Shown in pieces: positions 1 through 64,000 of a stretch of 64,000 nucleotides of DNA. Made by a program: the position numbers and the translations under genes. The stretch lies in IMG/VR virus record IMGVR_UViG_3300045988_180399; one strand, written 5' to 3'. The stretch comes from a virus. The notes under the pieces are model-generated. The model ran no database searches, was not told where the DNA came from, and saw only the letters and a program-made list of their open reading frames with translations. Numbering within the stretch: position 1 is the first letter of the stretch; each line of letters opens with the position of its first letter.

Positions 1-118
1 CGGTATGCTGAGACCATACAAAGGAAGTATCACAAACATAATGAAAGTTCAGTCTGCACCCAACGGGCGCAGGCTTTTATATAAATCAAAAAATAACAAG
101 TAAGGAGAATCAGAAAAA
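1..118 (+). promoter_or_regulatory. Conserved structured leader module, copy A (5' truncated at window edge)
   Basis: Matches other copies: CGGTATGCTGAGACCATACAAAGGAAGTATCACAAACA...AAGTTCAGTC then hairpin (CTGCACCC/GGGCGCAG) + GGCTTTTATATA + AAGGAGA RBS; ATG at 119. Confidence 0.6.
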
Positions 119-1066
119 ATGGTAACAAATGTGATTACCAAGTGTAACGGCAAGGATAAAGTCGTTGACTTTCGCGACAAGCTGAGCCGGTCGCTGCCTG
201 ACGAGTATGCGATGATGCACCAGTCTGGCGGCAAGAAAAATGGGGGAAAGACCTTTCCCTCTGTCATCGAAATGGTCATCTGTGATTTCACGAAGGGAAC
301 GGGCGATAAAAGTGTCACCTGTTCCGTGAATATTGACCCGACCATGTTCGACGAATGGCTCACCGTTTGCCGCTGCAATGTCGGTACGATGGCTGTTCCG
401 CTGATTGGACGTGTCGCGAAGGATGCGCAGAAACCCTGGGAGACTGTTTTGGCCCCCAATGCTGTCAATGGTCTGATGAAGTCGATTCATCGCACTGCCA
501 GCGTTGCAAAGGCTTATGGCAGTCTTCTGAGCAAGAGCGTAAGCATTGTGGCCAAGGCCGTTAAGGGAGCAGAAAAGAAGGATATCCTCATGGCAGCCGG
601 CACAGTTCTGAAAGAAGCCCGTACTGCTATCGCGGATGCGGACGTTGGGACTGCGCTCAAATTTCCGAACCGAATGGACTACCAGTATGCCATGTCCAAG
701 GTCAATACCTACAAGAAAGGCACGGACGGATTTGCGCCGGTGTCTATGCTGACAGTCACGCATGACAGCGTTCGTCAGGACGGAGACCTTGCAATGTATC
801 CTTGGGTCCTGAAAATCACCAACGGCGAGGCCAAGGTGATTGAGCAGGCGACCGGGGCCACGACATTCGACGGAAAATCCATGCGAAACAAGGTGGAGGT
901 ATTTATCCAGGTTTCTGACCGCGATATGTACCGCATGATGTATCGCGTAACACGCTTCATCGAAACGTGGGAGAATGCCATGTGCATCCCCGTCATCATC
1001 GAAGGAGAGAACAAAAAGGAGGCTGAACGTCAGGAGTATCTGGCGCGGCAGAAGGAAGGAGTTTAA
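119..1066 (+). CDS. hypothetical protein (first gene of cassette)
   Basis: 315 aa ORF directly after leader copy A; no recognisable motif. Confidence 0.5.
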   Translation: MVTNVITKCNGKDKVVDFRDKLSRSLPDEYAMMHQSGGKKNGGKTFPSVIEMVICDFTKGTGDKSVTCSVNIDPTMFDEWLTVCRCNVGTMAVPLIGRVAKDAQKPWETVLAPNAVNGLMKSIHRTASVAKAYGSLLSKSVSIVAKAVKGAEKKDILMAAGTVLKEARTAIADADVGTALKFPNRMDYQYAMSKVNTYKKGTDGFAPVSMLTVTHDSVRQDGDLAMYPWVLKITNGEAKVIEQATGATTFDGKSMRNKVEVFIQVSDRDMYRMMYRVTRFIETWENAMCIPVIIEGENKKEAERQEYLARQKEGV

Positions 1067-1861
1067 TTGAATATGAGCAATAAGAACATTTTTCAGCGTG
1101 TGGCGGCAATCACCGCAGAACTGGGCGCTATTGCCAAGGACCTGACCGTTGGTGAGGGGGATAAGGCGTACAGCGCAACCTCCGAGGCTACGATTCTTGC
1201 GGCAGTCAAGCCGCTGGAAGAGAAGCACGGCGTCTTTTCTTACGCGGTCAGCCGTACCCTCGACCAGAAAATCGTCGAGAAGCCGTATATGTGGAACGGT
1301 GAGCAGCGTTTGGTCCGTTTGGTTATGGCGACGGTAACTGAGGTCTACCGTTTCGTCAACGTTGACGAGCCGACAGACTGTCTGGAGACCGTCAGCTTCG
1401 GCACGGGTATGGATTCCGGAGATAAGGCTCCCGGTAAGGCTATGACCTACGCCGATAAGTACGCTTTGATGAAGACGTACAAAATCAGCACCGGCATTGC
1501 CAATGACCCGGATTCCATTCCGTCTCCCGATGAAGGAGTTGCTTTCGTGGAGACGAATCCCCTGATTCCGTCCTCCAAGAATAACCCCATGATTCCGGCG
1601 ACCAGTCCGGCGGCCAGCACCCCCGTCACCCAGCCCACACAGGCCCCGGCAAAGGCGGTTGCGAATACGCAGATGTCTCTTGACGCGGCGAGACAGGTCA
1701 TCGTTCCGTTCGGCAACTACGCCAAGAAGACGCTTGGTGAGCTGATGACGATTGACCGCAGTCTGGTGGAGTTCTACGCAAGCGACCGCTTCTCCCGCAG
1801 GGATACTTACCCGCAGCTGCATGAGGCTGCACAGGTCATTACGCAGAGCAAAGCCGGTTGA
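1067..1861 (+). CDS. ERF-family single-strand annealing protein (phage-type recombinase), putative
   Basis: 264 aa; N-terminal and central motif (KAMTYADKYALMKTYKISTG) reminiscent of ERF SSAPs; start overlaps stop of upstream ORF (TAATTGAATATG). Confidence 0.45.
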   Translation: MNMSNKNIFQRVAAITAELGAIAKDLTVGEGDKAYSATSEATILAAVKPLEEKHGVFSYAVSRTLDQKIVEKPYMWNGEQRLVRLVMATVTEVYRFVNVDEPTDCLETVSFGTGMDSGDKAPGKAMTYADKYALMKTYKISTGIANDPDSIPSPDEGVAFVETNPLIPSSKNNPMIPATSPAASTPVTQPTQAPAKAVANTQMSLDAARQVIVPFGNYAKKTLGELMTIDRSLVEFYASDRFSRRDTYPQLHEAAQVITQSKAG

Positions 1862-1931
1862 GCGTATCAAACACACAACGGCGGGGGTTTCTACCCCCGC
1901 CGCGCAAAAATGAAGAAAGGAGCCTGCTCGG

Positions 1932-3416
1932 ATGGGCTACGATAAATTCAGCATTGACATCCGAGAGGTTGTCAAACTGCTTGGCTTAAAGGTGTCTCCG
2001 CAATCGGATTTTAATGGGACGTCTTTCAACGTTCGTTGTCCGTTTTGCAATGACACCAAATATCACATGAATATCAATACCGTGAAGAATGCGTATTCGT
2101 GTGTGAAGTGCTCCGGAGGTGAGAAGGGGCAAGGAGCGTTGGACCTGTATGCCCGCGTTGCACATGGCGTTCGCTGTGTTAAGGGACAGAACAGCAGGGA
2201 AATGTACCGAAAGCTCTGCGACGACCTGCACATCGAAGCCCCAGTTCGCAGCCGCGTACAGAAAGCACAACTCCCGGAGGTCGTGGAAATCCACCGCGCC
2301 AGCGACGAGGTGGTGGATAAGGCGTATCGGAAGCTCTTGGACATCAAGTTCTTTCAGCTTTCTGACCTGCACCGTGAGAATCTGCACAGGCGCGGCTTTT
2401 CCGATGAAGCGATTGAGCGAAACGGGTATCGAAGCATTTCGGCCGATTTTCCGTGGGTCAACCGTTACTGGAAAGCGAAGGAGCAGTATCAGAAGCTGAT
2501 TCCGTCTATTCGCAAGGACAATATCCTCAAGCGCCGTACCCCAGAACGGCTTATCGCAGGTCTCATTGCGGCCTCCATCCTTGCCAAATGCGGATGCGAG
2601 CTGCGAGGCGTACCCGGTTTTTTCCGGATAGACGGCGTGTGGTGCTTCAACCTTGAGCCGGGGATGCTGATTCCAACGCGAAATGCGGTAGGTCAAATCG
2701 TTGCCCTGCAAGTACGGCGGGATAAACCGTCCGACTGGAACGATTACTGCAAGCGTACCGGCCAGAACAAGGAGTTTCTTCGGTACATGACCATCTCCGC
2801 GAAAGGCCTGCCAGACGGCGTTACCACGGATATCAGTCAGGCGCATTTCCCACTTGGGAACGATAGCCTGGATGACCCGGAAACCGCTGTCTGCATTACG
2901 GAAGGCCCTCTCAAGGCGGATGCAGCAGTTGAATTGAAGGGCAATCGAAAGATGTTTTTCATTGCGCTGCACGGAACGTCCAATACCAAAACCTTGCCAG
3001 CAATTTTCGCATGGCTGAAAGGCAAAGGTGTTGAAACGGTATTCAATGTATTTGACATGGATAAGGTCACAAATGTCAATGTCGCAAAGGCGGGAAAGCG
3101 TGTTCGAGCTATCGCCGCAGGATACGGCATCAAACTCGCAGAGAAATGCTGGGATGTGGAATATGCACAGCGGAAACTCAGCGAACTGAATGCCATCTGT
3201 TGTGAGCATGGCATTTTCGTTCCGACCACCTTCAACGTGTTCACAGACCTCGCAAATGTTTCTCAGGAGCTTGCAAAGCGAAATATCCGGCACAGCCGCG
3301 TCAAAAACGCAGATGGGCTGGAAGAGAAACACTACTGGTCTGATAAGACCAAGGGAATTGACGACTATCTGTTGTCTATCAGGACCGCCACAGGCGGTGA
3401 AGGGGCCTCTGCTTAA
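1932..3416 (+). CDS. DNA primase, N-terminal zinc finger (CPFC...H...CVKC) + Toprim domain
   Basis: 494 aa; zinc-ribbon CPFCNDTKYH...SCVKC; Toprim-like motif CITEGPLKADAA...FDMDK; typical of conjugative-element/plasmid primases. Confidence 0.6.
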   Translation: MGYDKFSIDIREVVKLLGLKVSPQSDFNGTSFNVRCPFCNDTKYHMNINTVKNAYSCVKCSGGEKGQGALDLYARVAHGVRCVKGQNSREMYRKLCDDLHIEAPVRSRVQKAQLPEVVEIHRASDEVVDKAYRKLLDIKFFQLSDLHRENLHRRGFSDEAIERNGYRSISADFPWVNRYWKAKEQYQKLIPSIRKDNILKRRTPERLIAGLIAASILAKCGCELRGVPGFFRIDGVWCFNLEPGMLIPTRNAVGQIVALQVRRDKPSDWNDYCKRTGQNKEFLRYMTISAKGLPDGVTTDISQAHFPLGNDSLDDPETAVCITEGPLKADAAVELKGNRKMFFIALHGTSNTKTLPAIFAWLKGKGVETVFNVFDMDKVTNVNVAKAGKRVRAIAAGYGIKLAEKCWDVEYAQRKLSELNAICCEHGIFVPTTFNVFTDLANVSQELAKRNIRHSRVKNADGLEEKHYWSDKTKGIDDYLLSIRTATGGEGASA

Positions 3417-3435
3417 CGCAGAGGCTCTTTTTTTG
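3404..3435 (+). terminator. rho-independent terminator
   Basis: GGCCTCTGC-TTAAC-GCAGAGGC followed by T8. Confidence 0.7.
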
Positions 3436-3638
3436 CGCTCACGACCTTCTTAAAGTGTTGCCCATGTGTGGTATAAGGAGGAGGCCTGAATTTTGACTTT
3501 TTGAGAAAGGGTGGGAAAGTTAGACTAAGAGGAGCGCCGCGTCAAGCACCTCTGGCCCGGAGCTGGATTCCCCATGTGGGTGAGGGATTTGACTTTGAGC
3601 GAAAAATATTCTGGGCGCGAGACAGGAGCGATTTTTCT

Positions 3639-4052
3639 ATGATGAATAGCAATCTCGAACAAATTCAAGAGAGACAGCGCGTCCGCGCCCGCATCGTTTC
3701 TTTAGCAACGGTCGTGTGCCTGACGGCTGCTATGTTTACCGTCACCGCTTTTGCGGCGAATACTGAAACCGCGCAGGGCTTCCAGCAAATCACGTCGGCC
3801 GGCAAGACCATTCTGAAGGGCATCTGGGATATGCTGCAAGCGATTACCGCGCCTCTGGCTCTGGTCGGCATTGGCTTCAATGTTGTGAAGGCTCTGCTCG
3901 GTACGGAAAAGGGTATGGAAAAGTGCAAGGACAACATCATCAAGATTCTGTTTGTTGTTGGCGTCATCTTCCTTGCTCCGCTGTTCGTTACGACCGTTAC
4001 CGGCGCGATTGGCAATATTGCTGACAACTCCACGAACCAAATCTTTGGTTGA
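3639..4052 (+). CDS. TrbC/VirB2-like T4SS pilin-family small membrane protein
   Basis: 137 aa from ATGATG at 3639; signal peptide ending AFA-AN, then two hydrophobic helices and short C-tail, architecture of TrbC/VirB2 pilins. Confidence 0.45.
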   Translation: MMNSNLEQIQERQRVRARIVSLATVVCLTAAMFTVTAFAANTETAQGFQQITSAGKTILKGIWDMLQAITAPLALVGIGFNVVKALLGTEKGMEKCKDNIIKILFVVGVIFLAPLFVTTVTGAIGNIADNSTNQIFG

Positions 4053-4238
4053 TAGCTCAGGCTGTTGAGTAGGTCATCCACTGCGTTTGCTTTGTGGTTG
4101 TCAATATAGAGAGAGCTTGTCAGGAGTCCGGCCCACACCGGATTCCGCAAGCCCTCTTTTGTTTTCTATTTTCGGAAAGGAGGACGGGCAGTTCTTCCGC
4201 CGGCTTTGTAGGGCGGGGGTATCCTTGCCCTATTTTTT

Positions 4239-4649
4239 ATGGATGAACGAATTCATAGATTTTTGATTCCCATTTTAGTAGCTCTCTGCATCGTGTCGGT
4301 CAGCCTGACGCTTTCTGCGCCTGTGTTTGCGGCAGACCCGTGGTCCCCGGATGTAGAGTTTGGTACGAATGTATCTGGTTCGTCTATGCGGGAGTATCGG
4401 GACCGCATCAGCGCAACCTACAAATTTATTCTCAGCATGGCAGCCCCATTCGCACTTGTCACGATTACTGTCGGGGGCCTTATTGCTTTTTTTGGGTCTG
4501 AGAAAGATGCGGAAAGGGGCTTCTCCATGATAAAGATGTCCCTGATTGCGCTCATGGCGTTGTACTTATTGCCGCTGGTCATTTCAGCAGCATACAACTC
4601 GTTGAACGGGGTCAAATGGGACCCCGCACATCCAGATTTTACTTGGTGA
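4239..4649 (+). CDS. small secreted/membrane protein (signal peptide + 2 TM), possible second pilin-like T4SS component
   Basis: 136 aa; N-terminal signal peptide (VFAADP), two hydrophobic segments. Confidence 0.4.
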   Translation: MDERIHRFLIPILVALCIVSVSLTLSAPVFAADPWSPDVEFGTNVSGSSMREYRDRISATYKFILSMAAPFALVTITVGGLIAFFGSEKDAERGFSMIKMSLIALMALYLLPLVISAAYNSLNGVKWDPAHPDFTW

Positions 4650-4678
4650 CGGCAGCGGAAGTGGAGGTGAAATAGCTC

Positions 4679-7324
4679 ATGCTCGAAACTATATTTTCCT
4701 GGCTGCTCAGTGCGGTCGGAGAAGGATTGCAGTTGTTTGTCAATTTCTTTTTCGGCAATGGAAACGATGGGGGTCTCCTGAATTTTACCCTGGGAGACCT
4801 TTATCAGAATTTTCCATATTTCGGTACAGCCTATGCGGTTCTACAAGCCTGCGGGCTGGGATTGGTTCTTGCCATTGCGGCTGTCAATTTGTTCAAAGTA
4901 TTCCTTGGCAGCCTGTCCAAAGCGCAGGATACTCCTACGCAAATCCTTGTTCGAGCCGCACTCGCCACGGTTCTCATTTATCTCGGCGGCTATCTTCTTT
5001 CCGCAGTTGTGGGAATCGCGAAAGTCCCATACGACATCTTTGTTGGGTCTGACGCTATCACCCATCATTTTGGCATACCCGACAGTCTCTTAACAGACTT
5101 GTCAGTTGCCGTAGGTGTCGGAGCTGCTGGGCTGCTTGTCTCACTCGTTCTAATCATTGCGATTGCATGGAACCTTATCAAGCTGTTGCTGGAGTGTGTT
5201 GAGCGATACCTGATGGTCGGCGTTCTTGTTTATACATCGCCTCTCATTTACCCGTTCCTGTCCTCTGCCGCGACGGCTACTGTATTTCAACGATGGGTAG
5301 GAATGTTCTGCGGTGAATGCGCCCTGATGTCGCTCTCCGTACTCTTTACCAAACTGTCTATTTCCGCACTCAGTTCAACGAGCGGAGGAAACTCCGTTAT
5401 TGCAAAGCTGATTATGTGCCTGACCATGTGCAAAATCGCACAGCGGGTGGATTCCTATATGCAGCAACTCGGCATCGGTGTTCCGACGACCGGAGAAGGC
5501 ATTCTTGGAAACGCTATGGCAGTCGGCTATGCACTCAAGCACGCATTTGGCGGTACAGCTCAGAAGGCATCCAAAGGAGACGCTCTTTCCGGCAACAACA
5601 GCACGTTCGGCAATCTCTTTCGTGGGAAGCGAGCGTACAATGACGCATTCGCTCAGGGGAATAGTCCGGCGGACAGCCGTGCCGCGAGAAAGGCGGCCAG
5701 GGATTACGCGAAAACTCCTGCTGGAGACTGGGGCATGAACCAGTTCACCCCCCGCAATGCAAACGCTGTGGCAACGGCAAAACGCTCTCAGGAAAGTGCC
5801 GCCGCATGGCAGGAGAAGGTCCAGCGGCAGAGCGGACCCGTCGGAGAGAACGGTGGAGGCCGTACAGGTCAACAGGATTTCCAGGACAATGCCAAGAAGA
5901 TGGGTATGTCTGCACAGCAGTTTGCCCGCATGAATTTGGAGACAAACGGTGCAGGTTGTGCCTTGATTGGACCCGACGGCGACAACAAAGCCAATTTCGA
6001 ACTGTCTCCGGAAGCCAAAAATGCTGGCCTGATGACCTCGTTTCCGTTTGGGGATGACAAGGACGGAATGCTGGTTGGCCCGGACAGCGCTGTGGCCGCG
6101 CATATTCAGGATAACTTTGATAAGGCCGAATTGACTGATTTTGCTCCGGACACGGAGTTCCATGACGTCAATCCCGCCAGCCTATCTCCGGAAAATCTGG
6201 AAAATATGAAGGCGCAGCAGGAAGACTCGACCAATGCGTATCAGAGCACGCTTGCGAATACGCTCGCGCATGGCTCTCCTGTTGTCGCGCAGGAAGTCCT
6301 TTTCAACGACAGAAAGAATATTTCTGGCAACGATACGCTTGCGCAGGCAGCACTCTCCAATACTTTCGGAGAAAATCTCCGCGTAGGCGACCAGTCCGGC
6401 ACGGCGGCGGCCAGTCGCCTCAGTAATATCCGTGCAGAGACACAGCCCCTATACACTGATGAAGCAGGGAATCAGTGGGGCGGCGGCCGAGTGGTCAGCG
6501 GTCTCTGCGCCGTTCCCGGCAGTTCCGGCCGCACCTATGAGGACGGAACGGAAGTCCCGAAGTTCAAGCGTCTGGAAATCATGGACGAGACTGCCTATAA
6601 GCAGATGTCCTCTATCCAGCAGGCTCAGATGCAGCAGATTCCCTCGAAGAACGGGGAGATTTTCTATGCGAGAGCAATGGATGTGGACCAGACTCAGGGC
6701 AGCGTCGAAGATTGGTCTCGCGCTGTTCAGGAGGGCGGCGGACTTCAGGATATCGAGAACCCCAGATTTGAGCAGGGCAGACCTGTCGCACAGAATATTG
6801 CCGCAAGTACGCGGTATGAGCCGCGTACGGACGATTCTCTGCCGAATGCCGGCAGAGGAACAGAAAGTTCCCGCACTCACGAGACTCCTTCCGGCGGCGG
6901 AGAGACGCGCACTTATGAGCGTCGTTCCGAAGACGCAGGTGGTGCCGCAGGCGGTGAGCGTCGTACTTACGAGACTCCCTCCGGCGGTGGAGAAGCCCGC
7001 TCATACGAACCTCCCGCCAGAGATGCGGGTGGTGCTTCGGGCGGAAGTGACGGTGAACCTCGGACCGTCACACAAAACACCATCATCAATCAGCCTCCCA
7101 GCTATACGCCTGCACAGCGTATCGAAGTCATCAACAACCAGTCGTCCGGTACGCCGGCTTCCGGTACGCCGCAGACACCTTCTTCTCCGGAATCTGCCCC
7201 GCGCAGCGAAGGCAGGCAGCGGGATGACGGCTCCCGCAATGGCGGAGGAGGCCCCAAGCCGGAGGAACAGGGCAAGGGCAAGAAGCCTCCTCGCGTAGGT
7301 CCCTTGCGCAACAAGCAAAAGTAA
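4679..7324 (+). CDS. VirB6/TrbL-like polytopic membrane T4SS protein with long low-complexity C-terminal extension
   Basis: 881 aa; about 6 N-terminal TM helices; C-terminal half G/S/E/R/P-rich with 27-aa tandem repeats; position after pilin-like genes. Confidence 0.45.
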   Translation: MLETIFSWLLSAVGEGLQLFVNFFFGNGNDGGLLNFTLGDLYQNFPYFGTAYAVLQACGLGLVLAIAAVNLFKVFLGSLSKAQDTPTQILVRAALATVLIYLGGYLLSAVVGIAKVPYDIFVGSDAITHHFGIPDSLLTDLSVAVGVGAAGLLVSLVLIIAIAWNLIKLLLECVERYLMVGVLVYTSPLIYPFLSSAATATVFQRWVGMFCGECALMSLSVLFTKLSISALSSTSGGNSVIAKLIMCLTMCKIAQRVDSYMQQLGIGVPTTGEGILGNAMAVGYALKHAFGGTAQKASKGDALSGNNSTFGNLFRGKRAYNDAFAQGNSPADSRAARKAARDYAKTPAGDWGMNQFTPRNANAVATAKRSQESAAAWQEKVQRQSGPVGENGGGRTGQQDFQDNAKKMGMSAQQFARMNLETNGAGCALIGPDGDNKANFELSPEAKNAGLMTSFPFGDDKDGMLVGPDSAVAAHIQDNFDKAELTDFAPDTEFHDVNPASLSPENLENMKAQQEDSTNAYQSTLANTLAHGSPVVAQEVLFNDRKNISGNDTLAQAALSNTFGENLRVGDQSGTAAASRLSNIRAETQPLYTDEAGNQWGGGRVVSGLCAVPGSSGRTYEDGTEVPKFKRLEIMDETAYKQMSSIQQAQMQQIPSKNGEIFYARAMDVDQTQGSVEDWSRAVQEGGGLQDIENPRFEQGRPVAQNIAASTRYEPRTDDSLPNAGRGTESSRTHETPSGGGETRTYERRSEDAGGAAGGERRTYETPSGGGEARSYEPPARDAGGASGGSDGEPRTVTQNTIINQPPSYTPAQRIEVINNQSSGTPASGTPQTPSSPESAPRSEGRQRDDGSRNGGGGPKPEEQGKGKKPPRVGPLRNKQK
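6871..7045 (+). repeat. in-frame tandem repeat (2 x ~81 nt) inside VirB6-like CDS
   Basis: Encodes THETPSGGGETRTYERRSEDAGGAAGGERR / TYETPSGGGEARSYEPPARDAGGASGG. Confidence 0.6.
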
Positions 7325-7424
7325 CACCACAAATCCACCCGCCGTCCAGCATTTTCACCGGGCGGCGGGTGGCGGTATAGGACACAATCATTAAGCTCAT
7401 TACAACACGGAAAGGAGTGATTTT

Positions 7425-8750
7425 ATGGATGACAGAAACGAAAAAGTCTCCGATTCCGTAGAACGGGATATACAAGGAGCGGTAAAAATGGGTGCGGATG
7501 CCGCGAGAACCGCCAAAACATTAGGTAAAGCCGCTGCACACGCTGCGGCCGGCGATGTGGCAGGAGCGGCAGCAGAAGTAGTAAAGGACCCGGAAACGCT
7601 CAAAAAAATTCTCCTTATCTTGTTGATACCTGTCATATCTTTCGTGCTGATTACGACCATGTTCCTGTATGCGTTGCCTATCTCCATTTACGAGGGTGTA
7701 TCGACTTATTTTGCGGATATTGAAGAGCAGTGGGAATCTGACGTCTACGGCTCTGACAAAAGCACCTTTGTGGCCGGAGTCGAGGCAACGCTAAAGGCAG
7801 GCGTAAGATTGTCTGGAGAAGGGCTGTCCCGTATCGGAGACGCTGTTTCCGGTTGGTTCCGCAGTATCTGGAATGGCTTACAATCTTGGTTCACAAAAGA
7901 TGATGCCGTTGACGATGAATCAGACATTCTGACGGAAGACGGATATGAATTGTACGTCACAATGAACGAAGCAAACGAAAAAACAACTCTTGATGAAAAG
8001 GTTTCTGCTGCGCAGAAAAAGCTGGACAAACGGGCCGACCAAATTGAGACGGCGATACATAATGCAGAGCCAAGCATCAACACAAAGCTCGCTCAGATGT
8101 ATGCCGGAAGCGGTGTTTGGGACGGGGCAACTGTCTGCGTAGTGAAATCGCCGACCACCAAGAGTGATGCCATTAAGCTGCTCTCCGCCTACACCGTGAT
8201 GAAAGCCGGCTCTCTGGATAATCAGAAGTTGTCAGATTTCATGAAATGGCTTGGCTACTATAAGACCTTTGCCGGAAACGGCGTTTCTTTCAATATTGGA
8301 GGCGCAAGCGGTGTCAATGGCTACGCCAAGACCTGGTGCGGCACTTTTATGCCGCAGTATCTGGAAGAGCAGATGAAACAGGATATTACGGAAAAGAGCA
8401 TGGAGATTGCACAGGCGGGGACGTTGAGCAGCAATGAAGACTATGCAAGGGATATTCGTGAGGAATATGAGAACCACATGGCTCCGGCAGCAGACCTGCT
8501 GTTTGTTGTAACGTCCCCTGATTTTTCTGACTCTTCCGCCATCAATTTAACATCGTATGTTGATGATGACGGTATCACACATTATTCTGCTTATTTTTCA
8601 GTAACTATCTCCATGCGTTCCATAGACGAATTGGCAACAGATATCATGGGCTTCTGGAGTGGAGATTTGAGTGGCATTGGAGTTTCACAGTCGGAAGACG
8701 ATACTGCTCAGGAACCCGAAGATGAACTTGAAGAAGAACCCACAGCATAA
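7425..8750 (+). CDS. membrane-anchored conjugation protein (TcpC/VirB8-like position), hypothetical
   Basis: 441 aa; single TM near residue 65-87, acidic C-terminal tail; gene order within T4SS cluster. Confidence 0.35.
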   Translation: MDDRNEKVSDSVERDIQGAVKMGADAARTAKTLGKAAAHAAAGDVAGAAAEVVKDPETLKKILLILLIPVISFVLITTMFLYALPISIYEGVSTYFADIEEQWESDVYGSDKSTFVAGVEATLKAGVRLSGEGLSRIGDAVSGWFRSIWNGLQSWFTKDDAVDDESDILTEDGYELYVTMNEANEKTTLDEKVSAAQKKLDKRADQIETAIHNAEPSINTKLAQMYAGSGVWDGATVCVVKSPTTKSDAIKLLSAYTVMKAGSLDNQKLSDFMKWLGYYKTFAGNGVSFNIGGASGVNGYAKTWCGTFMPQYLEEQMKQDITEKSMEIAQAGTLSSNEDYARDIREEYENHMAPAADLLFVVTSPDFSDSSAINLTSYVDDDGITHYSAYFSVTISMRSIDELATDIMGFWSGDLSGIGVSQSEDDTAQEPEDELEEEPTA

Positions 8751-8771
8751 CGCGAGGAAAGGAGGCTCTGC

Positions 8772-10097
8772 ATGACTACCCATATCTGGAAAAAGATGCT
8801 TTCCTCACTGCTGTGCGGTATTCTCTCGGTATCCTGCATGACAGCTACCGTATTTGCCATTGACGGCAAGAGCGTAAGCGGCGCATTTGGTGAGCACTGG
8901 GATGAAGTCCAGGAATCGTATGAAACCTCCTTCGGCTGGGACTATAATAAGCATCTTGAGAAGGACTGGACGGATGACGACACCGGAAACGAATATGAGC
9001 GGCAAGCAGGGTATCAGGAAGAGTGGTATCGGAATAACATTCTGACCACAAAGCAATACCTTGGTGTTTCGACTGGAGAAGGCGGAAATGGCAGCAATAT
9101 CGTTGAAGTCGCGCTCAGCCAACTCGGCTTGGATGATTCCATTGAAATCCCGCCGAACTCGAATTTTGTCAAATACAATGACTGGTACTATGGCAGCCAC
9201 CGTTCCGGACAGTGGTGCGCGGCGTTCGTCTCTTGGTGCGCAAATGAATGTGACCTTTTGGAAAATACAATTCCAAAGGATGCCAGTTGCTCAAGTATGT
9301 TTAAGAAACTCACGGGAAGATACGGCTACGCATACTATCCCGTTCGAAGCACAACACCGTTCGGTGGTTCTTATACACCGGTTCCGGGCGACCTTATGTT
9401 TTTTTCAGAGACTGGTAATCTAAGGCTGGCTAAGCCTTTTAATCACATCGGCATCATTGTTGAGGTGGATGAAACCGGATGGTACACGGTCGAGGGCAAC
9501 ACAACTGGCGGCGGGCAAATCCCAGGCGGCGGCGTTGCAAAAAACCACTATACAGCATCGACCACATACAAAGCCGCGAAGAACGGCTATATCGTTCATG
9601 TAGAATATCCTGAAACAGCATTTTCGGAAATCCAGGGCGGCACCAACAAGGAGAAGGTGTTCTCCTTCCTGACAGAAGAACTTGGCCTGAACAATGCTGC
9701 CGCCTGCGGGGTTATGGCAAATATCCAAAATGAATCTGGTTTTAACCCGGCAAGACATGAGGATAAAAACGCATACGGAGATGGACTGGGAGAAGGTTAT
9801 GGTTTATGCCAGTGGTCCTATAGCAGAAAGACATCACTACTGAGCTTTTTGCAGGAAAACGGTTTTGCTGAGGACTCTATAGACGGACAACTCTGGTTTT
9901 TCAAGACCGAAATCGAATCTTCGGAGCGTACAGCGTGGAATGCCATCAAGGACCTGCCTAATACATCAGATGGCGCGTATGAGGCCGGACGCCTGTGGTG
10001 CCTGAAATTTGAGCGTCCGCGTGATGGTGTCGGAGATTCTGTGGAGCGAGGCAATCTCGCGCAAAATACATACTGGCCCGCTTACGGCGGACGGTGA
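8772..10097 (+). CDS. secreted cell-wall hydrolase: CHAP domain + lysozyme-like (phage-tail-lysozyme type) domain (VirB1/TcpG functional analogue)
   Basis: 441 aa; signal peptide; CHAP Cys (GQWCAAFVSWC) and His (HIGIIVEV); C-terminal ...NESGFNP...GLCQWSYS motif. Confidence 0.6.
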   Translation: MTTHIWKKMLSSLLCGILSVSCMTATVFAIDGKSVSGAFGEHWDEVQESYETSFGWDYNKHLEKDWTDDDTGNEYERQAGYQEEWYRNNILTTKQYLGVSTGEGGNGSNIVEVALSQLGLDDSIEIPPNSNFVKYNDWYYGSHRSGQWCAAFVSWCANECDLLENTIPKDASCSSMFKKLTGRYGYAYYPVRSTTPFGGSYTPVPGDLMFFSETGNLRLAKPFNHIGIIVEVDETGWYTVEGNTTGGGQIPGGGVAKNHYTASTTYKAAKNGYIVHVEYPETAFSEIQGGTNKEKVFSFLTEELGLNNAAACGVMANIQNESGFNPARHEDKNAYGDGLGEGYGLCQWSYSRKTSLLSFLQENGFAEDSIDGQLWFFKTEIESSERTAWNAIKDLPNTSDGAYEAGRLWCLKFERPRDGVGDSVERGNLAQNTYWPAYGGR

Positions 10098-10105
10098 GGA
10101 GGTAA

Positions 10106-12382
10106 GTGACCATGACTCAACAACAGCAGAATCTGATTCGCAGACTGAAAATCGCATTGTTGGTAGTCCTCATATTGTCTATTTACATGACGGGGATTGT
10201 TCTCAGCATTTCCGTAGTGAAGTCCACGCTCAACCCGTTCCGTTTGATTCGCCTCTTCGGTGAGTACGGCTTTCCGTGGAAAATGTTCCTTGGCTGTTTT
10301 CTTTTCATCGGTATTGCCATTTCCATCCTGATGGCATACTCCGTTTCCGAGGAAGCGGGTGTCGATAAGATGGGTCGCTTGTTTTCCATGGCGATTGGCC
10401 GCAAGACATACGGAGAAGCGCACTTTGAGGACCCGAAAGAATACGAGGATGTCGCTATCATCCAGCATGAGCCGCAGGCAGTTGGCACTATCCTCGGACA
10501 ACTGGACGAGACAGGCCGCTACCCCATTGTATTCCGAGAGGATAAGATGAACCGTGCGAACCGGCACATTGCCGTCATCGGCGCGTCAGGCTGCGGCAAG
10601 ACCTATACCTTTACAAAGAACTACGCTTTCCAGGCGGTAAAGCGCCGGGAGTCCCTGATATTCACAGACCCGGACGGCGGCCTTTACGCAGATATGGCAA
10701 GGTACTTCATGGACAACGGATATGTCGTGCGACGCTTCGACCTGCACAATATCAGCAAGAGTGACGGCTGGAATTGCATGGACTCGCTTTTGGCAGACCC
10801 AGAACGTATTGGCGAAAATGCAGAGATTTTTGCAAATGTTATCATTTCCAACGCCGGAGGGAGTGCCGGCATTTACGAGAGCGGACCGAAATCTCTTCTG
10901 AAGGCGCTCCTTCTGCGCGTTGCGCTTGGACATGACTACCCGCCTGAGAAGAAAAATATCAACTCTGTCCATCAGATGCTCAAGAACCCAGGGGGAGAGG
11001 CTTATCTGGATATGATGTTTGACCCGGACAGTCTTACGCCGGAGGAACAGCCCTGCGTCGGGCCGTACATGACCTTCAAGCAGTCCTCACCGAATCTTCG
11101 CGGCAACCTCATTGTGAACCTTGCGGCAGATATCGGGGTTATGGATGACGCAAAAGTGCGGACGCTGCTCTCCACCCCCTGCATTGATATGTCTCTTCCC
11201 GGAAAGCAGCCTTGCGCTTATTTCTGCATTTTCCCTGACAGCCATGACACCTACAAATTCATCGTGTCCCTGTTCTTCTCCATGCTGTTCATTACCCTTA
11301 TCAACGACGCGGATAATAACGGCAAGGACCGTATGCTCGATGTCCCTGTTGATTTCCTGCTGGACGAGTTTCCGTCCATCGGTACGATTCCGGATTTTGA
11401 CCGAAAAATGGCGACGATTCGAAAGCGTGCCATGAATGTCTGCATGATATTTCAAGACATCACCCAGCTTCAGAACAACTACCAGACAACCTGGGCAACC
11501 CTCCTGAGTAACTGCTCGACATTAGTGAGCCTTGGTATCAACGACGAATTTACCGCGAAAATGGTGTCCTCTCGTATCGGTGATACGACCGTAAACGTCC
11601 GGACCAACCAGCATAAGGCGATGGAAACGCTGCTGAAAAACAACGAGTTTCTTCACAACTGGTCATCTGGTGAAGGTAAGCGTGCGCTGGTGGGGCTGGA
11701 TGAAGCATTTAAGATGGGGAAGAACGACAGCATCATTATCTTTCAGGGGCATAACCCTATACTTGCGAAAAAATACCCCCACACGCTCCATACGGACGCC
11801 AAGAAACTCAGCAATTTTGATTTCCGTGAAATCCCACCCATCACCGACAAAGAGGGGCGAGAGCTGTTTTATCAGCGTCAGCAAAATATTCTGGACGCTT
11901 TCAATATCACGCATCCGCACATCAACGAGGTAGACCGTTCGTACACGGGGATGTGCAACTCGATACCAGTACAAAGCATTTGGGAAGAGAGCAAGGATGC
12001 CGTTATTGCATACGTCAAGGAGATAAATAAGAAAGGCTCCGATGACGATGTGATAGAGGTCGAGGACTGCGGTGATGAATACATCGAGGTAGACGAGACA
12101 GACGAGGAGCAGGCGGTCGAACCTTCAGCACCACCTGCACAGCAGGAGCCGGTACTGTCCGTTGACGCAAAGCCGAACGCAGATATCGACTTGGAAAGCG
12201 CAGGGGACGAAACAGAACCGCAGCAGGAAGTCATAAGCAAGCCGAAGGAAGCCCCCACGCCTGCCGAAGCAAAAGAGGTAGCGCAGGGTGGGAAGCGCCC
12301 AGCACCGCCGAAGCGCAGCTTTAGTTCTACGCCGACTACAGGGAAACCGAGAATGTCGGGGAAGCTGCCGGGGATGCGGTAA
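10106..12382 (+). CDS. VirD4/TraG-family type IV coupling protein (T4CP)
   Basis: 758 aa; N-terminal TM helices, Walker A GASGCGKT, TraG/TraD-like core, acidic disordered C-terminus. Confidence 0.75.
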   Translation: MTMTQQQQNLIRRLKIALLVVLILSIYMTGIVLSISVVKSTLNPFRLIRLFGEYGFPWKMFLGCFLFIGIAISILMAYSVSEEAGVDKMGRLFSMAIGRKTYGEAHFEDPKEYEDVAIIQHEPQAVGTILGQLDETGRYPIVFREDKMNRANRHIAVIGASGCGKTYTFTKNYAFQAVKRRESLIFTDPDGGLYADMARYFMDNGYVVRRFDLHNISKSDGWNCMDSLLADPERIGENAEIFANVIISNAGGSAGIYESGPKSLLKALLLRVALGHDYPPEKKNINSVHQMLKNPGGEAYLDMMFDPDSLTPEEQPCVGPYMTFKQSSPNLRGNLIVNLAADIGVMDDAKVRTLLSTPCIDMSLPGKQPCAYFCIFPDSHDTYKFIVSLFFSMLFITLINDADNNGKDRMLDVPVDFLLDEFPSIGTIPDFDRKMATIRKRAMNVCMIFQDITQLQNNYQTTWATLLSNCSTLVSLGINDEFTAKMVSSRIGDTTVNVRTNQHKAMETLLKNNEFLHNWSSGEGKRALVGLDEAFKMGKNDSIIIFQGHNPILAKKYPHTLHTDAKKLSNFDFREIPPITDKEGRELFYQRQQNILDAFNITHPHINEVDRSYTGMCNSIPVQSIWEESKDAVIAYVKEINKKGSDDDVIEVEDCGDEYIEVDETDEEQAVEPSAPPAQQEPVLSVDAKPNADIDLESAGDETEPQQEVISKPKEAPTPAEAKEVAQGGKRPAPPKRSFSSTPTTGKPRMSGKLPGMR

Positions 12383-12399
12383 TATCAGCACAGGCCACA

Positions 12400-12432
12400 G
12401 GCACGCCAGCATTTCGTTGGCGTGCCTTTTTG
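12400..12432 (+). terminator. rho-independent terminator
   Basis: GGCACGCC ...loop... GGCGTGCC + TTTTT. Confidence 0.65.
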
Positions 12433-12469
12433 CTTGCGCCGTTGTATGTAATCTCACCTCATTCGTTAC

Positions 12470-12498
12470 TTTACAAATAAGATAAAGTGTGGTATAAT
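12470..12498 (+). promoter_or_regulatory. sigma-A type promoter (TTTACA-N17-extended -10 TGTGGTATAAT)
   Basis: -35 TTTACA 12470-12475, -10 TATAAT 12493-12498 with TGTGG extension; upstream of signal peptidase gene. Confidence 0.6.
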
Positions 12499-12515
12499 AT
12501 AGACATAGAGAAGAG

Positions 12516-13046
12516 GTGATTCCAATGAAAGAACGAAATCTCACCAACCGCACTGTATGGAGCCGTGAAGTGCTCAAGGGTTCCCTGGAGGGGCTTATTA
12601 TCGCTCTCCTTTTGTTCCGAATCCTGTTCAATGTTGTTGTGGTGTCCGGCCCTTCTATGGTGCCGACGCTTGCGGACAATAGTGTGATTCTGACAAATCA
12701 CATTAAGCCGAATCTGGAGTTTGAGAGCATTGTTGTTTGCAATTCGAGCGGTCTGGATGAAAATATCGTTAAGCGTATTATTGGTTGCCCCGGTGATACC
12801 ATCGACATTGATTTCGAACAGGGGGTGGTCTATCGAAACGGAATCGCGCTGAGTGAACCGTACACGAATACCCCGACCAACATCGAATATGACGATGGTA
12901 TATCGTTTCCTCTCACCGTGGAGGATGGCTATTACTTTGTGCTGGGGGATAATCGAAACAACAGCCTTGACAGCCGCAGTTCCATTGTCGGATTGATTCT
13001 GAGAACGGACATCGAATCGTCCTATGTACTCACTATCATCGGGTAA
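12516..13046 (+). CDS. signal peptidase I (S26 family), TraF-like candidate pilin-processing peptidase
   Basis: 176 aa; catalytic Ser box SGPSMVPTL, Lys box VKRIIGCPGD, GDNRNNSLDSR box; size matches plasmid TraF-type peptidases. Confidence 0.75.
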   Translation: MIPMKERNLTNRTVWSREVLKGSLEGLIIALLLFRILFNVVVVSGPSMVPTLADNSVILTNHIKPNLEFESIVVCNSSGLDENIVKRIIGCPGDTIDIDFEQGVVYRNGIALSEPYTNTPTNIEYDDGISFPLTVEDGYYFVLGDNRNNSLDSRSSIVGLILRTDIESSYVLTIIG

Positions 13047-13066
13047 TCATTGAAAAGCAAGTAGAA

Positions 13067-13107
13067 GGCCTATGAGCGGGATTCCGTTCATAGGCCTTTT
13101 GCTTTTG
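13067..13107 (+). terminator. rho-independent terminator
   Basis: GGCCTATGAGCGG...CCGTTCATAGGCC + TTTT. Confidence 0.65.
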
Positions 13108-13203
13108 AAAATCTGCGAAAAAATTGACTTTTGAACGAAAGGTTGTAATAATAAAAGTGTAGGGTATTAAGATGCCCTAAATCATGCAAAGGAGGCAATA
13201 GCA

Positions 13204-14457
13204 ATGGTCAAAAAAGATGGAGCAACTGCTTCAATCGAGGAAAACGCTGAAGTGCAGGCTCCCACTGAGGAACAGAGCAACGTCCAATCCTCCACCGCAG
13301 AGAGCGTTGAAACGCAGGCCACCAATGAAGAGGACGCAGAGATGCAGGCACTCTTTGAAGGGCTTGATGGAAACGAACCTGAGCAGTCCGGCGCGGAGGA
13401 AACCGCTCCCAATGGGAAGCCTACCCGTGCTGATGTACTGAGGGAGGCAAGGCGGCGGAGAGCGGAAAGAAGTGAGTCTGTCCGTGCCTATCAGGAGTTT
13501 CTTATCGGACTTTCTTCATTGACGGTCGCAGCTAAAAACCACAGCATCGTAAACGGTCTCGTCTCTCATATTGAGCAGCGAAACGATGTGGATTCGGAAG
13601 TTCCCTGTGTCATGATTATCGCGCTCGTAGAGGGCCGCTACAAGGTTTCCATTCCCTTTGACGAGTTCTATCAGAAGAATCCCATTGATATGGCGACGGT
13701 AAATATGGAAACTAAGGCCGGTCGTGAAGAGTACGTCAACCGCTGCGCTACGATGGCGGCAAAGCTGTATTCCCTGAATGTGCCGATGGTGATTACGACT
13801 ATCCAGGTCGATGAAAGCACCGATGCTGAAGCCGGAGTTCCGGCTTATGTCATTGTCGCGTCCCGTAAGGCTGCGCTCGACATTATTGAGGAGGCAAATT
13901 ACGGAGACCGACCTGATGGTGATGGCCCGCGCATTCAGGAAGGCGATTTTGTTCGTGCTCAGATTACCTCTGTGGCACGCGACAGCATTGCCGTTGTGGT
14001 TGGCGGAGTCGATACGCGGGTGCCGCTCCACGCCCTGACTTTCGAGTACCTTGTTGACGCGAGAACCAAATACAAGGTGGGGCAGGAAATTATGGTTCAG
14101 GTAGAGCAAATCATCAAAGAGAAAGACGGCCACCACATCGTCGAGGTGAACTGTAAGCAGCCTGAGTTGGAGCGTGCGAAGCAAATGCGCAGTGCTCTTC
14201 CAATCGGCTCCATCGTGTTTGGCATCGTATCTTCCGTGGCTGCGAGTAAGAAGCAGCCTGGGAATATCAATGTGTTGGCGTATATCAAGATGTACGATTT
14301 ACCCGTACTCGTGAACAATATGCCTGCGAAATTCCTTGGGAGCGAGCCTCCGCGTGGTTCGACCGTCCGGCTGAAGGTTCTTAATTATTTGGACAACGGG
14401 ATGATTCTGTGTCGGTGCATCGGCACCCAAGGCCCCATGAATTTCCCCAACGCCTGA
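13204..14457 (+). CDS. hypothetical protein with S1/OB-fold-like repeats
   Basis: 417 aa; acidic N-terminus; segments GDFVRAQITSVARDSIAVVVGGVDTRVPLHAL and GSIVFGIVSSV... resemble S1 domains. Confidence 0.4.
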   Translation: MVKKDGATASIEENAEVQAPTEEQSNVQSSTAESVETQATNEEDAEMQALFEGLDGNEPEQSGAEETAPNGKPTRADVLREARRRRAERSESVRAYQEFLIGLSSLTVAAKNHSIVNGLVSHIEQRNDVDSEVPCVMIIALVEGRYKVSIPFDEFYQKNPIDMATVNMETKAGREEYVNRCATMAAKLYSLNVPMVITTIQVDESTDAEAGVPAYVIVASRKAALDIIEEANYGDRPDGDGPRIQEGDFVRAQITSVARDSIAVVVGGVDTRVPLHALTFEYLVDARTKYKVGQEIMVQVEQIIKEKDGHHIVEVNCKQPELERAKQMRSALPIGSIVFGIVSSVAASKKQPGNINVLAYIKMYDLPVLVNNMPAKFLGSEPPRGSTVRLKVLNYLDNGMILCRCIGTQGPMNFPNA

Positions 14458-14470
14458 CGACCGTTTCGGT

Positions 14471-14512
14471 GCGGCTCCCCTCCACTCGGAGTCGGAGCCG
14501 CGCTTTTCTTTG
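14471..14512 (+). terminator. rho-independent terminator
   Basis: GCGGCTCC...GGAGCCGC + TTTTCTTTG. Confidence 0.55.
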
Positions 14513-14545
14513 AAACGGCTTTTTTGAAAGGAGGCTTGCATTCTC

Positions 14546-15418
14546 GTGAGCGATAAGCGTAACGAGGACTTGAAACAGTTCATTATTCCAGAAAATTTTA
14601 TGGGAGAATCCAGACTATTTCAAGGGCAGTTAAAGACACGCAATGTAGTGGAAGGAGGATTGATTTCGGGGGTATTGGCAATTTTCTTTTGGAATGTCAT
14701 TTCAGTTCCTATCACCACAAAAATATCCCTGGTCATATTCCTTTCCGCACCACTTGGCCTGCTTGGCTTGTTTGGAGTGAACGGCGACCCGCTGTCCACC
14801 TTTATCAAGATTTTCTTTTCATGGCGAAGAAAACGGGGGCTGATGCTGTTCAACAACGAAGCACGAGCGTTGAAGGAAGCCCCCATTAAGCTCATGATGT
14901 CGGAAGATGGCATGGGCGACAAACTCAGGGATTTTCTGGATGCCAGAAAGGAAAAGAAGGCCGCCGAACGGGCGAGTCAGGAGATGGTTGAAGGCAAAAC
15001 ATTCGAGTTTGCACCTGACAGTTCACTTGAGGGCAACTACATTGATGAAGATGACGATGGCGATGGAACGCCGAGCGGCAGCGCCGGCAATCGCCATAAA
15101 ACAAAGCACAACCAATCCTTCGTTGAAGTGGAAGTCCTGGAAGAGGATGACGATACCTCGTTGGAACTGGACGGATTTACGGAGGATATCGACAGCAGCA
15201 CTGTTGAGGAATCTGGCCCGCCGTTGCCGGATTTGGGCGGGGCCGACGATGTGGAATTGAGCAACGATGACACCAACGAGATGCCTGACGCCGAGGAACC
15301 TGACGATAATCCCCCCGCGTGTGAAACGCAACTGGAGCCTGCGGCAGAGGATGATTCTGACGCCGAAGGCGACGCGGATGGGGAAGATGAAGAACTTGAC
15401 GAGGAGGATTTGTTTTAA
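14546..15418 (+). CDS. TcpE/VirB3-like small membrane T4SS protein with long acidic C-terminal tail
   Basis: 290 aa, GTG start after GGAGG; two adjacent TM helices near N-terminus; stop overlaps VirB4 start (TAATG). Confidence 0.5.
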   Translation: MSDKRNEDLKQFIIPENFMGESRLFQGQLKTRNVVEGGLISGVLAIFFWNVISVPITTKISLVIFLSAPLGLLGLFGVNGDPLSTFIKIFFSWRRKRGLMLFNNEARALKEAPIKLMMSEDGMGDKLRDFLDARKEKKAAERASQEMVEGKTFEFAPDSSLEGNYIDEDDDGDGTPSGSAGNRHKTKHNQSFVEVEVLEEDDDTSLELDGFTEDIDSSTVEESGPPLPDLGGADDVELSNDDTNEMPDAEEPDDNPPACETQLEPAAEDDSDAEGDADGEDEELDEEDLF

Positions 15419-17910
15419 TGTCCAGAAAACTGAAACAGGTGATAAGCTGCCAATCTTTCTCGCCCATAAGTGATGTCCGTGACGGCATCATCGTCACGAA
15501 AGACGGGAAATTTGTGAAGTTGATGGAGTTCTCTCCCATTAACTACGGCTTACGGTCGAACGAGGATAAGAACATGATTACGGCACAATATGCGGCCGCA
15601 ATCCGCTCGTTTCCAAGCGTTGTCCAAATCAAAGTTCTGTCCAATCGAGCAAATGTCGAACACTATATTTCCGGCATGGTGGAAAGCGTGCGCCATGAAA
15701 AGAATGAAGGAACCCGTGAACTGATGCGGGAGCAAATCGACATGATGTCAGAATTTGGCGCATCGCAAGGCGTATCCCGTCGCTTCTTTCTCGCATTCCA
15801 GTACGAGGAAGAAGAGGGATTCGCACATCGTTCACCATCATGGAATGAAATCAGAAGCACCATTACGAGACAGGAGGACGCCATCAGAAGCAACCTTCGG
15901 GCCTGCGGCAACATTATGATTTCAAGGCCTCACGATGACGTCTATGTGCTTTCCACGCTTTACGATATCATGTCCAGAGCACAGAGCGCGAACCACCCGT
16001 TTGACGAGAGAATGGCGGATGTTGTTGCCCGATATACGGCGGCAAACATCGACTTCACGCGAGATAGCGCGGCGCATCTTCCTGTCAATGATGTGCTTGC
16101 TCCGTACTGCATTGATACGGAGTCAAGTCCCCGATATATCATCGTGGATGGCATCTACTATATGTGCTGCTATCTTCCGAGCAATGCCTATCCTGTGCGC
16201 GTTCTTGGCGGCTGGATGCAGCTGCTGGCAGGGCTGGGAGAGGGGATTGATGTGGATGTTTGGCTTCAGAAGATTTCACCGGAGAAGATTCAAACGGCAC
16301 TGCATCATGGCCTGCGGTTCAATGCAATGCGCTTCCGCAACACAGAAACCACCAGTAGCGACTACGATGATGTGAAGGCTGCGGTGGACGCAGGATACTA
16401 TCTGAAAAGCTCTCTCGCGGCCGGCGACGAATTTGCCTATATGTCTACAATGCTCACTATTACAGGTGAAAGCGAGCGAGAAATTGACTACAAATTCAAG
16501 GAAATCCGGCGCATTTTCATTGAGAGAGAATTGACTCTGAAGCCTTGTACTTTCCAGCAAGCGGAAGCGTTTCGCTCCACCATTCCCGTATGTGAGTATG
16601 ACAAAAACCTATTCCGTAAGAGCCGCAGAAATATTCTGTGTTCCGATTTTGCGTCCACCTATATGTTCACATCTTCCGAGCTGTGCGATAAGGACGGCGT
16701 GATGCTGGGCGTGGATGATGTGTTCAAATCACCGGTTCTGGTCAACTTCTTCGACCGCCAGCAATACATCAATGCCAACATCAATATTGTCGGCTCCTCT
16801 GGCTCCGGTAAGACCTTCACCACGCAGGTTCTGGCATTGAGAATGCGGGAGAAGGGGGTTCAAACCTTCATTATCGCGCCGCTGAAAGGCAAGGAGTTCC
16901 TGCCGCTTTGCGAGAAGGTCGGGGGTAGTTTCATTGAAATCAAACCTGGCTCCGGACAGAATATCAATATCATGGAGATACGCAAGAAGGAAGAGGGTAA
17001 CGTCTACGATGACGATGGTGCGTTGGTCACTTCCGGCTCGATTTTGGCACAGAAAATCCAGCAACTTCTCATTTTCTTTAAGCTGATTATCCCGGACATG
17101 ACGCCAGAAGAGGTGCAGTATGTGGATGACGCGCTGCTGAAAACTTACGGCAATTTCGGAATTACCCATAAGAACAAGAGCCTGTTGGACCCCAACGACA
17201 AGAAGAAATACCGCAAAATGCCTATCCTTTCGGACGTATATTCCGAGCTGGAAAAGATGGGCGCACCAGCAAATCGTTTGTGCCGTTTGCTGACGCGATA
17301 CACCACAGGTTCTGCATCTTCGTTCAACGCGCAAACCAATGTGAACCTTAACAACAAGTTCGTAGTGCTGGATGTTTCCGATGCGCAGAAAGACTTTCTT
17401 CCTGTGGCTATGTTCCTTGCATTGGATTATGTTTGGGATAAATGCAAAGAAAATCGGAACGTCAACAAGTGTGTTTTCATTGACGAGACTTGGCGCTTGG
17501 TCTGCTCCGATGCACCTATCGAAGCCGCCAATTTCGTGGTCGAAATCTTCCGTACTATCCGAGGCTTCGGCGGAAGTGCCGTCGCTGCCACGCAGAATAT
17601 CGCAGACTTCTTCTCTGCGGGAATTGGCACCGCCATCATCGGAAACGCCAAAATCAAAATGATTTTGCGCAGCGAAAAAGAGGAAGCAAACGCGATTGCG
17701 GATGCGATTGGTCTGACCGACGAAGAACTCAAGCGTGTAAAAACCATGGACCGTGGAACCTGTCTCCTGACCGCAAATGAGAACCACATTTTCATCAATG
17801 TTAAGGCGACGGATACGGAAGAATACCTGATAACGACTGACCCCAAAGCAAGAGCCGCTGCGAAGCGCCGAATTGAGCAGAAGCGTACTTGCGCTGCCTT
17901 CAGGCGCTGA
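15418..17910 (+). CDS. VirB4/TcpF/PrgJ-family conjugal transfer ATPase
   Basis: 830 aa; Walker A GSSGSGKT, Walker B-like VFIDETW, CagE/TrbE/VirB4 architecture. Confidence 0.8.
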   Translation: MSRKLKQVISCQSFSPISDVRDGIIVTKDGKFVKLMEFSPINYGLRSNEDKNMITAQYAAAIRSFPSVVQIKVLSNRANVEHYISGMVESVRHEKNEGTRELMREQIDMMSEFGASQGVSRRFFLAFQYEEEEGFAHRSPSWNEIRSTITRQEDAIRSNLRACGNIMISRPHDDVYVLSTLYDIMSRAQSANHPFDERMADVVARYTAANIDFTRDSAAHLPVNDVLAPYCIDTESSPRYIIVDGIYYMCCYLPSNAYPVRVLGGWMQLLAGLGEGIDVDVWLQKISPEKIQTALHHGLRFNAMRFRNTETTSSDYDDVKAAVDAGYYLKSSLAAGDEFAYMSTMLTITGESEREIDYKFKEIRRIFIERELTLKPCTFQQAEAFRSTIPVCEYDKNLFRKSRRNILCSDFASTYMFTSSELCDKDGVMLGVDDVFKSPVLVNFFDRQQYINANINIVGSSGSGKTFTTQVLALRMREKGVQTFIIAPLKGKEFLPLCEKVGGSFIEIKPGSGQNINIMEIRKKEEGNVYDDDGALVTSGSILAQKIQQLLIFFKLIIPDMTPEEVQYVDDALLKTYGNFGITHKNKSLLDPNDKKKYRKMPILSDVYSELEKMGAPANRLCRLLTRYTTGSASSFNAQTNVNLNNKFVVLDVSDAQKDFLPVAMFLALDYVWDKCKENRNVNKCVFIDETWRLVCSDAPIEAANFVVEIFRTIRGFGGSAVAATQNIADFFSAGIGTAIIGNAKIKMILRSEKEEANAIADAIGLTDEELKRVKTMDRGTCLLTANENHIFINVKATDTEEYLITTDPKARAAAKRRIEQKRTCAAFRR

Positions 17911-17940
17911 TTTCAGGGAAAAAAACTATTTACAAGAGAG

Positions 17941-18561
17941 GTGCTGACTATGTTATATGAAGCTCCTGTTGACAATTTGAAATGTCTCATGAGGTCATGT
18001 ACTGTGCTGAGTCGAAGCGGGTTGTATCGCTTTTTCTCTTCGCAGCTTACGCAAGCGCAGGTTGATTTTCTTATCAATGCGCTGGCAAGCCAACGAGTCC
18101 TTGACATCGACGAACAGGACTACGAGCTTATTTGGTTTCACCGGATGGGCCTGAAAACATCGAGGCTGAGACCGGAATATGTGAAGGCGAAAATCCGTGC
18201 GTTTTGGGTGATTGCCCGTGTCGGATGCGACGCTATTCTGGATGTAACCTCGTTGGACCATCCGATGCAGTTCTCCTTCATCGCGAACACGTTGGACGAG
18301 AACGGTGAAGAGCGGTATATTCCGTATGATATTGCCGTCTGCAACACCGTTGACATCGCAAAGACTGTTGTTTACAAGCGAAGCAAATGCGAACGGAGCG
18401 CCATTGAGGAGGAGGCTACGCACATCGCACTGGTAAATAATAAGGAAACCGGCGAGGCAATTATGAAAGAATGCCTGGACGAAAATAGCCGCCTTTACCG
18501 TGGGTTTGACTGTTTCTGTACGCTGGATAATAACAATATTCCGAGGTATGTCTCATGGTGA
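17941..18561 (+). CDS. hypothetical protein
   Basis: 206 aa ORF with RBS; overlaps next ORF start by 7 nt (coupling). Confidence 0.4.
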   Translation: MLTMLYEAPVDNLKCLMRSCTVLSRSGLYRFFSSQLTQAQVDFLINALASQRVLDIDEQDYELIWFHRMGLKTSRLRPEYVKAKIRAFWVIARVGCDAILDVTSLDHPMQFSFIANTLDENGEERYIPYDIAVCNTVDIAKTVVYKRSKCERSAIEEEATHIALVNNKETGEAIMKECLDENSRLYRGFDCFCTLDNNNIPRYVSW

Positions 18562-19373
18562 ATTCAACTTTGCCGGATGAAGAATTCGTGTTGACGCTCA
18601 TGCAAATCGACGAGGCAAAGTCCGTGGCAGAGGAAGTTGCAGAGGAAGCAAATGCGCTGAATAACCTTGCAGGAAGTGTGTTGAAACTGTCTGAAAAAGT
18701 GGAGCACGACCATGGCTTTCTTGAACGTGAAGCAAATCAAATTGACGCGCAGAAAATTGTGAAGTCCTTCTACGTTTCAGGACTCGTCCACACGCACTCG
18801 CTGTATCAGGCAATCATCGCGCCGAATACCGCAGGCGGACTCCTTTCGCAAGCAGCTGTTCAGAGGGAAAACTATCTTGCATTTGGCGCTGAAATCGAGG
18901 GAATCCGCACTTTCCTCTCGGAGGGAAAGCTGCTAATAAAGTTGCCGATGTTGCCTGTCATTTGGAGCCGAAGCTACGCACTTACACATATCGAAAAGGC
19001 CTCTGCTTTGAAGCGGTTCTTCTCCTTTTTTACGCAGTCTTTGCACGAGAGTCTGATGCTTCTTGACAACGAAATTCCCCCGTTCCCAAGTCAAAGCATC
19101 AACTATATTTTTGTGTTTCCTTGCTCGGAAAATATCGTTGTTGATTGCGATAACTTCGACACAAAAGCAATCACAGACACCATTTGCCTGCATACTTTTT
19201 GCGATGACTCCGCAGAAAAAACCAGCTTTCACATGACGGGTTTTCGCTCTGATGATGTTCCACGAGGAACCTACATTTGCGTCTGTCCAGACAAATTTTC
19301 GGCCGCAAATCCGCACGAAATCATTCAAATTTTCCATCAGAATTTTGCTGATTCACCGGCAAAAAACGGCTGA
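18555..19373 (+). CDS. hypothetical protein
   Basis: 272 aa ORF. Confidence 0.4.
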   Translation: MVNSTLPDEEFVLTLMQIDEAKSVAEEVAEEANALNNLAGSVLKLSEKVEHDHGFLEREANQIDAQKIVKSFYVSGLVHTHSLYQAIIAPNTAGGLLSQAAVQRENYLAFGAEIEGIRTFLSEGKLLIKLPMLPVIWSRSYALTHIEKASALKRFFSFFTQSLHESLMLLDNEIPPFPSQSINYIFVFPCSENIVVDCDNFDTKAITDTICLHTFCDDSAEKTSFHMTGFRSDDVPRGTYICVCPDKFSAANPHEIIQIFHQNFADSPAKNG

Positions 19374-19664
19374 AAAAACACACAAAAAAACCGACATTCG
19401 AAAAAACGATTTATTTGTATACAAAAAAGCTGTAAAAACCGTGATTTTGCAAAGGCTTCGAAGCACGGTCAGCGGAATTTTCCGTCATGCTCAGGAGTCA
19501 GCGGAGAAAGCAATCATTTTTTGGACTTTTGAGCCATCTGCCGCCATCTTGGTAACTGCCAGGGAAATCAGGCGCTTATTTCCGCATAGGCAGAGGTCGA
19601 TAACAGCCGCCGAACGGCTCGGTAAAAGAGCCTGTAAAAGAATGAAAGAGAGGAGGTCTCAAAG

Positions 19665-21053
19665 ATGGAGCGATTGACCTGCTATGAAAGCATCCTATAC
19701 CAACTGCTTGTGTTCAATTATGCGACCAAGAAATCTCTTCTCTTGCTCAACTTTTCAAAAGATGCCATCTATCGTGCTGTTGAACGCGGGTTGGAAGAAC
19801 GAACCATCAGTGATGGGCGAATGACATACAACATCAAAGGCGTATCTCGCAAACATCAACTGACGTATCTCACTATAACACCAATCGGCATTGAATACCT
19901 CAAGCAGAAATGCTCACATAAAATCCAATGGCTTTCCAATCTCAGCGTCGAGGACTCCGAAAGAGTGCAAATCAAAGGCACGCGCTTTTCAACGAATTAC
20001 GCGGAACGGTTCCTTCGGTCAACAGTGTCAATGCAGATGGCGGTGGAAGCTGGCATCAGCGGAAAGATGATGTTTATAGTCAGGAGCGAGGAGGAAACGG
20101 AGAAGAGTGTTTTAGCCTCCAAACAGAAGATGAACACCGACGAGCAATCCGACCGCTGGTGGCTCGACGACATCGAGAGCATTCTTGGGGAAGATGGTGC
20201 GGACAATGACGAGGACGATTACGAGGAGGAAGATTGCGAAGCCGAATACGAAGTTGAGACCTGCGCAGCAGATGACGGAACGCCATTGATGAAGATGATA
20301 ATGGAAGCAACTAACGGAAATATAACGATTCGGAACAGAGGGGAAAAGAAAGATAGCCCCATATTCTATTCGTCCGATGAAGTTAAACGGGTCGAGCTGT
20401 CAACGCTGTCCGAGGAGCGGAAGAAGCAGGCAGCACGCGGGCTTATGATGTGCAGGCTCAGTGGTCTTTTAATCGGCTGTTTTCATAGCTACATTGTCTA
20501 TCTCGCAAACGCGAACGGCATGGATTGGCACGAGCACATTGTATCCAAGGAAATCACACTGAAAAACGGATTTTCCAGAAACGCGAACAGAGCCGGAACC
20601 ATCTCTCAGCAAAACAACGGAATACTCATTGTAAAGAACGCAAAAGACCTGGCCGACATTTACAGCGATAAGTTGAAAAGGCGGAAGCGGAAAGAGCATC
20701 TCGGAAAGGGCTTAGACCACCTTTATGTGCTGACGCTGGATAGAAAGGGCGTTGCACAGATGCGGACGCTGGCAGAGACCGACGTCGATGCGGAGGAGCG
20801 GGACATTATAGAGGCGGCGGTCGAGAGCGGCATCTATACGAAGAACACCGATGTGAGTGCGAAGCTGTTTCCACTCAAGACCAAAGACGGCTTGTTGATA
20901 TCCGTGGGAACCCTTATGGATATCCGGCGAGTCGATACATTGAAAGCAGTCTCGGAAAAGACACAGGTAGAGTATGGAATTCTGTGCGAAGAATGGCAGA
21001 TACCGTACTATGAAGCAATGGAGCAGGATGTCAAATACATGACAGTCTCTTAA
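19665..21053 (+). CDS. hypothetical protein (acidic central region)
   Basis: 462 aa ORF after A-rich 290-nt intergenic region. Confidence 0.45.
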   Translation: MERLTCYESILYQLLVFNYATKKSLLLLNFSKDAIYRAVERGLEERTISDGRMTYNIKGVSRKHQLTYLTITPIGIEYLKQKCSHKIQWLSNLSVEDSERVQIKGTRFSTNYAERFLRSTVSMQMAVEAGISGKMMFIVRSEEETEKSVLASKQKMNTDEQSDRWWLDDIESILGEDGADNDEDDYEEEDCEAEYEVETCAADDGTPLMKMIMEATNGNITIRNRGEKKDSPIFYSSDEVKRVELSTLSEERKKQAARGLMMCRLSGLLIGCFHSYIVYLANANGMDWHEHIVSKEITLKNGFSRNANRAGTISQQNNGILIVKNAKDLADIYSDKLKRRKRKEHLGKGLDHLYVLTLDRKGVAQMRTLAETDVDAEERDIIEAAVESGIYTKNTDVSAKLFPLKTKDGLLISVGTLMDIRRVDTLKAVSEKTQVEYGILCEEWQIPYYEAMEQDVKYMTVS

Positions 21054-21073
21054 CTGCATGAGGAGGATACAGT

Positions 21074-21559
21074 ATGGAACAGAAATATTTAGTACGAATC
21101 AAAAGCGATGTCAGGGAAGCCGAGTTCGATGTGACCGGCGAGAACGGAGTGTGTACGAGCGTAAGACTGAAATCACTCCGCTACCTGAAGGCAAACCCGA
21201 ACAGTGGACATGGGGAAGTAATGGATGCACACATCTATGAGAACGATGACAGCCCCATGAACTCCAATATGCTCTATAAGTGGATTGTTCTGTGGGGTAG
21301 TATCCCGGAAGTCATCAAGGAAGTCGAAACGAACCTGCCCGTTGTTATGCTGGAAACGAATGTGGTGTGGGACGGTTTTGAGGAAGACGAAGGAAAATCG
21401 GAAATCTGCTATACCTATCCGTTCTCCCACGCATGGGGTGGCAAATACGCAAAGTACGCAATTTCCAAGGTACTATTCAGCGGCCAAGGCGAAATGGTTG
21501 CAAAAATGTTCAATAAAAATCTGGAAGATGTCCGTGTCCTCGTTCCCGAATTCTGCTGA
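21074..21559 (+). CDS. hypothetical protein
   Basis: 161 aa ORF with GGAGG RBS. Confidence 0.45.
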   Translation: MEQKYLVRIKSDVREAEFDVTGENGVCTSVRLKSLRYLKANPNSGHGEVMDAHIYENDDSPMNSNMLYKWIVLWGSIPEVIKEVETNLPVVMLETNVVWDGFEEDEGKSEICYTYPFSHAWGGKYAKYAISKVLFSGQGEMVAKMFNKNLEDVRVLVPEFC

Positions 21560-21644
21560 GCGAATGCGAAGCTACGAAGCCAAAAAGTCAGCTTGTCAGA
21601 AACCGAGATATACGGTAGAATGAAGACATAGCTTTTGGGGGTGA

Positions 21645-23384
21645 TTGCTTATGTTGGATTCCATCAAAGATTGGTTTGTTGACCGGCTTCATAAGTACAT
21701 GGATGCCGCACGGGAAATTGTGGAGAGCGACGAGGGGATAAGGTCTGCGGAAACCTACTACAGTACAGTCAAGGCAACACTGAAAAAGGAAACCGCACTG
21801 CTCACTAAGACCTTCTGCATCGGCATGGGCGGAATTCTGGCGACCCAGCTGTGCGGATGGCTCGCCGAACTGCTCGGTCACGGTATCCTCAAGGTGATTA
21901 GCGCTGTGCTCGCACTCCTCTGTGTCTTCATTGTGGCCTTCATTTTGCCGGCGGTTATCGGTTTGTTGTTAATGCTCCGAACCTTCTTCTTTGCAAACCG
22001 CAGCATGGCGGACGAGTGGCAGAAAGTCGTATCGGACGAACAGTATGCGGATTATGTGGAGCAGAGCAAATTCTTGACCATGACTCGCGACAAAAATCAG
22101 AGGACAAAATGCCTTATCTATCTGGCCGCCTACGTTGCGGCCTTCGTCCTGGTCGTCTCGTTGTGGAAGGCTCTCGGCGTCGTCTCCTATGTGTTCTGCT
22201 ACCTTGGCATTGTCCTGCTGATTCCGTATAGCGCCTATTATGTCTCCGTTCTGCTGAAAGCCCTGTTTGCGACCGGCAAGATGTACGAGTTCAAACCTGG
22301 CGTAAGCGGGAAGACTGCGCAGCATATCCGTGAGGAGCGGCAACGCAGGCAGGAAGAGGCCAGACGCCGGGAAGCGGAGGCGAAGCAGGCCGAGGAAGCA
22401 GCGATTGCTGCGGAGCGAAGCGGCATCATCGCCCATGCGCGACAGTACATCGACACGCTGGAGCAGACGCATCCGGAGTATTGTTGTGTCAGAGCACAGA
22501 AGAGAGCGGAAGTAAAAAGCTGGATAACGGAGAAGTGCAGGCTCAATATCCCAGATGCCTTCTGCGACGCTTACTCCGACCTCACGCTCGGTGAGTGTGT
22601 GCTTCTCGAAAAATCGAAAAACATCTTGCACTTGCGCAGCGAAATAGAGGCCAAACATTTTCAACTCAATAGTCAGCTTAATCTGATACTGGAAGGCGTG
22701 ACTGGTCTCGCGGAAAGCGTGTGCTCGAACTACCGCAATCAAATCGCCAGCGCGGCGGCGGAAGCCGCTCGTGTGGAGCAGGAGCAGGAGGAGCGGGAGC
22801 GCAAAGCACGAGAACTGGGCGAAGCCGGTGAGAGGGAAGTGAATTACAAACTCAAGTGGTGGCTTGCAGAGCACAGTGCATACCGCAGCATCGCGGCAGA
22901 CTGCGTGAGCAAGTACAGCGGAGGATGTATCCGTATCGCCGCATGGGACTATATGAAAGAGCCACAGGAAATCGACCACCTTCTCGTAGGGCCTGCCGGC
23001 ATCATTCATATTGAGACAAAAAACTACGTTGGAACCATCCGCGTCGATGACACGAACTATTGGGACAGGGATATGCGAAATGCGGGGCATTTCACCACAA
23101 CGGAAAGCCCCGCCTTCCAAGTTAAGCGTCACGCTGCCTTACTGTCGAAAATCGTTGGTGAGGATGTTCCGGTATGCGGCATCATCTGCCTTGCCAACCC
23201 AAATGTAAAATTGCAGGATGCGGACAACAGCGAAATCCCGGTCGTAAAACTCGGCGAGCTGCCGGAACTGCTTGACGCACTGGATAAATCCACCGCCAGT
23301 CCTCTAACTGCGCAGAAGGTAACAGAAGTGATTGGAAAAATCGAAAAGGCCAAAGTGAGAGGGGTTCCTCAGAATGACAAATAA
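21645..23384 (+). CDS. NERD (nuclease-related) domain protein with N-terminal TM helices and coiled-coil
   Basis: 579 aa; 3-4 TM helices (res 60-200), E/R/Q-rich coiled-coil, C-terminal NERD motif DHLLVGPAGIIHIETKNYVG. Confidence 0.6.
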   Translation: MLMLDSIKDWFVDRLHKYMDAAREIVESDEGIRSAETYYSTVKATLKKETALLTKTFCIGMGGILATQLCGWLAELLGHGILKVISAVLALLCVFIVAFILPAVIGLLLMLRTFFFANRSMADEWQKVVSDEQYADYVEQSKFLTMTRDKNQRTKCLIYLAAYVAAFVLVVSLWKALGVVSYVFCYLGIVLLIPYSAYYVSVLLKALFATGKMYEFKPGVSGKTAQHIREERQRRQEEARRREAEAKQAEEAAIAAERSGIIAHARQYIDTLEQTHPEYCCVRAQKRAEVKSWITEKCRLNIPDAFCDAYSDLTLGECVLLEKSKNILHLRSEIEAKHFQLNSQLNLILEGVTGLAESVCSNYRNQIASAAAEAARVEQEQEERERKARELGEAGEREVNYKLKWWLAEHSAYRSIAADCVSKYSGGCIRIAAWDYMKEPQEIDHLLVGPAGIIHIETKNYVGTIRVDDTNYWDRDMRNAGHFTTTESPAFQVKRHAALLSKIVGEDVPVCGIICLANPNVKLQDADNSEIPVVKLGELPELLDALDKSTASPLTAQKVTEVIGKIEKAKVRGVPQNDK

Positions 23385-23778
23385 ATTCCCTGAGCCAACC
23401 TGTACCAAACGGGCATCCATTCACCCAGGTATGCCAGTAGATATCGTACTCAAAGCAGACCAGCCGACAGGTAAACTCACACGCGGCGTCGTGAAGCGGA
23501 TTCTCACCAACAGTCCAACACATCCACGCGGTATTAAGGTCATGCTGGAGGATGGACAAGTTGGACGGGTCCAGCGCCTTGCCGGTCCGCAGGAATGCCG
23601 CAAGTGTAGAAACCGCATCGTTCTCCACGCTTTCTCAGACGGCTTTTGTCAGGTCTGCGGCAGACATATCACCTGCGCTGATACTCCGGCCGATGTCCTC
23701 TGCGGATGCTGCGCCGCAACGTCGAACCGTTGCGTGCATTGCGGAGCGGCCTTGGAACCGGAAGACTCTATTGAGTGA
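23374..23778 (+). CDS. YwbE/DUF2196-like protein with C-terminal Cys/His-rich zinc-binding tail
   Basis: 134 aa; N-terminal half matches YwbE family pattern (GxVKRILTNSxxHPRGIKVxLEDGxVGRVQ); overlaps NERD gene end. Confidence 0.45.
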   Translation: MTNKFPEPTCTKRASIHPGMPVDIVLKADQPTGKLTRGVVKRILTNSPTHPRGIKVMLEDGQVGRVQRLAGPQECRKCRNRIVLHAFSDGFCQVCGRHITCADTPADVLCGCCAATSNRCVHCGAALEPEDSIE

Positions 23779-23870
23779 GACGTGCAAAGGCTGCACACGA
23801 TTGAAGTTATATCGTTTGGGCAGACAGGTGGGACGTGTTCAGCGTCTCACCTGTCTTCTTCTATGCAAAA

Positions 23871-23899
23871 TTGACTTACAAGGTGTTATGTGGTATAAT
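23871..23899 (+). promoter_or_regulatory. sigma-A type promoter TTGACT-N17-TGTGGTATAAT
   Basis: -35 23871-23876, -10 23894-23899, extended TGTGG. Confidence 0.65.
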
Positions 23900-23932
23900 A
23901 TATTTACAAAATAAAACTGGAGGTAATACATA

Positions 23933-25426
23933 ATGGAAAATCTCGTGAAGCTGCTGCCTGTAATTGCAGTCGTGGCCCTTGTGGTAATCATCTTTCTTCT
24001 GGGCTATGTAAAGGCTCCGCCCGATGTGGCCTACATCATTTCCGGTATACGAAAAAAGCCCCGCGTTCTGATTGGGCGAGCAGGTATCCGAATTCCATTT
24101 CTGGAGCGTGTAGATAAGCTCATTGTCCGGCAAATCTCCATCGACATCAAGTCGGAAGGCTATATCCCGACCAACGACTTCATCGGCGTCGATGTGGACG
24201 CGGTTGCCAAGGTCAGAGTCAAGACGGACCCGGAAGGCATCCAGCTCGCCATGAAGAACTTTCTGAATATGCGGGAAGCGGATTTCAGCTGCGCCATCGC
24301 GGATTCTCTCCAGGGCAATATGCGCGAAATCATCGGCACCATCTCTCTCAAGGAAATCTGCAATGACCGAAAGAAATTCGGTGACGAGGTACAGTCAAAA
24401 GCACAGACAGATATGAGTGCGCTCGGTATCGAAATCATCTCCTGCAATATCCAGCGTGTCACGGACGAAAACAGCTTAATCAACTCCCTCGGTCAGGACA
24501 ATATGAGCAAAATCCAGAAGGATGCTGCTATCGCCAAAGCTGAGGCGGAGCGTGACGTGGCTATCGCTCAGGCGCAGGCAGCCAAGGCGTCTAACGATGC
24601 CAAAGTCGAGTCCGAAATGCAAATCGCTCAGAAGCTGAACGACCTCTCCATCCGCAAAGCTGAACTCAAGGTTCAGGAGGATACGAAGAAGGCCGAGGCC
24701 GATGCCGCGTATACCATCCAGCAGCAGGAACAGCAGCGCTCCATTGAGACGGCTACCGTAAATGCGCAAATCGCCAAGGCAGAACGCGAAGCGGAGCTGA
24801 AAAACAAAGAGGTCGAAGTTAAGAAGCAGTCTCTGGATGCGGAGGTCCGCGCACAGGCGGATGCCGACCTCTACCGACGTCAGAAGGACGCGGAGGCGCA
24901 GCTTTTCGAGCGCCAGCGTGAGGCAGATGCAAAGAGGGCAGAGGCGGATGCCATCAAGTATGCCCGTGAGCAGGAAGCAGCGGGTATTGCCGCAGTCGGC
25001 GCAGCGGAGGCTAATGTCATCCGCGCCAAGGCCGTTGCCGAAGCAGAAGGTATCGACAAGAAGGCCGAGGCTATGAAGAAATACGGCGACGCGGCCATCG
25101 TTGAGATGATTATGAACGCTTTGCCGGAAATCGCCAAGAATGTCGCTGAACCGCTCAGCAAAGTGGATAAAATCACGATGTACGGCGAAGGCAACAGTGC
25201 GAAGCTGTTGGGCGACATCATCAACGGTACTACGCAGGTCACAGAGGGCCTTTCTTCCGGAATGGGGTTGGATATTAAGCCTCTTATTGCTGGAGCCATC
25301 GGCGGCAAGCTCACGGCCCAGCAGACCTCTCCTGTCATCGTCATGGACAAGCCGGACAATACGGCAGCTCCCACACAGCCGCAGGAACCGCCTGCCAAGA
25401 ACGACGCGGACGGCAAGGCTGAATAA
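23933..25426 (+). CDS. flotillin / SPFH (band-7) family protein
   Basis: 497 aa; N-terminal TM, SPFH domain, long A/E/K/Q-rich coiled-coil flotillin region. Confidence 0.7.
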   Translation: MENLVKLLPVIAVVALVVIIFLLGYVKAPPDVAYIISGIRKKPRVLIGRAGIRIPFLERVDKLIVRQISIDIKSEGYIPTNDFIGVDVDAVAKVRVKTDPEGIQLAMKNFLNMREADFSCAIADSLQGNMREIIGTISLKEICNDRKKFGDEVQSKAQTDMSALGIEIISCNIQRVTDENSLINSLGQDNMSKIQKDAAIAKAEAERDVAIAQAQAAKASNDAKVESEMQIAQKLNDLSIRKAELKVQEDTKKAEADAAYTIQQQEQQRSIETATVNAQIAKAEREAELKNKEVEVKKQSLDAEVRAQADADLYRRQKDAEAQLFERQREADAKRAEADAIKYAREQEAAGIAAVGAAEANVIRAKAVAEAEGIDKKAEAMKKYGDAAIVEMIMNALPEIAKNVAEPLSKVDKITMYGEGNSAKLLGDIINGTTQVTEGLSSGMGLDIKPLIAGAIGGKLTAQQTSPVIVMDKPDNTAAPTQPQEPPAKNDADGKAE

Positions 25427-25465
25427 TACATAGCTGACTGCGGCAGCCCCTTCCAAACAGAACAA

Positions 25466-25498
25466 ATCACTCCTCCGGCAGTGGGGGAGTGATTTTTT
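25466..25498 (+). terminator. rho-independent terminator
   Basis: TCACTCC...GGAGTGA + TTTTTT. Confidence 0.6.
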
Positions 25499-25518
25499 GC
25501 ACATTTTGGATATTGTGC

Positions 25519-25547
25519 TTGACAAGCCGAAAAGCAGGTGATATATT
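25519..25547 (+). promoter_or_regulatory. sigma-A type promoter TTGACA-N17-TATATT
   Basis: -35 25519-25524, -10 25542-25547. Confidence 0.55.
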
Positions 25548-25585
25548 AAAAGTGTACTTAGATAGCGTACCATTAAATATCAAAG

Positions 25586-26155
25586 GTGATTGAAGTGAGT
25601 ATAGATAAGAATGAAAAGAAGCCGACGGAAAAGAACCGCATCCGGAAGCAGCGTCGGGACTTCAAGCTATCTCAGCGGGAATTTTCCCGTGCCACCGGCA
25701 TCCCACTGGGGACGGTCCGGAACTGGGAGCAGGAAAAGTGCAACCCGCCGGAGTATCTCTACGGGATGCTGTATGAACTGCTAAGGAGGAATTCTATGCT
25801 GAACGTAAAGACGTTGAAGGTAATCTCCCTGCTGAATGAACTGGCAAAGAAAGAAAAGAACGGCATCAGGGAATTCAAAAATGCCAACGAGGGCAACAGG
25901 GAGACATTCGTTTTCTATGATGCGACGTCCTGCATGCGGCGGGAGGATGGTGCGCTGCTCTATAAGGTCCCATACGATATGTGCATCATCGACGACGAGA
26001 CAAACAAACATCACGACATCATCTCTTACTACGGAGACGATGACTATAGTGTAATGGTCGTTGATGACAGGGACGGAGAGCTTTTTCTGGAAGTACATTT
26101 TCCTGCCGAGGAAGAATTCATAGAATTCAGCAACGGGGAGTGGTACTTCGCGTGA
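25586..26155 (+). CDS. XRE-family HTH transcriptional regulator with C-terminal uncharacterised domain
   Basis: 189 aa (GTG start); HTH LSQREFSRATGIPLGTVRNWEQEK. Confidence 0.6.
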   Translation: MIEVSIDKNEKKPTEKNRIRKQRRDFKLSQREFSRATGIPLGTVRNWEQEKCNPPEYLYGMLYELLRRNSMLNVKTLKVISLLNELAKKEKNGIREFKNANEGNRETFVFYDATSCMRREDGALLYKVPYDMCIIDDETNKHHDIISYYGDDDYSVMVVDDRDGELFLEVHFPAEEEFIEFSNGEWYFA

Positions 26156-26186
26156 TTCACGCGAAGGCCATTTCTATACGCATTAA

Positions 26187-26215
26187 ATTGACTTTTTAGC
26201 TAATATGTGGTATAA
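26187..26215 (+). promoter_or_regulatory. sigma-A type promoter TTGACT-N17-TGTGGTATAAT
   Basis: -35 26187-26192, -10 26210-26215; shares 19-mer AGCTAATATGTGGTATAAT with promoter at 30916. Confidence 0.65.
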
Positions 26216-26262
26216 TAAAAGCGTGGAGTGAATGAAGAAAATTGCGAAAAGGATGTGTTTTC

Positions 26263-26451
26263 ATGCCTAAGAAACAACGCAATCGCGCACCAAAATATCC
26301 TCAGATACAGAGATTCGCTATCACATTCTCCCGTGACGGACACGGCGTTCCGACCTATACCCTCAACGAGCTGCACGAGAACGGAGACTGTGAGAAACTC
26401 AAGAGCTGCACGGACAGCGAGGAGATGCTCAAGTTCATTGTAGGCGATTAG
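26263..26451 (+). CDS. small hypothetical protein (paralog of 28159..28371)
   Basis: 62 aa; ...ITFSRDGHGVPTYTLNELHENGDCEKLKSCTDSEEMLKFI aligns with ...ITARDGAHYAITQ..PTFTLWSVSEDGGYAKLKSSTDYDALGSLI. Confidence 0.45.
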   Translation: MPKKQRNRAPKYPQIQRFAITFSRDGHGVPTYTLNELHENGDCEKLKSCTDSEEMLKFIVGD

Positions 26452-26479
26452 AATATTTTGAGGGGAGTCAGGAACAGCG

Positions 26480-27157
26480 ATGTGGAAAGAGATATTGCCG
26501 CCAGATGTGCAGGCGCTGGGTGCCGGACTTGCTGAGCGGGCGGCGCGTGAGCGTGAGGCGGGGCATACGATATACCCGCCGCAGGAGCAGATATTCCGTG
26601 CGTTGGAGCTTACCCCGCCGGAGAAGGTGAAGGTATGCCTTGTCGGGCAAGACCCATATCACGAGGCGGGGCAGGCGAACGGGCTGTGTTTTTCAGTAAA
26701 CCGTGGTGTGCTGTTTCCTCCGTCGCTCAGGAACATCTTCAAGGAGCTGGTCAGTGATATTGGTTGTCCGTATCCGAAAAGTGGAGACCTGACTCACTGG
26801 GCGAAACAAGGCGTGCTCATGCTCAATACCGTACTTACGGTACAGGAGGGTGCCGCAAACAGCCATAAAAACTGGGGGTGGCAGAACTTCACGCAGGCGG
26901 TATTCGCGGCGTGTGCGAAGCTGCCGCAGCCGATTGTGTTCATCACATGGGGCGGACAGGCGAGAGCTTTTCTTGCCGGAATTCCAATTTCACAACTGCC
27001 TAATAAGGGTGTGGTATTTTCAAGTCATCCAAGCCCCCTTGGAGCGCGAAAAGGAAACGATGTAGTAAAAGCGTTCATCGGCAGCAGACCTTTTTCTCAA
27101 ACTAACAGATTGTTGGAACAGATGGGAAGCACACCAATTCACTGGGAGCTTCCATAG
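26480..27157 (+). CDS. ung: uracil-DNA glycosylase, family 1
   Basis: 225 aa; GQDPYH water-activating loop, HPSPL(G) DNA-intercalation loop, overall UNG length/order of motifs. Confidence 0.9.
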   Translation: MWKEILPPDVQALGAGLAERAAREREAGHTIYPPQEQIFRALELTPPEKVKVCLVGQDPYHEAGQANGLCFSVNRGVLFPPSLRNIFKELVSDIGCPYPKSGDLTHWAKQGVLMLNTVLTVQEGAANSHKNWGWQNFTQAVFAACAKLPQPIVFITWGGQARAFLAGIPISQLPNKGVVFSSHPSPLGARKGNDVVKAFIGSRPFSQTNRLLEQMGSTPIHWELP

Positions 27158-27177
27158 CCGAACAGGAGGATATCATT

Positions 27178-27708
27178 TTGAACTTTCCGATTATCATGTC
27201 CCTTTGGCTTATGCGGCAGGGGCTTGATGACGATACAGATACGGACATGACAAACGCCAGCGCACTCGAATCAGCTGCATTTGCGCTTTGCTGTATTGTC
27301 GCGGCCACGATTTTGTGCGTTGCATCGGCCTTCGCGTGGGATTTACTTTCAGACTTTCACTTTTTTCTGAATGATTCTATGGCACTTCTTGCGGCGTATA
27401 TTATCTTTCTCTTTGTTTCCGTTGTTGGAAGCATTGGCTTCGGCGTTGTCGCGGTTTGTGAACTCGTGTATCTCTACCGAGTGCAAACCCCTGAGAGGAA
27501 GGTAATTGTGCAGAGGGTTTTATTTCTGCTTGCGGCTGTGGCTGCACTCATTTGCATTACAGTTTATGGAAGCAAAGAATCAAACAAAACGGAACCAGAC
27601 ACTCTCACGTTTCAGGCAGGAGCGCCAATTATTATTTCAAGTGAGGGAGCCTATTCCGTCATTGAGTGCTCAGACGGAGAAATTGTCATAAGCAAAGTGG
27701 CTGATTAA
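27178..27708 (+). CDS. hypothetical membrane protein
   Basis: 176 aa; 3-4 predicted TM helices. Confidence 0.45.
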   Translation: MNFPIIMSLWLMRQGLDDDTDTDMTNASALESAAFALCCIVAATILCVASAFAWDLLSDFHFFLNDSMALLAAYIIFLFVSVVGSIGFGVVAVCELVYLYRVQTPERKVIVQRVLFLLAAVAALICITVYGSKESNKTEPDTLTFQAGAPIIISSEGAYSVIECSDGEIVISKVAD

Positions 27709-27734
27709 CTTTCCTTGAAGAGGAGGACGATACT

Positions 27735-28178
27735 ATGCAGGACAAACTCTGGCTCTCTACCATTAGTGTCGGGCGCGAACTCGTGCTCGTACCGTATGGC
27801 AATTTTGCAAGGACCGCTGGCGGCAGAACACCAATCACAAGAACCGTTACAAAAGTCGGCAAGAAGTATTTCTACATCGGCAACGACGCCTTCAGCCGCA
27901 TGACCGGCGAGTATATTGACCGAGAGGAATTCAACGGCGGCTATGTGCTCTATCCGGATATGGCAGCCTATGAGGAAGCGGTCCGCACAGCAGACGAGCG
28001 CTCTGCCATCAAGAAAATCGTTGATGCTGATTTTTACGGATACGACCCATTCAGTTGCTGGCGAACATACACTGTCTCGGATGCGGCTGTCCATGAGATA
28101 TACCGCATTCTGGTTGAGTGCGGTGCTATCAAAACCAGTACGGAGGAGGGAAAGCCTGATGGCAAAAGCGCAGAATAG
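27735..28178 (+). CDS. hypothetical protein
   Basis: 147 aa ORF with GGAGGA RBS. Confidence 0.45.
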   Translation: MQDKLWLSTISVGRELVLVPYGNFARTAGGRTPITRTVTKVGKKYFYIGNDAFSRMTGEYIDREEFNGGYVLYPDMAAYEEAVRTADERSAIKKIVDADFYGYDPFSCWRTYTVSDAAVHEIYRILVECGAIKTSTEEGKPDGKSAE

Positions 28179-28371
28179 TCTTCCTCCGGAGGAGACACGA
28201 TACCCTGGTGTGTCCATCACCGCACGGGACGGAGCACACTATGCCATCACACAGAGGCGTGACGATGGCCATACACCAACCTTCACGCTCTGGAGCGTTA
28301 GCGAGGACGGCGGCTACGCCAAACTCAAAAGCAGCACAGACTACGACGCCTTGGGTAGTCTGATTTTCTGA
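28159..28371 (+). CDS. small hypothetical protein (paralog of 26263..26451)
   Basis: 70 aa from ATG 28159 after GGAGG; overlaps upstream ORF by 20 nt. Confidence 0.4.
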   Translation: MAKAQNSLPPEETRYPGVSITARDGAHYAITQRRDDGHTPTFTLWSVSEDGGYAKLKSSTDYDALGSLIF

Positions 28372-28391
28372 AGCACAGGGAGGGACCGACC

Positions 28392-30623
28392 ATGCAGGAA
28401 CCTATTTACAACAACGGCACCGTAAAGGTGGCGAAGGAGGGCGTGAGCGCCTATTTGGCGTGGTATCGCACCCTCTCCATGGCTGACGCAAAAGAGATTT
28501 CCGACGTCTGTTCAAGACTGACGAAAGAGGCGGCAAAGAACGCGGGCGTTGACCTCTACGATATTGGCCGCAACACCTTCAGCTTTTTCGGCCATCAGAC
28601 GGAAGAGAATTGGGAGAAGCAGAGAGCATCGGTTTCCGAAAAAATGCTTCAGTTCTTCCACTTCGCGGAGGAGTTTGAACAGCCTATCCGCGCAGCTCTC
28701 TGGTCGAAGGAAGCAGCGTTTTTATACATCGGCAATCCGCAGAAGGGCATCATTGTCATGGAGCCTGAGAAGTACATGACCTATACGCCGGACAGAGACT
28801 ACTCCGACCTGACGCCTGCACAGGCGATGGCGGAGCTTGGCTCGGCGGCCGTCTGCGATATGAGCATCATTCCGGTGGGTGCGGGAACCGCGCTGTCTCA
28901 GAAAACGGTCAAGGAACAGCTTAGCACTCACCAGACCGAAATTGAGAAGCTGAAAAGTGAGATGAAGGATGTCGAAGGCGCAAAGACCGGCGAACTTGCA
29001 GAACTGACAGCGCAAATTGAGGCCCTCAAGCAGGAGCTTTGGCAGAAGAAAGATAAGCTCATGGCGGAACTGAACCGCAAAATGGAGGAGATGGAAGAGA
29101 AAAAGGAACAGCTGGAGGGACAAATCTACCTGCTGGACTCCCAAATCTATGCCATCCGCTGTTATGCCGGAGAAGTCGTCAATTTCACCCGCATCCGCTC
29201 CGGCAAGAACGCGCCGGACACGGAGCCTATCGTCGTGCATCAGAAACTTCGCTTCCTCGACGAGGATTTAGGGAGGCTCGCGTCCCTGTATGAAATTCAG
29301 TGGAATGAGCTGGATATGTTTGAGAGCTTCCTCAAGCACTCTCCATACGCGCTGGACACCTTCGCACCGAACGAACGCTGCATCATGCTCGTGCGCCTCA
29401 GCCGCACCGGAAAATCCATCGGACGCGCAATGGACAATGAGGGCAGACCGTACCACAATATGCTCGACCGCTACGACTACTACCACGGCAAGACCGTTGG
29501 CATTATCATCCGAAACGGTGAAAATCTCTACCTTGGCTGGACGGATGAAAACCGCGTCCATATCAGTGACGACCTGATTCTCACCAGAGCGCAGGTCGTT
29601 ACAGAGACCGTGCCGGAGGAGCCGAAGGAATTCATCTTTGAGTCAGAGCGTAAACGGTATGTGAAAGAGCAGAGAGAACAGCGCAAGCGAATTCTGGACG
29701 GCCTTGTATCCCGCACCTTCGTCTACAACATCCTGCAAGGCGTCGTGGACCACTCCGCACTGCTCCCGCTGCCGAAGGGCGTTACGCTTGCCAAACAGTC
29801 GGAGTATGTCATCTTCTCCGTTGCGGATAAGTGGATTTCAGACAATAAGTACGGCTCCTTTACGGATATCATCGCACGCTGCAATCAGAAGGTTCAGCAG
29901 GGCGACGTACTGCTCACGACCCAGCATCTTGTCCCTGAAACGGACAGACCCGCTTTCTATCCACGGGCATGGGAGAATGTGCGTGGACGCGGCGAGCGCA
30001 ATCGCACGCATGACTGCTCTGTGGATGATTGTACGCTATATAAAGCGAATCTGGTCGAATATGACCCGCCGATTGAGATGGTGGAATTCCAGCGCCGTTC
30101 CTGCCAGGGCTGGATGGATGGTCCCTTCAAGGCGAAAGCGAAGTATTTCGACGAAAAAGAAGGGGACATCATTCTCCGGCACTATCAGACAGAGCCTGAG
30201 CGCCATGTGTTTGTGTCCGCTGAAAAGAGCGGCGAATGGAATTGGAACCGTACAAGCGCCGCAAATGCCCGTGCGAACTTCGAGCTATACGATGGCGAGT
30301 ATATCAACCTGACTTACCTCAATTCGGTCTGGCTGGAATATGTGGTCACAAACAAGTCTCTCGGTGACTGGCGCATCGGCGGCATTGCCGTGGACTATGC
30401 CTACGCCATCCGCTATCTCAAGACAACATTGGATTTCATCCGGAAGAGGGAAGCAGAGGAAAAAACGCTTCTGGACGCTGTGGACACCAGCATCTGCCGG
30501 GACACGGAATGGCCGGTAAAGCTGTCTGAGTGGAAGCTGCGCGCCGGTGTCCGAACCATTACGGAATACCAGGCCAAACGCTTCGCAGCGGCTCTTGGAA
30601 AGGAGGCGCAGACGCATGGTTAA
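28392..30623 (+). CDS. large hypothetical protein with central coiled-coil
   Basis: 743 aa; no Walker motifs; coiled-coil around residues 180-260. Confidence 0.5.
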   Translation: MQEPIYNNGTVKVAKEGVSAYLAWYRTLSMADAKEISDVCSRLTKEAAKNAGVDLYDIGRNTFSFFGHQTEENWEKQRASVSEKMLQFFHFAEEFEQPIRAALWSKEAAFLYIGNPQKGIIVMEPEKYMTYTPDRDYSDLTPAQAMAELGSAAVCDMSIIPVGAGTALSQKTVKEQLSTHQTEIEKLKSEMKDVEGAKTGELAELTAQIEALKQELWQKKDKLMAELNRKMEEMEEKKEQLEGQIYLLDSQIYAIRCYAGEVVNFTRIRSGKNAPDTEPIVVHQKLRFLDEDLGRLASLYEIQWNELDMFESFLKHSPYALDTFAPNERCIMLVRLSRTGKSIGRAMDNEGRPYHNMLDRYDYYHGKTVGIIIRNGENLYLGWTDENRVHISDDLILTRAQVVTETVPEEPKEFIFESERKRYVKEQREQRKRILDGLVSRTFVYNILQGVVDHSALLPLPKGVTLAKQSEYVIFSVADKWISDNKYGSFTDIIARCNQKVQQGDVLLTTQHLVPETDRPAFYPRAWENVRGRGERNRTHDCSVDDCTLYKANLVEYDPPIEMVEFQRRSCQGWMDGPFKAKAKYFDEKEGDIILRHYQTEPERHVFVSAEKSGEWNWNRTSAANARANFELYDGEYINLTYLNSVWLEYVVTNKSLGDWRIGGIAVDYAYAIRYLKTTLDFIRKREAEEKTLLDAVDTSICRDTEWPVKLSEWKLRAGVRTITEYQAKRFAAALGKEAQTHG

Positions 30624-30813
30624 TTCTCCTTGTCTCGACTGCCCCGACCGCGCTCCCGGATGCCACAAGCCGGAGGTGTGTTCTGCATGGGCGGAGTTTC
30701 AGAAAGCGCTGACGGCGGAAAAGGACATGATTGACGAGGCTCAGAAACCGCTTAAAGCATTCGACGAATACAAAATCGCACGACGCAAGTGGCATCATCA
30801 TTCGCGGCGGTAG
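30617..30813 (+). CDS. small Cys-rich (zinc-ribbon-like) protein
   Basis: 65 aa; CLDCPDRAPGCHKPEVC; start ATG overlaps stop of upstream gene (ATGGTTAA). Confidence 0.4.
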
Positions 30814-30915
30814 CTATTTGCGCACAAAGTCCTATGTGATATGCTGTATTTGAAGAACCCCCAAAAGCAAGCCGAGCGCTCCTGGAATTGGAGCGTTTAG
30901 CTTTTCTCAAACGAA

Positions 30916-30944
30916 TTGACAATTAAGCTAATATGTGGTATAAT
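30916..30944 (+). promoter_or_regulatory. sigma-A type promoter TTGACA-N17-TGTGGTATAAT
   Basis: -35 30916-30921, -10 30939-30944. Confidence 0.65.
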
Positions 30945-30973
30945 GTAAATATAGAGGTTCGGGGGGTGCTGCA

Positions 30974-32842
30974 TTGGATTACCACACTTTTTGCCAAAAA
31001 TTCAATATTTGCGGACTCAACGAACAGCAGGAAGCCGCTGTCCGGCGCGTGAATGGAGCAACGCTGCTCCTTGCTGTGCCGGGAAGCGGAAAAACTACGG
31101 TCATCGTAGCGAGAACCGGCTATCTCATGTATGTCGCAGGCGTACAGCCGGAGAACATCCTGACCATCACATATACCCGCGCGGCGGCGAAGGAGATGAA
31201 AGAGCGCTTCGCAAAGAAGTTTGCGACGGAACGGATGCCGGCATTCTCCACCATCAACAGCTTCTGCCTGTCCGTCATCAATACCTGCGTGAAAGAAAAG
31301 TATATCCATGTGCCAAAGCTGGTGCCGAACAATGAGAGCATCATCCGCGCCATCGCAGCGAAGATGCTCCCGGAGTACCCCAGCGACTCGCAGGTACGGT
31401 CACTGGCGCAGAAGGTGTGTAAAGTAAAGAACAAGCTCATGACCTTGCAGGAAATCGAGGCCATTGAGGAAAACAGCCTTGAGTTCCCCGTGTTTTATCA
31501 GGCGTACAAGCTGTATATGAGCGAACACGACCTGATGGATTTTGATGACCAACTGCTCATGGCTAATGATTTGCTGGATGAATACCCGGACATCTTACAG
31601 CGGGCGCATGAGAAGTTCCGCTATGTGAGCGTGGACGAGGCGCAGGACACCTCGTATGTCCAGCACCTTATCGTCCGGAAGCTGGTTGGCCGGAACGGCA
31701 ATATCTTCATGGTCGGAGACGAAGACCAGAGCATCTACGGCTTCCGGGGCGCGTATCCTGCTGCATTGCTGGACTTCCAGAGCAACTATAACGAACCCTG
31801 TATCCTGCGTATGGAGACCAATTACCGCAGCGACAGGAACATCGTCTTAGCGGCCAATCAGTTCATCAAACGGAATACGAGGCGACTCGACAAGAATATG
31901 CGTGCCCAGTCTCAAAAGGACGGAGCCATCGTCGTGACCTGCATCGACCGCATGGAACAGCAGGCAGAGCTTCTGCTGGAGCGCATCCGGAATCAGAAGC
32001 CGGATGAATCTCTGGCAATTCTGTATCGGAATAACGACTCCGCTATCCCCCTTATCAATCTGCTCCAGATGAACGGCATTCAGGTTCAAACCAGAGATGC
32101 GACGGGGACGTTCTTGACGAACTACGTCATTCGGGACCTGCTCGACTTTATGCTCCTGGCCCTGAACCCTGCTGACACCACCGCTTTTGGGCATCTGTAC
32201 TACAAAATGGGACTTTACATGAAGGGTGTCACCGCCAAGCGCATTATCGAGGCGGTTGAAGAAGGGGAGTGCCGGAACGTATTCAGCGCCGCGATGAAAT
32301 TCGCGGGCGGCAAGGGAGACACATGGAAAATAGGATGCCTGCCGAGGGACTTTTCAGACATTGCGAAGAAGAAGCCCGTCGAGGCTATCGACTACATTCT
32401 GTTCGTGCTCGACTATTGGAACAACTGGCTGACGAAGAAAATTGACGCCGGTGCTTCCGAGCAGTTTATCCGCCTGCGTATCAGCATTTTGAAGATGGTA
32501 GCGGAGAAGTATTCGACCATTCCGGACTTTCTTGCCGCACTCAAAAACATCACGGAATATAAGGGCTGCGAGGATTCCAATGTGACCGTTACCACCATCC
32601 ATTCCAGTAAAGGTCTGGAGTTCGATAAGGTCATCTTAATCGACATGGTATCTGGCATCATTCCCGGTGACAGCGACGACCGCGACGCGGAGGATGACGA
32701 AGAGGATGCACGAGCATTCTACGTCGGAGCGACGCGGGCGCGGCACGAACTGGAAATCATCACCTGCCGAAAGATGTACGAAGAAAAACTGGAAGTATCT
32801 GAATTTGTGCCGCGTCTGCTGGCGGCGGGGAAAGGAGACTGA
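30974..32842 (+). CDS. UvrD/PcrA/Rep-family SF1A DNA helicase
   Basis: 622 aa; motif I AVPGSGKTTV, Ia TITYTRAAAKEMKER, II VDEAQDT, later motifs VGDEDQSIYGFRGA and YRS. Confidence 0.8.
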   Translation: MDYHTFCQKFNICGLNEQQEAAVRRVNGATLLLAVPGSGKTTVIVARTGYLMYVAGVQPENILTITYTRAAAKEMKERFAKKFATERMPAFSTINSFCLSVINTCVKEKYIHVPKLVPNNESIIRAIAAKMLPEYPSDSQVRSLAQKVCKVKNKLMTLQEIEAIEENSLEFPVFYQAYKLYMSEHDLMDFDDQLLMANDLLDEYPDILQRAHEKFRYVSVDEAQDTSYVQHLIVRKLVGRNGNIFMVGDEDQSIYGFRGAYPAALLDFQSNYNEPCILRMETNYRSDRNIVLAANQFIKRNTRRLDKNMRAQSQKDGAIVVTCIDRMEQQAELLLERIRNQKPDESLAILYRNNDSAIPLINLLQMNGIQVQTRDATGTFLTNYVIRDLLDFMLLALNPADTTAFGHLYYKMGLYMKGVTAKRIIEAVEEGECRNVFSAAMKFAGGKGDTWKIGCLPRDFSDIAKKKPVEAIDYILFVLDYWNNWLTKKIDAGASEQFIRLRISILKMVAEKYSTIPDFLAALKNITEYKGCEDSNVTVTTIHSSKGLEFDKVILIDMVSGIIPGDSDDRDAEDDEEDARAFYVGATRARHELEIITCRKMYEEKLEVSEFVPRLLAAGKGD

Positions 32843-32844
32843 AA

Positions 32845-33216
32845 ATGCCGGATGCAAAGAGCAGCACGGTCGTAGTGCAGCGCGGCGTCTACACGGTGGC
32901 CAGAAAAACTGTGGACACGGAGGGCAACACCATCCGGGAAACACCGCCGCAATGGCGGGAAGACATCACCGGCGGCTCTATCATCACCTGTCCCATAGAC
33001 CCGGAAACGGACGAGCCGCTGTGCGACGCAGAGCTGGTGTCTGCCATGTCACAGGACGTGCTTCTCGACAATCTCGGAAAGGCGCTGGGCTTCCACTGGC
33101 CGAACTTCGCCGCCATCTTTGAGAAGATGCGGGAAAGCGAGGTGGATTTCTGCCAGTTCTGCGGCGAGGACCTGCAAAAGTGTATGCTTTGCCCCTTCAA
33201 TTCCTACAACAATTAG
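32845..33216 (+). CDS. hypothetical protein (C-terminal Cys cluster)
   Basis: 123 aa, starts 3 nt after helicase stop. Confidence 0.4.
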   Translation: MPDAKSSTVVVQRGVYTVARKTVDTEGNTIRETPPQWREDITGGSIITCPIDPETDEPLCDAELVSAMSQDVLLDNLGKALGFHWPNFAAIFEKMRESEVDFCQFCGEDLQKCMLCPFNSYNN

Positions 33217-33274
33217 TCGGCACTCCCGCCGAATAAATGACAGGAATCAGTAAATTTTTCAGGAGGAATGAACA

Positions 33275-33877
33275 ATGACTTTTGTTAGTTTTGCTCTGGA
33301 ATTAGGGCGGCTCATGATGCCGCAGCTTGCGGTACTCATTGTGCTATGGGTGTTGTGCGATTTCGCCGTGGGCAAGCTCAATGCGCCGAGACCGCTGGTG
33401 CTTGCGGTTCTGTGGCTATTCCTACTCATTGAAACACTGAACGTCGGCAGCCGCGTGACGCTGTTCTTCCAGAGCCGGGAGTTCCAGATTCCCAAAGTCT
33501 CTCTTGGTATCCAGCTTGTGCTGCTGGCAGTCCTGGTGGGCTTGCCGGCTGCGAAGTATTTCGTGGAGAAGAAGTTCGCCAACTGCGGTGCTGTGAGTAA
33601 GGCGCTCGCTTTATTCTTCCATACCGTTCTTTCCCTCACAGCGGCGATTGTACTGCTGGCAAGCCTGTATTCTGTAGTTATGGCACGGGCGGATTTCCCT
33701 GCGGGTACTGCTGATGCCGTCTGCTTTGTTGTGGCGGTATTGGCGCTGTATCAGCCATTACTTGTGTACTTTGGCGGAAACAGGCTGGACGATATCCTGT
33801 CGCTCATTCGGCAGGCCAATCGCAACGCGGTGTCTGTCCATCAGAATGATACGAACCATGTCAGCGCAGGTAAGTAA
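33275..33877 (+). CDS. hypothetical integral membrane protein
   Basis: 200 aa; 5-6 TM helices. Confidence 0.45.
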   Translation: MTFVSFALELGRLMMPQLAVLIVLWVLCDFAVGKLNAPRPLVLAVLWLFLLIETLNVGSRVTLFFQSREFQIPKVSLGIQLVLLAVLVGLPAAKYFVEKKFANCGAVSKALALFFHTVLSLTAAIVLLASLYSVVMARADFPAGTADAVCFVVAVLALYQPLLVYFGGNRLDDILSLIRQANRNAVSVHQNDTNHVSAGK

Positions 33878-34196
33878 ACACGCGAGGAAGCGTACAAAAC
33901 AGCGTGCTGGTCTCGGCAAAAGAGCAGCCGTGCGCAATGCACAGAAAGCCTTTGACTTTGGCGTGAAGCACTCGGAGACCAGAGGCCACCTGAATGGATA
34001 CCTTGCATCCATCCGCTTCAAAAACAAAACCATCAACAATATTCGAGTATATCACCGGCACGTCTATCTGTTTGCAGGGGATGTCCTCGTAACGGTGCTC
34101 AATCTACCAAACAGCTTGTGGTCGCAGGCAGAGTCCTGTGAGAAGAGAAAAAACATGAGTCTCGAATGTCCTGTCAATCAGGACGCTGCTCTTTAG
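33858..34196 (+). CDS. hypothetical basic protein (possible RelE/ParE-like fold)
   Basis: 112 aa from ATG 33858, overlapping upstream gene end; weak RelE/YoeB-like C-terminal pattern RVYHRHVYLFAGDVLVTVL. Confidence 0.3.
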   Translation: MSAQVSKHARKRTKQRAGLGKRAAVRNAQKAFDFGVKHSETRGHLNGYLASIRFKNKTINNIRVYHRHVYLFAGDVLVTVLNLPNSLWSQAESCEKRKNMSLECPVNQDAAL

Positions 34197-34711
34197 CTTT
34201 ACCCCGCCGAATAGCGGGCGGGTGCGCCGGAAACTCCGGCCCAGCCTCCTATGAAGAAAATCCAGCTTGTTCGTCACAAGGGCGGCTGGGTGCGGCTTCC
34301 CCAGGCGGCAGCCGGGGCAAAAGAATAACCGCCTGCGGATAAACCGTGGGCGGCAGAAATTGACAAAGCGGGGCCTTTTTGGTAAGATAACAATGCTCCA
34401 AAAGGAGCCAGAAAGGCGTTACCATATACGGTAGGCGGTCGGCACTTCCCTGTGGAGGGAGGTGATGCCAATGGTTACTTACGAATCGCTTTTTGCGTAT
34501 TCTCTTGTTATCATCGGCCTTGTGGGTCTGATAGTTCAGATTTGCAAACGAAAATGACCGCCCCTCGCCAAAGGAAGACGGTCATTTCGTTTGACTCTAT
34601 TCTCTTAGGCTGACCGCTTATCGGTATCGCCTTTCTGCTTTTATTATACACCAGCAAGCCGCTTTGTCAAGCAAGACAAGGCGGCTTTTGCCGTCGGAAA
34701 GGAGTTTTCCT

Positions 34712-35209
34712 ATGAAAAACATCATGCTCAGCATCCGACCTGAGTGGCTCCAGAAAATCCTGTCGGGCCAGAAGACCGTGGAGCTGCGCCTGTCCAGACC
34801 GAACCTTACGCCGCCCTTCATGGTATTTCTCTACTGCTCCTGCAAGGGTACAAAGAAGCCCGGTGAAATTCTTGAAATCCATAGCGGCGGCAAAATCTAC
34901 AAGGCAAACGGTCTTGTGGTAGGGGAGTTTACCTGTACCGAAATTGACCGTGTGGTGCGCGTGGGCTATATGGGCAGCAACGCGCCGCTTCAATACTGTG
35001 TCAACGCACAACCTGGAAACTACACCCCAGCGGGGAAACTGTATGAGGACGCCTGCCTCACCGTGAAGCAAGCAGAGGACTACCTCTGTGGCCGCGTGGG
35101 ATACGGATGGCACATCTCTGATGTGCAGACCTATGACCGGCCCAAGAGCCTCGACTGCTTCGCACTTGCGAGAGCACCGCAGAGTTGGCAGTACGTCCAC
35201 GATTTTTAA
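34712..35209 (+). CDS. ASCH domain protein
   Basis: 165 aa; N-terminal MKNIMLSIRPEWLQKILSGQKTVELR typical of ASCH domain. Confidence 0.55.
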   Translation: MKNIMLSIRPEWLQKILSGQKTVELRLSRPNLTPPFMVFLYCSCKGTKKPGEILEIHSGGKIYKANGLVVGEFTCTEIDRVVRVGYMGSNAPLQYCVNAQPGNYTPAGKLYEDACLTVKQAEDYLCGRVGYGWHISDVQTYDRPKSLDCFALARAPQSWQYVHDF

Positions 35210-35224
35210 GGAGGGATTCAAAAA

Positions 35225-35443
35225 ATGGCAAATTACAGAGTTTGTTTTCGGCTGCCCACATTTGTGGTACAGCTGAGCTTTGAGGCGGCAGAGAGGGATA
35301 TCTCATACGAGGAAATTGCCGCATCCATCAACAAAGAGAAGGTCGCGGAACTTCTGTGTCTTGACGCACTGGGCTACAGTGCGGAAGACATAGAAATCAT
35401 CACCCCGGAAGAGTATGACGAGGAGATGTCCGGTGATGACTGA
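35225..35443 (+). CDS. small acidic hypothetical protein
   Basis: 72 aa ORF. Confidence 0.3.
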   Translation: MANYRVCFRLPTFVVQLSFEAAERDISYEEIAASINKEKVAELLCLDALGYSAEDIEIITPEEYDEEMSGDD

Positions 35444-36080
35444 GAACTCAACCGGACGGAAGGAATGCACCCGCCAGCTTTCCGCCATGCTGGAGCGACA
35501 CATCGACCCGCGCAACGACCCACGCATCTACTGGGCGAAAGAGGTCACATTCGATTACTCGACCAATCACAAAATCCGCGTGGACTATATGCGCTTCCAG
35601 CCGCTCAACAATACGACCTCCGGCATTGAGAAGGGGGACTTCTACGCCTATGAGGTGAAGTCCTCCGTGGAGGATTTTAAGTCTCCTAACGGACACAATT
35701 TCATCGCGGACTACAACTACTACGTTATGCCCGCAGACGTCTTCGAAGCGGTGAAGGATACTGTGCCATACGGCGTCGGTGTGCTTTGCCCGGACGGCGG
35801 GCATCTGCGATGCGTGAGGAAAGCCGTGAGGAAGGACCGAACCAGACCGGTCAGCGAGATGCTGCTCATGCTGTGGCGCAGCTCACGAAGAGATTTTCTC
35901 ACCACTGACGTGGCCCCGGTAATGCACACCAGCTGGGCGCATCTTGGCGGGGACGAGTGGTGTTGCCCTGCGTGCGGCTTTGTCATTACCACTGAGGGCA
36001 GTTGGGACAAGCCTACCAAAAAATACTGCGAGGATTGCGGGGCCAAGATGGACGGAGGTGCTGACCATGAATCTGGTTGA
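35415..36080 (+). CDS. PD-(D/E)XK nuclease-like protein (MmcB/DUF1052-like) with C-terminal zinc ribbon
   Basis: 221 aa; D...E(Y)EVKSS catalytic-like motif, C-terminal CCPACG...CEDCG. Confidence 0.35.
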   Translation: MTRRCPVMTENSTGRKECTRQLSAMLERHIDPRNDPRIYWAKEVTFDYSTNHKIRVDYMRFQPLNNTTSGIEKGDFYAYEVKSSVEDFKSPNGHNFIADYNYYVMPADVFEAVKDTVPYGVGVLCPDGGHLRCVRKAVRKDRTRPVSEMLLMLWRSSRRDFLTTDVAPVMHTSWAHLGGDEWCCPACGFVITTEGSWDKPTKKYCEDCGAKMDGGADHESG

Positions 36081-36357
36081 TATTGATAAATTGGGCGTGG
36101 GGCGGTGCAGCAAAGATGTTCTCCCTGCGGCGTATTGTGCTGGTTGGAACGGCTTACTTGGCTTGCTCGAAAAAGCCCCCACTGTGGATGCCGTGCCGGT
36201 GGTGCGATGTGAGGGCTGTGTATTTTCGCAATCAGACGGTTGGGTTTGCGGTGGTACATCTCTCATGCCGCAGCATCGAACATTTCCAAATAGTTTTTGC
36301 AGCGACGGAGAAAGGAAAAACAAAAATGACAAAGAAACAAACGACAGACAAGATTAA
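36067..36357 (+). CDS. small Cys-rich hypothetical protein
   Basis: 97 aa, ATG overlaps upstream stop (ATGA); CxxC..CxGC pattern. Confidence 0.25.
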   Translation: MNLVDIDKLGVGRCSKDVLPAAYCAGWNGLLGLLEKAPTVDAVPVVRCEGCVFSQSDGWVCGGTSLMPQHRTFPNSFCSDGERKNKNDKETNDRQD

Positions 36358-36724
36358 CCAGCCTGAGTTTGCCCCGGAGGAGTGGCGGAAGGCGGCCATT
36401 ATGTACGATACATCCTTTGCCTGGTGTAAGAATCAAATTTCAGCCTGGGGTAAGAATCAAATTTCATTTACACCGGGCTTTAACGAGATGTTCGATGAAG
36501 CGCTGGACACACTTCCTGAGCGAAACCGCGATATCGTCCAAAAGTATTTTCGTGACAGAATGACGTTTTCGCAAATCGCCGACCTGCACGGCACCAGCAG
36601 AAGCATAGTTCGCCATCTGTGTATCTGGACGGTATGGAAGGTCATGAATTTGATTCTGCTGCGAGAAGGAAGCAGCCAAAATGCCGCGCCACAAACAGGC
36701 GGAGGAACTGAAGGTGGGTATTGA
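36326..36724 (+). CDS. small sigma-70 region-4 (HTH) domain protein / ECF-like sigma factor fragment
   Basis: 132 aa from ATG 36326 (RBS GGAGAAAGG); LDTLPERNRDIVQKYFRDRMTFSQIADLHGTSRSIVRHL = sigma region 4.2-like HTH; contains 24-nt in-frame tandem duplication. Confidence 0.45.
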   Translation: MTKKQTTDKINQPEFAPEEWRKAAIMYDTSFAWCKNQISAWGKNQISFTPGFNEMFDEALDTLPERNRDIVQKYFRDRMTFSQIADLHGTSRSIVRHLCIWTVWKVMNLILLREGSSQNAAPQTGGGTEGGY

Positions 36725-37208
36725 CATCAATAGCCTGCCGCTTTCCGCACAGATTCAGGTGCGTGCAAAGCTCGACGAGCAGAAGCGCGAACAGAAACAG
36801 CAGCAAGCAAAAAAACAGCCGGAAGCACAGAAAAGGCAAAAACAGCCGAAAGAAGCGGACGCTGCTGAGCCATCCAAATATCGCAACATAAAGGTCATTC
36901 GTGTGGTGGATGGAGAAACCGTGAAATTCCCCAGCAAGCGGGAGGCACGGCGCTTCGATGAACTGTATTTGCAGTACAAGGGCGGTGCAATCCAGGACCT
37001 GCGGCTCCAGCAGGACTTCACGCTGGTCGAGGGCTATACACGGCCAAATGGCAAGCGGGTTCGCCCAATGGTCTATAAGGCAGATTTCGTATACCTTCGC
37101 AACGGTAAACGCATCGTGGAAGACGCGAAGGGAAAACGAACCGAAAAGTATCTCATGAAACGCAAACTCATGTTGGAAAAGTACGGAATCGAAATTTCGG
37201 AGGTGTAA
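36681..37208 (+). CDS. DUF1064 family protein (phage/plasmid associated)
   Basis: 175 aa; pattern KYRNIKV...G..FDS..EARR...L.....G.I.DL..Q..F.L......G...R...Y.ADF.Y...G...VEDAKG..T matches DUF1064. Confidence 0.5.
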   Translation: MPRHKQAEELKVGIDINSLPLSAQIQVRAKLDEQKREQKQQQAKKQPEAQKRQKQPKEADAAEPSKYRNIKVIRVVDGETVKFPSKREARRFDELYLQYKGGAIQDLRLQQDFTLVEGYTRPNGKRVRPMVYKADFVYLRNGKRIVEDAKGKRTEKYLMKRKLMLEKYGIEISEV

Positions 37209-37213
37209 TATCA

Positions 37214-37717
37214 ATGTTTGAAAACGGTAAGTTCCCAACGATTGAAGAGCTTTTGGAACGGGGAGAACACCTCATTCAGAAGGCAGTTGACGGAAAAAGA
37301 TTAAGCGGCGAGGAAACGCATTTTCTCGAATTGCAAAATATATGGCTTGCGCAAAGGAGGGATGAACAGGAAAAAAACTGCGCGCGTCCTCTTGTGGAGC
37401 AGCTCAAGAAAACAAACCCCTTTGTGCAGGATGTATTCCGCAGCACCGAATATTCCGAGTTCGCCCTCTGGTGCATTGAGATTCCCACTACCGCCAGCCG
37501 GCACAACGAGGACGGCTCAAACGACATCTGCGGTTGTTGGATTACGGCAGACAACAGCGCGACCTACGAGGAGATGTGTCGCCGTCTGGAAGGAGTGAAG
37601 ACGAAAGCCGATATTCTGGCTCTCTCCACCACGCCAAGTACCGTTGAGGCAATCAGTACGGCCACACCGCGCTGGAGGGCGGAGGTGGAGCAACTCCGAG
37701 CACAACAGCAAAAATAG
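37214..37717 (+). CDS. hypothetical protein
   Basis: 167 aa ORF starting 6 nt after DUF1064 stop. Confidence 0.4.
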   Translation: MFENGKFPTIEELLERGEHLIQKAVDGKRLSGEETHFLELQNIWLAQRRDEQEKNCARPLVEQLKKTNPFVQDVFRSTEYSEFALWCIEIPTTASRHNEDGSNDICGCWITADNSATYEEMCRRLEGVKTKADILALSTTPSTVEAISTATPRWRAEVEQLRAQQQK

Positions 37718-37733
37718 TCTCTCCCATCCTGGA

Positions 37734-37764
37734 AGGCCGTCAGCACATCGCTGGCGGCCTTTTG
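37734..37764 (+). terminator. rho-independent terminator
   Basis: AGGCCGTCAGC..GCTGGCGGCCT + TTTG. Confidence 0.5.
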
Positions 37765-37765
37765 A

Positions 37766-37794
37766 TTGACAAGTAAGCTATTGTGTGGTATAAT
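37766..37794 (+). promoter_or_regulatory. sigma-A type promoter TTGACA-N17-TGTGGTATAAT
   Basis: -35 37766-37771, -10 37789-37794. Confidence 0.65.
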
Positions 37795-37818
37795 TGCTGC
37801 ATTCAATGAAGGGGGGGT

Positions 37819-38938
37819 GGTTGACATCACGAATACCAGTAATTTAGCCGCTGACCGTGCGCTTGCCTATGAAGCCATTGAAAGGCAGCCTGAAACAGAA
37901 GAAATCGCAGCTTCGAATGAACAGGAGACCGAAGCGAAGCAGCCGGGAAATATCGGCGACCATGTGGCGATGTATCTCAGCCAAATTGGCAGCATCCCCA
38001 TTATGCCGCAGGTGGAAGCGAATCGCTGTATTGAAAAAGTGCAGAAGGGGAATGCCGCTGCCGAACAGCTCGAAACGCTGCGGGTGATTGCCGAGGAGAG
38101 CGGGAATGCAGTTGACCCCGAAATCAAGAAAGACCTGATGAAGGCCATAGAAGCAGGAAGACGGGCGAAAGATAAGGTTGTTGAGGGCAATCTTCGGCTT
38201 GTTGTGTCCATCGCAAAGAAATATATAAACTCAGCCGATTCTATGGTGTTCATGGACCTCATTCAGGAGGGCAACATTGGCCTCATGCGTTCCATCGACT
38301 CTTTTGACATTTCGAGGAATGTGAAGTTTTCCACCTACGCAACCTTCTGGATAAGGCAAAACATCACAAGAGCGCTTGCCACGACGGACCCAGCCATTCG
38401 CAAGCCCATCTATGTTGCGGAGGGCAGGCGGAGCGTCAATAATGCAAAAGAACAAATGCAACAAAAAGGCTTACCTTGTGATGACCCTTTAGAAATCGCA
38501 AAATACATGGAGGGGGATGCGTGGGATTCCCTTTCAAAAAGGGAGCAGCAGAAAAAACTGCGCATCATCCAACACTCGCTCCAGTACCGGAAGCCGGACT
38601 CGTTGGATGCGCCCGTCAATTCGGACGCCGCAAGCGATTCCAACACACCGCTTTCGGAATTCATCCCAAGCCATAACGAGTGGGATAACCCGGAAATTTC
38701 AACGTCAGGGAAGGCACTATGGGAAACGATGGACAAAATCCTGCACGATATGCCCGCACGAGACGCCTGTGTGCTTCGCTTACGATTCGGATTGGAGGAT
38801 GGTTGTGCTTATACCCTCAAAGAAATCGGGGACGAAATGGACTTAACGCGAGAGCGTGTCCGTCAGGTTACAGATAAAACACTCGATAAGCTACGCAACG
38901 GAAAGGCAGGGAAGATGCTTCAGGACTTTCTTGAATAA
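37819..38938 (+). CDS. RNA polymerase sigma-70 family sigma factor (regions 1.2, 2, 3, 4)
   Basis: ~373 aa; likely GTG start 37819 after GAAGGGGGGG (ORF open from 37766); region 1.2 DHVAMYLSQIGSIPIMP, region 2 NLRLVVSIAKKY...LIQEGNIGLMRSIDSFD...FSTYATFWIRQ, region 4 LTRERVRQVTDKTLDKLR. Confidence 0.8.
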
Positions 38939-38941
38939 GAA

Positions 38942-38970
38942 ACGCCGCCCAGATGGGCGGCGTTTTTTTG
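38942..38970 (+). terminator. rho-independent terminator
   Basis: ACGCCGCCC-AGAT-GGGCGGCGT + T7. Confidence 0.8.
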
Positions 38971-39044
38971 CTATTCTCCGTTTCTTAAATCCAATCGAGC
39001 AGTTCCGCCAGCGTGAAGCGGACATTGCGCGTGACGATATGTAT

Positions 39045-39213
39045 TCTTCGGTTCTCAGGTTCCCAACATTAAAATAGGCGTGTTTCCATATTTGCCGGTA
39101 TGCTCAGAGCATACAAAGGAAGTATCTCAAACACAAAGAAAGTTCAGTCAGCGTCCGTTGCGGATGCTGGCTTTTATATATAAAAAATTCATAAACAAAA
39201 AGGAGAAATGAAC
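39045..39213 (+). promoter_or_regulatory. Conserved structured leader module, copy B
   Basis: GGTTCTCAGGTTCC box; hairpin-1 GTATGCTC-A-GAGCATAC; AAGTATCTCAAACACAAAGAAAGTTCAGTCAGCG; hairpin-2 TCCG-TTGC-CGGA in CAGCGTCCG..CGGATGCTG; GGCTTTTATATATA; AAAAGGAGAAATGAAC ATG. Confidence 0.7.
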
Positions 39214-39579
39214 ATGAAAGCAATGATGTTTAAGAGGGGTTTCGGTGACGAAACAAAGTGGAAAGAGGTCTGCGCGGAGCTTGGGCTGCCGGAAGATACG
39301 GAGCAGGTTGAGTTGTCCGTATCCGCAACAAAGGTCCGTACCAGCCAAAACCGCAGTTGGGAAGCGACCGACGAGGAGATGTCCCGAATTTGGGAACGCC
39401 TCGGCTCGTATTTCTTGCGCTGCGAGAGCATCTCCAGAACGAACATTCGCGTTTTCTGTGGCGGCGGAGATTCCTTTTCCGTTGTTCGCGGCACAACGCA
39501 GCCTGGATTCGTCGAGGTGGATGGACGGCTGATGGACTATGAAGACTTTGAAGCCTGGCTGTACCAGATGGCAGCTTGA
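39214..39579 (+). CDS. hypothetical protein
   Basis: 122 aa. Confidence 0.45.
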   Translation: MKAMMFKRGFGDETKWKEVCAELGLPEDTEQVELSVSATKVRTSQNRSWEATDEEMSRIWERLGSYFLRCESISRTNIRVFCGGGDSFSVVRGTTQPGFVEVDGRLMDYEDFEAWLYQMAA

Positions 39580-39592
39580 GAAAGGAGAAAAC

Positions 39593-40006
39593 ATGAACGC
39601 ACAGGAAAAAATCGACCAGCTTATGCAAGCCGAGATGGAGCATATCCGTTCCGTCGGCGGCATTTTGAATCTGCCGGAGGCCGACAGTGTTCTGAACGAC
39701 CTGAACCGAGAAAAGCTGAAGGCTCTGAAGGAACTGCACGGACATCTCTACCTCGGACGCATCAACATCCACGATACAGCCAAGCGGATTCGTATTGTGG
39801 AAGGAACCGAAGATGTGTACGAGGAAATGCTGGACCAGCCCCTATACAACTTCTGCTGTGATTTTGCCGTGCCCGTCAAGGATAAAACCTTGTCGGATTT
39901 GATTCGTGCTTGGAACGCAAGATTCGCGATTCCCGGTATGAAGGACGCGCAGAAAATCACAGAGCGTGTGGAGCAGGTTGGCGGCATAAATTTGATGTGG
40001 ACTTAA
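39593..40006 (+). CDS. hypothetical protein
   Basis: 137 aa; RBS AAAGGAGAAAAC. Confidence 0.45.
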   Translation: MNAQEKIDQLMQAEMEHIRSVGGILNLPEADSVLNDLNREKLKALKELHGHLYLGRINIHDTAKRIRIVEGTEDVYEEMLDQPLYNFCCDFAVPVKDKTLSDLIRAWNARFAIPGMKDAQKITERVEQVGGINLMWT

Positions 40007-40023
40007 AAAAGGAGAAATGAAAC

Positions 40024-41019
40024 ATGAATAATAGAATCATGCCGAAGTGGAGCGAAGTAAAGGATGTCAATGGCATCAACCTTCACCTGTTCGACGCCGT
40101 ACAGGTCATCACCTCCGGCAACAAGCGCCATAACCAGACGGGCAGAATCATGGCCCTTCTGAAGACCAAGCCTTACCTCCAGATGGTAGAGGTGCTGTTT
40201 CAGGACGAGAAGCGGTCAAATTTCCTTACGTCATCTCTTCGTCTCGTTGAAAGCTCAGAGGAAGAGAAGGGAAAGTCACTGGCAAAAATCGACTCCCTGA
40301 AGCTCATGGGAGCAGAAATCACCGACTCTGATTTCTGCGTTGACCGTTATAATAACGATGCTTTCCTATTTGACGATGAAACGCAGACGTGGAACGTCAT
40401 GCTGGAAGGCATTTCCGATGTGGACCGACTATTCGGAACCTTTTTTGAAACGGAGCAGAACGATTCCTACTGTAACATCTATGCGGATGTAGACGAATAC
40501 TGCACCAAGCTCGCAAAGCCATACCTCACGGTATCTCTGTGGCTCGGTGATGTCTGTGTAGAGGCAGTGCGCCCCTTATCAAAGGACGAGCAGGAAGCAG
40601 TGCTTCGCATCATCCGTCCTACCTACGAGAAGATGGACTACAAGAAGCTCCTGAAGGAGTGGGATGCGGAAGAGCAGAAATATGTGAACAGCATCATGCT
40701 GGAAGACGGCGATGGCTGCTACGGGTACAAATTCGCTGCCGATACCATTGAGGCCGCTAAGGCTGGCTTCCATGAGGTCATCTGGATGGCGATTGAGCTG
40801 AAGCAGTACCGTTCCGGTCAGGATTTCAGCGTCAACTCCTTTATCGAGGACGGTGACGGCAAGTATGTCGAGTCCGACAGGGAAGGCCACATCGTCATCA
40901 ATCGCGTCGTCACAACGCAGGAACCCAGCAAGTATATCAACTGGGAGATGGCTGGCACGCTGCCATTCATCTATACGGTGGACCGCGAGAAGAGCGAGTG
41001 GAAGCTCCACGCGACTTAA
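40024..41019 (+). CDS. hypothetical protein
   Basis: 331 aa; RBS AAAAAGGAGAAATGAAAC. Confidence 0.5.
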   Translation: MNNRIMPKWSEVKDVNGINLHLFDAVQVITSGNKRHNQTGRIMALLKTKPYLQMVEVLFQDEKRSNFLTSSLRLVESSEEEKGKSLAKIDSLKLMGAEITDSDFCVDRYNNDAFLFDDETQTWNVMLEGISDVDRLFGTFFETEQNDSYCNIYADVDEYCTKLAKPYLTVSLWLGDVCVEAVRPLSKDEQEAVLRIIRPTYEKMDYKKLLKEWDAEEQKYVNSIMLEDGDGCYGYKFAADTIEAAKAGFHEVIWMAIELKQYRSGQDFSVNSFIEDGDGKYVESDREGHIVINRVVTTQEPSKYINWEMAGTLPFIYTVDREKSEWKLHAT

Positions 41020-41029
41020 CAACTGAAGC

Positions 41030-41063
41030 GCCGGTGGATGAAAATATCCGCCGGCGCTTTTTC
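41030..41063 (+). terminator. rho-independent terminator
   Basis: GCGCCGG...CCGGCGC + TTTTT. Confidence 0.7.
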
Positions 41064-41089
41064 CATGTTTTGCCACAATCGAGTTCTCA

Positions 41090-41257
41090 TATTCTTAGGT
41101 TCTCAATCAGGAAATAGGTGATTTTTTCTCTTCTGCCGGTATGCTGAAATCATACAAAAGAAGTATCTCAAACACAAAGAAAGTTCAGTCAGCGTCCGTT
41201 GCGGATGCTGGCTTTTATATATAAAAATTTCATAAACAAAAAGGAGAAACGAAAAAA
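41090..41257 (+). promoter_or_regulatory. Conserved structured leader module, copy C
   Basis: Same block order as copy B; 3' 95 nt nearly identical to copy B. Confidence 0.7.
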
Positions 41258-41956
41258 ATGAAGAACAAGGCATATCTCTTACCAGCGTGCAAGACTGCTG
41301 ACGGCGTTCCCATCGGCATTGGCTCCGAGGTGTACGCAATCACCTTTAAGCAGAAAGTCAACAAATACGGTCGGCTGTATCGTCCGTCCACGAGAGAGTT
41401 GGCGGTCGTAAAAGTAACGGTGTCTACTGTGACCTTCTCCGAATTTGTGGAACCCGGTTGGTTTGGCTGGACGGGCGTTGCCTATTCGGGAATGACCGAA
41501 GTCGAATGCTCTGATGGTAAAACGAAGACGTTTTCCTACTTGCCCGGTATCGAGGTCAGCCAGTACACCATCTTCGCATCCGAGGACGCCGCAAAGGCCG
41601 CCTTGGAGAAGGCGGAGGCGGGCGGCGGTCTCTATACGAGAGCCGGATTCCCGTTGATGCCTTCTTGGCAGATTGGCGAGGTACGGGCAGCTCTGGAGAA
41701 AGCTGAGCAGAGCACTGAGGAAGAGCCTTCCATCGTTCGCAACATCCCTTATGTCTCCGTTTGGGACGGCGGAAATTGCATTGCGGCGACAAAGGCAGAC
41801 GTCTGTCTGGACACAAAGCAGGTATTCAACATTCAGACCATTGACGTTGGAGATTCTGTCAATGTTCTGAACCATGAGTACATCGTGCTGCACGGAACAG
41901 AGTATACCGTTTTCCCGAAGGGCGAAGCGAAAGACGGCGCATACTGGCGTGACTGA
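41258..41956 (+). CDS. hypothetical protein
   Basis: 232 aa. Confidence 0.5.
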   Translation: MKNKAYLLPACKTADGVPIGIGSEVYAITFKQKVNKYGRLYRPSTRELAVVKVTVSTVTFSEFVEPGWFGWTGVAYSGMTEVECSDGKTKTFSYLPGIEVSQYTIFASEDAAKAALEKAEAGGGLYTRAGFPLMPSWQIGEVRAALEKAEQSTEEEPSIVRNIPYVSVWDGGNCIAATKADVCLDTKQVFNIQTIDVGDSVNVLNHEYIVLHGTEYTVFPKGEAKDGAYWRD

Positions 41957-41980
41957 CAAAAAAGAAGGAGAATGAGAATT

Positions 41981-42646
41981 ATGACTAATATTAGTGAGAA
42001 AACCACCGGTTCCTGCAAAGACCGCGAGTATATCGTGACAGAGGTCTGCCCGCATTGCGAAGCAGAGGTTGAGATGCGATGGAATGTGGCCGCAGACGGC
42101 TACAAGGCGTTCTGCCCTCATTGCGGCAAGCGGCTGATGCTCTGTGACGCCTGCCAGCATCCGGAGGACAAGTGCGTGGAGAACTGCGATTACAACTCCG
42201 AGACCGATACCTGCCGTCACAATCAGCCTGAACAGGAGCTGAAGGCCGGCGATGTCTGTACCTATGGCTTTGGAACGGAGAATGCTTCCCGTGCCACGGT
42301 CAAAATCATCGAGCTGCTGCCTCGTTCTGAGGCTGCAACCGTGATGTTCCTGAGCGTGGAGAGGGACGATACCGGAAACGGTATGTTCAACTACCTGCTC
42401 AAAACCGGGAATACCATGAATGCCAGCCTGAAATATCTGACGAAGATTGAGTGCAGTTCCGACCAGGAACGGGATAACTACGCCGAACTGGAGAAGCTGT
42501 GTACGGAATGCGACACGGAGTTCTGTGTCTTCAATCCGCACGGCATCTGCAAGCTACCCTTCGTCACCGGAAAGGCTCCGAGACTGGGCGATGACGGCTG
42601 CCAGGACTACGCTATGAAGGATTTCATGATGAAGGAGGATTGCTGA
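41981..42646 (+). CDS. hypothetical protein with N-terminal double zinc-ribbon
   Basis: 222 aa; CPHCEAEV...CPHCGKRLMLCDACQH. Confidence 0.45.
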   Translation: MTNISEKTTGSCKDREYIVTEVCPHCEAEVEMRWNVAADGYKAFCPHCGKRLMLCDACQHPEDKCVENCDYNSETDTCRHNQPEQELKAGDVCTYGFGTENASRATVKIIELLPRSEAATVMFLSVERDDTGNGMFNYLLKTGNTMNASLKYLTKIECSSDQERDNYAELEKLCTECDTEFCVFNPHGICKLPFVTGKAPRLGDDGCQDYAMKDFMMKEDC

Positions 42647-42647
42647 A

Positions 42648-43052
42648 ATGCAGAAGACTTGTCTCAACTGTGCTCATGTGGGCGTGTGCTCCAAGCGGAT
42701 GCAGTTCATCGTGAACAACTATCTCGTCAAAAGACACTACAACGAGATTGAGAATGTCAGCAAAACGCTCGATATCTCCGTGAACTGCGACAGCTATGCA
42801 GAAAAGGATTTCTTTTCGTTCATCTGTGCGCGGGTTCGCGACTATTCCGATGGCGAAGTCTGGAGCGATGCGGACCAGATTCTGTGCAAGACAGAATCTG
42901 CCGCGAACGCGCTGTGCGACCTCCTGTGGCAGCTTTACAACGAACGGGGGGAGGCCTTTGACCTCCACACCGGCTACTACGACCCCAAGGAGGACAAGAA
43001 AAACAACGAAGAGGACCGATACACCGGCTGGTGGTATGTGTCCGCCGACTGA
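42648..43052 (+). CDS. hypothetical protein
   Basis: 134 aa; ATG overlaps upstream stop. Confidence 0.45.
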   Translation: MQKTCLNCAHVGVCSKRMQFIVNNYLVKRHYNEIENVSKTLDISVNCDSYAEKDFFSFICARVRDYSDGEVWSDADQILCKTESAANALCDLLWQLYNERGEAFDLHTGYYDPKEDKKNNEEDRYTGWWYVSAD

Positions 43053-43063
43053 AAGGAGAAAAA

Positions 43064-43267
43064 ATGAAAATTGGCAATATCCTTTGGGACACCGACGGCG
43101 ACAGGGAGGCTCTTGCCTCCCTGCCGAAGGAAGTTGAGCTGCCAAGCAGATTCGACCAGTCCCATTTTGCAAGTAGGGAAGAATGGCTCGACACGATTTC
43201 CAACTGGCTGTCCGACGAGTTTGGATTCTGTCATTTGGGGTTCGATGTCGGTGATGACGACATCTGA
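43064..43267 (+). CDS. small acidic hypothetical protein
   Basis: 67 aa; RBS AAAGGAGAAAAA. Confidence 0.4.
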   Translation: MKIGNILWDTDGDREALASLPKEVELPSRFDQSHFASREEWLDTISNWLSDEFGFCHLGFDVGDDDI

Positions 43268-43305
43268 GAATCTACGATTTTTTAACAATAAGGAGAAGTG
43301 AAAAA

Positions 43306-44223
43306 ATGGGAAAAGGTAATGTTTGTGTGAGCGGTCCGTATGAGGGCCTGTTCTATATCGACAACGACTATACCACAGTGCTTCGCCGCGAGGATGACTG
43401 TGAGGATACCATCCTCCAGAAAGACCTCAGCGCCAAGGATTTGTCCGGCAACGACTGGCTCTTCGATGACGAAGGCAGTGCGAACGAGCTGGAGGATGTG
43501 CTGGAGTGCTTTGTGGAGAACTTCACGCACAGGTATCCCAGCTTTGCGCGTGTCAAGCAGGACAAGTGGCTTGGCCGCAATGTGCGCGTCATCCTCGAAA
43601 GCAGCCTGTTTTACATCGGCATTGAGGACAGCGACTGGGCCTATGCCGTGGAACTGCTTCAGAAGGATAACCCCTGTTCGGAGGGTTTCCAGAGGAAGCA
43701 CTACAAGGCGTACCTTGACGGCATGAAAGCAGCCCTGCTGGAGCGCCTGCCAAGCATCGGCACCTACACGGGGCCGTGGACGCATGGCACCATCCGCAGG
43801 GAGCCTGTCAAGGACAACGACCTCCTCGCCGAGGCCGGCGACCGCATCGACAACGCAGTGTTCGACTTCATCTGCGCGGTTGTCACAGGCCACAGCGTAA
43901 ACGGGGAAGCGCCGAAAGAGGCTCTTCTCGCAGCTGTGAATGAGCTTTCCGTGGAACACGTCAACGCGCTTCCGGAGGGCCTCCTGTCTGACGCTACGGA
44001 CGAGGCGAAGGAAGCCGCCGGCGAACACTCCTTACAGGAGGATGCCGACGACGGGCTTCCGCTTCGCTGGGATATGGCCGCCATTGGTCCTGTGGCCGAC
44101 TATCTGGAAACCGCGCTTTCCGCACGGTTCCGCATCAATACCTGCCACCCCTGGCAGGATGATACCGAGTGCATCTGCTACGCGACAGACGAGCGCTGCC
44201 CGTACTGCACCCACAAAATTTGA
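43306..44223 (+). CDS. hypothetical protein (C-terminal Cys cluster)
   Basis: 305 aa; RBS AAGGAGAAGTGAAAAA. Confidence 0.5.
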   Translation: MGKGNVCVSGPYEGLFYIDNDYTTVLRREDDCEDTILQKDLSAKDLSGNDWLFDDEGSANELEDVLECFVENFTHRYPSFARVKQDKWLGRNVRVILESSLFYIGIEDSDWAYAVELLQKDNPCSEGFQRKHYKAYLDGMKAALLERLPSIGTYTGPWTHGTIRREPVKDNDLLAEAGDRIDNAVFDFICAVVTGHSVNGEAPKEALLAAVNELSVEHVNALPEGLLSDATDEAKEAAGEHSLQEDADDGLPLRWDMAAIGPVADYLETALSARFRINTCHPWQDDTECICYATDERCPYCTHKI

Positions 44224-44230
44224 TAAAAAA

Positions 44231-44259
44231 GCGCCGCCCGTAATGGACGGCGCTTTTTC
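44231..44259 (+). terminator. rho-independent terminator
   Basis: GCGCCGCCCG-TAAT-GGACGGCGC + TTTTT. Confidence 0.8.
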
Positions 44260-44269
44260 TTTGCAGTTC

Positions 44270-44444
44270 TCCGGTTCTTCAGTTCTCAGGTTCCTGGAAG
44301 GTGAATGCGGCAATTTCCACTTCCGCCGGTATGCTGAGACCATACCAAAGAAGTATCACAAACAAAAAAGAAAGTTCAGTCAGCGCCCGCGTGGGTGCTG
44401 GCTTTTATATATCACATAACCATCACAAAAAAGGAGAAATGAAA
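44270..44444 (+). promoter_or_regulatory. Conserved structured leader module, copy D
   Basis: GGTTCTTCAGTTCTCAGGTTCC; hairpin-1 GGTATG..CATACC; hairpin-2 CAGCGCCCG-CGTG-GGTGCTG (compensatory changes vs copy B). Confidence 0.7.
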
Positions 44445-45191
44445 ATGGAGATTTATGTAAATTACCTCGCCATTGAGGTCACTCGTCGCTGCAACATGAA
44501 ATGCGAACACTGCCTGCGCGGAGATGCGCAAAATCTTGACATCTCAACCGCAGTTCTGTCGGGCATCGCTAAGCATATCCACCCTGCTTCCGTCATTTTC
44601 ACGGGCGGCGAGCCGTCTTTGAATGTTCCGGCCATCAAGCGGTACTTTGAGCTTGCGGAGCGTTATGACACGATGCCGGCTGCTTTCTATGTCGCCACCA
44701 ACGGAGCGACGTCGAAGGAGCAGATGCGCGACCTCGCGCTGACGCTGCTGGAATCGTATGCTAAGATGGAAGAGCAGGATATGTGCGAGGTCGATGTCTC
44801 TGTGGATATGTTCCACGAGGCGTTCCGCGACAATGACAACGCGAAAATTCTGAGCGGCTTGTCCTTCTTCGGCCAGGGTAAACAGCATTCGGTCAAGGAT
44901 GACGATTTGAATTGGCTGTTAAATACCGGACGTGCCAACAAGAACGGCATCGGCGTAAGAGCACCGGAGGTGCTCAGGACCGACATGGACGAGCTGGTAA
45001 CGGATTACTCCACAGAGTACAACAGCATTGCCTTCGATACGCTCTACATTGCCGCAAACGGTAATGTGGTAGACGGCTGTGACAGCAGTTACGAGGATAT
45101 CGACGACGAGGAGAACGTGATTTGCAAGGTCAACCAGCTTCAGAAGAAAGTGAAAGACTATGTGAAGAACGCCGATTCTCAAATCTCATAA
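44445..45191 (+). CDS. radical SAM enzyme (small, QueE/activase-like size)
   Basis: 249 aa; CNMKCEHC (CxxxCxxC) cluster motif at residues 15-22; SAM-binding glycine motif IFTGGEPSL. Confidence 0.65.
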   Translation: MEIYVNYLAIEVTRRCNMKCEHCLRGDAQNLDISTAVLSGIAKHIHPASVIFTGGEPSLNVPAIKRYFELAERYDTMPAAFYVATNGATSKEQMRDLALTLLESYAKMEEQDMCEVDVSVDMFHEAFRDNDNAKILSGLSFFGQGKQHSVKDDDLNWLLNTGRANKNGIGVRAPEVLRTDMDELVTDYSTEYNSIAFDTLYIAANGNVVDGCDSSYEDIDDEENVICKVNQLQKKVKDYVKNADSQIS

Positions 45192-45203
45192 GGAGGGCTG
45201 AAG

Positions 45204-46634
45204 ATGTTTGGTTTAGACAATCTGTTTGCTCAGACATCCGCACAGAAATTCTACATTAGCAGAGACCGAATCGCGGAAATCCTGCGCGTCAGTCCTGATG
45301 CACTGGACGCCTTCGAGAAGGCTTATTCCAAAGCTGCGTTGCAGACTGAGCCAGGAAGCATTTTCGAGGTCAATTCCAGGCAGGCAGCGGCGAAAAACGA
45401 GCGGCTCGGCGACGACAGCCCGGAAGAGCTGAAAGCTCTTACGGAACGCATCGTGAAGGAGCTTATCGGGCAGACGCTGACCTACACTTATGATGGGAAA
45501 ACAGGCAAAATTGAAAAATCGCTTTCCAACGCACCGGAGAAAAATGCTCCTGTCACCAATCAGGACCTGCTGCGAATTCCCGCTTCGCTGCGACCGCAGC
45601 TGAGTGGGGAACTGATGAAGCGAGACCTTGACATCACCGCCTCAGCTGCGCTCCTGTTCTACTACGACAAGATGCAGAACGGGAAGACGCCGAAGGACCG
45701 TCGGGATGCGTATAACCGCTTTCGGCAGGGACTGGACATCCTTGACCTTGATGCGCTGGCCTACCGCATCATCGGGCAGAATCGCAACTCCATCGGACAT
45801 TGGTTCCCGGAGCTTGTGAGTGCCTACCGGGATTCTGGATTCTTCCGGATTCCGGCAACGACGATAGCCAAGGTCCCCCTGACGCTCTTACAGCTGACTC
45901 GTCTGGACTATCACAGCCTAACGCCTTCGACCATCCAAATCGTCGATAACTGGGCGCACGCTGTATTTCGCCTGAATGACGAGCGGGATTACTTCGTGAA
46001 AACCGGCACCTATTCATCGAAGTTCGACTTCCGGAATTGTCTGGTACACGGAGAAAAAGAGGTTCGAGAGCTTGGCGAGTATTTGCTCTACATCCACCAT
46101 CAGGCGTTACAGATGGCCGGTCCCCTTAGCTTTCCCTGCATTTATGGGGTCTCAACGACAAATGAGTGGGTCGTGCGGGAATTCATTCCAGATAAAGAGG
46201 GAAATCCCTGTATCTATCATGGTTTGCCGCTTCATACGGAATATCGCGTATTTGTTGACTGTGACAGCGATGCTGTCATCGGTGTCTCTCCCTATTGGGA
46301 GCCGAAGACTATGCTCAATCGCTTTGGTTCATGCTCGGACGCAAACAGTCCGCATCAGATGCACGATTATGTGATTTTCAAAAGTCACGAAGCGACCTTG
46401 ATGCGGCGCTACCATGAGAATGTCGATTCCGTGGTGGAACACATTCGGGAATTCCTGCCGGCGCTTGACCTGCAAGGCCAGTGGAGCATCGACGTGATGC
46501 AGAATGGTGACGATTTCTGGATTATCGACATGGCTGTGGCGGAAAATTCGGCGTTCTATGATTGCGTGCCGGAGAGCCTCCGCAGGCCATCTGCTGAAAA
46601 CTGGATACCCGATATTCTGAAGCCCAACAACTGA
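45204..46634 (+). CDS. hypothetical protein, possible ATP-grasp-like C-terminal domain
   Basis: 476 aa; C-terminal segments EYRVFVD and DFWIIDMAVAENS resemble ATP-grasp strand/Mg-binding motifs (weak). Confidence 0.3.
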   Translation: MFGLDNLFAQTSAQKFYISRDRIAEILRVSPDALDAFEKAYSKAALQTEPGSIFEVNSRQAAAKNERLGDDSPEELKALTERIVKELIGQTLTYTYDGKTGKIEKSLSNAPEKNAPVTNQDLLRIPASLRPQLSGELMKRDLDITASAALLFYYDKMQNGKTPKDRRDAYNRFRQGLDILDLDALAYRIIGQNRNSIGHWFPELVSAYRDSGFFRIPATTIAKVPLTLLQLTRLDYHSLTPSTIQIVDNWAHAVFRLNDERDYFVKTGTYSSKFDFRNCLVHGEKEVRELGEYLLYIHHQALQMAGPLSFPCIYGVSTTNEWVVREFIPDKEGNPCIYHGLPLHTEYRVFVDCDSDAVIGVSPYWEPKTMLNRFGSCSDANSPHQMHDYVIFKSHEATLMRRYHENVDSVVEHIREFLPALDLQGQWSIDVMQNGDDFWIIDMAVAENSAFYDCVPESLRRPSAENWIPDILKPNN

Positions 46635-46662
46635 TTTTCTTGACTTGAAAGGAGACAGAAGC

Positions 46663-47208
46663 ATGAAATTGCTGAAAGACTACGAATCCTCCTCTCTCAC
46701 CCTTAAACGGGTTCGGGAGGTCATCGACAGGGCACTGGACGAGCTGGAGTATGACTCCAGGTTCGACGTCAATGTGGCTGCCGAGAACGCCTATTATTAC
46801 TTGGCACACACCGCCTGTTGGGACGAGGACTTGGCCGCATTCCAGGCCCAGCTGGACAACGGCTGCGGTCCTGACGACGGTGCCGGGGCGCTGACCGCTT
46901 ATGAGCGCGTCGAAATCCTGGCCGCACAGGTCGAACGACTCCTGAACGACAAGGAGACCTATGCGTACAGCAAGACCATCGACGAAGATGCCCTGCTGGA
47001 CATTGTTGCCAAGACCCATCCAAGGCTGCTGGCTAAGCGGCCAGCCGATATGTCCGTTGAGGATTTCAAACACCTCTGGACTATGGTAGTTTCTGCCTAC
47101 ATCGTGGGCGGACGCGACTATGCCGAGGACGAGTTCATCAACTATACGGATGCCATCGGCGCGACGCCAGAGGCCGTCGCTGCGGTTATCCGGGCGGGCA
47201 ATGAATAA
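46663..47208 (+). CDS. hypothetical acidic protein
   Basis: 181 aa. Confidence 0.45.
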   Translation: MKLLKDYESSSLTLKRVREVIDRALDELEYDSRFDVNVAAENAYYYLAHTACWDEDLAAFQAQLDNGCGPDDGAGALTAYERVEILAAQVERLLNDKETYAYSKTIDEDALLDIVAKTHPRLLAKRPADMSVEDFKHLWTMVVSAYIVGGRDYAEDEFINYTDAIGATPEAVAAVIRAGNE

Positions 47209-47237
47209 GAAAAATACGGAAAAAGGAGAAATGAAAA

Positions 47238-47999
47238 ATGATTAAAAGTTTGAACAAAGCATATCAGACCGATTCCATGTATTACTGGTGTAACGCCGAG
47301 GGCGAGGTAAACTATCCCGGTTCTGGGTTTTCGACAGGTGACTCTGAGCGGCTTCCCGCTGCGGTGAAGGAACTGTACGAACACTATCAGTTCAGCCCCG
47401 GCTGCGACGCAAATCTCTATACGGTCACTTACAGCGGCGAGGATGGGATGCTCCTCACGACGATGTTCAACAGTAACTGGATGGATGTCCCTGCTGTCAA
47501 GGACGCCAAACAGAAGGCGAGGAAAGCGCTCCGCAGCATTGCAACGGAACTGACCAGACAGTGCAAGCCGTGGGGGACCGTTCTGTTCGGCGAGGATACC
47601 GACCCGGAGGGTGACGAAATTGCCCTGTTTGTCCCTGCGGAGGAGTGTGCGAGTCACTTTGAGGAAGCGGTAAAGCTCTTCGATGCCAGCGCCTTCTTTG
47701 AGCGAGTCAGGGACAAGGTTGCGGAATGCCGCTATCTTGTGTTCCTGAATAGCTCGTATGTGCGCGACGCGCAGGGCTACTTCCCCCAGCAGCTGTCCGA
47801 GGATGCTGACCCGATGGATGAATCCCAGGAGGGCAACTGGGCGGACTGCGGTGGTCCCATGCTCGTCATGGACGTATACGCAGCCTCCAAGGCCGAGGTC
47901 GCCCAGAAGATTGCCGAGGCATATCCCAATGTGGATATGGCGGTCTTCAAGATTCTCCGCTGCGACGGGGAAATGACAGAGGTGACGGCCCTTGTATAA
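47238..47999 (+). CDS. hypothetical protein
   Basis: 253 aa; RBS AAAAAGGAGAAATGAAAA. Confidence 0.5.
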   Translation: MIKSLNKAYQTDSMYYWCNAEGEVNYPGSGFSTGDSERLPAAVKELYEHYQFSPGCDANLYTVTYSGEDGMLLTTMFNSNWMDVPAVKDAKQKARKALRSIATELTRQCKPWGTVLFGEDTDPEGDEIALFVPAEECASHFEEAVKLFDASAFFERVRDKVAECRYLVFLNSSYVRDAQGYFPQQLSEDADPMDESQEGNWADCGGPMLVMDVYAASKAEVAQKIAEAYPNVDMAVFKILRCDGEMTEVTALV

Positions 48000-48204
48000 A
48001 ATCAAGAACTTGACGTCTCTGCTGCATACCGTGGAAGCCGGCAGATACGGCAGCCTACCCGTCTATACACTGCACGGGGAGAAGGTCTGGAACAGAATCG
48101 GCGACCGCGTGGAACTGCACCTTGGCAACGGAAATAATGTTCTCTGCTCTGAGAAGGTGTTCCGGAAGGTCGAACCCTTTCTGGAGGCCATTCCCAAGTC
48201 TTAA
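47992..48204 (+). CDS. small hypothetical protein
   Basis: 70 aa, overlaps upstream stop (coupled). Confidence 0.35.
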   Translation: MYKIKNLTSLLHTVEAGRYGSLPVYTLHGEKVWNRIGDRVELHLGNGNNVLCSEKVFRKVEPFLEAIPKS

Positions 48205-48210
48205 ACCTGA

Positions 48211-48243
48211 GCGCCGCCCCTTTGTGGGCGGCGCTTTTTCTTT
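48211..48243 (+). terminator. rho-independent terminator
   Basis: GCGCCGCCC-CTTTGT-GGGCGGCGC + TTTTTCTTTTT. Confidence 0.8.
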
Positions 48244-48264
48244 TTGTCTTTTCACACTCCAGAT

Positions 48265-48438
48265 TTGAGGTTCCTCGGTTCTTAGGTTCCAATTTGCAAA
48301 ATGCGGAGTTTTCCGTGCCTGCCGGTATGCTGAGACCATACAAAAGAAGTATCACAAACACAAAGAAAATTCAGTCAGCGTCCATACGGATACTGGCTTT
48401 TATATATCAAAAAAATTTCAAAAAAGGAGAATTAAAAA
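48265..48438 (+). promoter_or_regulatory. Conserved structured leader module, copy E
   Basis: GAGGTTCCTCGGTTCTTAGGTTCC; GCCGGTATGCTGAGACCATACAAAAGAAGTATCACAAACACAAAGAAAATTCAGTCAGCG; hairpin-2 TCC-ATAC-GGA; GGCTTTTATATAT. Confidence 0.7.
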
Positions 48439-48984
48439 ATGGAAAAAATGATTCAAATTGCAGAAAGCTACGGATGGGCAGTCGATATGGACAGCGATAG
48501 CATCGAATTTAACCAGTGCAGTCCGGCGGGGGAAGATTTCTCCTTCACGGTTCTGACGAAAGACGCATCTGACGCCGAGAGTCTTGCAGCCGAAGTCCGT
48601 TCTTACGCGGACAGCTTCGATACCGAGGAACACGTCAAGATGTTGGTCGATGCGCAGGGCAGCGTGAGTGGTGTGCCAGACATCAAGACGTTGGTGGAAG
48701 ACGCTGACGCCATCCAAGAGATGCTCAACGACCTTGCTGACGCTCTTGAAAATGGCGACGCCAACACAGATGACGAGGAGACTGAAGCCTGCGGCCTCGA
48801 AGGCACTTACGAGTGGCTTCTGAACAACTTCGACATCGACGGCACGGCGGGTCGCATTATCCACAATGTTTTGGAGTATGCCGACCGCATGACTGGCGAC
48901 GAGCAGTATGAGTTCTTGACGGAGATGCTGGATGGAACGATTGGTCTGTCTGACCGCGAAATCAGGAATCTCTGCTGGAACTGA
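48439..48984 (+). CDS. highly acidic hypothetical protein (candidate DNA-mimic type)
   Basis: 181 aa; >25% D/E, no basic patches. Confidence 0.45.
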   Translation: MEKMIQIAESYGWAVDMDSDSIEFNQCSPAGEDFSFTVLTKDASDAESLAAEVRSYADSFDTEEHVKMLVDAQGSVSGVPDIKTLVEDADAIQEMLNDLADALENGDANTDDEETEACGLEGTYEWLLNNFDIDGTAGRIIHNVLEYADRMTGDEQYEFLTEMLDGTIGLSDREIRNLCWN

Positions 48985-48999
48985 GTGGGGGATAACCCT

Positions 49000-49230
49000 A
49001 TGAAGAAACTGACTGTTTTCGACTTTTGCAGCCAAATCGGTGCCGCCAGCGATGAAATCCCTGTCGTAGTTCGCGTCGGCTTGCAGGAGATTGGGCATTT
49101 TCGCAGCCTATACCAGATTCCGGCAGTCGCTATGCCGGGTATCCTGGAAGCAAAAGTGACCTTCGTGACTGTCAAATGTACGCAAATTATCATCCAAGTG
49201 AAGATGAAGGATTACAACACAACCATTTGA
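49000..49230 (+). CDS. small hypothetical protein
   Basis: 76 aa. Confidence 0.35.
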   Translation: MKKLTVFDFCSQIGAASDEIPVVVRVGLQEIGHFRSLYQIPAVAMPGILEAKVTFVTVKCTQIIIQVKMKDYNTTI

Positions 49231-49252
49231 AAACCGAAAGGAGAAGATTTCT

Positions 49253-49444
49253 ATGTTTTATGTTTTGGATTTCCATTCTCACCGGTTCACCACCTGTGAG
49301 ACCGTGGAGGAAGTGAACGAGAAGCTCAAGCAGCTTCAGGATGCCGGTGTTGCCGAGGACGAAATCTCCGTCATCAACCGACTGGTCGATGACTGTGAAA
49401 TGAGTATCGACGCTTACCGGGATTTTGCACGCAGCTACTGCTGA
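49253..49444 (+). CDS. small hypothetical protein (paralog of 52190..52555 N-terminus)
   Basis: 63 aa; MFYVLDFHSHRFTTCETVEEV..KLKQLQDAGVAEDEISVINRLVDDCEMSIDAY vs MYYVLNFRGHEFVSCETIGDAMAQLNKLFAAGVPYDEITVINRAVDGCEMDVAAF. Confidence 0.5.
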   Translation: MFYVLDFHSHRFTTCETVEEVNEKLKQLQDAGVAEDEISVINRLVDDCEMSIDAYRDFARSYC

Positions 49445-49466
49445 ACGCGGAAAGGAGAAGTAAAAA

Positions 49467-50381
49467 ATGAATCAGGAAATTGTAAAAGCTGAAAAGCGAT
49501 TCGCAAACCACAAGGCACGCCTCGACATTCTGGACGAAAATGTGCGCGTTCTGAACTGGAGACAGCCAGGGACGCAGGCGTACGCGATTCGTGCGGTGAT
49601 GGACGGCTATCATGTGTATATCACCGGAGACCTTGGCTCTGCGGTCATCTGTCTGACGGAGACTGCCACTTTGAAGGCTATTTCCCGTTACTGGAAGACC
49701 CCTGGCTATTTCATGGAGAAATTCGTCTGCACAACGGATGACTACTTCTTTGATTACGACACAGCCAAGCGTGAGCTTCGCGAGCGCAAGACCATGTTAC
49801 TGGAAGAGTATAGGGACAATCATCCCGATATTCTCGAAAACGGAGAAACAGAGTATCAGTACGACCTCGACGAGAGAGAAACGGACCTGCTGGACGGCTT
49901 CAGCGCTGAGGAGGGCTTCGCGGCAAATCCCGATGCCTTCTCCGCATGGCTGGAGATGGACGCGGACGGCGTGGAGACCGTCCCGTATATGGGACGAACC
50001 ATCGCACACCGCATTTGGCTGTGGCTGGCCGCGTTCAAGATGGCCTATGAGGCGCTTCAAGACACCTCCACCGAGCGTTACACGCAGGAGTACCTGGACG
50101 CCATTGAGCGGAATACTCCACCCCGCAACGGCGCACCCATCGGCCGAGACTCCTTCGAGTGGGCCGGATGCGCAGAAGAGTTGAGTGTCTGCAACGTAGC
50201 ACATCTGCTGGCTGCCGCCAAGCGGACGCCGGGATATTTTCAGGTTCGTTCCGCGCTCTGCGGTATGCCTGTCATCAGAGAGCGTTATGCGGACACAATG
50301 GCACTGCTCAACAAGGTAAAGGGTACAGACGCCTACGATATCCTTGCCCAGCTGATGCAGCAGGCGGAAAGGGAGGCGTAA
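49467..50381 (+). CDS. hypothetical protein
   Basis: 304 aa. Confidence 0.5.
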   Translation: MNQEIVKAEKRFANHKARLDILDENVRVLNWRQPGTQAYAIRAVMDGYHVYITGDLGSAVICLTETATLKAISRYWKTPGYFMEKFVCTTDDYFFDYDTAKRELRERKTMLLEEYRDNHPDILENGETEYQYDLDERETDLLDGFSAEEGFAANPDAFSAWLEMDADGVETVPYMGRTIAHRIWLWLAAFKMAYEALQDTSTERYTQEYLDAIERNTPPRNGAPIGRDSFEWAGCAEELSVCNVAHLLAAAKRTPGYFQVRSALCGMPVIRERYADTMALLNKVKGTDAYDILAQLMQQAEREA

Positions 50382-50382
50382 A

Positions 50383-51165
50383 ATGAGCATGACAATCTTC
50401 GATGCGTGGCACATCGGAAAGCCGCAGAGTATCTACGACCTCACGATTATGGCGCGTTGCGTACAGGGTATTCAGGAAGAAACACGAGCGGCGGATATCG
50501 CCGAAGATGTAGTTTCTTCTGCCTTGCTGCCGTGGCTCAGAAGCGCTCTTGAGTTCTTCGGAGATGATGCGGCGGATGAATTCGCCATTCTCGTCGGCGG
50601 CGCGGTCTACCCCGTCTTACTGCGGAATTCGTGGCGAGCCACATGGTTATTCCCGTCTGAGGAGCGCAAAGGCTTGGAGGAGTTCCTGACCAAACATCTG
50701 GAAGGGAACGATGTCCCCAATCGCAAAGAAAGCATGGAAAATTTGCAGGTTGTCTGCGAGGCGGTCTACGAATTCTCCGCGCAGTCCAGTCCGAGCCTCT
50801 GCTTCCTGAGCGATTCTGCCGGGAAAGACGTCTATGTAAGGGGTTTTGGCTTAACAAAAAAAGCCACCCAGTACCTTGATTCGCTCTATGAGCGTTTCGA
50901 GTATACGAACGCCTGCGAAATGGACGAACGCGATTTCCCCGCGCTGAAGAAGCAGCTCGCCGCGTCTTCGGATAAGGCGGCGCTGCTCAGCAAGGCACAG
51001 GAGGAACGCGGTGCGCTCTGGGATGACGCTCTGAATGGCTGTACGCGGTTCAAGGATGCTGCCCTTACTTTCGACCTGGATGACACGGGAAATAAAGCAA
51101 AAAAGGTCGCGGAGCTTCGCAAGGCAGCCAAAATCATTTTTGAAAAAGGTAAAGGAGAAAAATGA
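50383..51165 (+). CDS. hypothetical protein
   Basis: 260 aa. Confidence 0.5.
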   Translation: MSMTIFDAWHIGKPQSIYDLTIMARCVQGIQEETRAADIAEDVVSSALLPWLRSALEFFGDDAADEFAILVGGAVYPVLLRNSWRATWLFPSEERKGLEEFLTKHLEGNDVPNRKESMENLQVVCEAVYEFSAQSSPSLCFLSDSAGKDVYVRGFGLTKKATQYLDSLYERFEYTNACEMDERDFPALKKQLAASSDKAALLSKAQEERGALWDDALNGCTRFKDAALTFDLDDTGNKAKKVAELRKAAKIIFEKGKGEK

Positions 51166-51578
51166 CAATGAGAACACTGGTGCGTTTTGAGTATGACATT
51201 GAGAATGTGAAGCTGTTCGATATCGTGGATGGCGGCGCTGTGCATGGCGCGTTCAACGGCAACCTGACCATTTACTTCGACATGAGTGAGGATGGGAAGT
51301 TGCTGGATGAATCCAAGCAGGCGCTCCGTCTGGAGGCGCGGCGCATCTGCCGTGCGCTCAAGAGCCGGGGGATGAATGCTACCGTGTCCATCCTGAACGC
51401 CGATACGAAGGCCGTATATGGCCGCGTGTTTGCGGAGCACCCTGAAATCTTCACGCTTCTCCTGTGGAACCACGGGAGAGGGAATGACCTGTCGAAGGAA
51501 CAGCACGCGCTTACGCCGTCCGGCGTATACAAGGCGCTGGAGCGTATCCTCACGGACATTCGTTCCAACGCGGCGTGA
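51162..51578 (+). CDS. hypothetical protein
   Basis: 138 aa, 4-nt overlap with upstream. Confidence 0.45.
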   Translation: MTMRTLVRFEYDIENVKLFDIVDGGAVHGAFNGNLTIYFDMSEDGKLLDESKQALRLEARRICRALKSRGMNATVSILNADTKAVYGRVFAEHPEIFTLLLWNHGRGNDLSKEQHALTPSGVYKALERILTDIRSNAA

Positions 51579-51594
51579 GAGGGGAGGCGGAGAC

Positions 51595-52140
51595 ATGGGA
51601 TGCTTTTCCTGGCTTTTTGCCGATACTGACAACACACAGAACCTGCGTATTGACCGGGCAGGCTATATTGCCTGCCCGGACGGAACCTTTATCCACGAGC
51701 AATGCTATGAAGGCTACGGCGAGTTCAACGGGCAGGATGTGTACGAACTGGTCGTTCGGTGGAACCGCGCATTCATCGCGGAGAATCCGGACTTCCTGCT
51801 TCCGCATATCCACCGCTTCTACAACGGGAGCGTAAAGCAGTGCCGTCTGAAGGATTTCAGATGGTATCCGGTCATTGCAGACCTGTCCATCCCGTTTGAG
51901 CAGTTGCGTGACGCGCTCGACAAGCATCTGAGGGAAACCGTCAGCTTATACCGGCCCTATAGTGCCGAGCTTCGCGGCGTCGGCATCGACATTGCCTGCT
52001 ACAACGAGGACAACGCAGCTCTTCCGTATCCCATCAAGATTACCCGGAAGATGCGGGGAGTCCACTATAAAGACCTCCCAGCAAGTAAAAGGGACCCGGA
52101 ACAGGGAATGGTAATCTACCGTGCCGAGAGATGGCAATAA
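51595..52140 (+). CDS. hypothetical protein
   Basis: 181 aa from ATG 51595 after GAGGGGAGG. Confidence 0.45.
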   Translation: MGCFSWLFADTDNTQNLRIDRAGYIACPDGTFIHEQCYEGYGEFNGQDVYELVVRWNRAFIAENPDFLLPHIHRFYNGSVKQCRLKDFRWYPVIADLSIPFEQLRDALDKHLRETVSLYRPYSAELRGVGIDIACYNEDNAALPYPIKITRKMRGVHYKDLPASKRDPEQGMVIYRAERWQ

Positions 52141-52189
52141 TTTTTTCAAGTTCGATATTCTTGGAGACGTATAAGAGGAGGTATTTGAT

Positions 52190-52555
52190 ATGTACTATGT
52201 TCTTAACTTTAGAGGTCACGAATTTGTGTCCTGCGAAACCATCGGCGATGCCATGGCTCAGCTGAACAAGCTGTTCGCAGCCGGCGTGCCTTACGACGAA
52301 ATCACCGTCATCAACCGTGCAGTTGATGGTTGTGAGATGGATGTGGCCGCATTTATGGAGCATCGGAAAGCTTACGAGCTGGAGGAATCCGCGCCCGATA
52401 ACGACAAGCAGCACACTGAGTTGGAGGAATACTCCTCCGCGTACTGCAACTGCTGCGGGCTGGATTTCGATATTTCCGGCTGGCCCATCGTCTGCCCCAA
52501 CTGCGGGGCGGAATACGACGCGGACAAGCCCTATATCGTTGAGCTGTCCCGGTAA
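52190..52555 (+). CDS. hypothetical protein with C-terminal zinc ribbon (paralog of 49253..49444)
   Basis: 121 aa; CNCCG...CPNCG. Confidence 0.5.
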   Translation: MYYVLNFRGHEFVSCETIGDAMAQLNKLFAAGVPYDEITVINRAVDGCEMDVAAFMEHRKAYELEESAPDNDKQHTELEEYSSAYCNCCGLDFDISGWPIVCPNCGAEYDADKPYIVELSR

Positions 52556-52573
52556 GCGCCGGGACATGGAGGA

Positions 52574-52603
52574 AGGAGGCTGCTTTTGCAGCCTCCTTTT
52601 TTC
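52574..52603 (+). terminator. rho-independent terminator
   Basis: AGGAGGCTGC-TTTT-GCAGCCTCCT + TTTTTT. Confidence 0.75.
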
Positions 52604-52794
52604 TGCAAAATCCTGCAAAACAGCGCATACGGTGCGTACAACCTCATGTGCTACAATCCTGACACGGGCTGCGGCGTGGTCGTACTTACCTCCGGAGCCA
52701 GCGGAAAGAAAGATACCGCCGGCATCTACGCTGTGTGCGGAGAAATCAGTAACCTGCTTTTTGGCGCAAACCCCTGAATTATCTTTCCGGAACA

Positions 52795-52828
52795 GAAGCG
52801 TCGCCCATCACGGGCGACGCTTTTCTTT
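52795..52828 (+). terminator. rho-independent terminator (second, tandem)
   Basis: AGCGTCGCCC-ATCAC-GGGCGACGCT + TTTCTTTG. Confidence 0.7.
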
Positions 52829-53004
52829 GTGGTTCTTTGGTTCTCAGGTTCCTTGAAATAGAATAAAGCGTTTTCTTCATCCGCCGGTATGCTGAGACCA
52901 TACAAAGGAAGTATCACATACATAAAGAAAGTTCAGTCAGCATCCCTTGCGGATGCTGGCTTTTATATATCACCTAATAATTCACGAAAAGGAGAAATGA
53001 AAAA
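52829..53004 (+). promoter_or_regulatory. Conserved structured leader module, copy F
   Basis: GGTTCTTTGGTTCTCAGGTTCC; hairpin-1; hairpin-2 perfect CAGCATCC-CTTGC-GGATGCTG; GGCTTTTATATAT; AAAAGGAGAAATGAAAAA ATG. Confidence 0.7.
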
Positions 53005-54201
53005 ATGAGCAACAAGATTTTTGACGATTTCCAAGAAATGTTCCATGACGAGTCGGAATTTATCGACTCTATCCGGGACATGGAAAACAACAGTGAGTGG
53101 CTCCCCGAAATCCCTCGCAAAGAGCTTCAGGTCATTCCTCTGGATGGGCCGATGTTCGTAGCGGACGCTGTGGCAAAGTATGGCGTTGACCATGATACGG
53201 CACATGATACCGCCGTCAACGATTTGCATGGTGGTTACGGTACGAACCTCATGGTTCAGTATCAGGGCACGACCTGGTGCCTGCGTGATACCGGTCGTGC
53301 GACACTCTACACCACCGCCGGTTTGATTGGACCCGCCAATGCGAACATGGTGAAAGCGGAAGGGTTTGCCGACCTTGCGCAGTGCTTGAATATCGCTCTG
53401 CGGTATGCCAAGGGAAACGGGCTTCTCCTGCTGCGTTATGGCAAACTGTCCGCGCTGCACAGCGGCGCATCCGACGGTTACGCTATAATGCGCATCAGCG
53501 AGTTGGTCCGTATCACAAAGGAGAAGCTGAACAACCGATTCGGCGTCCCGAAGTTCAAGGAAGGGTTCAATTCCCATAGCTATACCAGCGCTGTCTGGGA
53601 GTTGCCCGACGTCCGAGACGAACTCATTGATAAGTACCAGAAGGCGCTATCGAACGCAGTCTCTCGGAATCACGCCATCAACTGGATTCCTGTTGTCCGT
53701 CTGTCTACCAGCGACACGGCGACCAGTTCGGCGATTCTGATGCCGAAGCTGATGTCCCCCGGCGGTTCCTTCTCCTTTGCCATTGGAAAGGGAATCCGTG
53801 TCGAGCACAAGAAGCAGGCGGCAGGGAAGTACGGCCTGGAGAAATTTGAGGACGAAGCGGGCGGACTGTATGCGCTATTTGAGGATGGCGCAGCAATGAT
53901 GCAGAAGATGGGAAGCATGGAAATTTCCAATCCCGTCAACTGCCTCGTTGGCATCTGCTCCTACCTGAAAATCCCCAGAAAGTATGCTGACCCTGCGCGT
54001 GAAGAAGTTGATACCTTTGCTATCAACTCCCCGCGTATGTCTGCGCTGGACATCTACCTGAGCATGGCACAAATTCCCACCTACGCCAAGCACGCAGGTG
54101 CGAGCGATGCGAAGGTTCTGGAGTTGGAAGAGCTTATCGGAAAGACGCTGAACCTCAACTGGTCCGATTATGACATCGGTGGAACAGTTGCTTGGAAGTA
54201 A
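53005..54201 (+). CDS. hypothetical protein (size/position compatible with DUF932-type plasmid leading-region protein; unverified)
   Basis: 398 aa. Confidence 0.45.
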   Translation: MSNKIFDDFQEMFHDESEFIDSIRDMENNSEWLPEIPRKELQVIPLDGPMFVADAVAKYGVDHDTAHDTAVNDLHGGYGTNLMVQYQGTTWCLRDTGRATLYTTAGLIGPANANMVKAEGFADLAQCLNIALRYAKGNGLLLLRYGKLSALHSGASDGYAIMRISELVRITKEKLNNRFGVPKFKEGFNSHSYTSAVWELPDVRDELIDKYQKALSNAVSRNHAINWIPVVRLSTSDTATSSAILMPKLMSPGGSFSFAIGKGIRVEHKKQAAGKYGLEKFEDEAGGLYALFEDGAAMMQKMGSMEISNPVNCLVGICSYLKIPRKYADPAREEVDTFAINSPRMSALDIYLSMAQIPTYAKHAGASDAKVLELEELIGKTLNLNWSDYDIGGTVAWK

Positions 54202-54260
54202 GTGATTACGGCGGTGTGTGGAGCAATCCTACACCGCCGCCCATAAAAGGAGAACTGCTT

Positions 54261-54509
54261 ATGTATGTCGAAAAGACAGATACCTACACCTGCGATTTCT
54301 GCGGCCACAACGCGAAGTGGGACGCCTCCGATGACGTCCACGGGGAACTGTGGTCGTGTGAGGCGGAAGGCTGCGGAAAGGTTTTTTGCTCCAAGTGCTT
54401 CATCAGCGCGTTTGGACAGGAAATCTACATGACCATGATGCAGAGCGGCGAGAACGTCCTCTGCCCGGAATGCGCGAAGAAAAAGTACAAAAAGGAGAAT
54501 GAGAAATGA
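54261..54509 (+). CDS. small zinc-ribbon protein
   Basis: 82 aa; CDFCGH...CEAEGCG..CSKC...CPEC. Confidence 0.45.
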   Translation: MYVEKTDTYTCDFCGHNAKWDASDDVHGELWSCEAEGCGKVFCSKCFISAFGQEIYMTMMQSGENVLCPECAKKKYKKENEK

Positions 54510-55873
54510 GTTATTTTGAATGCAATCTGCCTGATTCCTGCCCGCACATCTGTGCAGGAAAACGGTCCTACTTTGAGGACACGGTGAAAGTCATTAAGGC
54601 CCGTATGGCAAAACTTGATGACGCGCTCGCAAAGTCCGGCATGGACGGCGCGGCGTTCGCGAAGACGGCCAAAATCCTGTTTGACAACAGCTTTGACCTG
54701 TTCGAGCGGATGGACGGCGTGGAACTTGCCATGTGGGTGCAGAACAGCTACGACGGAAAGCCTGTCGAGCATCGCTTCGAGTGGCCGAATGCGGAGGTTG
54801 TCGTTGACTGCGCTTTCGTGCAGACGAAAGAGTGGGAGGCCCTTCGTCACTTCGGCATCGGCGGCTCTGACGCCGCCGCCATCCGTGGCGAGAGCCGGTA
54901 CAAAACGGCGCAGGAGACCTACCACGACAAGGTGGGCACCCCTGAACTCATTCCGTCTAATGATGCCCAGGCCGTCTTCGAGCGTGGACACATCATGGAG
55001 GATAGAGTCATTGACGCCTTTCTGAAGCTGACTGGCTTCAAGCGGATTCCCGAAACACGGATGTTCCGTTCCCGGAAGTACCCGCATCAGACGGCGAACA
55101 TTGATGGCATTGTCATCTCGCCGGATGGCCGCATCTTTGTCTTTGAGGCGAAAACGACCGTCGCGGAAAACTGGGACGCATGGAAAGACGGCAAGATTCC
55201 CCGCTCTTATGTCCCGCAGACGCGCCAGTATCCGGCAGTGCTGGATGATGACCGCGTGCAGGGAACATACATTGGCTGCCTGTTCATCGTTGACCTTATC
55301 GTTGGCGGACTTTACGTCGGCAGTGCGTACAGCGGCGAGCAGTTCGTCGCCCGCTGCGTCGAGCGCGATAAGCTGGCGGAAGATGACCAGCTGGCAAACG
55401 GAGAAGAGTGGTGGAACACCTATGTGGAGCCGAATGTGGAGCCGGAGGCTTCCGGTATCCCGAAGAAGGATATCGAAGTCATCCGAACCTATCACAGCGG
55501 CTATGCAGACCCCAGTGCCGATGCTGTCGATATGACGCACGACTTGGATATGCTGGCCGCCGCAAATGAGTGGCTCACGCTTGGTGAAAACCGCGCCGCG
55601 AAGCAGAAGGAAGTCGATGCCATCAAGGAGCGCCAGGATGCTATCTCTGAATTGTTCATGCTCAAGCTGAACGACGCCGTAGAGGGACGTATCAATCTTC
55701 CCGACAATGAGTTTATGGAAGTCAAATGGAGTCCGCGTTCGAGAACGAACGTGGATATGGAAACTCTGAAAATCCGCTTCCCTGATGCGTACAATCAGTG
55801 TGTGTCAGTAAATCCGGAAAGTTCACGGGTCTTCAGCATCAAACGGAAAAAGGTGCGTACTCGCAAAAAGTGA
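54506..55873 (+). CDS. YqaJ-like / lambda-exonuclease-type PD-(D/E)XK recombination exonuclease
   Basis: 455 aa; YqaJ motif LRHFGIGGSDAAAIRGESRYKTAQETY, catalytic D..E.K in NIDGIVISPDGRIFVFEAKT; overlaps upstream stop (ATGA). Confidence 0.6.
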   Translation: MSYFECNLPDSCPHICAGKRSYFEDTVKVIKARMAKLDDALAKSGMDGAAFAKTAKILFDNSFDLFERMDGVELAMWVQNSYDGKPVEHRFEWPNAEVVVDCAFVQTKEWEALRHFGIGGSDAAAIRGESRYKTAQETYHDKVGTPELIPSNDAQAVFERGHIMEDRVIDAFLKLTGFKRIPETRMFRSRKYPHQTANIDGIVISPDGRIFVFEAKTTVAENWDAWKDGKIPRSYVPQTRQYPAVLDDDRVQGTYIGCLFIVDLIVGGLYVGSAYSGEQFVARCVERDKLAEDDQLANGEEWWNTYVEPNVEPEASGIPKKDIEVIRTYHSGYADPSADAVDMTHDLDMLAAANEWLTLGENRAAKQKEVDAIKERQDAISELFMLKLNDAVEGRINLPDNEFMEVKWSPRSRTNVDMETLKIRFPDAYNQCVSVNPESSRVFSIKRKKVRTRKK

Positions 55874-55954
55874 TGCTTCTTCATTGAGAGGAGAAATGAA
55901 AAAATGAGACACATCAGCCACAGACGCTGTGCCTCCGGAAGGAGGTGACAGCCT

Positions 55955-58180
55955 TTGTGTAACGATATCAACCAGACGCTGAAGGAGGAGGTGCGCTGCA
56001 AACACTCCTTCACCATCCATTCGGCGGACGGCTTCATGGTCGTCCGCTATAAGGATGCGGATACCGGTGAGTATCTCGTCGCGTGCGGAAGCAACCTTCC
56101 GACGGCAAGCGACATCATCTACACCCTTCACGGAAAGTGGGGAATGAGCAAGAATGGGAAGTATGGACGCCAATTCGAAGTAAGCTACTTCGATATGGAG
56201 CAGCCAAAAGGTAAGGCGGCCATTGTCTCTTATTTTTGCAGCTTGAAATGCGGTATCGGGAAAGTCGTTTCCGGGCGTATCTACGCCAAATGGGGCGATG
56301 GCGTCTGGAATGTACTGGAGTCTGACCCGTCTCAACTCAAGGCTGTCAATGGCGTTACTGATAAAACAGTAACAAAGCTGATGACCAGACTGAAAGAGAC
56401 GGAGTTTCAGCGGCAAATCATTGCAAAGCTCGGCGATGCAGCGGCGGCGATTACGCCAAAGATGCTCAACGACCTGGTACGCTACTGCAACAAGAATGAG
56501 CTTGACCCGCTGGATACCGTTGAGCATCATACTTATTCCCTGATGCTGGTGCGAGGCTTCGGCTTCGAGACCGTGGATAGGCTGGCGCGTGCGCTGCCGG
56601 ATTTTGACCCCGCGAGGTCGGCACGCCTTATCGCATCCCTTGCTTATATTTTCGAGCAAAAATCTATGGAAGGCCATGTGTGCGTTCCAAAGGACGAACT
56701 GCTCGGTGAGATGACCAGGGTGCTTAATGCTGGCTTCCATAACGCGGTGTCCGAGGACAACTGCAAAGAGGCGCTGAACTTAGCGTATAAGATGAAGACC
56801 ATCAAGGTCACAGCCAACATGGTCTATTCCACCAAATCCTTTGAGGAGGAGACGGGGATTGTCAAAGATATTCGCCGCATTATGAGCGCTTCCGATTCTA
56901 AAATCACAGAAATTGATACCTTTATCGAAGAGTACGAAGATGCGAACTTCAAGCTGGCCGACAGCCAGCGAGACGCCGTACACGGTGTTTTTGAGCATCA
57001 GGTCGAAATCATCACCGGCGGACCCGGCACAGGCAAAACAACAGTCACAAAGGCTGTTCTCTATGTCCATCAGCAAGTGTTCGGTGGAGATTCCAATGCT
57101 GTGCTTCTGGCTCCGACGGGAAGAGCCGCAAGAAGAATGTCTGAGGCGACCGGCTTTCCGGCACAGACCATTCATTCTGCTATCGGTTACACCGGAGTAC
57201 CGGAGCTGGACAACCGCAACGAGGGCTTCCTGGAAGGGAACTTGTTTATTATTGACGAGTCCTCCATGATGGACCAGTTCATCGCTGCGAAACTTCTGTC
57301 CATGATTCCTGATGGAGCAAAGGTCGTCTTTGTCGGCGACCCTGACCAGCTGCCATCTGTCGGTGCTGGTAATGTGCTTCGTGAAATGATTCGCAGCAAG
57401 GCTGTTCCAACAACCAGACTGAGCGTCATTTTCCGTCAGGCACAGGATAACCCCATTGTTGGGAATAGCCTGAAAATCAACCAGGGCTGCACAAACCTCA
57501 CTTTTACTAACACATTCTGTTTCATTGAGCGGTCTGCACCGGAAGAAATTCTCCGCACCGCCTGCGCGTTCTATGTGAAAGCGGTGAAGAAATTTGGTCT
57601 GGAGAATGTGATTCTGCTGAATCCGTTCCGGAACAAGGGCCTGCTCTCCGTCAACGAGTTCAACCGCCAGCTCCAGAATCTTATCAATCCGCCCATAGAA
57701 GGGGAGGAGAGCATCAAGATTCGAAAGCTGGAGTTTCGTCCGCGTGATTTGGTCATGCAGACGAAAAACACGGAAATCGCTATGAACGGCGATATCGGCG
57801 TTATCCATGAAATCAGCAAAATGCCGGACCCGGACGATATGAACAGATGGACTTACATCGCGTCTATCGAATTCAACGGGGACGGCAAACGCCATGACTA
57901 TACGCCTGAGATGATGCAGGACCTTGACCTTGCTTACTGCACAACCGTGCATAAAAGCCAAGGCTCAGAGTACCAAACCGTCATCATGGTGGTATCCGAG
58001 GAACACAAAGTTATGCTCAAGCGCAATATCATCTATACGGGCGTGACGAGAGCCAAGCAGAACGTCGCGTTGATTGGTCAGACAGAGGCGCTCAACACCG
58101 CCATACTGAACAACCAGACAGATGTTCGGCACACCCTTTTGGGCGACCGGCTTCACGCTGCGTTCACGGTGAAAAGTTGA
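55955..58180 (+). CDS. RecD2-like SF1B DNA helicase (AAA_30 + UvrD_C-like) with N-terminal accessory domain
   Basis: 741 aa (TTG start after GGAGGT); Walker A GGPGTGKTT, LAPTGRAARR, Walker B FIIDESSM, VGDPDQLPSV, C-terminal YCTTVHKSQGSEY and IYTGVTRAK motifs. Confidence 0.75.
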   Translation: MCNDINQTLKEEVRCKHSFTIHSADGFMVVRYKDADTGEYLVACGSNLPTASDIIYTLHGKWGMSKNGKYGRQFEVSYFDMEQPKGKAAIVSYFCSLKCGIGKVVSGRIYAKWGDGVWNVLESDPSQLKAVNGVTDKTVTKLMTRLKETEFQRQIIAKLGDAAAAITPKMLNDLVRYCNKNELDPLDTVEHHTYSLMLVRGFGFETVDRLARALPDFDPARSARLIASLAYIFEQKSMEGHVCVPKDELLGEMTRVLNAGFHNAVSEDNCKEALNLAYKMKTIKVTANMVYSTKSFEEETGIVKDIRRIMSASDSKITEIDTFIEEYEDANFKLADSQRDAVHGVFEHQVEIITGGPGTGKTTVTKAVLYVHQQVFGGDSNAVLLAPTGRAARRMSEATGFPAQTIHSAIGYTGVPELDNRNEGFLEGNLFIIDESSMMDQFIAAKLLSMIPDGAKVVFVGDPDQLPSVGAGNVLREMIRSKAVPTTRLSVIFRQAQDNPIVGNSLKINQGCTNLTFTNTFCFIERSAPEEILRTACAFYVKAVKKFGLENVILLNPFRNKGLLSVNEFNRQLQNLINPPIEGEESIKIRKLEFRPRDLVMQTKNTEIAMNGDIGVIHEISKMPDPDDMNRWTYIASIEFNGDGKRHDYTPEMMQDLDLAYCTTVHKSQGSEYQTVIMVVSEEHKVMLKRNIIYTGVTRAKQNVALIGQTEALNTAILNNQTDVRHTLLGDRLHAAFTVKS

Positions 58181-58184
58181 AAAG

Positions 58185-58225
58185 CTGCGCGTCTTCCTGA
58201 AAAAGGAGGACGCGCAGTTTTTTTG
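58185..58225 (+). terminator. rho-independent terminator
   Basis: CTGCGCGTCTTCC..GGAGGACGCGCAG + TTTTTTT. Confidence 0.75.
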
Positions 58226-58264
58226 TATAATTTTTGCCTTTTTGGATATTCAGTCAGAAATAAA

Positions 58265-58293
58265 TTGACTAATAGGTGTATATGTGGGATAAT
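58265..58293 (+). promoter_or_regulatory. sigma-A type promoter TTGACT-N17-TGTGGGATAAT
   Basis: -35 58265-58270, -10 58288-58293. Confidence 0.6.
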
Positions 58294-58336
58294 ATATAGA
58301 GCGGAACCCCAAAAATTTTGAAAGGAGAAATTTTGC

Positions 58337-60757
58337 ATGAATAGGAAAAACCGTGTGTGTTCCGCCGCACTCTCGGCAGTTCTGACGCTTACGCTGGTCA
58401 CAGCACCGGCACAAGCTCTCGGCACTGCTGGGGCGGAGAGGACAGAAGGAGACTATGCCGTAATGCAGGCCGTGTCCGGCCCCAGTATCGGCGAAATCGA
58501 CAGCAGCGGCATCATCTACAACGGAAAAGCACAGACGCCGACGCCAAAAATCACAGTGGGCGGCATGGAACTGGTTGCTGGTACTGACTTCCGGATGGAA
58601 TACAGCAACAATGTTCACGCCGGCACGGGAATTGCGTACATTCTCGGAATGGGGAAGTATGCAGGGTATGTTGACAGCTGTGAGTTCACCATTCACCCCG
58701 CTCAGTTAGTCGTGAAGGTGGACGATGTGCAGGATGTCAAGGACCCGGCCTCCTACACCTACACGATTCTTCAGGGAACACTTGCTTCCGGAGATTCGCT
58801 TGGACAGCCGCAGTATTCCGTGAAGGATAACGGGAACCGCACCAAGACGGTCAGCGCGACCTTCCAGGACAACGCCGATTACGAAATCACGGTTCTGCCC
58901 GGTACTCTGACGATTGTCCAAACGCTCGGCACCGTCGTTATCAGCGGCCCGTCCAATGTCTTCTACAACGGCAGTGCTCAGACGCCGAAGCCCACCGTTC
59001 AGGACGCTTCCACCGGAAAGACGCTGACAGAGGGACGGGACTACAATCTCGTTTACCGCAACAACGTCAATGCTGGCAAGGCCAGCGTCACCATCAACGG
59101 AATCGGCAGCTACAGCAAGGTCAGCGAGGTGCGTGAGTTCACCATCCAGGCAGCTCCCATCACGGTGCGCATCCGCGACGTGCGTTGCAGCATCCGAGAT
59201 ACCGACCCGACCTTCCGCTATGACATCACCAGCGGCAGCCTCGCCCCCGGCGACAGCCTCGGTTCGCCTCGTTATTCCGTCTATTCCAAGACGGGCTACT
59301 CTTATGGCCCGTACTTTGGCATCCGTGCGGAATTCCCCGTGAACCCGAATTATGCTATTACGGTTCGTGAAGGAACAATGACCTACTATGATGTCAAGGT
59401 CGATGATGACGTCATTAGCACGGACTTCCGCGTGGTTGTCAATGATGTCTACTATAACGGCACCTACCAGGAGCCGACGGTAAAGGTCTATGACCGCTAT
59501 AACAACCGTCTGACGGAAGGCGAGGACTACACTCTGAGCTTCTCCAACAACAGACAGGTTGGCACGGCAACCGTCTTTGTTACCGGCATCAATAGTTACC
59601 GAGGCTCGTATGCCACGGAGCATTTCGAAATTCTTTCCAATCACTCCAAACCGACGAATGACCGGTATACCATCGACGCTTCCGCTTCCGATGGCGGCCG
59701 CATTTCTCCGTCTGGCACGAATACCGTGCGGGATGGTGCGGATAAGACTTTCAACTTCTATGCGAACAGTGGCTATGAGATTATCGGCGTCTATGTCGAT
59801 AACGAGTATGTCGGAACCAAGAGCAGCTACACCTTCCGCGATGTCAGCGAGGACCACGAGATTTACGTTGAGTTCGCAAAGCGTAATTCCTCTAACTCCA
59901 GATATGACATCACCATTCGCTCCAGCTATGGCGGTACGGTAACGCCCAATGACAGCGGCAGTGTCACCGTTGCCAGAGGAAATAGCCGCACGTTCTACTT
60001 TGAACCCGATGCAGGCTATCGGATTTCTGCCGTTTATGTGGACGGTTCTCTGGTTTCCACCCGCAACAATCAGTACACCTTCACCAACGTCAGAGATGAC
60101 CACCGCCTCGACGTGGAGTTCACCAGAATCAACGGGTACTGGGACAATGCCGGCAACTGGTATCCCGGTGGACCGAACCATGACTGGACTCCGGGCTGGA
60201 AGAATCCGTACTATGACGTGAGCAACTCTGCATGGTACTACAATGAGCTGTGCTACATGACTTCTCGCGGCATCGTCAACGGTGTGTCCAATGACGTATT
60301 CTCCCCGAACACGCCCGTTTCTCGCGGTGAGCTGGTTCTGCTCCTGTACCGTATCTGCGGAAGCCCAAATCCCGGACGTCACACCTACTTCAACGATGTC
60401 GCTGCTTCCTCTCCCTTTGCTCATGCAATCTACTGGGCTGCGGAGAACGGCATTGTCACCGGCTACGGTGATAACTCCTTTAAGCCGTATGCCGCCGTTA
60501 CTCGTGAGCAGGCAGCCGCTATCCTGTACCGCTACGCTACCTACCGTGGCTTCGCTTACTATCAGGAGACTGGCGTGCTGAACGCTTACGCTGATTTCTA
60601 CGCGGTTTCTTCTTACGCCGTTCGCCCGCTGAGCTGGGCAGCGACCAATGGCATTGTCGTGGGGCAGTCGAACCAAACGCTTGGTCCGCAGTACCACATG
60701 ACGAGAGCTGAAACCATTGTCATGCTCTATCGCTTCTGCACCATGTTCGGCCAGTGA
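58337..60757 (+). CDS. large cell-surface protein: signal peptide, repeated ~90-aa beta-rich domains, Listeria-Bacteroides-type repeats, three C-terminal SLH domains
   Basis: 806 aa; signal peptide ...APAQALG; internal repeats (FYNGSAQTPKPTV...); repeats RYTIDASASDGG.../RYDITIRSSYGG...; three SLH motifs (..FSPNTPVSRGELVLLLYR / FNDVAASSPFAHAIYWAAENGIVTGYGDNSFKPYAAVTREQAAAILYRY / ..MTRAETIVMLYRF). Confidence 0.7.
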   Translation: MNRKNRVCSAALSAVLTLTLVTAPAQALGTAGAERTEGDYAVMQAVSGPSIGEIDSSGIIYNGKAQTPTPKITVGGMELVAGTDFRMEYSNNVHAGTGIAYILGMGKYAGYVDSCEFTIHPAQLVVKVDDVQDVKDPASYTYTILQGTLASGDSLGQPQYSVKDNGNRTKTVSATFQDNADYEITVLPGTLTIVQTLGTVVISGPSNVFYNGSAQTPKPTVQDASTGKTLTEGRDYNLVYRNNVNAGKASVTINGIGSYSKVSEVREFTIQAAPITVRIRDVRCSIRDTDPTFRYDITSGSLAPGDSLGSPRYSVYSKTGYSYGPYFGIRAEFPVNPNYAITVREGTMTYYDVKVDDDVISTDFRVVVNDVYYNGTYQEPTVKVYDRYNNRLTEGEDYTLSFSNNRQVGTATVFVTGINSYRGSYATEHFEILSNHSKPTNDRYTIDASASDGGRISPSGTNTVRDGADKTFNFYANSGYEIIGVYVDNEYVGTKSSYTFRDVSEDHEIYVEFAKRNSSNSRYDITIRSSYGGTVTPNDSGSVTVARGNSRTFYFEPDAGYRISAVYVDGSLVSTRNNQYTFTNVRDDHRLDVEFTRINGYWDNAGNWYPGGPNHDWTPGWKNPYYDVSNSAWYYNELCYMTSRGIVNGVSNDVFSPNTPVSRGELVLLLYRICGSPNPGRHTYFNDVAASSPFAHAIYWAAENGIVTGYGDNSFKPYAAVTREQAAAILYRYATYRGFAYYQETGVLNAYADFYAVSSYAVRPLSWAATNGIVVGQSNQTLGPQYHMTRAETIVMLYRFCTMFGQ

Positions 60758-60761
60758 ACCG

Positions 60762-60982
60762 CTGGGGTTCTTGAGTTCTCAGGTTCCGAACAGACAGGTT
60801 TTGAAAATTGAAAATCGTAGGGTATGATGGCGTTACATTAAAGAAGTATCTCTCATGAAATTGACTTGATACTTCGCTGGGACAAGCGCATTCGGAACTG
60901 TCCGCAGGGAAGAATCGCTTGTCCCATTTTTTTAATGTGCAAGCTACAACCACAAAAATTATTTCGAAAAGGAGAAAAAATC
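60762..60982 (+). promoter_or_regulatory. Divergent copy G of leader module (5' half conserved; 3' half replaced by TTGACT box and long hairpin+T7)
   Basis: GGTTCTTGAGTTCTCAGGTTCC ... GTAGGGTATGATGGCGTTACATTAAAGAAGTATC; then GAAGTATC..TTGACT..GATACTTC inverted repeat; GGGACAAGCG...CGCTTGTCCC+T7 at 60879-60934; RBS AAAAGGAGAAAAAATC ATG. Confidence 0.55.
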
Positions 60983-61633
60983 ATGTCTGAGTACACCAAC
61001 AACCTGAACGTCGTCTCCACCTACAAGGGCGAAAAGAGCGTCAGCATCACCGGCACGTTCCAGTGCGGCATTCACTTCCCCAAGAGTGGGGCAAAGCCGT
61101 TCAAGGTCATCGAGCGCACATCCAAGAACAACAAGCAGTACAAGCAGATTGCCTGTACTGTTGTTATCTCCCCGGATGACCGCAAGAACAACAACGGCAA
61201 TCCTTTCTCTTCTGTCTATTACGATGGGAAGTACCTGACCTTCAAGGAGTTCCTGGAAACCACCGGCGTCGAGCTTATCAAGGGCAAGCTGTATGCCGGC
61301 GTGTTCATGGACCGCAGCACGATGGGCCTGTATCAGGTCATGGGCGACCCCAATTTGACCTTCAAGCAGAACATCGTTCTCTCCGGCGAACTGTCCGTCT
61401 ATACGGATAAGGAAGGGAAGAAGCGTGCCGCTTTCGGCCGCGTGTCCCTGTTTGCCAAGGACCATGTGGGAGCCGATAAGGTGGAAAAAGAGAACGCAAA
61501 CGTCATGCTGGAGAGCGGCGGCAACGCGCAGGCGTCCGGCGGTAGTCCTGCCGCATACGCTTCCGCAGCGCCCGCTATGAACGATGACGGCTTTATCGAC
61601 ATCTCTGATGATGACGGTGAGCTGCCGTTCTGA
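60983..61633 (+). CDS. single-stranded DNA-binding protein-like (OB-fold) with SSB-type acidic C-terminal tail
   Basis: 216 aa; G/S/A-rich linker and C-terminus ...ISDDDGELPF resembling SSB DDDIPF protein-interaction tail. Confidence 0.5.
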   Translation: MSEYTNNLNVVSTYKGEKSVSITGTFQCGIHFPKSGAKPFKVIERTSKNNKQYKQIACTVVISPDDRKNNNGNPFSSVYYDGKYLTFKEFLETTGVELIKGKLYAGVFMDRSTMGLYQVMGDPNLTFKQNIVLSGELSVYTDKEGKKRAAFGRVSLFAKDHVGADKVEKENANVMLESGGNAQASGGSPAAYASAAPAMNDDGFIDISDDDGELPF

Positions 61634-61651
61634 TTCGGCACATACAATGCA

Positions 61652-61686
61652 AGGAGACACCGATTTCTCGGTGTCTCCTTTGTTGT
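61652..61686 (+). terminator. rho-independent terminator
   Basis: AGGAGACACCG-ATTTCT-CGGTGTCTCCT + TTGTTG. Confidence 0.65.
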
Positions 61687-61710
61687 AAAAACTTTTTAGG
61701 GAGATGCAAC

Positions 61711-62256
61711 ATGAAGGAGAAAGAACCCAAAATTGCCTCATTTCGGAATGCTACGACCATCTATATGGGCCATGCAAACGGACAGGACGGGGAGTGGGAC
61801 CTGTTTTACAGCGTACATTTCGAGGACCGTTCCGCCGAAAGAAAATGCTCCGTTGAGAAAGCTGGAATTATCCTTGGCACCATTTTCGAAGACGCCATCT
61901 TCGCCGATAAGGTCTCCGAGGATATCGTGCTGTCCCGTGCTTCTCGCCGCCAGTCTTACGACTATGTTGAGAAGCGGCAGCGTTTTCAGATTCTGGACAT
62001 GGTGAACAAGGTTTCTTTCATCCTGGAATTGTATCCGAGAACGAAGGAAATCTACGCCATCACAGTCCTCACACAGGACAGAGAGGCCATCAATAAAAAA
62101 AGAAATACCGTTGTCATAAAGATTCTTCCGGCTGTTGAGCGGGAGGATGTCGTGGAATCAAAAGTTGTCTATTATGATTACGACTTGCGCATCCGGGCAT
62201 TCAAGAAACTGTACGAGCAGGTTATGGATGCGTCCTGCCTGCCTTGCGAAGATTGA
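61711..62256 (+). CDS. hypothetical protein
   Basis: 181 aa; RBS AGGGAGATG. Confidence 0.45.
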   Translation: MKEKEPKIASFRNATTIYMGHANGQDGEWDLFYSVHFEDRSAERKCSVEKAGIILGTIFEDAIFADKVSEDIVLSRASRRQSYDYVEKRQRFQILDMVNKVSFILELYPRTKEIYAITVLTQDREAINKKRNTVVIKILPAVEREDVVESKVVYYDYDLRIRAFKKLYEQVMDASCLPCED

Positions 62257-62295
62257 GTTGCCACAGCAGAAAGAATCACACAACACGACACATCA

Positions 62296-62325
62296 ACAGG
62301 GCAGCATAGCTGCCCTGTTTTTTTG
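62296..62325 (+). terminator. rho-independent terminator (between convergent genes)
   Basis: ACAGGGCAGC-ATA-GCTGCCCTGT + T8. Confidence 0.75.
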
Positions 62326-62343
62326 CGTATTGATGAAAAAAGA

Positions 62344-62661
62344 TTATTCGAACAACTCCCCCTCCTCGTCAGCGAGTGTCTTTAGATACTTGAACACCGT
62401 CTCAAACGAATCAGGCGAGTGGTCATACTCTGTAATATGGTTGAGCGCAAAGTAAGGTTCAACCATATTCACAACCATGAAGATGGGTAGGTGGTTGTCC
62501 TGTGCGAGTTTCACAATGCGTTCTCGGCGCTCAGGCAGTAAAAAGATATCGTCGATGAACCCGCACAGGGCGTAGAACTCGTTGTCATCAGGTGTGAGGG
62601 GAGCAACTGGCAGATTGGCAGCCTCCGGTATATCGTGGCCGGAAAAAAACTTCTTGTTCAT
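62344..62661 (-). CDS. hypothetical protein (only minus-strand gene in the array)
   Basis: 105 aa; acidic C-terminus; convergent with 61711..62256. Confidence 0.45.
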   Translation of the reverse strand: MNKKFFSGHDIPEAANLPVAPLTPDDNEFYALCGFIDDIFLLPERRERIVKLAQDNHLPIFMVVNMVEPYFALNHITEYDHSPDSFETVFKYLKTLADEEGELFE

Positions 62662-62857
62662 AAAAACCTCCGCAAAAAAGAAATATGGTGAATGGACACA
62701 GTTTCACAAAGAACTGTCCATCCACCATATTATTGAAGGGGAGAAATGAAAAAAATGATGCAAACGTGTTATCCATCGTTGCAAGCATATTATACCAAAT
62801 TTGCATTAAAAAGTCAATCCAATTTTGAGGATTCCCAGAAAACCATTCCAATTCGCA

Positions 62858-63029
62858 AGAATTCTTGGGTTCTTGGGTTCCTTGTGCAAAAATGGGCCAT
62901 TCCTCATATTTGTCGGTATGCTAAGAACATACCAAGGAAGTATCACAAACAAAAAGAAAGTTCAGTCAGCGGTTATAGACCATTGGCTTTTATATAAATA
63001 AACAGCTATTGTAAAGGAGAAATGAAAAA
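62858..63029 (+). promoter_or_regulatory. Conserved structured leader module, copy H
   Basis: TTCTTGGGTTCTTGGGTTCC; hairpin-1 GGTATG-CTAAGAA-CATACC; AAGTATCACAAACAAAAAGAAAGTTCAGTCAGCG; GGCTTTTATATAAATA; AAAGGAGAAATGAAAAA ATG. Confidence 0.65.
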
Positions 63030-63413
63030 ATGAAACTGACAACAGAAGAAAAGGCAAAGTTGAAATCCAATATTGAGAAAATCAAGGCATACATCGAAGC
63101 CGAAATCAGCCCGAAGCTCTGTGGTGAAGCGATTACTGTCTATTTTGGCAATGTGGTACACTTTGCCAACGGCACCACCGGGAAGAAGTATCGTCTCTAT
63201 GTAGACGGACGCAGTGTTTGCGGAGGTGCAGGGAATCTGCTCATGAACCTGCTGCCAACCGGCACGCAGAAATTCGACTGTTCTGACTTCTGCACTCGTT
63301 CGGATGCTGGCCTTGAGCTGATTCATTCGTGGCCTGCTATCAAGCAGGAACTACTCCAAAAGGTGCAGAATGTTGCGGAGCGCAAAAGCAGCCTTGATAA
63401 TTTTGAACTTTGA
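63030..63413 (+). CDS. hypothetical protein
   Basis: 127 aa. Confidence 0.45.
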   Translation: MKLTTEEKAKLKSNIEKIKAYIEAEISPKLCGEAITVYFGNVVHFANGTTGKKYRLYVDGRSVCGGAGNLLMNLLPTGTQKFDCSDFCTRSDAGLELIHSWPAIKQELLQKVQNVAERKSSLDNFEL

Positions 63414-63428
63414 AAGAGAGGATAAGCA

Positions 63429-64000
63429 ATGTTGAGCAATGTGAAACTGACTGCGGCCAATGTCCCACACAAGGAAAGCCTGACCACGGAAGAGAAGGCA
63501 ACTCTTTGGAAGAACATTTCTTCAGCCCTTATTGAGACTGGTCGTCCAGGCATCAAGCGACTCCTGAACTGGATGCAGTCGGACTGTGGAAACGGCGTGA
63601 TGAACTATGTCAATGCGCCCGCATCTACGAAGTACCACGGGAACTATCCTGGCGGTTTGATGGAGCATTCCTGGAATGTTTATGTATGGCTGACTATCAT
63701 CGTAGGCAACGCCAACTCTATGAAGGACGCCGACGCGCAACTTCAAACTGAGGAAAGCAATGCCATGATGACGTCTGTTGCCATCGTCGCGCTTCTCCAT
63801 GACATCTGCAAGGTCGGGTTCTATTCGATGGAGCCGAAGAACCGGAAGACGTATGACGCGGAGAAGGTGAAAAACGCTCTCCAGAAGGACGTGAAGCACG
63901 ACAGCCTCGGAGACTTCATCTGGGAGACTGTCATGAGCTACACTGTGACCGATACACACAAGTTCGGCCACGGAGAGTCCTCCGTTGCCATTATCGAGAA
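63429..64000 (+). CDS. HD-domain phosphohydrolase-like protein (3' partial, continues beyond window)
   Basis: 190+ aa; His...HD pattern (KYHGNYPGGLMEHSWNV ... ALLHDICK). Confidence 0.45.
   Translation, partial: MLSNVKLTAANVPHKESLTTEEKATLWKNISSALIETGRPGIKRLLNWMQSDCGNGVMNYVNAPASTKYHGNYPGGLMEHSWNVYVWLTIIVGNANSMKDADAQLQTEESNAMMTSVAIVALLHDICKVGFYSMEPKNRKTYDAEKVKNALQKDVKHDSLGDFIWETVMSYTVTDTHKFGHGESSVAIIE

What the first reader, a model, noticed from the sequence alone, without database searches (positions are those of the whole stretch)
39094..39207. Leader module substructure: two hairpins with compensatory covariation and a terminator-like U-tract just upstream of the RBS
Within each copy the order is: a GGTTCTCAGGTTCC box; hairpin 1 (GGTATG-loop-CATACC, becoming a perfect 8-bp stem GTATGCTC/GAGCATAC in copy B); a conserved AAGTATCACAAACA...AAAGAAAGTTCAGTCAGCG stretch; hairpin 2; then GGCTTTTATATAT, about 30 nt before the SD. 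Hairpin 2 changes sequence between copies while keeping its pairing: CAGCGTCCG/CGGATGCTG in B and C, CAGCGCCCG/CGGGTGCTG in D, CAGCATCC/GGATGCTG in F, CTGCACCC/GGGCGCAG in A. That points to selection for structure in RNA or ssDNA rather than for a protein operator sequence. A stem followed by a U-run immediately 5' of the RBS is the geometry of an intrinsic terminator or attenuator. The divergent copy G has an analogous long hairpin plus T7 at 60879-60934. Two readings are possible: (a) a conditional antitermination or attenuation switch controlling every cassette, or (b) an ssDNA-folded promoter (Frpo/ssi-like) active on the transferred strand early after conjugation.
Basis: partly seen in the sequence, partly recalled or inferred. 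Interest (0 to 1): 0.85.

Follow-up and report, generated by a model that had tools for sequence, protein, structure and literature searches.

The report
Repeated terminator-bearing leader before gene cassettes
A roughly 180-base unit repeated in front of seven operons of a gut-bacterial conjugative element carries a terminator-like RNA hairpin just before the ribosome-binding site, so it most likely acts as one shared transcription-attenuation switch for all the cassettes rather than as a single-stranded-DNA promoter.

Summary
The window holds seven near-identical leader modules, all on the + strand. Public data hold 113 distinct copies, from human-gut metagenomes and one Oscillospiraceae genome. 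Hairpin 2 is an 11-12 bp stem followed by TTTATATAT, 20-25 nt before a strong Shine-Dalgarno sequence. It is kept by compensatory changes at 5-6 pairs. Its non-Watson-Crick pairs are G.T on the sense strand 45 times and A.C 6 times, so the sense RNA is the strand that folds. Hairpin 1 shows no compensatory covariation; its sequence is nearly invariant. Five of six modules follow a strong canonical terminator, so each cassette is its own transcription unit. Upstream lie GGTTCY boxes at an 8-bp period, probably protein sites, and a conserved nAnAAT. The best reading is a promoter-proximal leader with an intrinsic-terminator attenuator. A possible antiterminator pairs the 5' half of hairpin 1 with the 5' arm of hairpin 2; it is compatible with the sequences but does not covary. 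The ssDNA-promoter reading is not supported. The motif is not in Rfam, PLSDB or the searched papers. The closest concepts are the pLS20/p576 EGeRS sequences and the pLS20 zipper-type attenuator. The transcription start and the trans-acting factor are untested.

The parts
38940..38969 (+). Canonical intrinsic terminator of the upstream sigma-factor gene. It is context: it insulates module B from upstream transcription.
   Evidence: Fold of -25.6 kcal/mol, z -5.1, GC stem followed by U7. Equivalent terminators precede modules C, D, E and F.
39050..39063 (.). Tandem GGTTCY boxes at an 8-bp period. They are probably a protein operator or activator site overlapping the putative -35.
   Evidence: Of 77 RGTTCY hexamers in the window, 19 lie in the 75 nt upstream of module cores (0.6 expected), and 8-nt-period tandems occur only there. 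Two module classes carry the boxes in inverted orientation (GGAAC), which points to recognition of double-stranded DNA.
39070..39075 (+). Putative -10 element (TAAAAT; family consensus nAnAAT). It would put the transcription start near 39082.
   Evidence: AAT is conserved at -23..-21 from the core in nearly all copies, including the diverged ones. The promoter scan places TTGGTT-16-TAGAAT/TAAAAT here in 14 copies. Weak and inferred.
39096..39207 (+). Leader core of module B. These are essentially the coordinates of the finding.
   Evidence: Covariance-model hit of 129.5 bits.
39098..39114 (+). Hairpin 1: GTATG-N7-CATAC in most copies, a 7-bp stem in B. The sequence is invariant. It is a candidate recognition hairpin or anti-antiterminator.
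   Evidence: 98% of cells pair, no compensatory change, seven G.U variants, five breaks.
39115..39145 (+). Invariant A-rich tract: AAAGGAAGTATCNCAAACA-AAAGAAAGTTC.
   Evidence: Nearly invariant in 64 distinct copies. GAAGTATC is kept even in copy G and in the variant that lacks the terminator.
39146..39172 (+). Hairpin 2: a 12-bp stem with a 3-nt loop, the terminator hairpin.
39173..39181 (+). U-rich tail, TTTATATAT.
   Evidence: Conserved in almost all of the 113 copies. It meets the terminator-scan criterion.
39200..39216 (+). Shine-Dalgarno sequence AAGGAGAA and the start codon of the first cassette gene.
1..109 (+). Module A core (hairpin 2 at 51-75). Its upstream part is cut off by the window start. 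It heads the ERF annealing-protein, primase-like and T4SS gene block.
   Evidence: 115 bits.
41137..41248 (+). Module C core (hairpin 2 at 41187-41213).
   Evidence: 128 bits.
44327..44438 (+). Module D core (hairpin 2 at 44378-44403). It heads the radical-SAM cassette.
   Evidence: 123 bits.
48323..48431 (+). Module E core (hairpin 2 at 48373-48398, with one C.A mismatch).
   Evidence: 120 bits.
52885..52996 (+). Module F core (hairpin 2 at 52935-52961). It heads the YqaJ/NERD nuclease, RecD2-like helicase and SLH protein cassette.
   Evidence: 128 bits.
62914..63021 (+). Module H core (hairpin 2 at 62964-62988).
   Evidence: 106 bits.
60766..60990 (+). Divergent unit G. It has the boxes, a degenerate hairpin 1 and GAAGTATC, then an unrelated, stronger terminator (60878-60927 plus T7), then the SD and ATG at 60984.
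   Evidence: Not a covariance-model hit.

Best explanation
The stretch is the 5' leader of a cassette operon. It is one of seven near-identical leaders in a conjugative element of human-gut Oscillospiraceae.

The full repeated unit has this order: the strong terminator of the preceding operon; 2-5 GGTTCY boxes at an 8-bp period, which are protein sites overlapping a weak -35; a conserved nAnAAT -10-like hexamer; and then the leader RNA. The leader holds a small invariant hairpin 1, an invariant A-rich tract, and an 11-12 bp hairpin 2 followed by UUUAUAUAU, 20-25 nt before a strong Shine-Dalgarno sequence.

Hairpin 2 with its U tail acts as an intrinsic terminator inside the leader, that is, as an attenuator. 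RNA polymerase that starts in the module either stops there or reads on into the cassette. The decision is most likely made by the invariant upstream part. Its 5' half (GGUAUGCUGA) can pair with the 5' arm of hairpin 2 (UCAGCNUCC). That antiterminator excludes both hairpin 1 and the terminator. A factor that recognises and stabilises hairpin 1 and the tract would free the terminator arm and shut the cassette off. Because every cassette carries the same leader, all cassettes form one regulon switched at the level of elongation.

Shown: the repeat family; selection for hairpin 2 in the sense strand; terminator geometry; insulation of each unit by upstream terminators.

Inferred: the transcription start; that termination really occurs; the antiterminator; the factor.
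For: There are seven copies in the window and 113 distinct copies elsewhere, always directly upstream of an SD and of at least 14 different genes.

Hairpin 2 has 5-6 pairs with compensatory changes. It is about 95% paired against 27-42% in slid controls, and no shuffle of 500 reaches the covariation score.

The folding is strand-asymmetric. There are 45 G.T against 6 A.C in 26 stem variants. The sense strand is more stable in 26 of 30 variants, at -16.0 against -11.4 kcal/mol.

The geometry is that of a terminator, and the scan ranks these copies among the best + strand sites of the region.

In copy G the hairpin is replaced by an unrelated, stronger terminator at the same position before the SD.

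Strong terminators precede 5 of 6 modules, so a promoter must lie inside each module.

The boxes are about 30-fold enriched upstream of the cores and occur in both orientations. AAT is conserved at a fixed distance.

The alternative helix pairs in 88-89% of cells against 24-51% in slid controls. It is the minimum-energy fold of the nascent RNA in about 20 of 32 copies. Copies with a strengthened hairpin 1, such as B, do not adopt it.

The pLS20 zipper-type attenuator gives a precedent: a weak conserved upstream stem-loop competes with an antiterminator (PMC13401043).
Against: There are no transcript data, so the start site is unknown.

No canonical sigma-A promoter is conserved in the module. 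About 30% of copies lack the key A at position 2 of the putative -10.

The antiterminator helix shows no covariation, with one double change in 64 sequences. Its register was derived from the consensus.

The terminator conformation is thermodynamically much more stable (-16 to -29 against -8 to -12 kcal/mol), so the switch would have to be kinetic.

The U tract is interrupted (UUUAUAUAU).

Copy G and the variant L006:4491-4595 keep hairpin 1 and GAAGTATC without the partner arm. The invariant part therefore has some function independent of that pairing.

No trans-acting factor was identified.

The copies are closely related, so the shuffle statistics overstate independence.
Confidence: 0.55

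Rival explanations
1. This is a loading site for processive antitermination of the nut, put, canT or conAn2 kind. The invariant hairpin 1 and tract modify RNA polymerase, alone or with an element protein, so that it ignores hairpin 2 and later terminators. Hairpin 2 is the checkpoint that unmodified polymerase cannot pass.
For: About 60 nt upstream of a terminator are invariant. The element also contains many strong terminators. The 5' part is kept when the terminator is exchanged or lost. There are precedents in Gram-positive conjugative elements (PMC8191782, PMC11658703).
Against: The known RNA antiterminators are larger and highly structured (canT is about 340-450 nt, PMC11658703), whereas here only a 5-bp hairpin is predicted. 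There is no Rfam match. No NusG-, Q- or N-like protein was found among the proteins scanned. Each cassette ends in a strong terminator that evidently is meant to work.
Confidence: 0.15
2. Hairpin 2 is a constitutive insulator or terminator of a short non-coding transcript. Either the module makes an sRNA of about 90 nt with a conserved A/G-rich seed, or it simply blocks read-through. The cassette would then be expressed from a start at or after TATATAT.
For: TTTATATAT is conserved beyond what a U tract needs. It lies at a distance from the SD typical of a -10 element. EGeRS1 of pLS20 likewise blocks read-through and has no detectable promoter (PMC8708921).
Against: TATATA and its registers lack the T at position 6 or the A at position 2 of a sigma-A -10. 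The -35 position falls in the variable, covarying stem. No TG extension is present. The module already follows a strong terminator, so a second insulator would be redundant.
Confidence: 0.12
3. This is a post-transcriptional element. Hairpin 2 with its AU-rich tail would be an RNase processing or stabilising site, a ribosome standby platform, or a binding site for an RNA chaperone, without termination. Candidate binders are the ProQ_C-like protein at 27735-28178 and the S1 protein at 13204-14457.
For: The structure is in the sense RNA and lies close to the SD. The element encodes S1-domain and ProQ_C-like proteins.
Against: A GC-rich 12-bp stem directly followed by UUU is expected to terminate. 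Copy G carries a textbook terminator at the same place. Nothing links those proteins to the motif.
Confidence: 0.1
4. This is a single-stranded DNA element of the transferred strand. It would be an Frpo/ssi-like promoter on the template strand, or an sso-like priming site if the + strand is the one transferred.
For: It is a conjugative element. The modules are multi-copy and lie before cassettes that include an ERF annealing protein and a primase-like gene. All genes are co-oriented.
Against: The - strand fold is no better than shuffles (z -0.57). The stems are at most 12 bp and cannot hold -35 and -10 boxes. The 45 sense-strand G.T pairs become A.C on the template strand. The fixed position before the SD and the U tail have no role in priming.
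Confidence: 0.05

Closest known systems
EGeRS2 of plasmid p576 (pLS20 family clade II; PMC6294495, PMC8708921)
   Same: A conserved unit is repeated in front of several accessory or establishment operons of a Gram-positive conjugative element. Short tandem repeats abut the -35. The operons downstream are variable.
   Different: EGeRS2 has a strong sigma-A promoter and TTATCCCnnTTATCCC operators for an RHH repressor, and it has no leader terminator. Here the boxes are GGTTCY at an 8-bp period, no strong promoter is visible, and a covarying terminator hairpin lies in the leader. There is no sequence similarity.
EGeRS1 of pLS20 (PMC8708921)
   Same: It is repeated and structured, sits immediately upstream of the RBS of each establishment operon, has no obvious sigma-A promoter, and blocks read-through in one orientation.
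   Different: EGeRS1 is 420-750 bp with many inverted repeats, and its mechanism is unknown. This module is about 180 bp with two short hairpins. There is no sequence similarity.
Zipper-type attenuator cATT of the pLS20 conjugation operon (PMC13401043)
   Same: A weak upstream stem-loop with a conserved sequence, a central segment, and an intrinsic terminator just before the first gene. An upstream sequence is complementary to the terminator's 5' arm, which gives a mutually exclusive antiterminator.
   Different: cATT is a single copy in a 456-nt leader, with a long central stem that is extended like a zipper. There the 3' arm of the upstream hairpin pairs with the terminator, and the two conformations have similar energies. 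Here the element is about 85 nt and present in 7-10 copies, the 5' arm and loop do the pairing, the central stem is marginal, and the terminator is far more stable.
Frpo/ssi ssDNA promoters of F-like and IncI plasmids (PMC11541004, PMC9849209)
   Same: Repeated non-coding units in front of leading-region operons of a conjugative element.
   Different: Those are long imperfect hairpins in the transferred template strand that rebuild -35 and -10 boxes. No such fold exists here, and the structure is selected on the opposite (sense) strand.
Tn916 T1 insulator terminator with the canT antiterminator RNA (PMC11658703)
   Same: A conjugative element of Firmicutes uses terminators to insulate its genes and an upstream cis RNA to get past them.
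   Different: canT is about 340-450 nt, single-copy and processive. There is no sequence or Rfam relation.

Membership tests
Intrinsic (Rho-independent) terminator | A G+C-rich stem of at least 5 bp with a loop of 3-8 nt | tested here: met
   The stem is 11-12 bp with 6-7 GC pairs and a loop of 3-5 nt. The hairpin alone averages -16 kcal/mol.
Intrinsic (Rho-independent) terminator | A U-rich tract starting 0-2 nt after the stem on the transcribed strand | tested here: met
   UUUAUAUAU follows directly and is conserved in about 110 of 113 copies. The tract is interrupted, so efficiency is uncertain.
Intrinsic (Rho-independent) terminator | RNA 3' ends are produced at the U tract | not testable with these tools
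   Needs Term-seq or in vitro transcription.
Transcription attenuator with competing structures | An alternative helix that sequesters one arm of the terminator | tested here: inconclusive
   The helix between alignment columns 2-11 and the 5' arm pairs in 88-89% of cells against 24-51% when slid. It is the minimum-energy fold of nascent RNA in about 20 of 32 copies. It shows no covariation.
Zipper-type attenuator (cATT, pLS20) | A long central stem-loop that is extended by pairing of the upstream hairpin's 3' arm with the terminator's 5' arm | tested here: not met
   The central stem is only 6 invariant pairs with bulges. The pairing uses the 5' arm and loop of hairpin 1 and leaves a 12-nt internal loop.
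Zipper-type attenuator (cATT, pLS20) | [quoted passage not shown] | not tested
   No ConAn1 sequence or model was available. The module occurs before at least 14 different genes.
EGeRS2 (p576) | A strong sigma-A promoter flanked by TTATCCCnnTTATCCC dual motifs | tested here: not met
   No conserved canonical promoter. The boxes are GGTTCY at an 8-bp period.
EGeRS1 (pLS20) | A conserved region of 420-750 bp with multiple inverted repeats, at least 60% identical to pLS20 EGeRS1 | tested here: not met
   The module is about 180 bp. A blastn search of PLSDB, which I assumed holds the pLS20-family plasmids, gave one unrelated 39-nt hit at the E-value limit and nothing else.
Frpo/ssi ssDNA promoter | A long imperfect hairpin in the template (transferred) strand that holds -35 and -10 boxes | tested here: not met
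   The - strand DNA fold is -14.9 kcal/mol, z -0.57, with only 4-7 bp stems.
Any described RNA family (Rfam 15) | A match at the family's gathering score | tested here: not met
   No hit over the whole window. Only chance-level hits (E>=1.2) on the module.
Leader-peptide (ribosome-mediated) attenuator | A conserved short ORF in the leader | tested here: not met
   The ORF from the ATG in GGTATGCT varies in frame and length: it stops after two codons (ML*) in 8 copies, has no ATG in 4, and there is no SD.

The most novel reading that the evidence does not exclude
The seven to ten identical leaders form an RNA-level zygotic-induction switch. In an established host, an element-encoded factor binds the invariant hairpin 1 and tract, so the terminator forms and every cassette is silent. 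In a naive recipient the factor is absent and the nascent leader falls into the antiterminated fold. All establishment and anti-defence cassettes are then expressed in a burst. This would be the first attenuation-based control of establishment genes. It would also offer a tractable model for the still unexplained promoter-less EGeRS1-type leaders of Gram-positive plasmids.
Probability: 0.15. Interest if true: 0.8.

Novelty: new variant of a known kind. Interest (0 to 1): 0.6.

Why it matters
Little is known about how conjugative elements of Gram-positive gut bacteria time the expression of the variable cassettes that help them establish in a new host. Only a repressor-operator system (p576) and an unexplained structured leader (pLS20 EGeRS1) have been described. 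This is a compact RNA motif supported by covariation. It is not in Rfam and is common in human-gut metagenomes, with 113 distinct copies. It marks the start of every cassette in one family of Oscillospiraceae elements. It gives a simple marker for annotating cassette boundaries. It defines a regulon of mostly unknown genes that are candidates for establishment or anti-defence functions. It is also a small construct, about 180 bp, on which termination, antitermination and operator function can be tested directly.

Tried and rejected
- Megablast and blastn of the region and the module against PLSDB: nothing useful.
- Rfam at gathering and E-value thresholds: nothing.
- Full-text search for the motif strings: only chance primer matches.
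- Conserved leader peptide starting at the ATG in GGTATGCT: rejected, because frame and length are not conserved.
- Antisense or trans-RNA partner for the invariant tract elsewhere in the window: no reverse-strand match.
- Canonical sigma-A promoter at a consistent position: only TTGGTT-16-TAGAAT/TAAAAT in a minority of copies. TATGCT, CATACA, AAGTAT and TATATA were examined as -10 candidates by eye and rejected for lack of a conserved -35 or of key bases.
- A module-specific promoter for the element's own sigma factor: rejected. The sigma is RpoD-like, and by eye its region 2.4 and 4.2 contact residues match those of sigma-A.
- Sigma-H, sigma-E, sigma-K and ECF consensus sequences, compared from memory: the spacings do not fit.
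- A 'hairpin 0' between the boxes and the core: stems exist in many copies but in inconsistent registers, so it is left as a note.
- Copy G as a true family member: rejected by the covariance model.
- Six pattern hits in coding regions of unrelated contigs: discarded as chance.
- Identification of a relaxase or oriT, to fix which strand is transferred: none found in the window.

Full report
WHAT IS THERE

The finding lies in an intergenic unit of about 180 bp that is repeated in the window. A repeat search found six full copies and one copy cut by the window start. A covariance model built from 28 distinct copies finds exactly seven hits at 106-130 bits: 1-109, 39096-39207, 41137-41248, 44327-44438, 48323-48431, 52885-52996 and 62914-63021. 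All are on the + strand, and the next hit scores 16 bits. The two conserved tract patterns each give 7 matches where about 0 are expected.

- GGTTCTCAGGTTCC boxes at 39050-39063
- hairpin 1 at 39098-39114
- an invariant A-rich tract at 39115-39145
- hairpin 2 at 39146-39172
- TTTATATAT at 39173-39181
- AAGGAGAA at 39200-39207, with the start codon at 39208 or 39214

CONTEXT

The window is a conjugative element of the Firmicutes type. It carries a type IV coupling protein (10106-12382), a VirB4-like ATPase (15418-17910), pilin-like proteins and a CHAP/lysozyme protein. All long ORFs lie on the + strand.

An RpoD-like sigma gene (37826-38938) has a perfect TTGACA-17-TATAAT promoter. It ends in a strong terminator just upstream of module B.

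Module A heads an ERF-type annealing protein, a primase-like gene and the T4SS block. Modules B-H head cassettes of mostly unknown genes. These include a radical-SAM protein, a YqaJ/NERD nuclease, a RecD2-like helicase and an SLH surface protein.

Modules B, C, D, E and F each follow a canonical GC-rich terminator within 20-60 nt (-20 to -28 kcal/mol, U5-U7). Each cassette is therefore its own transcription unit, and a promoter must lie inside the module. That last step is an inference.

RELATIVES

Exact-pattern scans found the motif in one genome of the species collection, Oscillospiraceae bacterium CM18GR_63, with ten copies on one 571-kb contig. They also found it in about ten IMG/VR contigs and in more than 100 human-gut metagenome stretches.

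After six chance hits in coding regions were removed, 113 distinct 250-nt copies remain. They sit in front of at least 14 different downstream genes. Some modules are chimeric, which shows recombination within modules.

Nothing similar exists in PLSDB, in Rfam or in the searched literature.

HAIRPIN 2

On 28 distinct copies, five pairs change on both sides. For example, one pair is U-A in 14 copies, G-C in 9 and C-G in 4. Cells pair 95% of the time against 27-42% when the 3' partner is slid. None of 500 shuffles reaches the observed covariation score. On 64 distinct model-aligned copies the figures are six pairs and 94.6%. That alignment is fitted to the structure and the copies are related, so these figures are not probabilities. 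The slid controls and the several pair types at single positions are the stronger argument.

Across 26 distinct stem sequences, the first 11 pairs hold 233 Watson-Crick pairs, 45 G.T, 6 A.C and 2 others. The sense strand is the more stable in 26 of 30 variants, at -16.0 against -11.4 kcal/mol. Selection therefore acts on the sense strand. That means the mRNA leader, or less likely + strand ssDNA.

The tail TTTATATAT is nearly invariant. The consensus scan lists four of the copies among the best + strand terminator-like sites of the region.

In the divergent unit G, the homologous hairpin is replaced by an unrelated, stronger terminator (60878-60927 plus U7) at the same place before an SD and ATG. 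This non-homologous replacement argues that termination is the selected property.

HAIRPIN 1

GTATG-N7-CATAC pairs in 98% of cells, but no pair changes on both sides. The variants are wobble-compatible (C to U, A to G; seven G.U cells) or breaking (five cells).

In copy B the inverted repeat is 8+8 with one base between the arms. As a hairpin it is 7 bp with a 3-nt loop.

Hairpin 1 and the following roughly 35 nt are conserved as sequence, which suggests recognition by a factor.

UPSTREAM PART

RGTTCY hexamers are about 30-fold enriched in the 75 nt before the cores: 19 of 77 against 0.6 expected. Tandems at an 8-nt period occur only there. Two module classes, including A, carry boxes in inverted orientation (GGAAC) within the same 8-bp phasing. 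That points to recognition of double-stranded DNA by a protein, not recognition of RNA.

An AAT at -23..-21 from the core is conserved in nearly all copies, including the diverged ones. A is present at -25 in at least 70% of copies. This gives a -10-like nAnAAT, which is TAAAAT at 39070-39075 in B. The middle box (TTGGTT) sits at the -35 position, and the predicted start is near 39082. This promoter is weak and unproven. No canonical sigma-A promoter is conserved anywhere in the module.

By eye, the element's own sigma has the DNA-contact residues of sigma-A. It therefore does not explain a special promoter.

A POSSIBLE SWITCH

The 5' half of hairpin 1 (GGUAUGCUGA) is complementary to the 5' arm of hairpin 2 (UCAGCNUCC).

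This helix pairs in 88-89% of cells against 24-51% in slid controls, but it shows no covariation: one double change in 64 sequences. It is the minimum-energy fold of the nascent RNA, before the 3' arm of hairpin 2 is made, in about 20 of 32 copies, at -8 to -12 kcal/mol. Copies with a strengthened hairpin 1, such as B, keep hairpin 1 instead.

The complete leader always prefers hairpin 1 plus the terminator, at -15 to -29 kcal/mol. Any switch would therefore be kinetic.

The logic resembles the zipper-type attenuator recently shown for the pLS20 conjugation operon (PMC13401043). There, a weak upstream stem-loop with a conserved sequence competes with an antiterminator that forms by default, and a binding factor is suspected. 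The geometry differs, however; see the membership table.

Two natural variants keep hairpin 1 and GAAGTATC without the partner arm: unit G, and L006:4491-4595, which has no terminator. The invariant part must therefore have a further role.

THE ssDNA-PROMOTER READING

As single-stranded DNA, the template (-) strand of module B folds no better than shuffles (-14.9 kcal/mol, z -0.57), and only into 4-7 bp stems. The + strand gives z -1.67.

A 12-bp stem cannot carry -35 and -10 boxes. The abundant sense-strand G.T pairs would be A.C mismatches on the template strand.

I could not locate a relaxase or oriT in the window, so the transferred strand is unknown. Nothing else supports this reading.

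OTHER IDEAS TESTED

A leader peptide from the ATG inside hairpin 1 is not conserved. No antisense partner of the tract exists in the window.

Candidate trans factors were noted but are not linked to the motif:
- a protein with only sigma region 4 (36077-36724)
- an Xre-type HTH protein (25586-26155)
- an S1-domain protein (13204-14457)
- a ProQ_C-like protein (27735-28178)

COMPARISON WITH KNOWN SYSTEMS

The concept closest in biology is the 'establishment gene regulatory sequences' of the pLS20 plasmid family. These are conserved units repeated before several variable operons (PMC8708921, PMC6294495). EGeRS2 is a strong promoter with RHH operators. EGeRS1 is a structured region of 420-750 bp with no promoter and an unknown mechanism. 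The present module shares the logic and the position, but neither the sequence nor the architecture. It adds a leader terminator supported by covariation.

It is therefore a new variant of a known kind: a compact, multi-copy attenuator leader.

VERDICT

Reading (a) is the best-supported explanation, at about 0.55. Reading (b) is unlikely, at about 0.05. The main gaps are the transcription start, proof of termination, and the identity of the factor.

Noticed in passing
37766-37794 and 37826-38938: The conjugative element carries its own RpoD-like sigma factor. By eye its -10 and -35 contact residues look like those of sigma-A. It is driven by a perfect TTGACA-17-TGnTATAAT promoter. Its role is unknown.
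   Followed up: partly
13121-13165, 26185-26229, 30913-30957: Three related sigma-A-type promoters (AAATTGAC-N17-TAATAAT/TATAAT) lie in front of the S1-domain gene, the UDG block and the UvrD/PcrA-like helicase. They form a second class of transcription start in the element, distinct from the modules.
   Followed up: no
60766-60990: Unit G keeps the boxes, a degenerate hairpin 1 and GAAGTATC. It has swapped hairpin 2 for an unrelated, stronger terminator (60878-60927 plus T7). GAAGTATC pairs with a downstream GATACTTC in an 8-bp hairpin.
   Followed up: partly
L006:4491-4595 (- strand): This natural module variant has an intact hairpin 1 and tract but no terminator hairpin or U tract before the SD. 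It could serve as a natural 'constitutive' control.
   Followed up: no
L029:1608-1717, L028:4459-4569: These modules are chimeric. In one, the upstream half is of one class and the core of another. In the other, the 5' and 3' arms of hairpin 2 come from different classes, which gives an extra G.T. The modules therefore appear to serve as recombination points for cassette shuffling. At least 14 different genes follow the motif.
   Followed up: partly
39064-39095 and the equivalent stretch in other copies: A possible weak 'hairpin 0' lies between the boxes and the core, with a purine-rich 5' arm and a pyrimidine-rich 3' arm. Related copies show a path from G-C to A.C to A-U. The registers differ between copies, so it remains unconvincing.
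   Followed up: partly
38940-38969, 41025-41060, 44226-44258, 48209-48236, 52794-52824: The terminators that precede the modules are themselves related in sequence (GCGCCGCCC...GGGCGGCGC followed by T5-7). The repeated unit may therefore include the end of the previous cassette.
   Followed up: no
27735-28178 and 13204-14457: A ProQ C-terminal-like protein and a 417-aa S1-domain protein are encoded in the transfer region. Both are possible RNA-binding factors.
   Followed up: no
L008-L043 (IMG/VR contigs): Close relatives of this element are filed in IMG/VR as viral contigs, yet the window carries coupling-protein, VirB4, pilin and CHAP genes. They are probably misclassified conjugative elements.
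   Followed up: no
17639-17683 and 22606-22650: A two-copy 45-nt direct repeat, 73% identical and ending in GCGCAGCGAAA-AGAGG, lies within the transfer region.
   Followed up: no
44301-45191: The mechanical ORF of the radical-SAM gene runs open through the whole of module D from a GTG at 44301. The real start is most likely the ATG after the SD at 44431-44447.
   Followed up: partly

What the first reader, a model, noticed from the sequence alone, without database searches (positions are those of the whole stretch)
39214..64000. Cargo of the array resembles a leading-region establishment or anti-defence island
Genes behind the leader modules include an SSB-like protein with a ...DDDGELPF tail (60983..61633) and a lambda-Exo/YqaJ-type exonuclease (54506..55873). 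An ERF-like annealase sits behind the wrapped copy at 1067..1861. Other members are a RecD2-like helicase (55955..58180), a very acidic 181-aa protein that could be a DNA mimic (48439..48984), a radical SAM enzyme (44445..45191), an HD hydrolase (63429..) and many small zinc-ribbon proteins. SSB, recombination functions and acidic anti-restriction proteins are what conjugative plasmids express first in the recipient. The large number of unknown ORFs (more than 25) makes this a good place to look for new anti-restriction, anti-CRISPR or anti-defence proteins.
Basis: inference. Interest (0 to 1): 0.72.

Follow-up and report, generated by a model that had tools for sequence, protein, structure and literature searches.

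The report
Co-regulated accessory gene array of a gut conjugative element
The region is the accessory end of a very large, very common integrative conjugative element of gut Oscillospiraceae: mostly unknown genes sit in operons that share one repeated leader, which looks like the "establishment regulons" of Bacillus plasmids, but neither an anti-defence role nor first entry into the recipient could be shown.

Summary
Confirmed are the YqaJ/RecE-like exonuclease, RecD2-like helicase, radical SAM enzyme, ERF annealase, HD hydrolase, several zinc-ribbon proteins and a very acidic 181-aa protein. The "SSB" has no sequence-level match, but its model is an OB fold closest to bacterial SSBs, followed by a disordered tail with an invariant acidic tip.

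The window is not circular and not a plasmid. It is a slice of an integrated conjugative element (ICE) of at least about 147 kb. It carries a type IV secretion system, and a large serine recombinase lies about 6.8 kb past the window end.

The roughly 175-nt leader module occurs at least 18 times, on both sides of the secretion genes. It has no sigma-A consensus promoter and always carries a covarying hairpin plus U-run before the ribosome-binding site.

This matches the pLS20/p576 establishment-regulon layout better than a single leading region. Module-led operons outside the window include an orphan C5 methyltransferase and a DpnD/PcfM-like protein.

No known anti-restriction, anti-CRISPR or defence family was detected. 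No relaxase or oriT was found. The acidic protein has no convincing DNA-mimic fold. The cargo is not more acidic than the backbone.

Verdict: partly supported; a new variant of a known kind.

The parts
1..112 (+). Leader module copy cut by the window start. The full copy is seen in the relative, L014 9806-9998.
   Evidence: nhmmer E 2.9e-24; alignment.
119..3416 (+). Operon behind that copy: a 315-aa unknown protein, the ERF annealase (1073-1861), and a primase-like protein with a CHC2 zinc finger and a DUF3854/Toprim domain (1932-3416).
   Evidence: Pfam; NCBIfam weak dnaG match.
3639..23384 (+). Type IV secretion block: TrbC/VirB2-like pilins, an 881-aa membrane protein, the CHAP plus lysozyme hydrolase 8772-10097, the VirD4 coupling protein 10112-12382, signal peptidase I, an S1-domain protein, PrgI-like 14546-15418, VirB4-like 15418-17910, and a NERD protein.
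37817..38938 (+). SigA-like sigma factor with its own extended -10 sigma-A promoter (37766) and terminator, directly upstream of the first 3' module.
   Evidence: Pfam regions 2 and 4; phmmer E 2.5e-50 to C. difficile SigA, with the -10 and -35 contact residues conserved.
39042..39215 (+). Leader module 1.
   Evidence: nhmmer E 2e-53.
39214..41019 (+). Operon 1: three unknown proteins (121, 137 and 331 aa).
   Evidence: No family hits.
41081..41256 (+). Leader module 2.
41258..44223 (+). Operon 2: five proteins, several Cys-rich. 41981-42646 has 18 Cys and a weak YnfU-like zinc ribbon.
44273..44446 (+). Leader module 3.
44445..48204 (+). Operon 3: radical SAM enzyme 44445-45191, a 476-aa protein of phage family phrog_12834 (45204-46634), and three unknowns.
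   Evidence: weak pVip and MoaA-type matches limited to the radical SAM core.
48269..48440 (+). Leader module 4.
48439..48984 (+). Acidic 181-aa protein. A conserved N-terminal domain (residues 1-105) is followed by a variable helical C-terminal part.
   Evidence: pI 4.05; 141 homologues; alignment; model pLDDT 86; fold searches.
48985..52777 (+). Rest of operon 4: eight proteins. They include members of phrog_38679 (48985-49230) and phrog_5051 (49467-50381), and a zinc-ribbon protein at 52190-52555.
52831..53006 (+). Leader module 5.
53005..58180 (+). Operon 5: a 398-aa unknown protein, an 82-aa zinc-ribbon protein, the YqaJ/RecE-like exonuclease 54506-55873, and the RecD2-like helicase 55955-58180.
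58265..60757 (+). Sigma-A promoter (58265-58305) and an 806-aa surface protein with SLH, InlB B-repeat and MBG domains.
60768..60982 (+). Degenerate module copy. It keeps the GGTTCT repeats and the GTATC core and has a different hairpin plus T-run.
60983..62256 (+). Divergent SSB-like protein (60983-61633) and a 181-aa unknown protein.
62344..62661 (-). The only convergent gene (105 aa, acidic), with its own extended -10 sigma-A promoter at 62818-62790.
   Evidence: (repeat I1).
62861..63031 (+). Leader module 7.
63030..64000 (+). A 127-aa unknown protein and the HD hydrolase (63429 onwards, cut by the window end; 300 aa in relatives).

Best explanation
Window 39-64 kb is the right-hand accessory arm of an integrative conjugative element of gut Oscillospiraceae that is at least about 147 kb long.

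The genes form a regulon. Each operon starts with the same module of about 175 nt. The module contains GGTTCY direct repeats, an invariant GGTATGCT...CATAC-AAGGAAGTATCAC core, a covarying hairpin plus U-run, and a strong ribosome-binding site. Each operon ends in its own terminator.

The modules lack a host sigma-A consensus promoter and carry a built-in terminator. The operons should therefore be silent unless an element-encoded factor acts on them. I infer that the regulon is switched on as a block around transfer.

The annotated products form a phage-like toolkit for single-stranded DNA and recombination: a divergent SSB, a RecE/lambda-Exo-type exonuclease, a RecD2-type helicase, and behind another module copy an ERF annealase and a primase. 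There are also nucleotide- or DNA-modifying enzymes: a radical SAM enzyme and an HD hydrolase here, and a C5 methyltransferase elsewhere in the element. About 25 small proteins have no known function.

The likely role (inferred) is to protect, convert and repair the incoming strand and to blunt host defences.

Shown here: the gene identities, the conjugative and integrative nature of the element, the module architecture and its copy number, and gene-level turnover between close relatives.

Inferred, not shown: the timing of expression, the regulator, and any anti-defence activity.
For: - Conjugation genes are present.
- The element is integrated. The serine recombinase lies about 6.1-7.6 kb downstream of window position 63030. 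Related contigs diverge into different chromosomal genes 129 bp after its stop codon.
- A 98-99.6% identical copy lies in a 570-kb contig of an Oscillospiraceae genome. Modules there span about 237-372 kb of the contig.
- In the 17 full-length copies of the 19 aligned, an 8-12 bp hairpin with compensatory changes is followed by CUUUUAUAUA about 30 nt before the ribosome-binding site.
- The modules contain no sigma-A-type promoter, whereas the backbone has six near-identical TTGAC-N17-TGTGGTATAAT promoters.
- Cargo identities are established.
- Module-led operons outside the window contain a C5 DNA methyltransferase, a DpnD/PcfM-like protein, HU, an R2K ATP-grasp protein and an NT5C-like protein.
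- A stand-alone homologue of the acidic protein's N-domain sits next to DpnD-PcfM, LPD29, a DUF4942 methyltransferase and toxin-antitoxin genes in another integrative element.
- Backbones that are 94-99.9% identical differ by whole-gene insertions or deletions placed exactly at gene or module junctions.
- Published precedent exists: conserved regulatory sequences head 4-5 variable operons of mostly unknown establishment genes in pLS20/p576. The EGeRS1 type lacks a constitutive sigma-A promoter and blocks read-through (PMC8708921; PMC6294495).
- SSB, methyltransferases and recombination functions are enriched in leading regions (PMC11541004).
Against: - No known anti-restriction, anti-CRISPR or SOS-inhibitor family was detected in the 32 ORFs.
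- No relaxase or oriT was found, so the order of entry is unknown.
- The modules flank the secretion genes on both sides, so the array cannot all be "leading".
- The same toolkit (SSB, helicases, primase) could serve replication of the excised element in the donor.
- A surface protein and one convergent gene, each with a sigma-A promoter, interrupt the array.
- The cargo is not more acidic than the backbone (median pI 5.13 against 5.33, p = 0.24).
- The element's sigma factor keeps SigA-like DNA-contact residues. It is therefore more likely to serve the element's sigma-A-type promoters than the modules.
Confidence: 0.5

Rival explanations
1. Donor-side replication and recombination regulon. 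After excision the element replicates autonomously. SSB, the RecD2 and UvrD helicases, the primase, Exo and ERF serve that replication and recombination in the donor, and the unknown genes are general accessory cargo. There is no special role in the recipient.
For: The element carries UvrD (30974-32842), UDG, a RecD2-like helicase, a primase-like protein and SSB. The modules occur all over the element and not only next to one end. From established knowledge: ICEBs1 replicates by rolling circle after excision, using a host UvrD-type helicase, an element-encoded helper and SSB.
Against: This does not explain about 25 small, fast-turning-over unknown genes under the same leader. It also does not explain the orphan methyltransferase and the DpnD/PcfM-like genes behind modules. 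No replication initiator or relaxase was identified in the array.
Confidence: 0.25
2. Defence cargo. The array carries anti-phage systems that benefit the host, such as helicase-nuclease pairs or a viperin-like radical SAM enzyme, as many ICEs do.
For: PADLOC gives RecD-like and GajB-like hits for the two SF1 helicases and a weak pVip hit for the radical SAM protein (24 bits, N-terminal core only).
Against: The helicase hits are generic SF1 similarity, and no partner genes are present (no GajA, no type IV CRISPR genes). None of the unknown ORFs matches any of the 5027 PADLOC models at E <= 1e-5. The exonuclease is a RecE/lambda-Exo recombination type and occurs together with ERF and SSB.
Confidence: 0.08
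3. Early region of a prophage or phage-plasmid, with repeated early promoters as in phage host-takeover modules.
For: All genes share one orientation. The recombination genes are phage-like, and three unknown proteins fall in PHROG families. A tRNA array lies nearby. A homologue of the acidic domain is the first gene after a cro-like gene in a prophage.
Against: No capsid, portal, terminase or tail genes were detected in the 64-kb window among the scanned proteins. A full type IV secretion set is present instead. Megablast finds no phage match.
Confidence: 0.04

Closest known systems
Establishment regulons of the pLS20/p576 family of Bacillus conjugative plasmids (EGeRS1 and EGeRS2 regulatory sequences; Val-Calvo et al. 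2018, 2021; PMC6294495, PMC8708921)
   Same: In both, a conserved non-coding sequence is repeated immediately upstream of the ribosome-binding site of several operons. The operons are variable between close relatives and consist mostly of genes of unknown function. EGeRS1 has no constitutive sigma-A promoter and stops read-through. EGeRS2 has direct-repeat operators (TTATCCCnnTTATCCC), which compare with GGTTCTnnGGTTCTnAGGTTCC here.
   Different: The host is a different class (Clostridia, Oscillospiraceae). The element is an ICE of at least 147 kb, not a plasmid. There are at least 18 copies rather than 4-5, spread on both sides of the transfer genes. The module is about 175 nt and built differently, with a single covarying hairpin plus U-run, whereas EGeRS1 is 420-750 bp with many hairpins. 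No ardC is present. No Reg576-like repressor was identified. Sequence similarity to the EGeRS sequences was not tested.
Leading-region anti-defence islands of conjugative plasmids (Samuel et al. 2024, PMC11541004)
   Same: Both lie on a conjugative element with co-oriented genes and contain an SSB. An orphan methyltransferase occurs behind a module elsewhere in this element. Both contain many small unknown genes and show gene-level mosaicism.
   Different: There is no oriT anchor and no known anti-restriction, anti-CRISPR or PsiB gene. There is no Frpo-like single-strand promoter fold (z = -0.57). The array is not confined to one side of the transfer genes.
Bet/Exo/SSB recombination module of SXT/R391 ICEs and IncC plasmids (own knowledge; cited as reference 41 in PMC11541004 for repair of CRISPR-induced breaks during conjugation)
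   Same: Both are conjugative elements that encode a lambda-Exo-type exonuclease, a single-strand annealing protein and an SSB.
   Different: The annealase here is ERF-type and sits about 50 kb from the exonuclease, in another module-led operon. The SSB is highly divergent. A RecD2-like helicase is co-transcribed with the exonuclease.
Phage host-takeover or early gene clusters, such as the SPO1 terminal-redundancy operons (own knowledge)
   Same: Both have many short operons of small unknown proteins, each with the same type of strong regulatory signal.
   Different: This element has a secretion system and no virion genes.

Membership tests
Leading-region anti-defence island | Lies on a conjugative element | tested here: met
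   VirD4, VirB4-like, PrgI, a cell-wall hydrolase and pilin-like genes are present.
Leading-region anti-defence island | Adjacent to oriT on the side that enters the recipient first | tested here: inconclusive
   No relaxase was detected by Pfam or NCBIfam in the window or in the sampled flanks. The HD protein is not a MOBH relaxase. The related plasmid pMM35_02 is typed non-mobilizable.
Leading-region anti-defence island | Enriched in known anti-defence genes (Ard, Klc, Acr, Psi, orphan methyltransferases) | tested here: not met
   None was found among the 32 ORFs of window 39-64 kb. One orphan C5 methyltransferase and a DpnD/PcfM-like protein sit behind modules outside the window. No dedicated anti-defence HMM library was available.
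Leading-region anti-defence island | Frpo/ssi-type single-strand promoters upstream of the genes | tested here: not met
   The template-strand DNA fold of a module gives -14.9 kcal/mol, z = -0.57 against shuffles.
Establishment regulon (pLS20/p576 type) | Conserved regulatory sequence directly upstream of the ribosome-binding site of several operons | tested here: met
   There are 7 full or degenerate copies plus 1 cut copy in the window, and at least 18 in the element, with nhmmer E from 1e-20 to 1e-53.
Establishment regulon (pLS20/p576 type) | No constitutive sigma-A promoter, and a block to read-through (EGeRS1 behaviour) | tested here: met
   This was tested in silico only. No sigma-A consensus lies in the modules, and the module hairpins rank among the best terminator-like sites.
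Establishment regulon (pLS20/p576 type) | Contains an anti-restriction gene (ardC) or a methyltransferase | tested here: inconclusive
   No ArdC was found. A C5 methyltransferase sits behind a module in the relative's left arm, and none lies inside the window.
Establishment regulon (pLS20/p576 type) | Transient expression in the recipient after transfer | not testable with these tools
   This needs expression data.
Bacterial SSB | OB-fold DNA-binding core | tested here: met
Bacterial SSB | Disordered linker plus conserved acidic C-terminal tip | tested here: met
   Residues 170-216 have pLDDT below 50, and the D-x-D-x-E-L-P-F tip is invariant.
Bacterial SSB | Sequence membership (Pfam SSB) | tested here: not met
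   No Pfam, PHROG, NCBIfam or PDB sequence hit.
DNA-mimic anti-restriction or anti-CRISPR proteins (Ocr, ArdA, AcrIIA4) | Strong net negative charge | tested here: met
   Net charge -35, pI 4.05.
DNA-mimic anti-restriction or anti-CRISPR proteins (Ocr, ArdA, AcrIIA4) | Fold related to a known mimic | tested here: inconclusive
MOBH relaxase (candidate: the HD protein at 63429 onwards) | TraI_2 domain with the alternative HHH motif plus the HD motif, usually with TraI_2_C | tested here: not met
   Only the HD-motif stretch aligns: TraI_2 18.7 bits against 23.9, MobH 24.9 against 200. The sequence has YHG where HHH is expected. The listed homologues are mostly HD-only proteins of 205-275 aa.
Lambda-Exo/YqaJ exonuclease | YqaJ domain above the curated cutoff | tested here: met
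   66.2 bits against a cutoff of 22.

The most novel reading that the evidence does not exclude
A very common human-gut ICE runs a regulon of about 100 genes through a previously undescribed promoter-leader module with a built-in conditional terminator, present in at least 18 copies. In this reading the regulon is switched on at transfer by an element-encoded factor. Many of the small ORFans behind the modules would then be new inhibitors of restriction, CRISPR or other defences in Clostridia. That includes the family of the acidic protein's N-domain, which also occurs in polyvalent-protein neighbourhoods.
Probability: 0.3. Interest if true: 0.75.

Novelty: new variant of a known kind. Interest (0 to 1): 0.55.

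Why it matters
The element is extremely common in metagenome assemblies. One of its proteins is indexed in 6559 blocks of the assembly collection. It belongs to a gut lineage whose conjugation biology is almost unstudied, and even its relaxase is not recognised by current typing.

If the module-led operons are an establishment regulon, they offer a ready-made, co-regulated catalogue of dozens of candidate counter-defence and single-strand-DNA-handling proteins for Clostridia. The shared leader would be a simple sequence tag for finding more of them in metagenomes.

Tried and rejected
- **Phage origin.** Megablast of 54-62 kb against phages gave no match, and megablast of 39-64 kb against plasmids gave none either. 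No virion genes were detected.
- **Circular window or "wrapped" copy.** Rejected from the flanks in related contigs.
- **Frpo-like single-strand promoter.** The module's DNA fold is not better than shuffles.
- **Known RNA family for the leader.** No Rfam match; the only hits are two sub-threshold, terminator-like ones.
- **HD protein as MOBH relaxase.** Rejected.
- **The gene-poor stretch beyond the window end as oriT.** It is an array of 8 tRNA genes.
- **The 34.2-34.7 kb gap as oriT.** It holds a small ORF and, by eye (no search was run), a type-I-toxin-like peptide with a sigma-A promoter. No convincing oriT features were seen.
- **The 743-aa and 462-aa backbone proteins as relaxase.** Plasmid homologues are annotated only as "hypothetical", or there are none.
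- **The 398-aa protein at 53005 as DUF932.** No similarity to the DUF932 protein of the related plasmid.
- **Sigma factor as driver of the modules.** Weakened, because its -10 and -35 contact residues match SigA while the modules lack that consensus.
- **The same repeat architecture in the distantly related Vescimonas plasmid.** Absent.
- **Acid bias of the cargo.** Not significant.
- **Integron-like cassette array.** Considered and judged unlikely. The units are multi-gene operons with their own terminators. The module is fixed at the ribosome-binding site and is not an attC-like imperfect palindrome.

Full report
**What the window is**

All credible genes but one lie on the + strand and have Firmicutes-type ribosome-binding sites. 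GC content is about 52%. The sequence is not a phage: megablast finds no match in the phage or plasmid collections.

Pfam finds a type IV secretion set in 3.6-23 kb:
- VirD4-type coupling protein, 10112-12382, E 1.7e-49
- VirB4/TraG-type ATPase, 15418-17910
- PrgI-like protein, 14546-15418
- CHAP plus phage-lysozyme hydrolase, 8772-10097
- TrbC-like pilins

The nearest coupling proteins in plasmids come from Oscillospiraceae and clostridia, at about 33-36% identity.

An exact-pattern scan with the module core found a single genome, Oscillospiraceae bacterium CM18GR_63. Its 570,756-bp contig carries a 98-99.6% identical, inverted copy of the window at about 236-307 kb.

Walking out from the last and first complete genes of the window gave the flanks:
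- Downstream come the complete HD gene (300 aa) and a 66-aa gene.
- Next is an 8-tRNA array with its own sigma-A promoter, then three small genes.
- Last is a 500-aa large serine recombinase.
- Related contigs diverge 129 bp after its stop codon, into the spoIIIA operon in two contigs and into RNase H/recJ in two others.

The element is therefore integrative and uses different insertion sites. Its right end lies about 6.8 kb beyond the window end. If the module-bearing DNA up to contig position 376 kb is one element, which is inferred, the element is at least about 147 kb.

**The observation**

Six of the eight calls are clear family matches: YqaJ/RecE-like exonuclease, RecD2-like helicase, radical SAM, ERF, HD hydrolase and zinc ribbons.

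The acidic protein is real (pI 4.05, net charge -35).

The "wrapped copy" is simply a module cut by the window edge.

**The array**

A profile built from six copies finds the module at 39042, 41081, 44273, 48269, 52831 and 62861, and truncated at 1-112. A degenerate copy lies at 60768. The same profile finds at least 10 more copies in the other sampled pieces of the relative's contig, up to 65 kb upstream of the window start. All have the same orientation.

The array therefore flanks the secretion genes on both sides. It is a regulon, not one contiguous island.

Alignment of 19 copies shows four parts:
- two or three GGTTCY direct repeats with an 8-nt period;
- a nearly invariant core, GCCGGTATGCTGAGACCATACAAAGGAAGTATCACAAAC;
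- a hairpin of 8-12 bp whose sequence differs between copies but stays paired (-9.6 to -22 kcal/mol), followed by CTTTTATATA;
- AAAGGAGA and the start codon about 30 nt further on.

Most operons also end in a separate strong terminator just before the next module.

No sigma-A consensus promoter lies in the modules. In contrast, six near-identical TTGAC-N17-TGTGGTATAAT promoters in the window serve backbone genes, the sigma gene and the SLH protein, and a similar promoter precedes the tRNA array just beyond the window end. The module matches no Rfam family. As single-stranded DNA it folds no better than shuffled sequence (z = -0.57), so it is not an Frpo-type promoter.

**The regulator is not identified**

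A SigA-like sigma factor (E 2.5e-50 to C. difficile SigA) is encoded right before the first 3' module. Its region 2.4 and 4.2 contact residues are those of SigA. It therefore fits the element's sigma-A-type promoters better than the modules.

A small protein resembling sigma region 4 (36326-36724) is another candidate.

A promoter-plus-attenuator reading and a nut/put-like antitermination reading both remain open.

**The cargo**

Of the 32 ORFs in 39-64 kb, about 23 have no family match in Pfam, PHROGs, NCBIfam or PADLOC, and about 26 have no functional annotation.

No Ard, Klc, Psi or Acr family appears. PADLOC gives only generic SF1-helicase similarity and a 24-bit pVip match to the radical SAM core.

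The annotated genes form a phage-like recombination and replication kit: RecE-like exonuclease, RecD2-like helicase and SSB here; ERF and a primase-like protein behind the copy at position 1.

Module-led operons outside the window add an orphan C5 DNA methyltransferase, a DpnD/PcfM-like protein, HU, an R2K ATP-grasp protein and an NT5C-like protein.

The acidic protein has a conserved N-terminal domain of about 105 residues. This domain also occurs as a stand-alone protein of about 113 aa and fused to DpnD/PcfM.
- One stand-alone copy sits between DpnD-PcfM, LPD29, DUF6290 and a DUF4942 methyltransferase in another integrative element.
- Another is the first gene after a cro-like gene in a prophage.

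The cargo as a whole is not more acidic than the backbone.

Close relatives with 94-99.9% identical backbones differ by whole genes inserted exactly at gene or module junctions. Examples are a 184-aa gene before the exonuclease, a 140-aa gene between module 62861 and its first gene, and a replaced segment at 52.1-52.6 kb.

**Leading or not**

No relaxase was found in the window or in any sampled flank.

The HD protein gave sub-threshold MobH and TraI_2 hits. These cover only the HD motif, the HHH motif is missing, and its many homologues are mostly short HD-only hydrolases.

A distantly related Vescimonas plasmid shares the VirD4-S1 protein synteny and has a sigma factor, SSB, DUF932 and an N6 methyltransferase downstream. 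MOB-suite types it "non-mobilizable". This suggests the relaxase of this lineage is not yet recognised. That plasmid lacks the repeated module.

**Comparison with what is known**

The layout is closest to the establishment regulons of pLS20/p576. There, conserved EGeRS sequences head 4-5 variable operons of mostly unknown genes. EGeRS1 lacks a constitutive sigma-A promoter and blocks read-through. EGeRS2 has direct-repeat operators for a repressor, giving transient expression in the recipient (PMC8708921, PMC6294495).

It also shares SSB, an orphan methyltransferase and gene co-orientation with leading-region anti-defence islands (PMC11541004). It fails the oriT, known-gene and Frpo tests for membership in that class.

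It differs from both in host, element type, module structure, copy number and distribution.

**Verdict**

I rate it a new variant of a known kind, of moderate interest, mainly as a well-delimited source of candidate genes in a very common gut element.

Noticed in passing
L010 11680-13772 (about 1.7-3.8 kb beyond the window end): The element carries an array of 8 tRNA genes (Gln, Thr x2, Asn, Leu, Trp, Met, Gly) and several tRNA-fragment repeats. A strong extended -10 sigma-A promoter precedes it. It lies between the HD operon and the serine recombinase.
   Followed up: partly
window 62344-62661 (- strand), promoter at 62818-62790: This is the only convergent gene in the array. It encodes a 105-aa acidic protein and has its own TTGACT-N17-TGGTATAAT promoter, a leader hairpin and a terminator.
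   Followed up: partly
window 58265-60757: An 806-aa surface protein with three SLH domains and InlB B-repeat and MBG domains sits in the middle of the array under its own sigma-A promoter. It may be an adhesin or an exclusion function.
   Followed up: no
window 37766-38938 and 36326-36724: The element encodes a full-length SigA paralogue with conserved -10 and -35 contact residues, and also a small protein resembling sigma region 4. Six promoters in the window share the motif TTGAC-N17-TGTGGTATAAT.
   Followed up: partly
window 34361-34560: A sigma-A promoter is followed by a 28-aa hydrophobic peptide (MVTYESLFAYSLVIIGLVGLIVQICKRK). By eye it resembles type I toxins or holin-like toxins; no search was run.
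   Followed up: no
window 12525-13046, 3639-4649: A signal peptidase I gene and two TrbC/VirB2-like pilin genes lie inside a Firmicutes-type secretion gene set. An S1-domain protein follows the coupling-protein region (here after the signal peptidase gene) and directly follows VirD4 in the distant Vescimonas plasmid.
   Followed up: partly
window 21645-32842: The backbone carries a NERD-domain membrane protein, a YwbE-family protein, an SPFH/flotillin protein, a uracil-DNA glycosylase-family protein and a UvrD helicase. Several of these have their own sigma-A promoters.
   Followed up: no
L014 3708-4814 and 5807-9766 (upstream of the window start): An anthrax-lethal-factor-like (ATLF) protein with a faint SLH match lies here. 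A 583-aa plus VWA-domain 713-aa gene pair follows behind a further module copy.
   Followed up: no
window 62746-62997: This 83-aa basic ORF overlaps module 62861 and was not called in related contigs. It is probably not a gene.
   Followed up: partly
window 119-1066: The 315-aa unknown protein ahead of ERF is indexed in 6559 blocks of the assembly collection, which shows how widespread this element family is.
   Followed up: no

What the first reader, a model, noticed from the sequence alone, without database searches (positions are those of the whole stretch)
44445..46634. Small radical SAM enzyme paired with a 476-aa unknown (possibly ATP-grasp-like) protein as the first genes of a cassette
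The 249-aa ORF has a canonical CxxxCxxC motif (CNMKCEHC) at residues 15-22 and a GGEP SAM-binding motif. Its size is that of QueE or activase-type radical SAM proteins. It is immediately followed by a 476-aa ORF whose C-terminus weakly resembles ATP-grasp motifs. On a mobile element, a radical SAM plus ligase-like pair could make a modified nucleotide or base, as in 7-deazaguanine-type DNA modification, or a nucleotide-derived effector. Either would be a hallmark of anti-restriction or defence-related chemistry.
Basis: partly seen in the sequence, partly recalled or inferred. Interest (0 to 1): 0.62.

Follow-up and report, generated by a model that had tools for sequence, protein, structure and literature searches.

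The report
Radical SAM and ATP-grasp cargo genes
Two neighbouring genes on a gut-bacterium conjugative element encode a compact radical SAM enzyme and a Cdc123-like ATP-grasp enzyme, both from uncharacterised families, but they travel separately in most other elements, so they are probably independent accessory enzymes and not a DNA-modification pair.

Summary

The radical SAM protein does not match QueE, glycyl-radical activases or viperin. Its core is closest to the peptide epimerase YydG/EpeE (profile E 1.9e-10), but it lacks that enzyme's auxiliary-cluster cysteines. The pairing is not conserved. Only 2 of 20 evaluable radical SAM lineages and 2 of 34 ATP-grasp lineages have the genes adjacent. 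The closest relatives of each gene lack the other, and neither has any conserved neighbour.

Most likely these are two independently shuffled accessory enzymes acting on proteins or peptides, possibly in counter-defence. No substrate is known. Both families are uncharacterised, and the ATP-grasp family has no Pfam model. Interest is modest.

The parts
44445..45191 (+). Radical SAM enzyme, 248 aa. Cluster motif C16/C20/C23, GGEP 54-57, TNG 85-87, S119-x-D121-xx-H124. Extra conserved Cys at C114 and C212 (followed by D213).
45204..46634 (+). 476-aa protein. N-terminal extension of about 165 residues of unknown fold, then a Cdc123-like ATP-grasp module. Invariant residues: K266, K273, E346, R348, D430, D442, S449. 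A444 occupies the place of the Asn of the ExN motif.
44271..44436 (+). Repeated leader element of about 165 nt just upstream of the radical SAM gene. It has three GGTTCT-like direct repeats, a small hairpin (GGTATG...CATACC), and a 11-12 bp hairpin followed by TTTTATATAT.
44230..44262 (+). Terminator-like hairpin plus T-run that ends the preceding unit. It is homologous to the terminators at 48218-48243 and 52804-52829.
   Evidence: family D10
46645..47208 (+). Third gene of the unit, 187 aa. No family match.
47238..47999 (+). Fourth gene of the unit, 253 aa. No family match. A 37%-identical relative lies just upstream of the p476 homologue in L012.
48209..48236 (+). Intrinsic-terminator-like hairpin (11 pairs, 9 G-C) plus T-run that closes the unit.

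Best explanation
These are two separate accessory enzymes of an integrative conjugative element. They happen to be co-transcribed here as the first two genes of a four- or five-gene unit.

Gene 1 is a compact, single-cluster radical SAM enzyme. It should cleave SAM reductively to a 5'-deoxyadenosyl radical and abstract a hydrogen atom from its substrate. Its core is closest to peptide-modifying enzymes of the YydG/EpeE and SPASM/twitch group. A nearly invariant Cys212-Asp213 could act as H-atom donor.

Gene 2 is an ATP-grasp enzyme of the Cdc123-like (R2K-like) type. It should bind ATP-Mg and either form an acyl-phosphate to ligate an amine (an amino acid or peptide) onto a carboxylate, most likely on a protein, or, like Cdc123, act as an ATP-dependent binder or assembler.

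Both families are scattered among long runs of small unknown genes on phages, megaplasmids and conjugative elements, sometimes beside known anti-defence genes. They most likely act on host or recipient-cell targets to help the element establish itself (counter-defence or host manipulation).

Shown: folds, motifs, operon structure, and patchy co-occurrence. Inferred: protein or peptide substrates, the counter-defence role, and catalytic competence.
For: Radical SAM identity.

Closest solved relative: the family profile matches YydG/EpeE at E 1.9e-10 over residues 6-136, sharing CNxxCxHC, FTGGE and SxDxxH. Foldseek's top hits are CteB, EpeE and MoaA.

Independence of the two genes:
- Only 2 of 41 genome loci with a p476 homologue carry the radical SAM gene.
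- At 70% identity, 2 of 20 evaluable radical SAM lineages and 2 of 34 p476 lineages have the genes adjacent.
- The window's p476 is nested among relatives without the radical SAM gene.
- The nearest radical SAM relatives (63-66% identity) follow a PemK toxin gene and have no p476.
- The nearest p476 relative (68%) follows a ThyA-family gene.
- Within the second paired family, other genes are inserted between the two, and loci lacking one gene or the other exist.
- Neither family has any conserved neighbour.

Mobile-element and anti-defence flavour:
- T4SS genes are in the window.
- p476 homologues occur in the Bifidobacterium megaplasmid pMP7017, beside a Lar protein, a large DNA methyltransferase and an R2K_3 ATP-grasp, and in SPbeta-like Staphylococcus phages.
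- A radical SAM homologue lies next to AcrVA2-like and NADAR genes.
Against: No substrate or target was identified for either enzyme, and nothing experimental exists for either family. The counter-defence role rests only on neighbourhood flavour. No relaxase or oriT was found, so I cannot say this is a leading region.

The same gene order, radical SAM then p476, occurs in two unrelated element families and is stable within each (18/18 and 91/92 loci). That could reflect real functional synergy.

The ATP-grasp ExN motif reads D442-M-A444, so ligase activity is not assured. The peptide-directed inference for the radical SAM enzyme rests on similarity of the N-terminal core only; its C-terminal half has no informative match.
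Confidence: 0.5

Rival explanations
1. The radical SAM enzyme and the ATP-grasp enzyme form a facultative two-step module acting on one target. For example, a radical-mediated change (epimerisation or cross-link) and an ATP-dependent amino-acid or peptide ligation on the same host protein or peptide.
For: The genes are 12 nt apart and co-transcribed. The same order and orientation recur in a second, abundant gut element family whose proteins are only about 40% and 46% identical to the window's, and the arrangement is stable there. Five of 20 evaluable radical SAM lineages have p476 within 8 kb. Both enzymes resemble protein- or peptide-modifying families (PMC4431377).
Against: About 90% of lineages of each family lack the other. 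The closest relatives of each lack the partner. Spacing varies from 0.2 to 5.7 kb and one case is on the opposite strand. Variants lacking one gene exist inside the paired family. No shared third gene or precursor peptide was found.
Confidence: 0.2
2. The pair makes a modified base or nucleotide (7-deazaguanine-type, or a hypermodified pyrimidine) that protects the element's DNA from restriction, or makes a nucleotide-derived effector.
For: Radical SAM enzymes take part in 7-deazaguanine synthesis and thymidine hypermodification (general knowledge, not checked here). The closest p476 relative sits directly after a thymidylate-synthase-family gene, with thymidylate-kinase-family and Dam methylase genes nearby. 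Weak N-terminal hits to viperin models.
Against: No QueE model is among the best NCBIfam hits, and viperin scores 23.8 bits against a cut-off of 180, covering only residues 11-95. None of the ORFs scanned resembles QueC/QueD/FolE, a tRNA-guanine transglycosylase (DpdA) or a DNA kinase. The best solved relative is a peptide epimerase. The ThyA link is seen in one lineage only.
Confidence: 0.07
3. The genes belong to a RiPP (modified peptide) biosynthetic cluster, with the radical SAM enzyme and ATP-grasp enzyme maturing a small precursor peptide.
Against: The unit has no precursor-like small ORF, protease or exporter. There is no SPASM or twitch cysteine set. There are no conserved neighbours across about 300 loci. 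The genes sit on mobile elements among unrelated cargo.
Confidence: 0.04
4. The radical SAM gene is a housekeeping-type activase (PflA/NrdG-like) for a glycyl-radical enzyme encoded elsewhere.
For: The size is similar to activases. One 47%-identical relative lies 5.6 kb upstream of an NrdD gene.
Against: No activase model is among the best 25 NCBIfam hits. No glycyl-radical enzyme was found among the large ORFs of the window. The NrdD case is single and not adjacent.
Confidence: 0.02

Closest known systems
YydG/EpeE radical SAM peptide epimerase (Bacillus subtilis; PDB 8ai1-8ai6)
   Same: It is the best sequence-profile match among solved structures (E 1.9e-10, residues 6-136) and is among the top Foldseek hits. 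It shares CNxxCxHC, FTGGE and SxDxxH. The window's protein has a nearly invariant Cys (C212) downstream, which could parallel the H-donor Cys223 of EpeE (PMC13012085).
   Different: The window's protein has 248 aa against about 320-344. It has no set of 3-4 conserved Cys for the auxiliary [4Fe-4S] cluster of the extended twitch domain. It scores 25.2 bits on TIGR04078, whose cut-off is 300. It has no precursor peptide, protease or ABC transporter neighbours. The global TM-score is only about 0.45.
Cdc123 and the R2K clade of ATP-grasp enzymes (Burroughs, Zhang and Aravind 2015, PMC4431377)
   Different: It has no Pfam R2K_2, R2K_3 or D123 hit. The profile-profile match to R2K_3 is weak (E 0.0024, probability 12%). 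Ala replaces the Asn of the D/ExN motif. It carries an extra N-terminal region of about 165 residues. No function of bacterial R2K proteins has been tested either.
QueE (7-carboxy-7-deazaguanine synthase) and glycyl-radical activases PflA/NrdG
   Same: Small size, and a CxxxCxxC plus GGE radical SAM core.
   Different: Neither is among the best NCBIfam hits. The scanned ORFs include no queuosine or Dpd genes and no glycyl-radical enzyme.
Prokaryotic viperins (pVip)
   Same: Weak hits of the N-terminal core (PADLOC PDLC02903 E 1.1e-6; NF038283 E 2.2e-5), and Foldseek hits to viperin structures.
   Different: Only residues about 10-95 align. The score is 23.8 bits against a cut-off of 180. The C-terminal half matches nothing in viperin, and TM-scores are 0.3-0.37.

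Membership tests
Radical SAM superfamily (PF04055) | CxxxCxxC cluster-binding motif | tested here: met
   C16, C20 and C23 are present and conserved in 98-99% of 103 homologues.
Radical SAM superfamily (PF04055) | Score above the Pfam gathering threshold, and SAM-binding GGE motif | tested here: met
   34.7 bits against 29.5. G54 and E56 are invariant and G55 nearly so.
Radical SAM superfamily (PF04055) | Partial TIM-barrel core fold | tested here: met
   The AF2 model has pLDDT 94.9. Foldseek finds 31 radical SAM structures at E<=0.001.
QueE (7-carboxy-7-deazaguanine synthase) | Match to a QueE equivalog model at its cut-off | tested here: not met
   No QueE model is among the 25 best of 41 NCBIfam hits. 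The best hits (MoaA, tungsten-cofactor maturase, PapB, YydG) reach at most 31 bits, against cut-offs of 129.7-650 bits.
QueE (7-carboxy-7-deazaguanine synthase) | Companion genes (QueC, QueD, FolE, DpdA/TGT) nearby | tested here: not met
   No such family appears among about 40 window ORFs scanned against Pfam, NCBIfam or PHROGs. Not every small ORF was scanned.
Glycyl-radical enzyme activases (PflA/NrdG) | Activase model match and a cognate glycyl-radical enzyme | tested here: not met
   No activase is among the best hits. No Gly_radical, PFL-like or NRDD domain is found in the window's large ORFs.
Viperin (pVip) | Full-length match including the C-terminal nucleotide-binding part | tested here: not met
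   NF038283 scores 23.8 bits against 180, over residues 11-95 only. PADLOC pVip covers residues 10-95.
YydG/EpeE-type radical SAM epimerase | Equivalog model TIGR04078 at its cut-off | tested here: not met
   25.2 bits against 300, although it is the best PDB profile match at E 1.9e-10.
YydG/EpeE-type radical SAM epimerase | Auxiliary [4Fe-4S] cluster in an extended twitch domain | tested here: not met
   Beyond the cluster motif, only C114 (89%) and C212 (96%) are conserved. This was judged from sequence. Fe content was not measured.
YydG/EpeE-type radical SAM epimerase | Catalytic Cys acting as H-atom donor (Cys223 in EpeE) | tested here: inconclusive
   C212-D213 is nearly invariant, but its structural equivalence to Cys223 was not established.
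YydG/EpeE-type radical SAM epimerase | Adjacent precursor peptide, protease and exporter | tested here: not met
   None in the unit. No conserved neighbour in 82 radical SAM loci.
ATP-grasp superfamily | ATP-grasp fold (RAGNYA plus kinase-like domains) | tested here: met
ATP-grasp superfamily | Lys at the end of RAGNYA strand 2, and Asp in strand 4 of the kinase-like domain | tested here: met
   K266 lies at the end of strand 263-267 and is invariant among 115 close homologues; across the broader 71-sequence set the invariant lysine is K273. D430 lies mid-strand 426-434 and is invariant in both sets. Assignment is by position in the predicted secondary structure, not by a residue-level superposition.
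ATP-grasp superfamily | ExN (or DxN) Mg-binding motif at the end of the last strand | tested here: not met
   The motif reads D442-M443-A444. D442 is invariant, but the Asn position holds Ala. E447, N448 or S449 just downstream might compensate; this is inference.
R2K clade (Cdc123, R2K.2, R2K.3) | Second conserved Lys/Arg in the loop just after the strand-2 Lys | tested here: met
   K273 is invariant in 71 diverse relatives, 7 residues after K266. The definition is in PMC4431377.
R2K clade (Cdc123, R2K.2, R2K.3) | [quoted passage not shown] | not tested
   This needs a residue-level structural alignment, which the tools did not return.
R2K clade (Cdc123, R2K.2, R2K.3) | Sequence-model match (Pfam D123, R2K_2 PF18299, R2K_3 PF14243) | tested here: not met
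   No hit even at E<=10 for the window's protein. One distant relative hits R2K_3 at E 0.1.
R2K clade (Cdc123, R2K.2, R2K.3) | Profile-profile similarity to a bona fide R2K family | tested here: inconclusive
   hhalign of A5 against A4 (an R2K_3 family that includes Achl_3995) gives E 0.0024 and probability 12%. It aligns the shared E-x-R-x-F-V strand.

The most novel reading that the evidence does not exclude
The radical SAM enzyme and the Cdc123-like ATP-grasp enzyme are a facultative two-enzyme counter-defence module of conjugative elements and phages. It would covalently alter a recipient-cell immune or translation protein by a radical-mediated change plus ATP-dependent amino-acid ligation. 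That would be a new enzymatic class of anti-defence, and the first assigned function for bacterial R2K-like ATP-grasp proteins.
Probability: 0.1. Interest if true: 0.75.

Novelty: new member of a known kind. Interest (0 to 1): 0.33.

Why it matters
Both genes belong to sizeable, completely uncharacterised enzyme families confined to mobile elements of gut Firmicutes and Actinobacteria. The ATP-grasp family has at least 700 clusters at 50% identity and no Pfam model. Enzymes in the accessory regions of conjugative elements and phages are prime candidates for new counter-defence or host-takeover chemistry. Bacterial relatives of the eukaryotic translation factor Cdc123 have never had a function tested. 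As it stands, this finding yields two annotated folds and a negative result on the proposed DNA-modification pair. It does not yield a new system.

Tried and rejected
1. QueE, activase and viperin assignments were rejected on NCBIfam and PADLOC scores and on coverage.

2. Obligate pairing was rejected by genome, metagenome and IMG/VR neighbourhood surveys and by lineage counts.

3. The search for any conserved neighbour of either gene found none. Pfam on recurrent neighbours gave only a metallo-beta-lactamase-fold protein, an ABC transporter and an AAA/VWA pair, each in a few loci.

4. Sequence searches of p476 against PDB and Pfam gave nothing, even with a profile. Only fold comparison worked.

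6. PHROGs and NCBIfam on the other genes of the unit and on large unknown ORFs gave no useful annotation, and no relaxase was found. The 'leading region' status therefore could not be settled.

7. Rfam has no match anywhere in the window. The leader repeat has no match in PLSDB.

8. Literature searches found no paper that characterises either family.

9. RiPP reading: no precursor, protease or exporter was found.
Full report
**Setting.** Almost all genes in the window are on the + strand. Upstream of the finding lie a VirD4-type coupling protein (10106-12382), a VirB4/TraG-type ATPase (15418-17910), a CHAP plus lysozyme cell-wall hydrolase (8772-10097), an ERF recombinase, a UDG, a UvrD helicase and a sigma-70-family factor (37766-38938). 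Downstream lie a YqaJ nuclease, a RecD2 helicase and an SLH-domain protein. This is a conjugative element of a Gram-positive bacterium. The same DNA occurs at 99-100% protein identity in an Oscillospiraceae genome contig of 570 kb (L001) and in human-gut metagenome contigs (L042, L043). No relaxase or oriT was recognised, so I cannot say whether this is the leading region.

**The observation.** The ORF ending at 45191 most plausibly starts at the ATG at 44445. That ATG lies 9 nt after a GGAGA, and homologues begin MEIYVNY. The product is 248 aa.
- It has C16-x3-C20-x2-C23, GGEP at 54-57, TNG at 85-87 and S119-x-D121-xx-H124.
- Pfam Radical_SAM scores 34.7 bits, above its 29.5 cut-off.
- The AF2 model is confident (pLDDT 94.9).
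- All top Foldseek hits are radical SAM enzymes.

The next ORF, 45204-46634 (476 aa), starts 12 nt after the stop.
- It has no Pfam, NCBIfam or PADLOC match, but matches an unknown-function PHROG (12834, E 3.6e-57).
- Its family is large: at least 1924 hits in one search, and 704 clusters at 50% identity.
- The conserved core is residues about 165-460. Distant members, including a 348-aa protein of SPbeta-like Staphylococcus phages, lack the N-terminal 165 residues.

**The 476-aa protein.**
- *Sequence searches.* Searches against PDB found nothing, even with a family profile.
- *The R2K clade.* Cdc123 defines the R2K clade of Burroughs, Zhang and Aravind (PMC4431377). It is characterised by a second conserved Lys/Arg in the loop after the strand-2 lysine, and in human CDC123 by K104, D233 and D246-x-N248.
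- *Conserved residues.* Here the conserved residues fall in the corresponding predicted elements. K266 lies at the end of strand 263-267, and K273 in the following loop. [quoted passage not shown] D430 lies mid-strand, and D442 at the end of the last strand.
- *Deviation from the template.* The motif reads D442-M-A444, so the Asn of D/ExN is replaced by Ala.
- *Sequence-level link to R2K.* This link is weak. There is no Pfam R2K or D123 hit. hhalign against a bona fide R2K_3 family gives E 0.0024 and probability 12%, although it aligns the shared E-x-R-x-F-V strand. That R2K_3 family was seeded from pMP7017 and includes Achl_3995, a protein of Arthrobacter chlorophenolicus, a species listed in the alignment figure of that paper.

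I therefore file p476 as an ATP-grasp enzyme that is Cdc123/R2K-like in structure. Clade membership is not proven, and catalytic competence is not assured.

**The radical SAM enzyme.** All named NCBIfam models score far below their cut-offs. The best are MoaA, a tungsten-cofactor maturase, NirJ2, PapB, YydG and viperin, and all match mainly the N-terminal core. No QueE, PflA or NrdG model is among the best 25. A family profile finds YydG/EpeE as clearly the best solved relative (E 1.9e-10 against 1.9e-6 for CteB), over residues 6-136, sharing CNxxCxHC, FTGGE and SxDxxH. EpeE is a peptide epimerase with an auxiliary cluster in an extended twitch domain and Cys223 as H-atom donor (PMC13012085). 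The window's family keeps only two further cysteines, C114 (89%) and C212 (96%, followed by D213). An auxiliary 3-4-Cys cluster is therefore unlikely, but a cysteine H-donor is possible. It is a compact, new family in the SPASM/twitch-related part of the superfamily and is not a member of any named family.

**Is it a pair?**
- *From the p476 side.* Only 2 of 41 genome loci carry the radical SAM gene: the source element and L031.
- *From the radical SAM side.* 11 of 80 metagenome loci have p476 within 8 kb, at spacings from 0.2 to 6.4 kb and once on the opposite strand.
- *IMG/VR.* These contigs add many copies of one abundant gut element family, in which the radical SAM gene (about 40% identical to the window's) precedes p476 (about 46% identical). 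The gaps are 0.2, 1.2 or 2.4 kb.
- *Lineage counts at 70% identity.* Among radical SAM lineages, 2 of 20 evaluable ones have the genes adjacent and 5 of 20 have p476 within 8 kb. Among p476 lineages, 2 of 34 are adjacent and 4 of 34 have the radical SAM gene within 8 kb. Within the two paired families the arrangement is stable (18/18 and 91/92).
- *Tree.* The window's p476 is nested among relatives that lack the radical SAM gene.
- *Nearest relatives.* The nearest radical SAM relatives (63-66%) follow a PemK toxin gene and are followed by a 202-aa or an RRXRR protein. A 52% relative lies between AcrVA2-like/NADAR genes and a UvrD helicase. The nearest p476 relative (68%) follows a thymidylate-synthase-family gene.
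- *Other neighbours.* Neither family has any conserved neighbour.

The simplest reading is that these are two independently shuffled cargo genes that favour the same kind of accessory region. A facultative functional link cannot be excluded, because the same order arose or persisted in two unrelated element families.

**The cassette.**
- *Copies.* A repeat of about 165 nt occurs seven times in the window: 1-107 (cut by the window edge), 39040, 41080, 44271, 48267, 52829 and 62858. A degenerate relative lies near 60768. Each copy sits just before the ribosome-binding site of the first gene of a block, usually after a terminator.
- *Content.* The repeat has three GGTTCT-like direct repeats, a small hairpin, and a 11-12 bp hairpin followed by TTTTATATAT. 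That larger hairpin shows compensatory changes and + strand-specific G-U pairs.
- *Distribution.* The repeat is absent from 68 other loci, from PLSDB and from Rfam.
- *The unit.* It runs from 44445 to the terminator at 48209-48236 and also holds two or three genes without any family match.

**Verdict.** The proposed nucleotide or 7-deazaguanine chemistry has no support. Both enzymes look more like protein- or peptide-modifying types, and the pair is not a conserved system. The function of each remains unknown. A counter-defence or host-manipulation role is an inference from context: pMP7017 carries Lar and a large methyltransferase near its p476 homologue, and AcrVA2-like and NADAR genes lie near a radical SAM homologue. 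The finding amounts to two uncharacterised members of known superfamilies, and interest is modest.

Noticed in passing
window 1-107, 39040-39205, 41080-41246, 44271-44436, 48267-48431, 52829-52994, 62858-63021 (degenerate relative near 60768-60990): Seven copies of a leader repeat of about 165 nt, each just upstream of the first gene of a block. It has three GGTTCT-like direct repeats, a GGTATG...CATACC hairpin, and a 11-12 bp hairpin with compensatory changes and + strand-specific G-U pairs, followed by TTTTATATAT (terminator-like). It has no Rfam match, no copy in 68 other loci and none in PLSDB. It could be a promoter plus attenuator or antitermination leader, or a single-strand signal, private to this element.
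   Followed up: partly
window 36077-36724 and 37766-38938: Two sigma-factor-like genes lie directly upstream of the first full leader repeat. One is a weak ECF-type match. The other is a 390-aa sigma-70-family protein with regions 2 and 4. They may drive the repeated leaders, since no sigma-70 consensus promoter was found upstream of the radical SAM gene.
   Followed up: no
proteins P0005, P0125, P0136, P0132, P0128 (relatives of window 41972-46634): Metagenomes hold proteins 93-99% identical over the shared parts that are in-frame fusions. Examples are radical SAM residues 1-92 joined to p476 165-476, radical SAM 1-218 joined to p476 282-476, and the upstream 224-aa protein joined to the radical SAM C-terminus. 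These are either deletion variants circulating in populations, which would mean the genes are dispensable, or assembly chimeras.
   Followed up: no
L122 (Bifidobacterium breve megaplasmid pMP7017, NZ_KM406416.1 134497-137341): A p476 homologue (about 47% identical) is followed by a 126-aa gene and then a true R2K_3 ATP-grasp (PF14243, 33.2 bits) and an AAA ATPase. A Lar restriction-alleviation gene, an RNA ligase and a 931-aa DNA methyltransferase lie nearby. This echoes the R2K.2-R2K.3 operon linkage described in PMC4431377.
   Followed up: partly
L128-L130 (contigs carrying P0006, 68% identical to p476): The closest p476 relative lies 27 nt downstream of a thymidylate-synthase-family gene, with thymidylate-kinase-family and Dam-type methyltransferase genes within 6 kb. 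This is a single-lineage hint of a nucleotide-metabolism neighbourhood.
   Followed up: no
L131 (contig carrying P0146, 52% identical to the radical SAM protein); L124-L127: One radical SAM relative sits between AcrVA2-like plus NADAR genes and a UvrD helicase. The 63-66% relatives sit about 20-25 nt after a PemK/MazF-family toxin gene in four contigs.
   Followed up: no
L136-L142, L216-L223 (IMG/VR contigs carrying the same two genes, proteins 88-100% identical to the window's): Contigs of this element are catalogued as viral genomes in IMG/VR, although the window carries type IV secretion genes and I saw no capsid or terminase genes among the ORFs scanned. This is either a misclassified conjugative element or a hybrid.
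   Followed up: no
window 41972-42646: A Cys-rich 224-aa protein has a weak, sub-threshold YnfU-like zinc-ribbon match (24.2 bits against a cut-off of 27). Window 49467-50381 matches the unknown-function PHROG 5051 (E 6e-36). The rest of the 39-54 kb region has no family matches.
   Followed up: no
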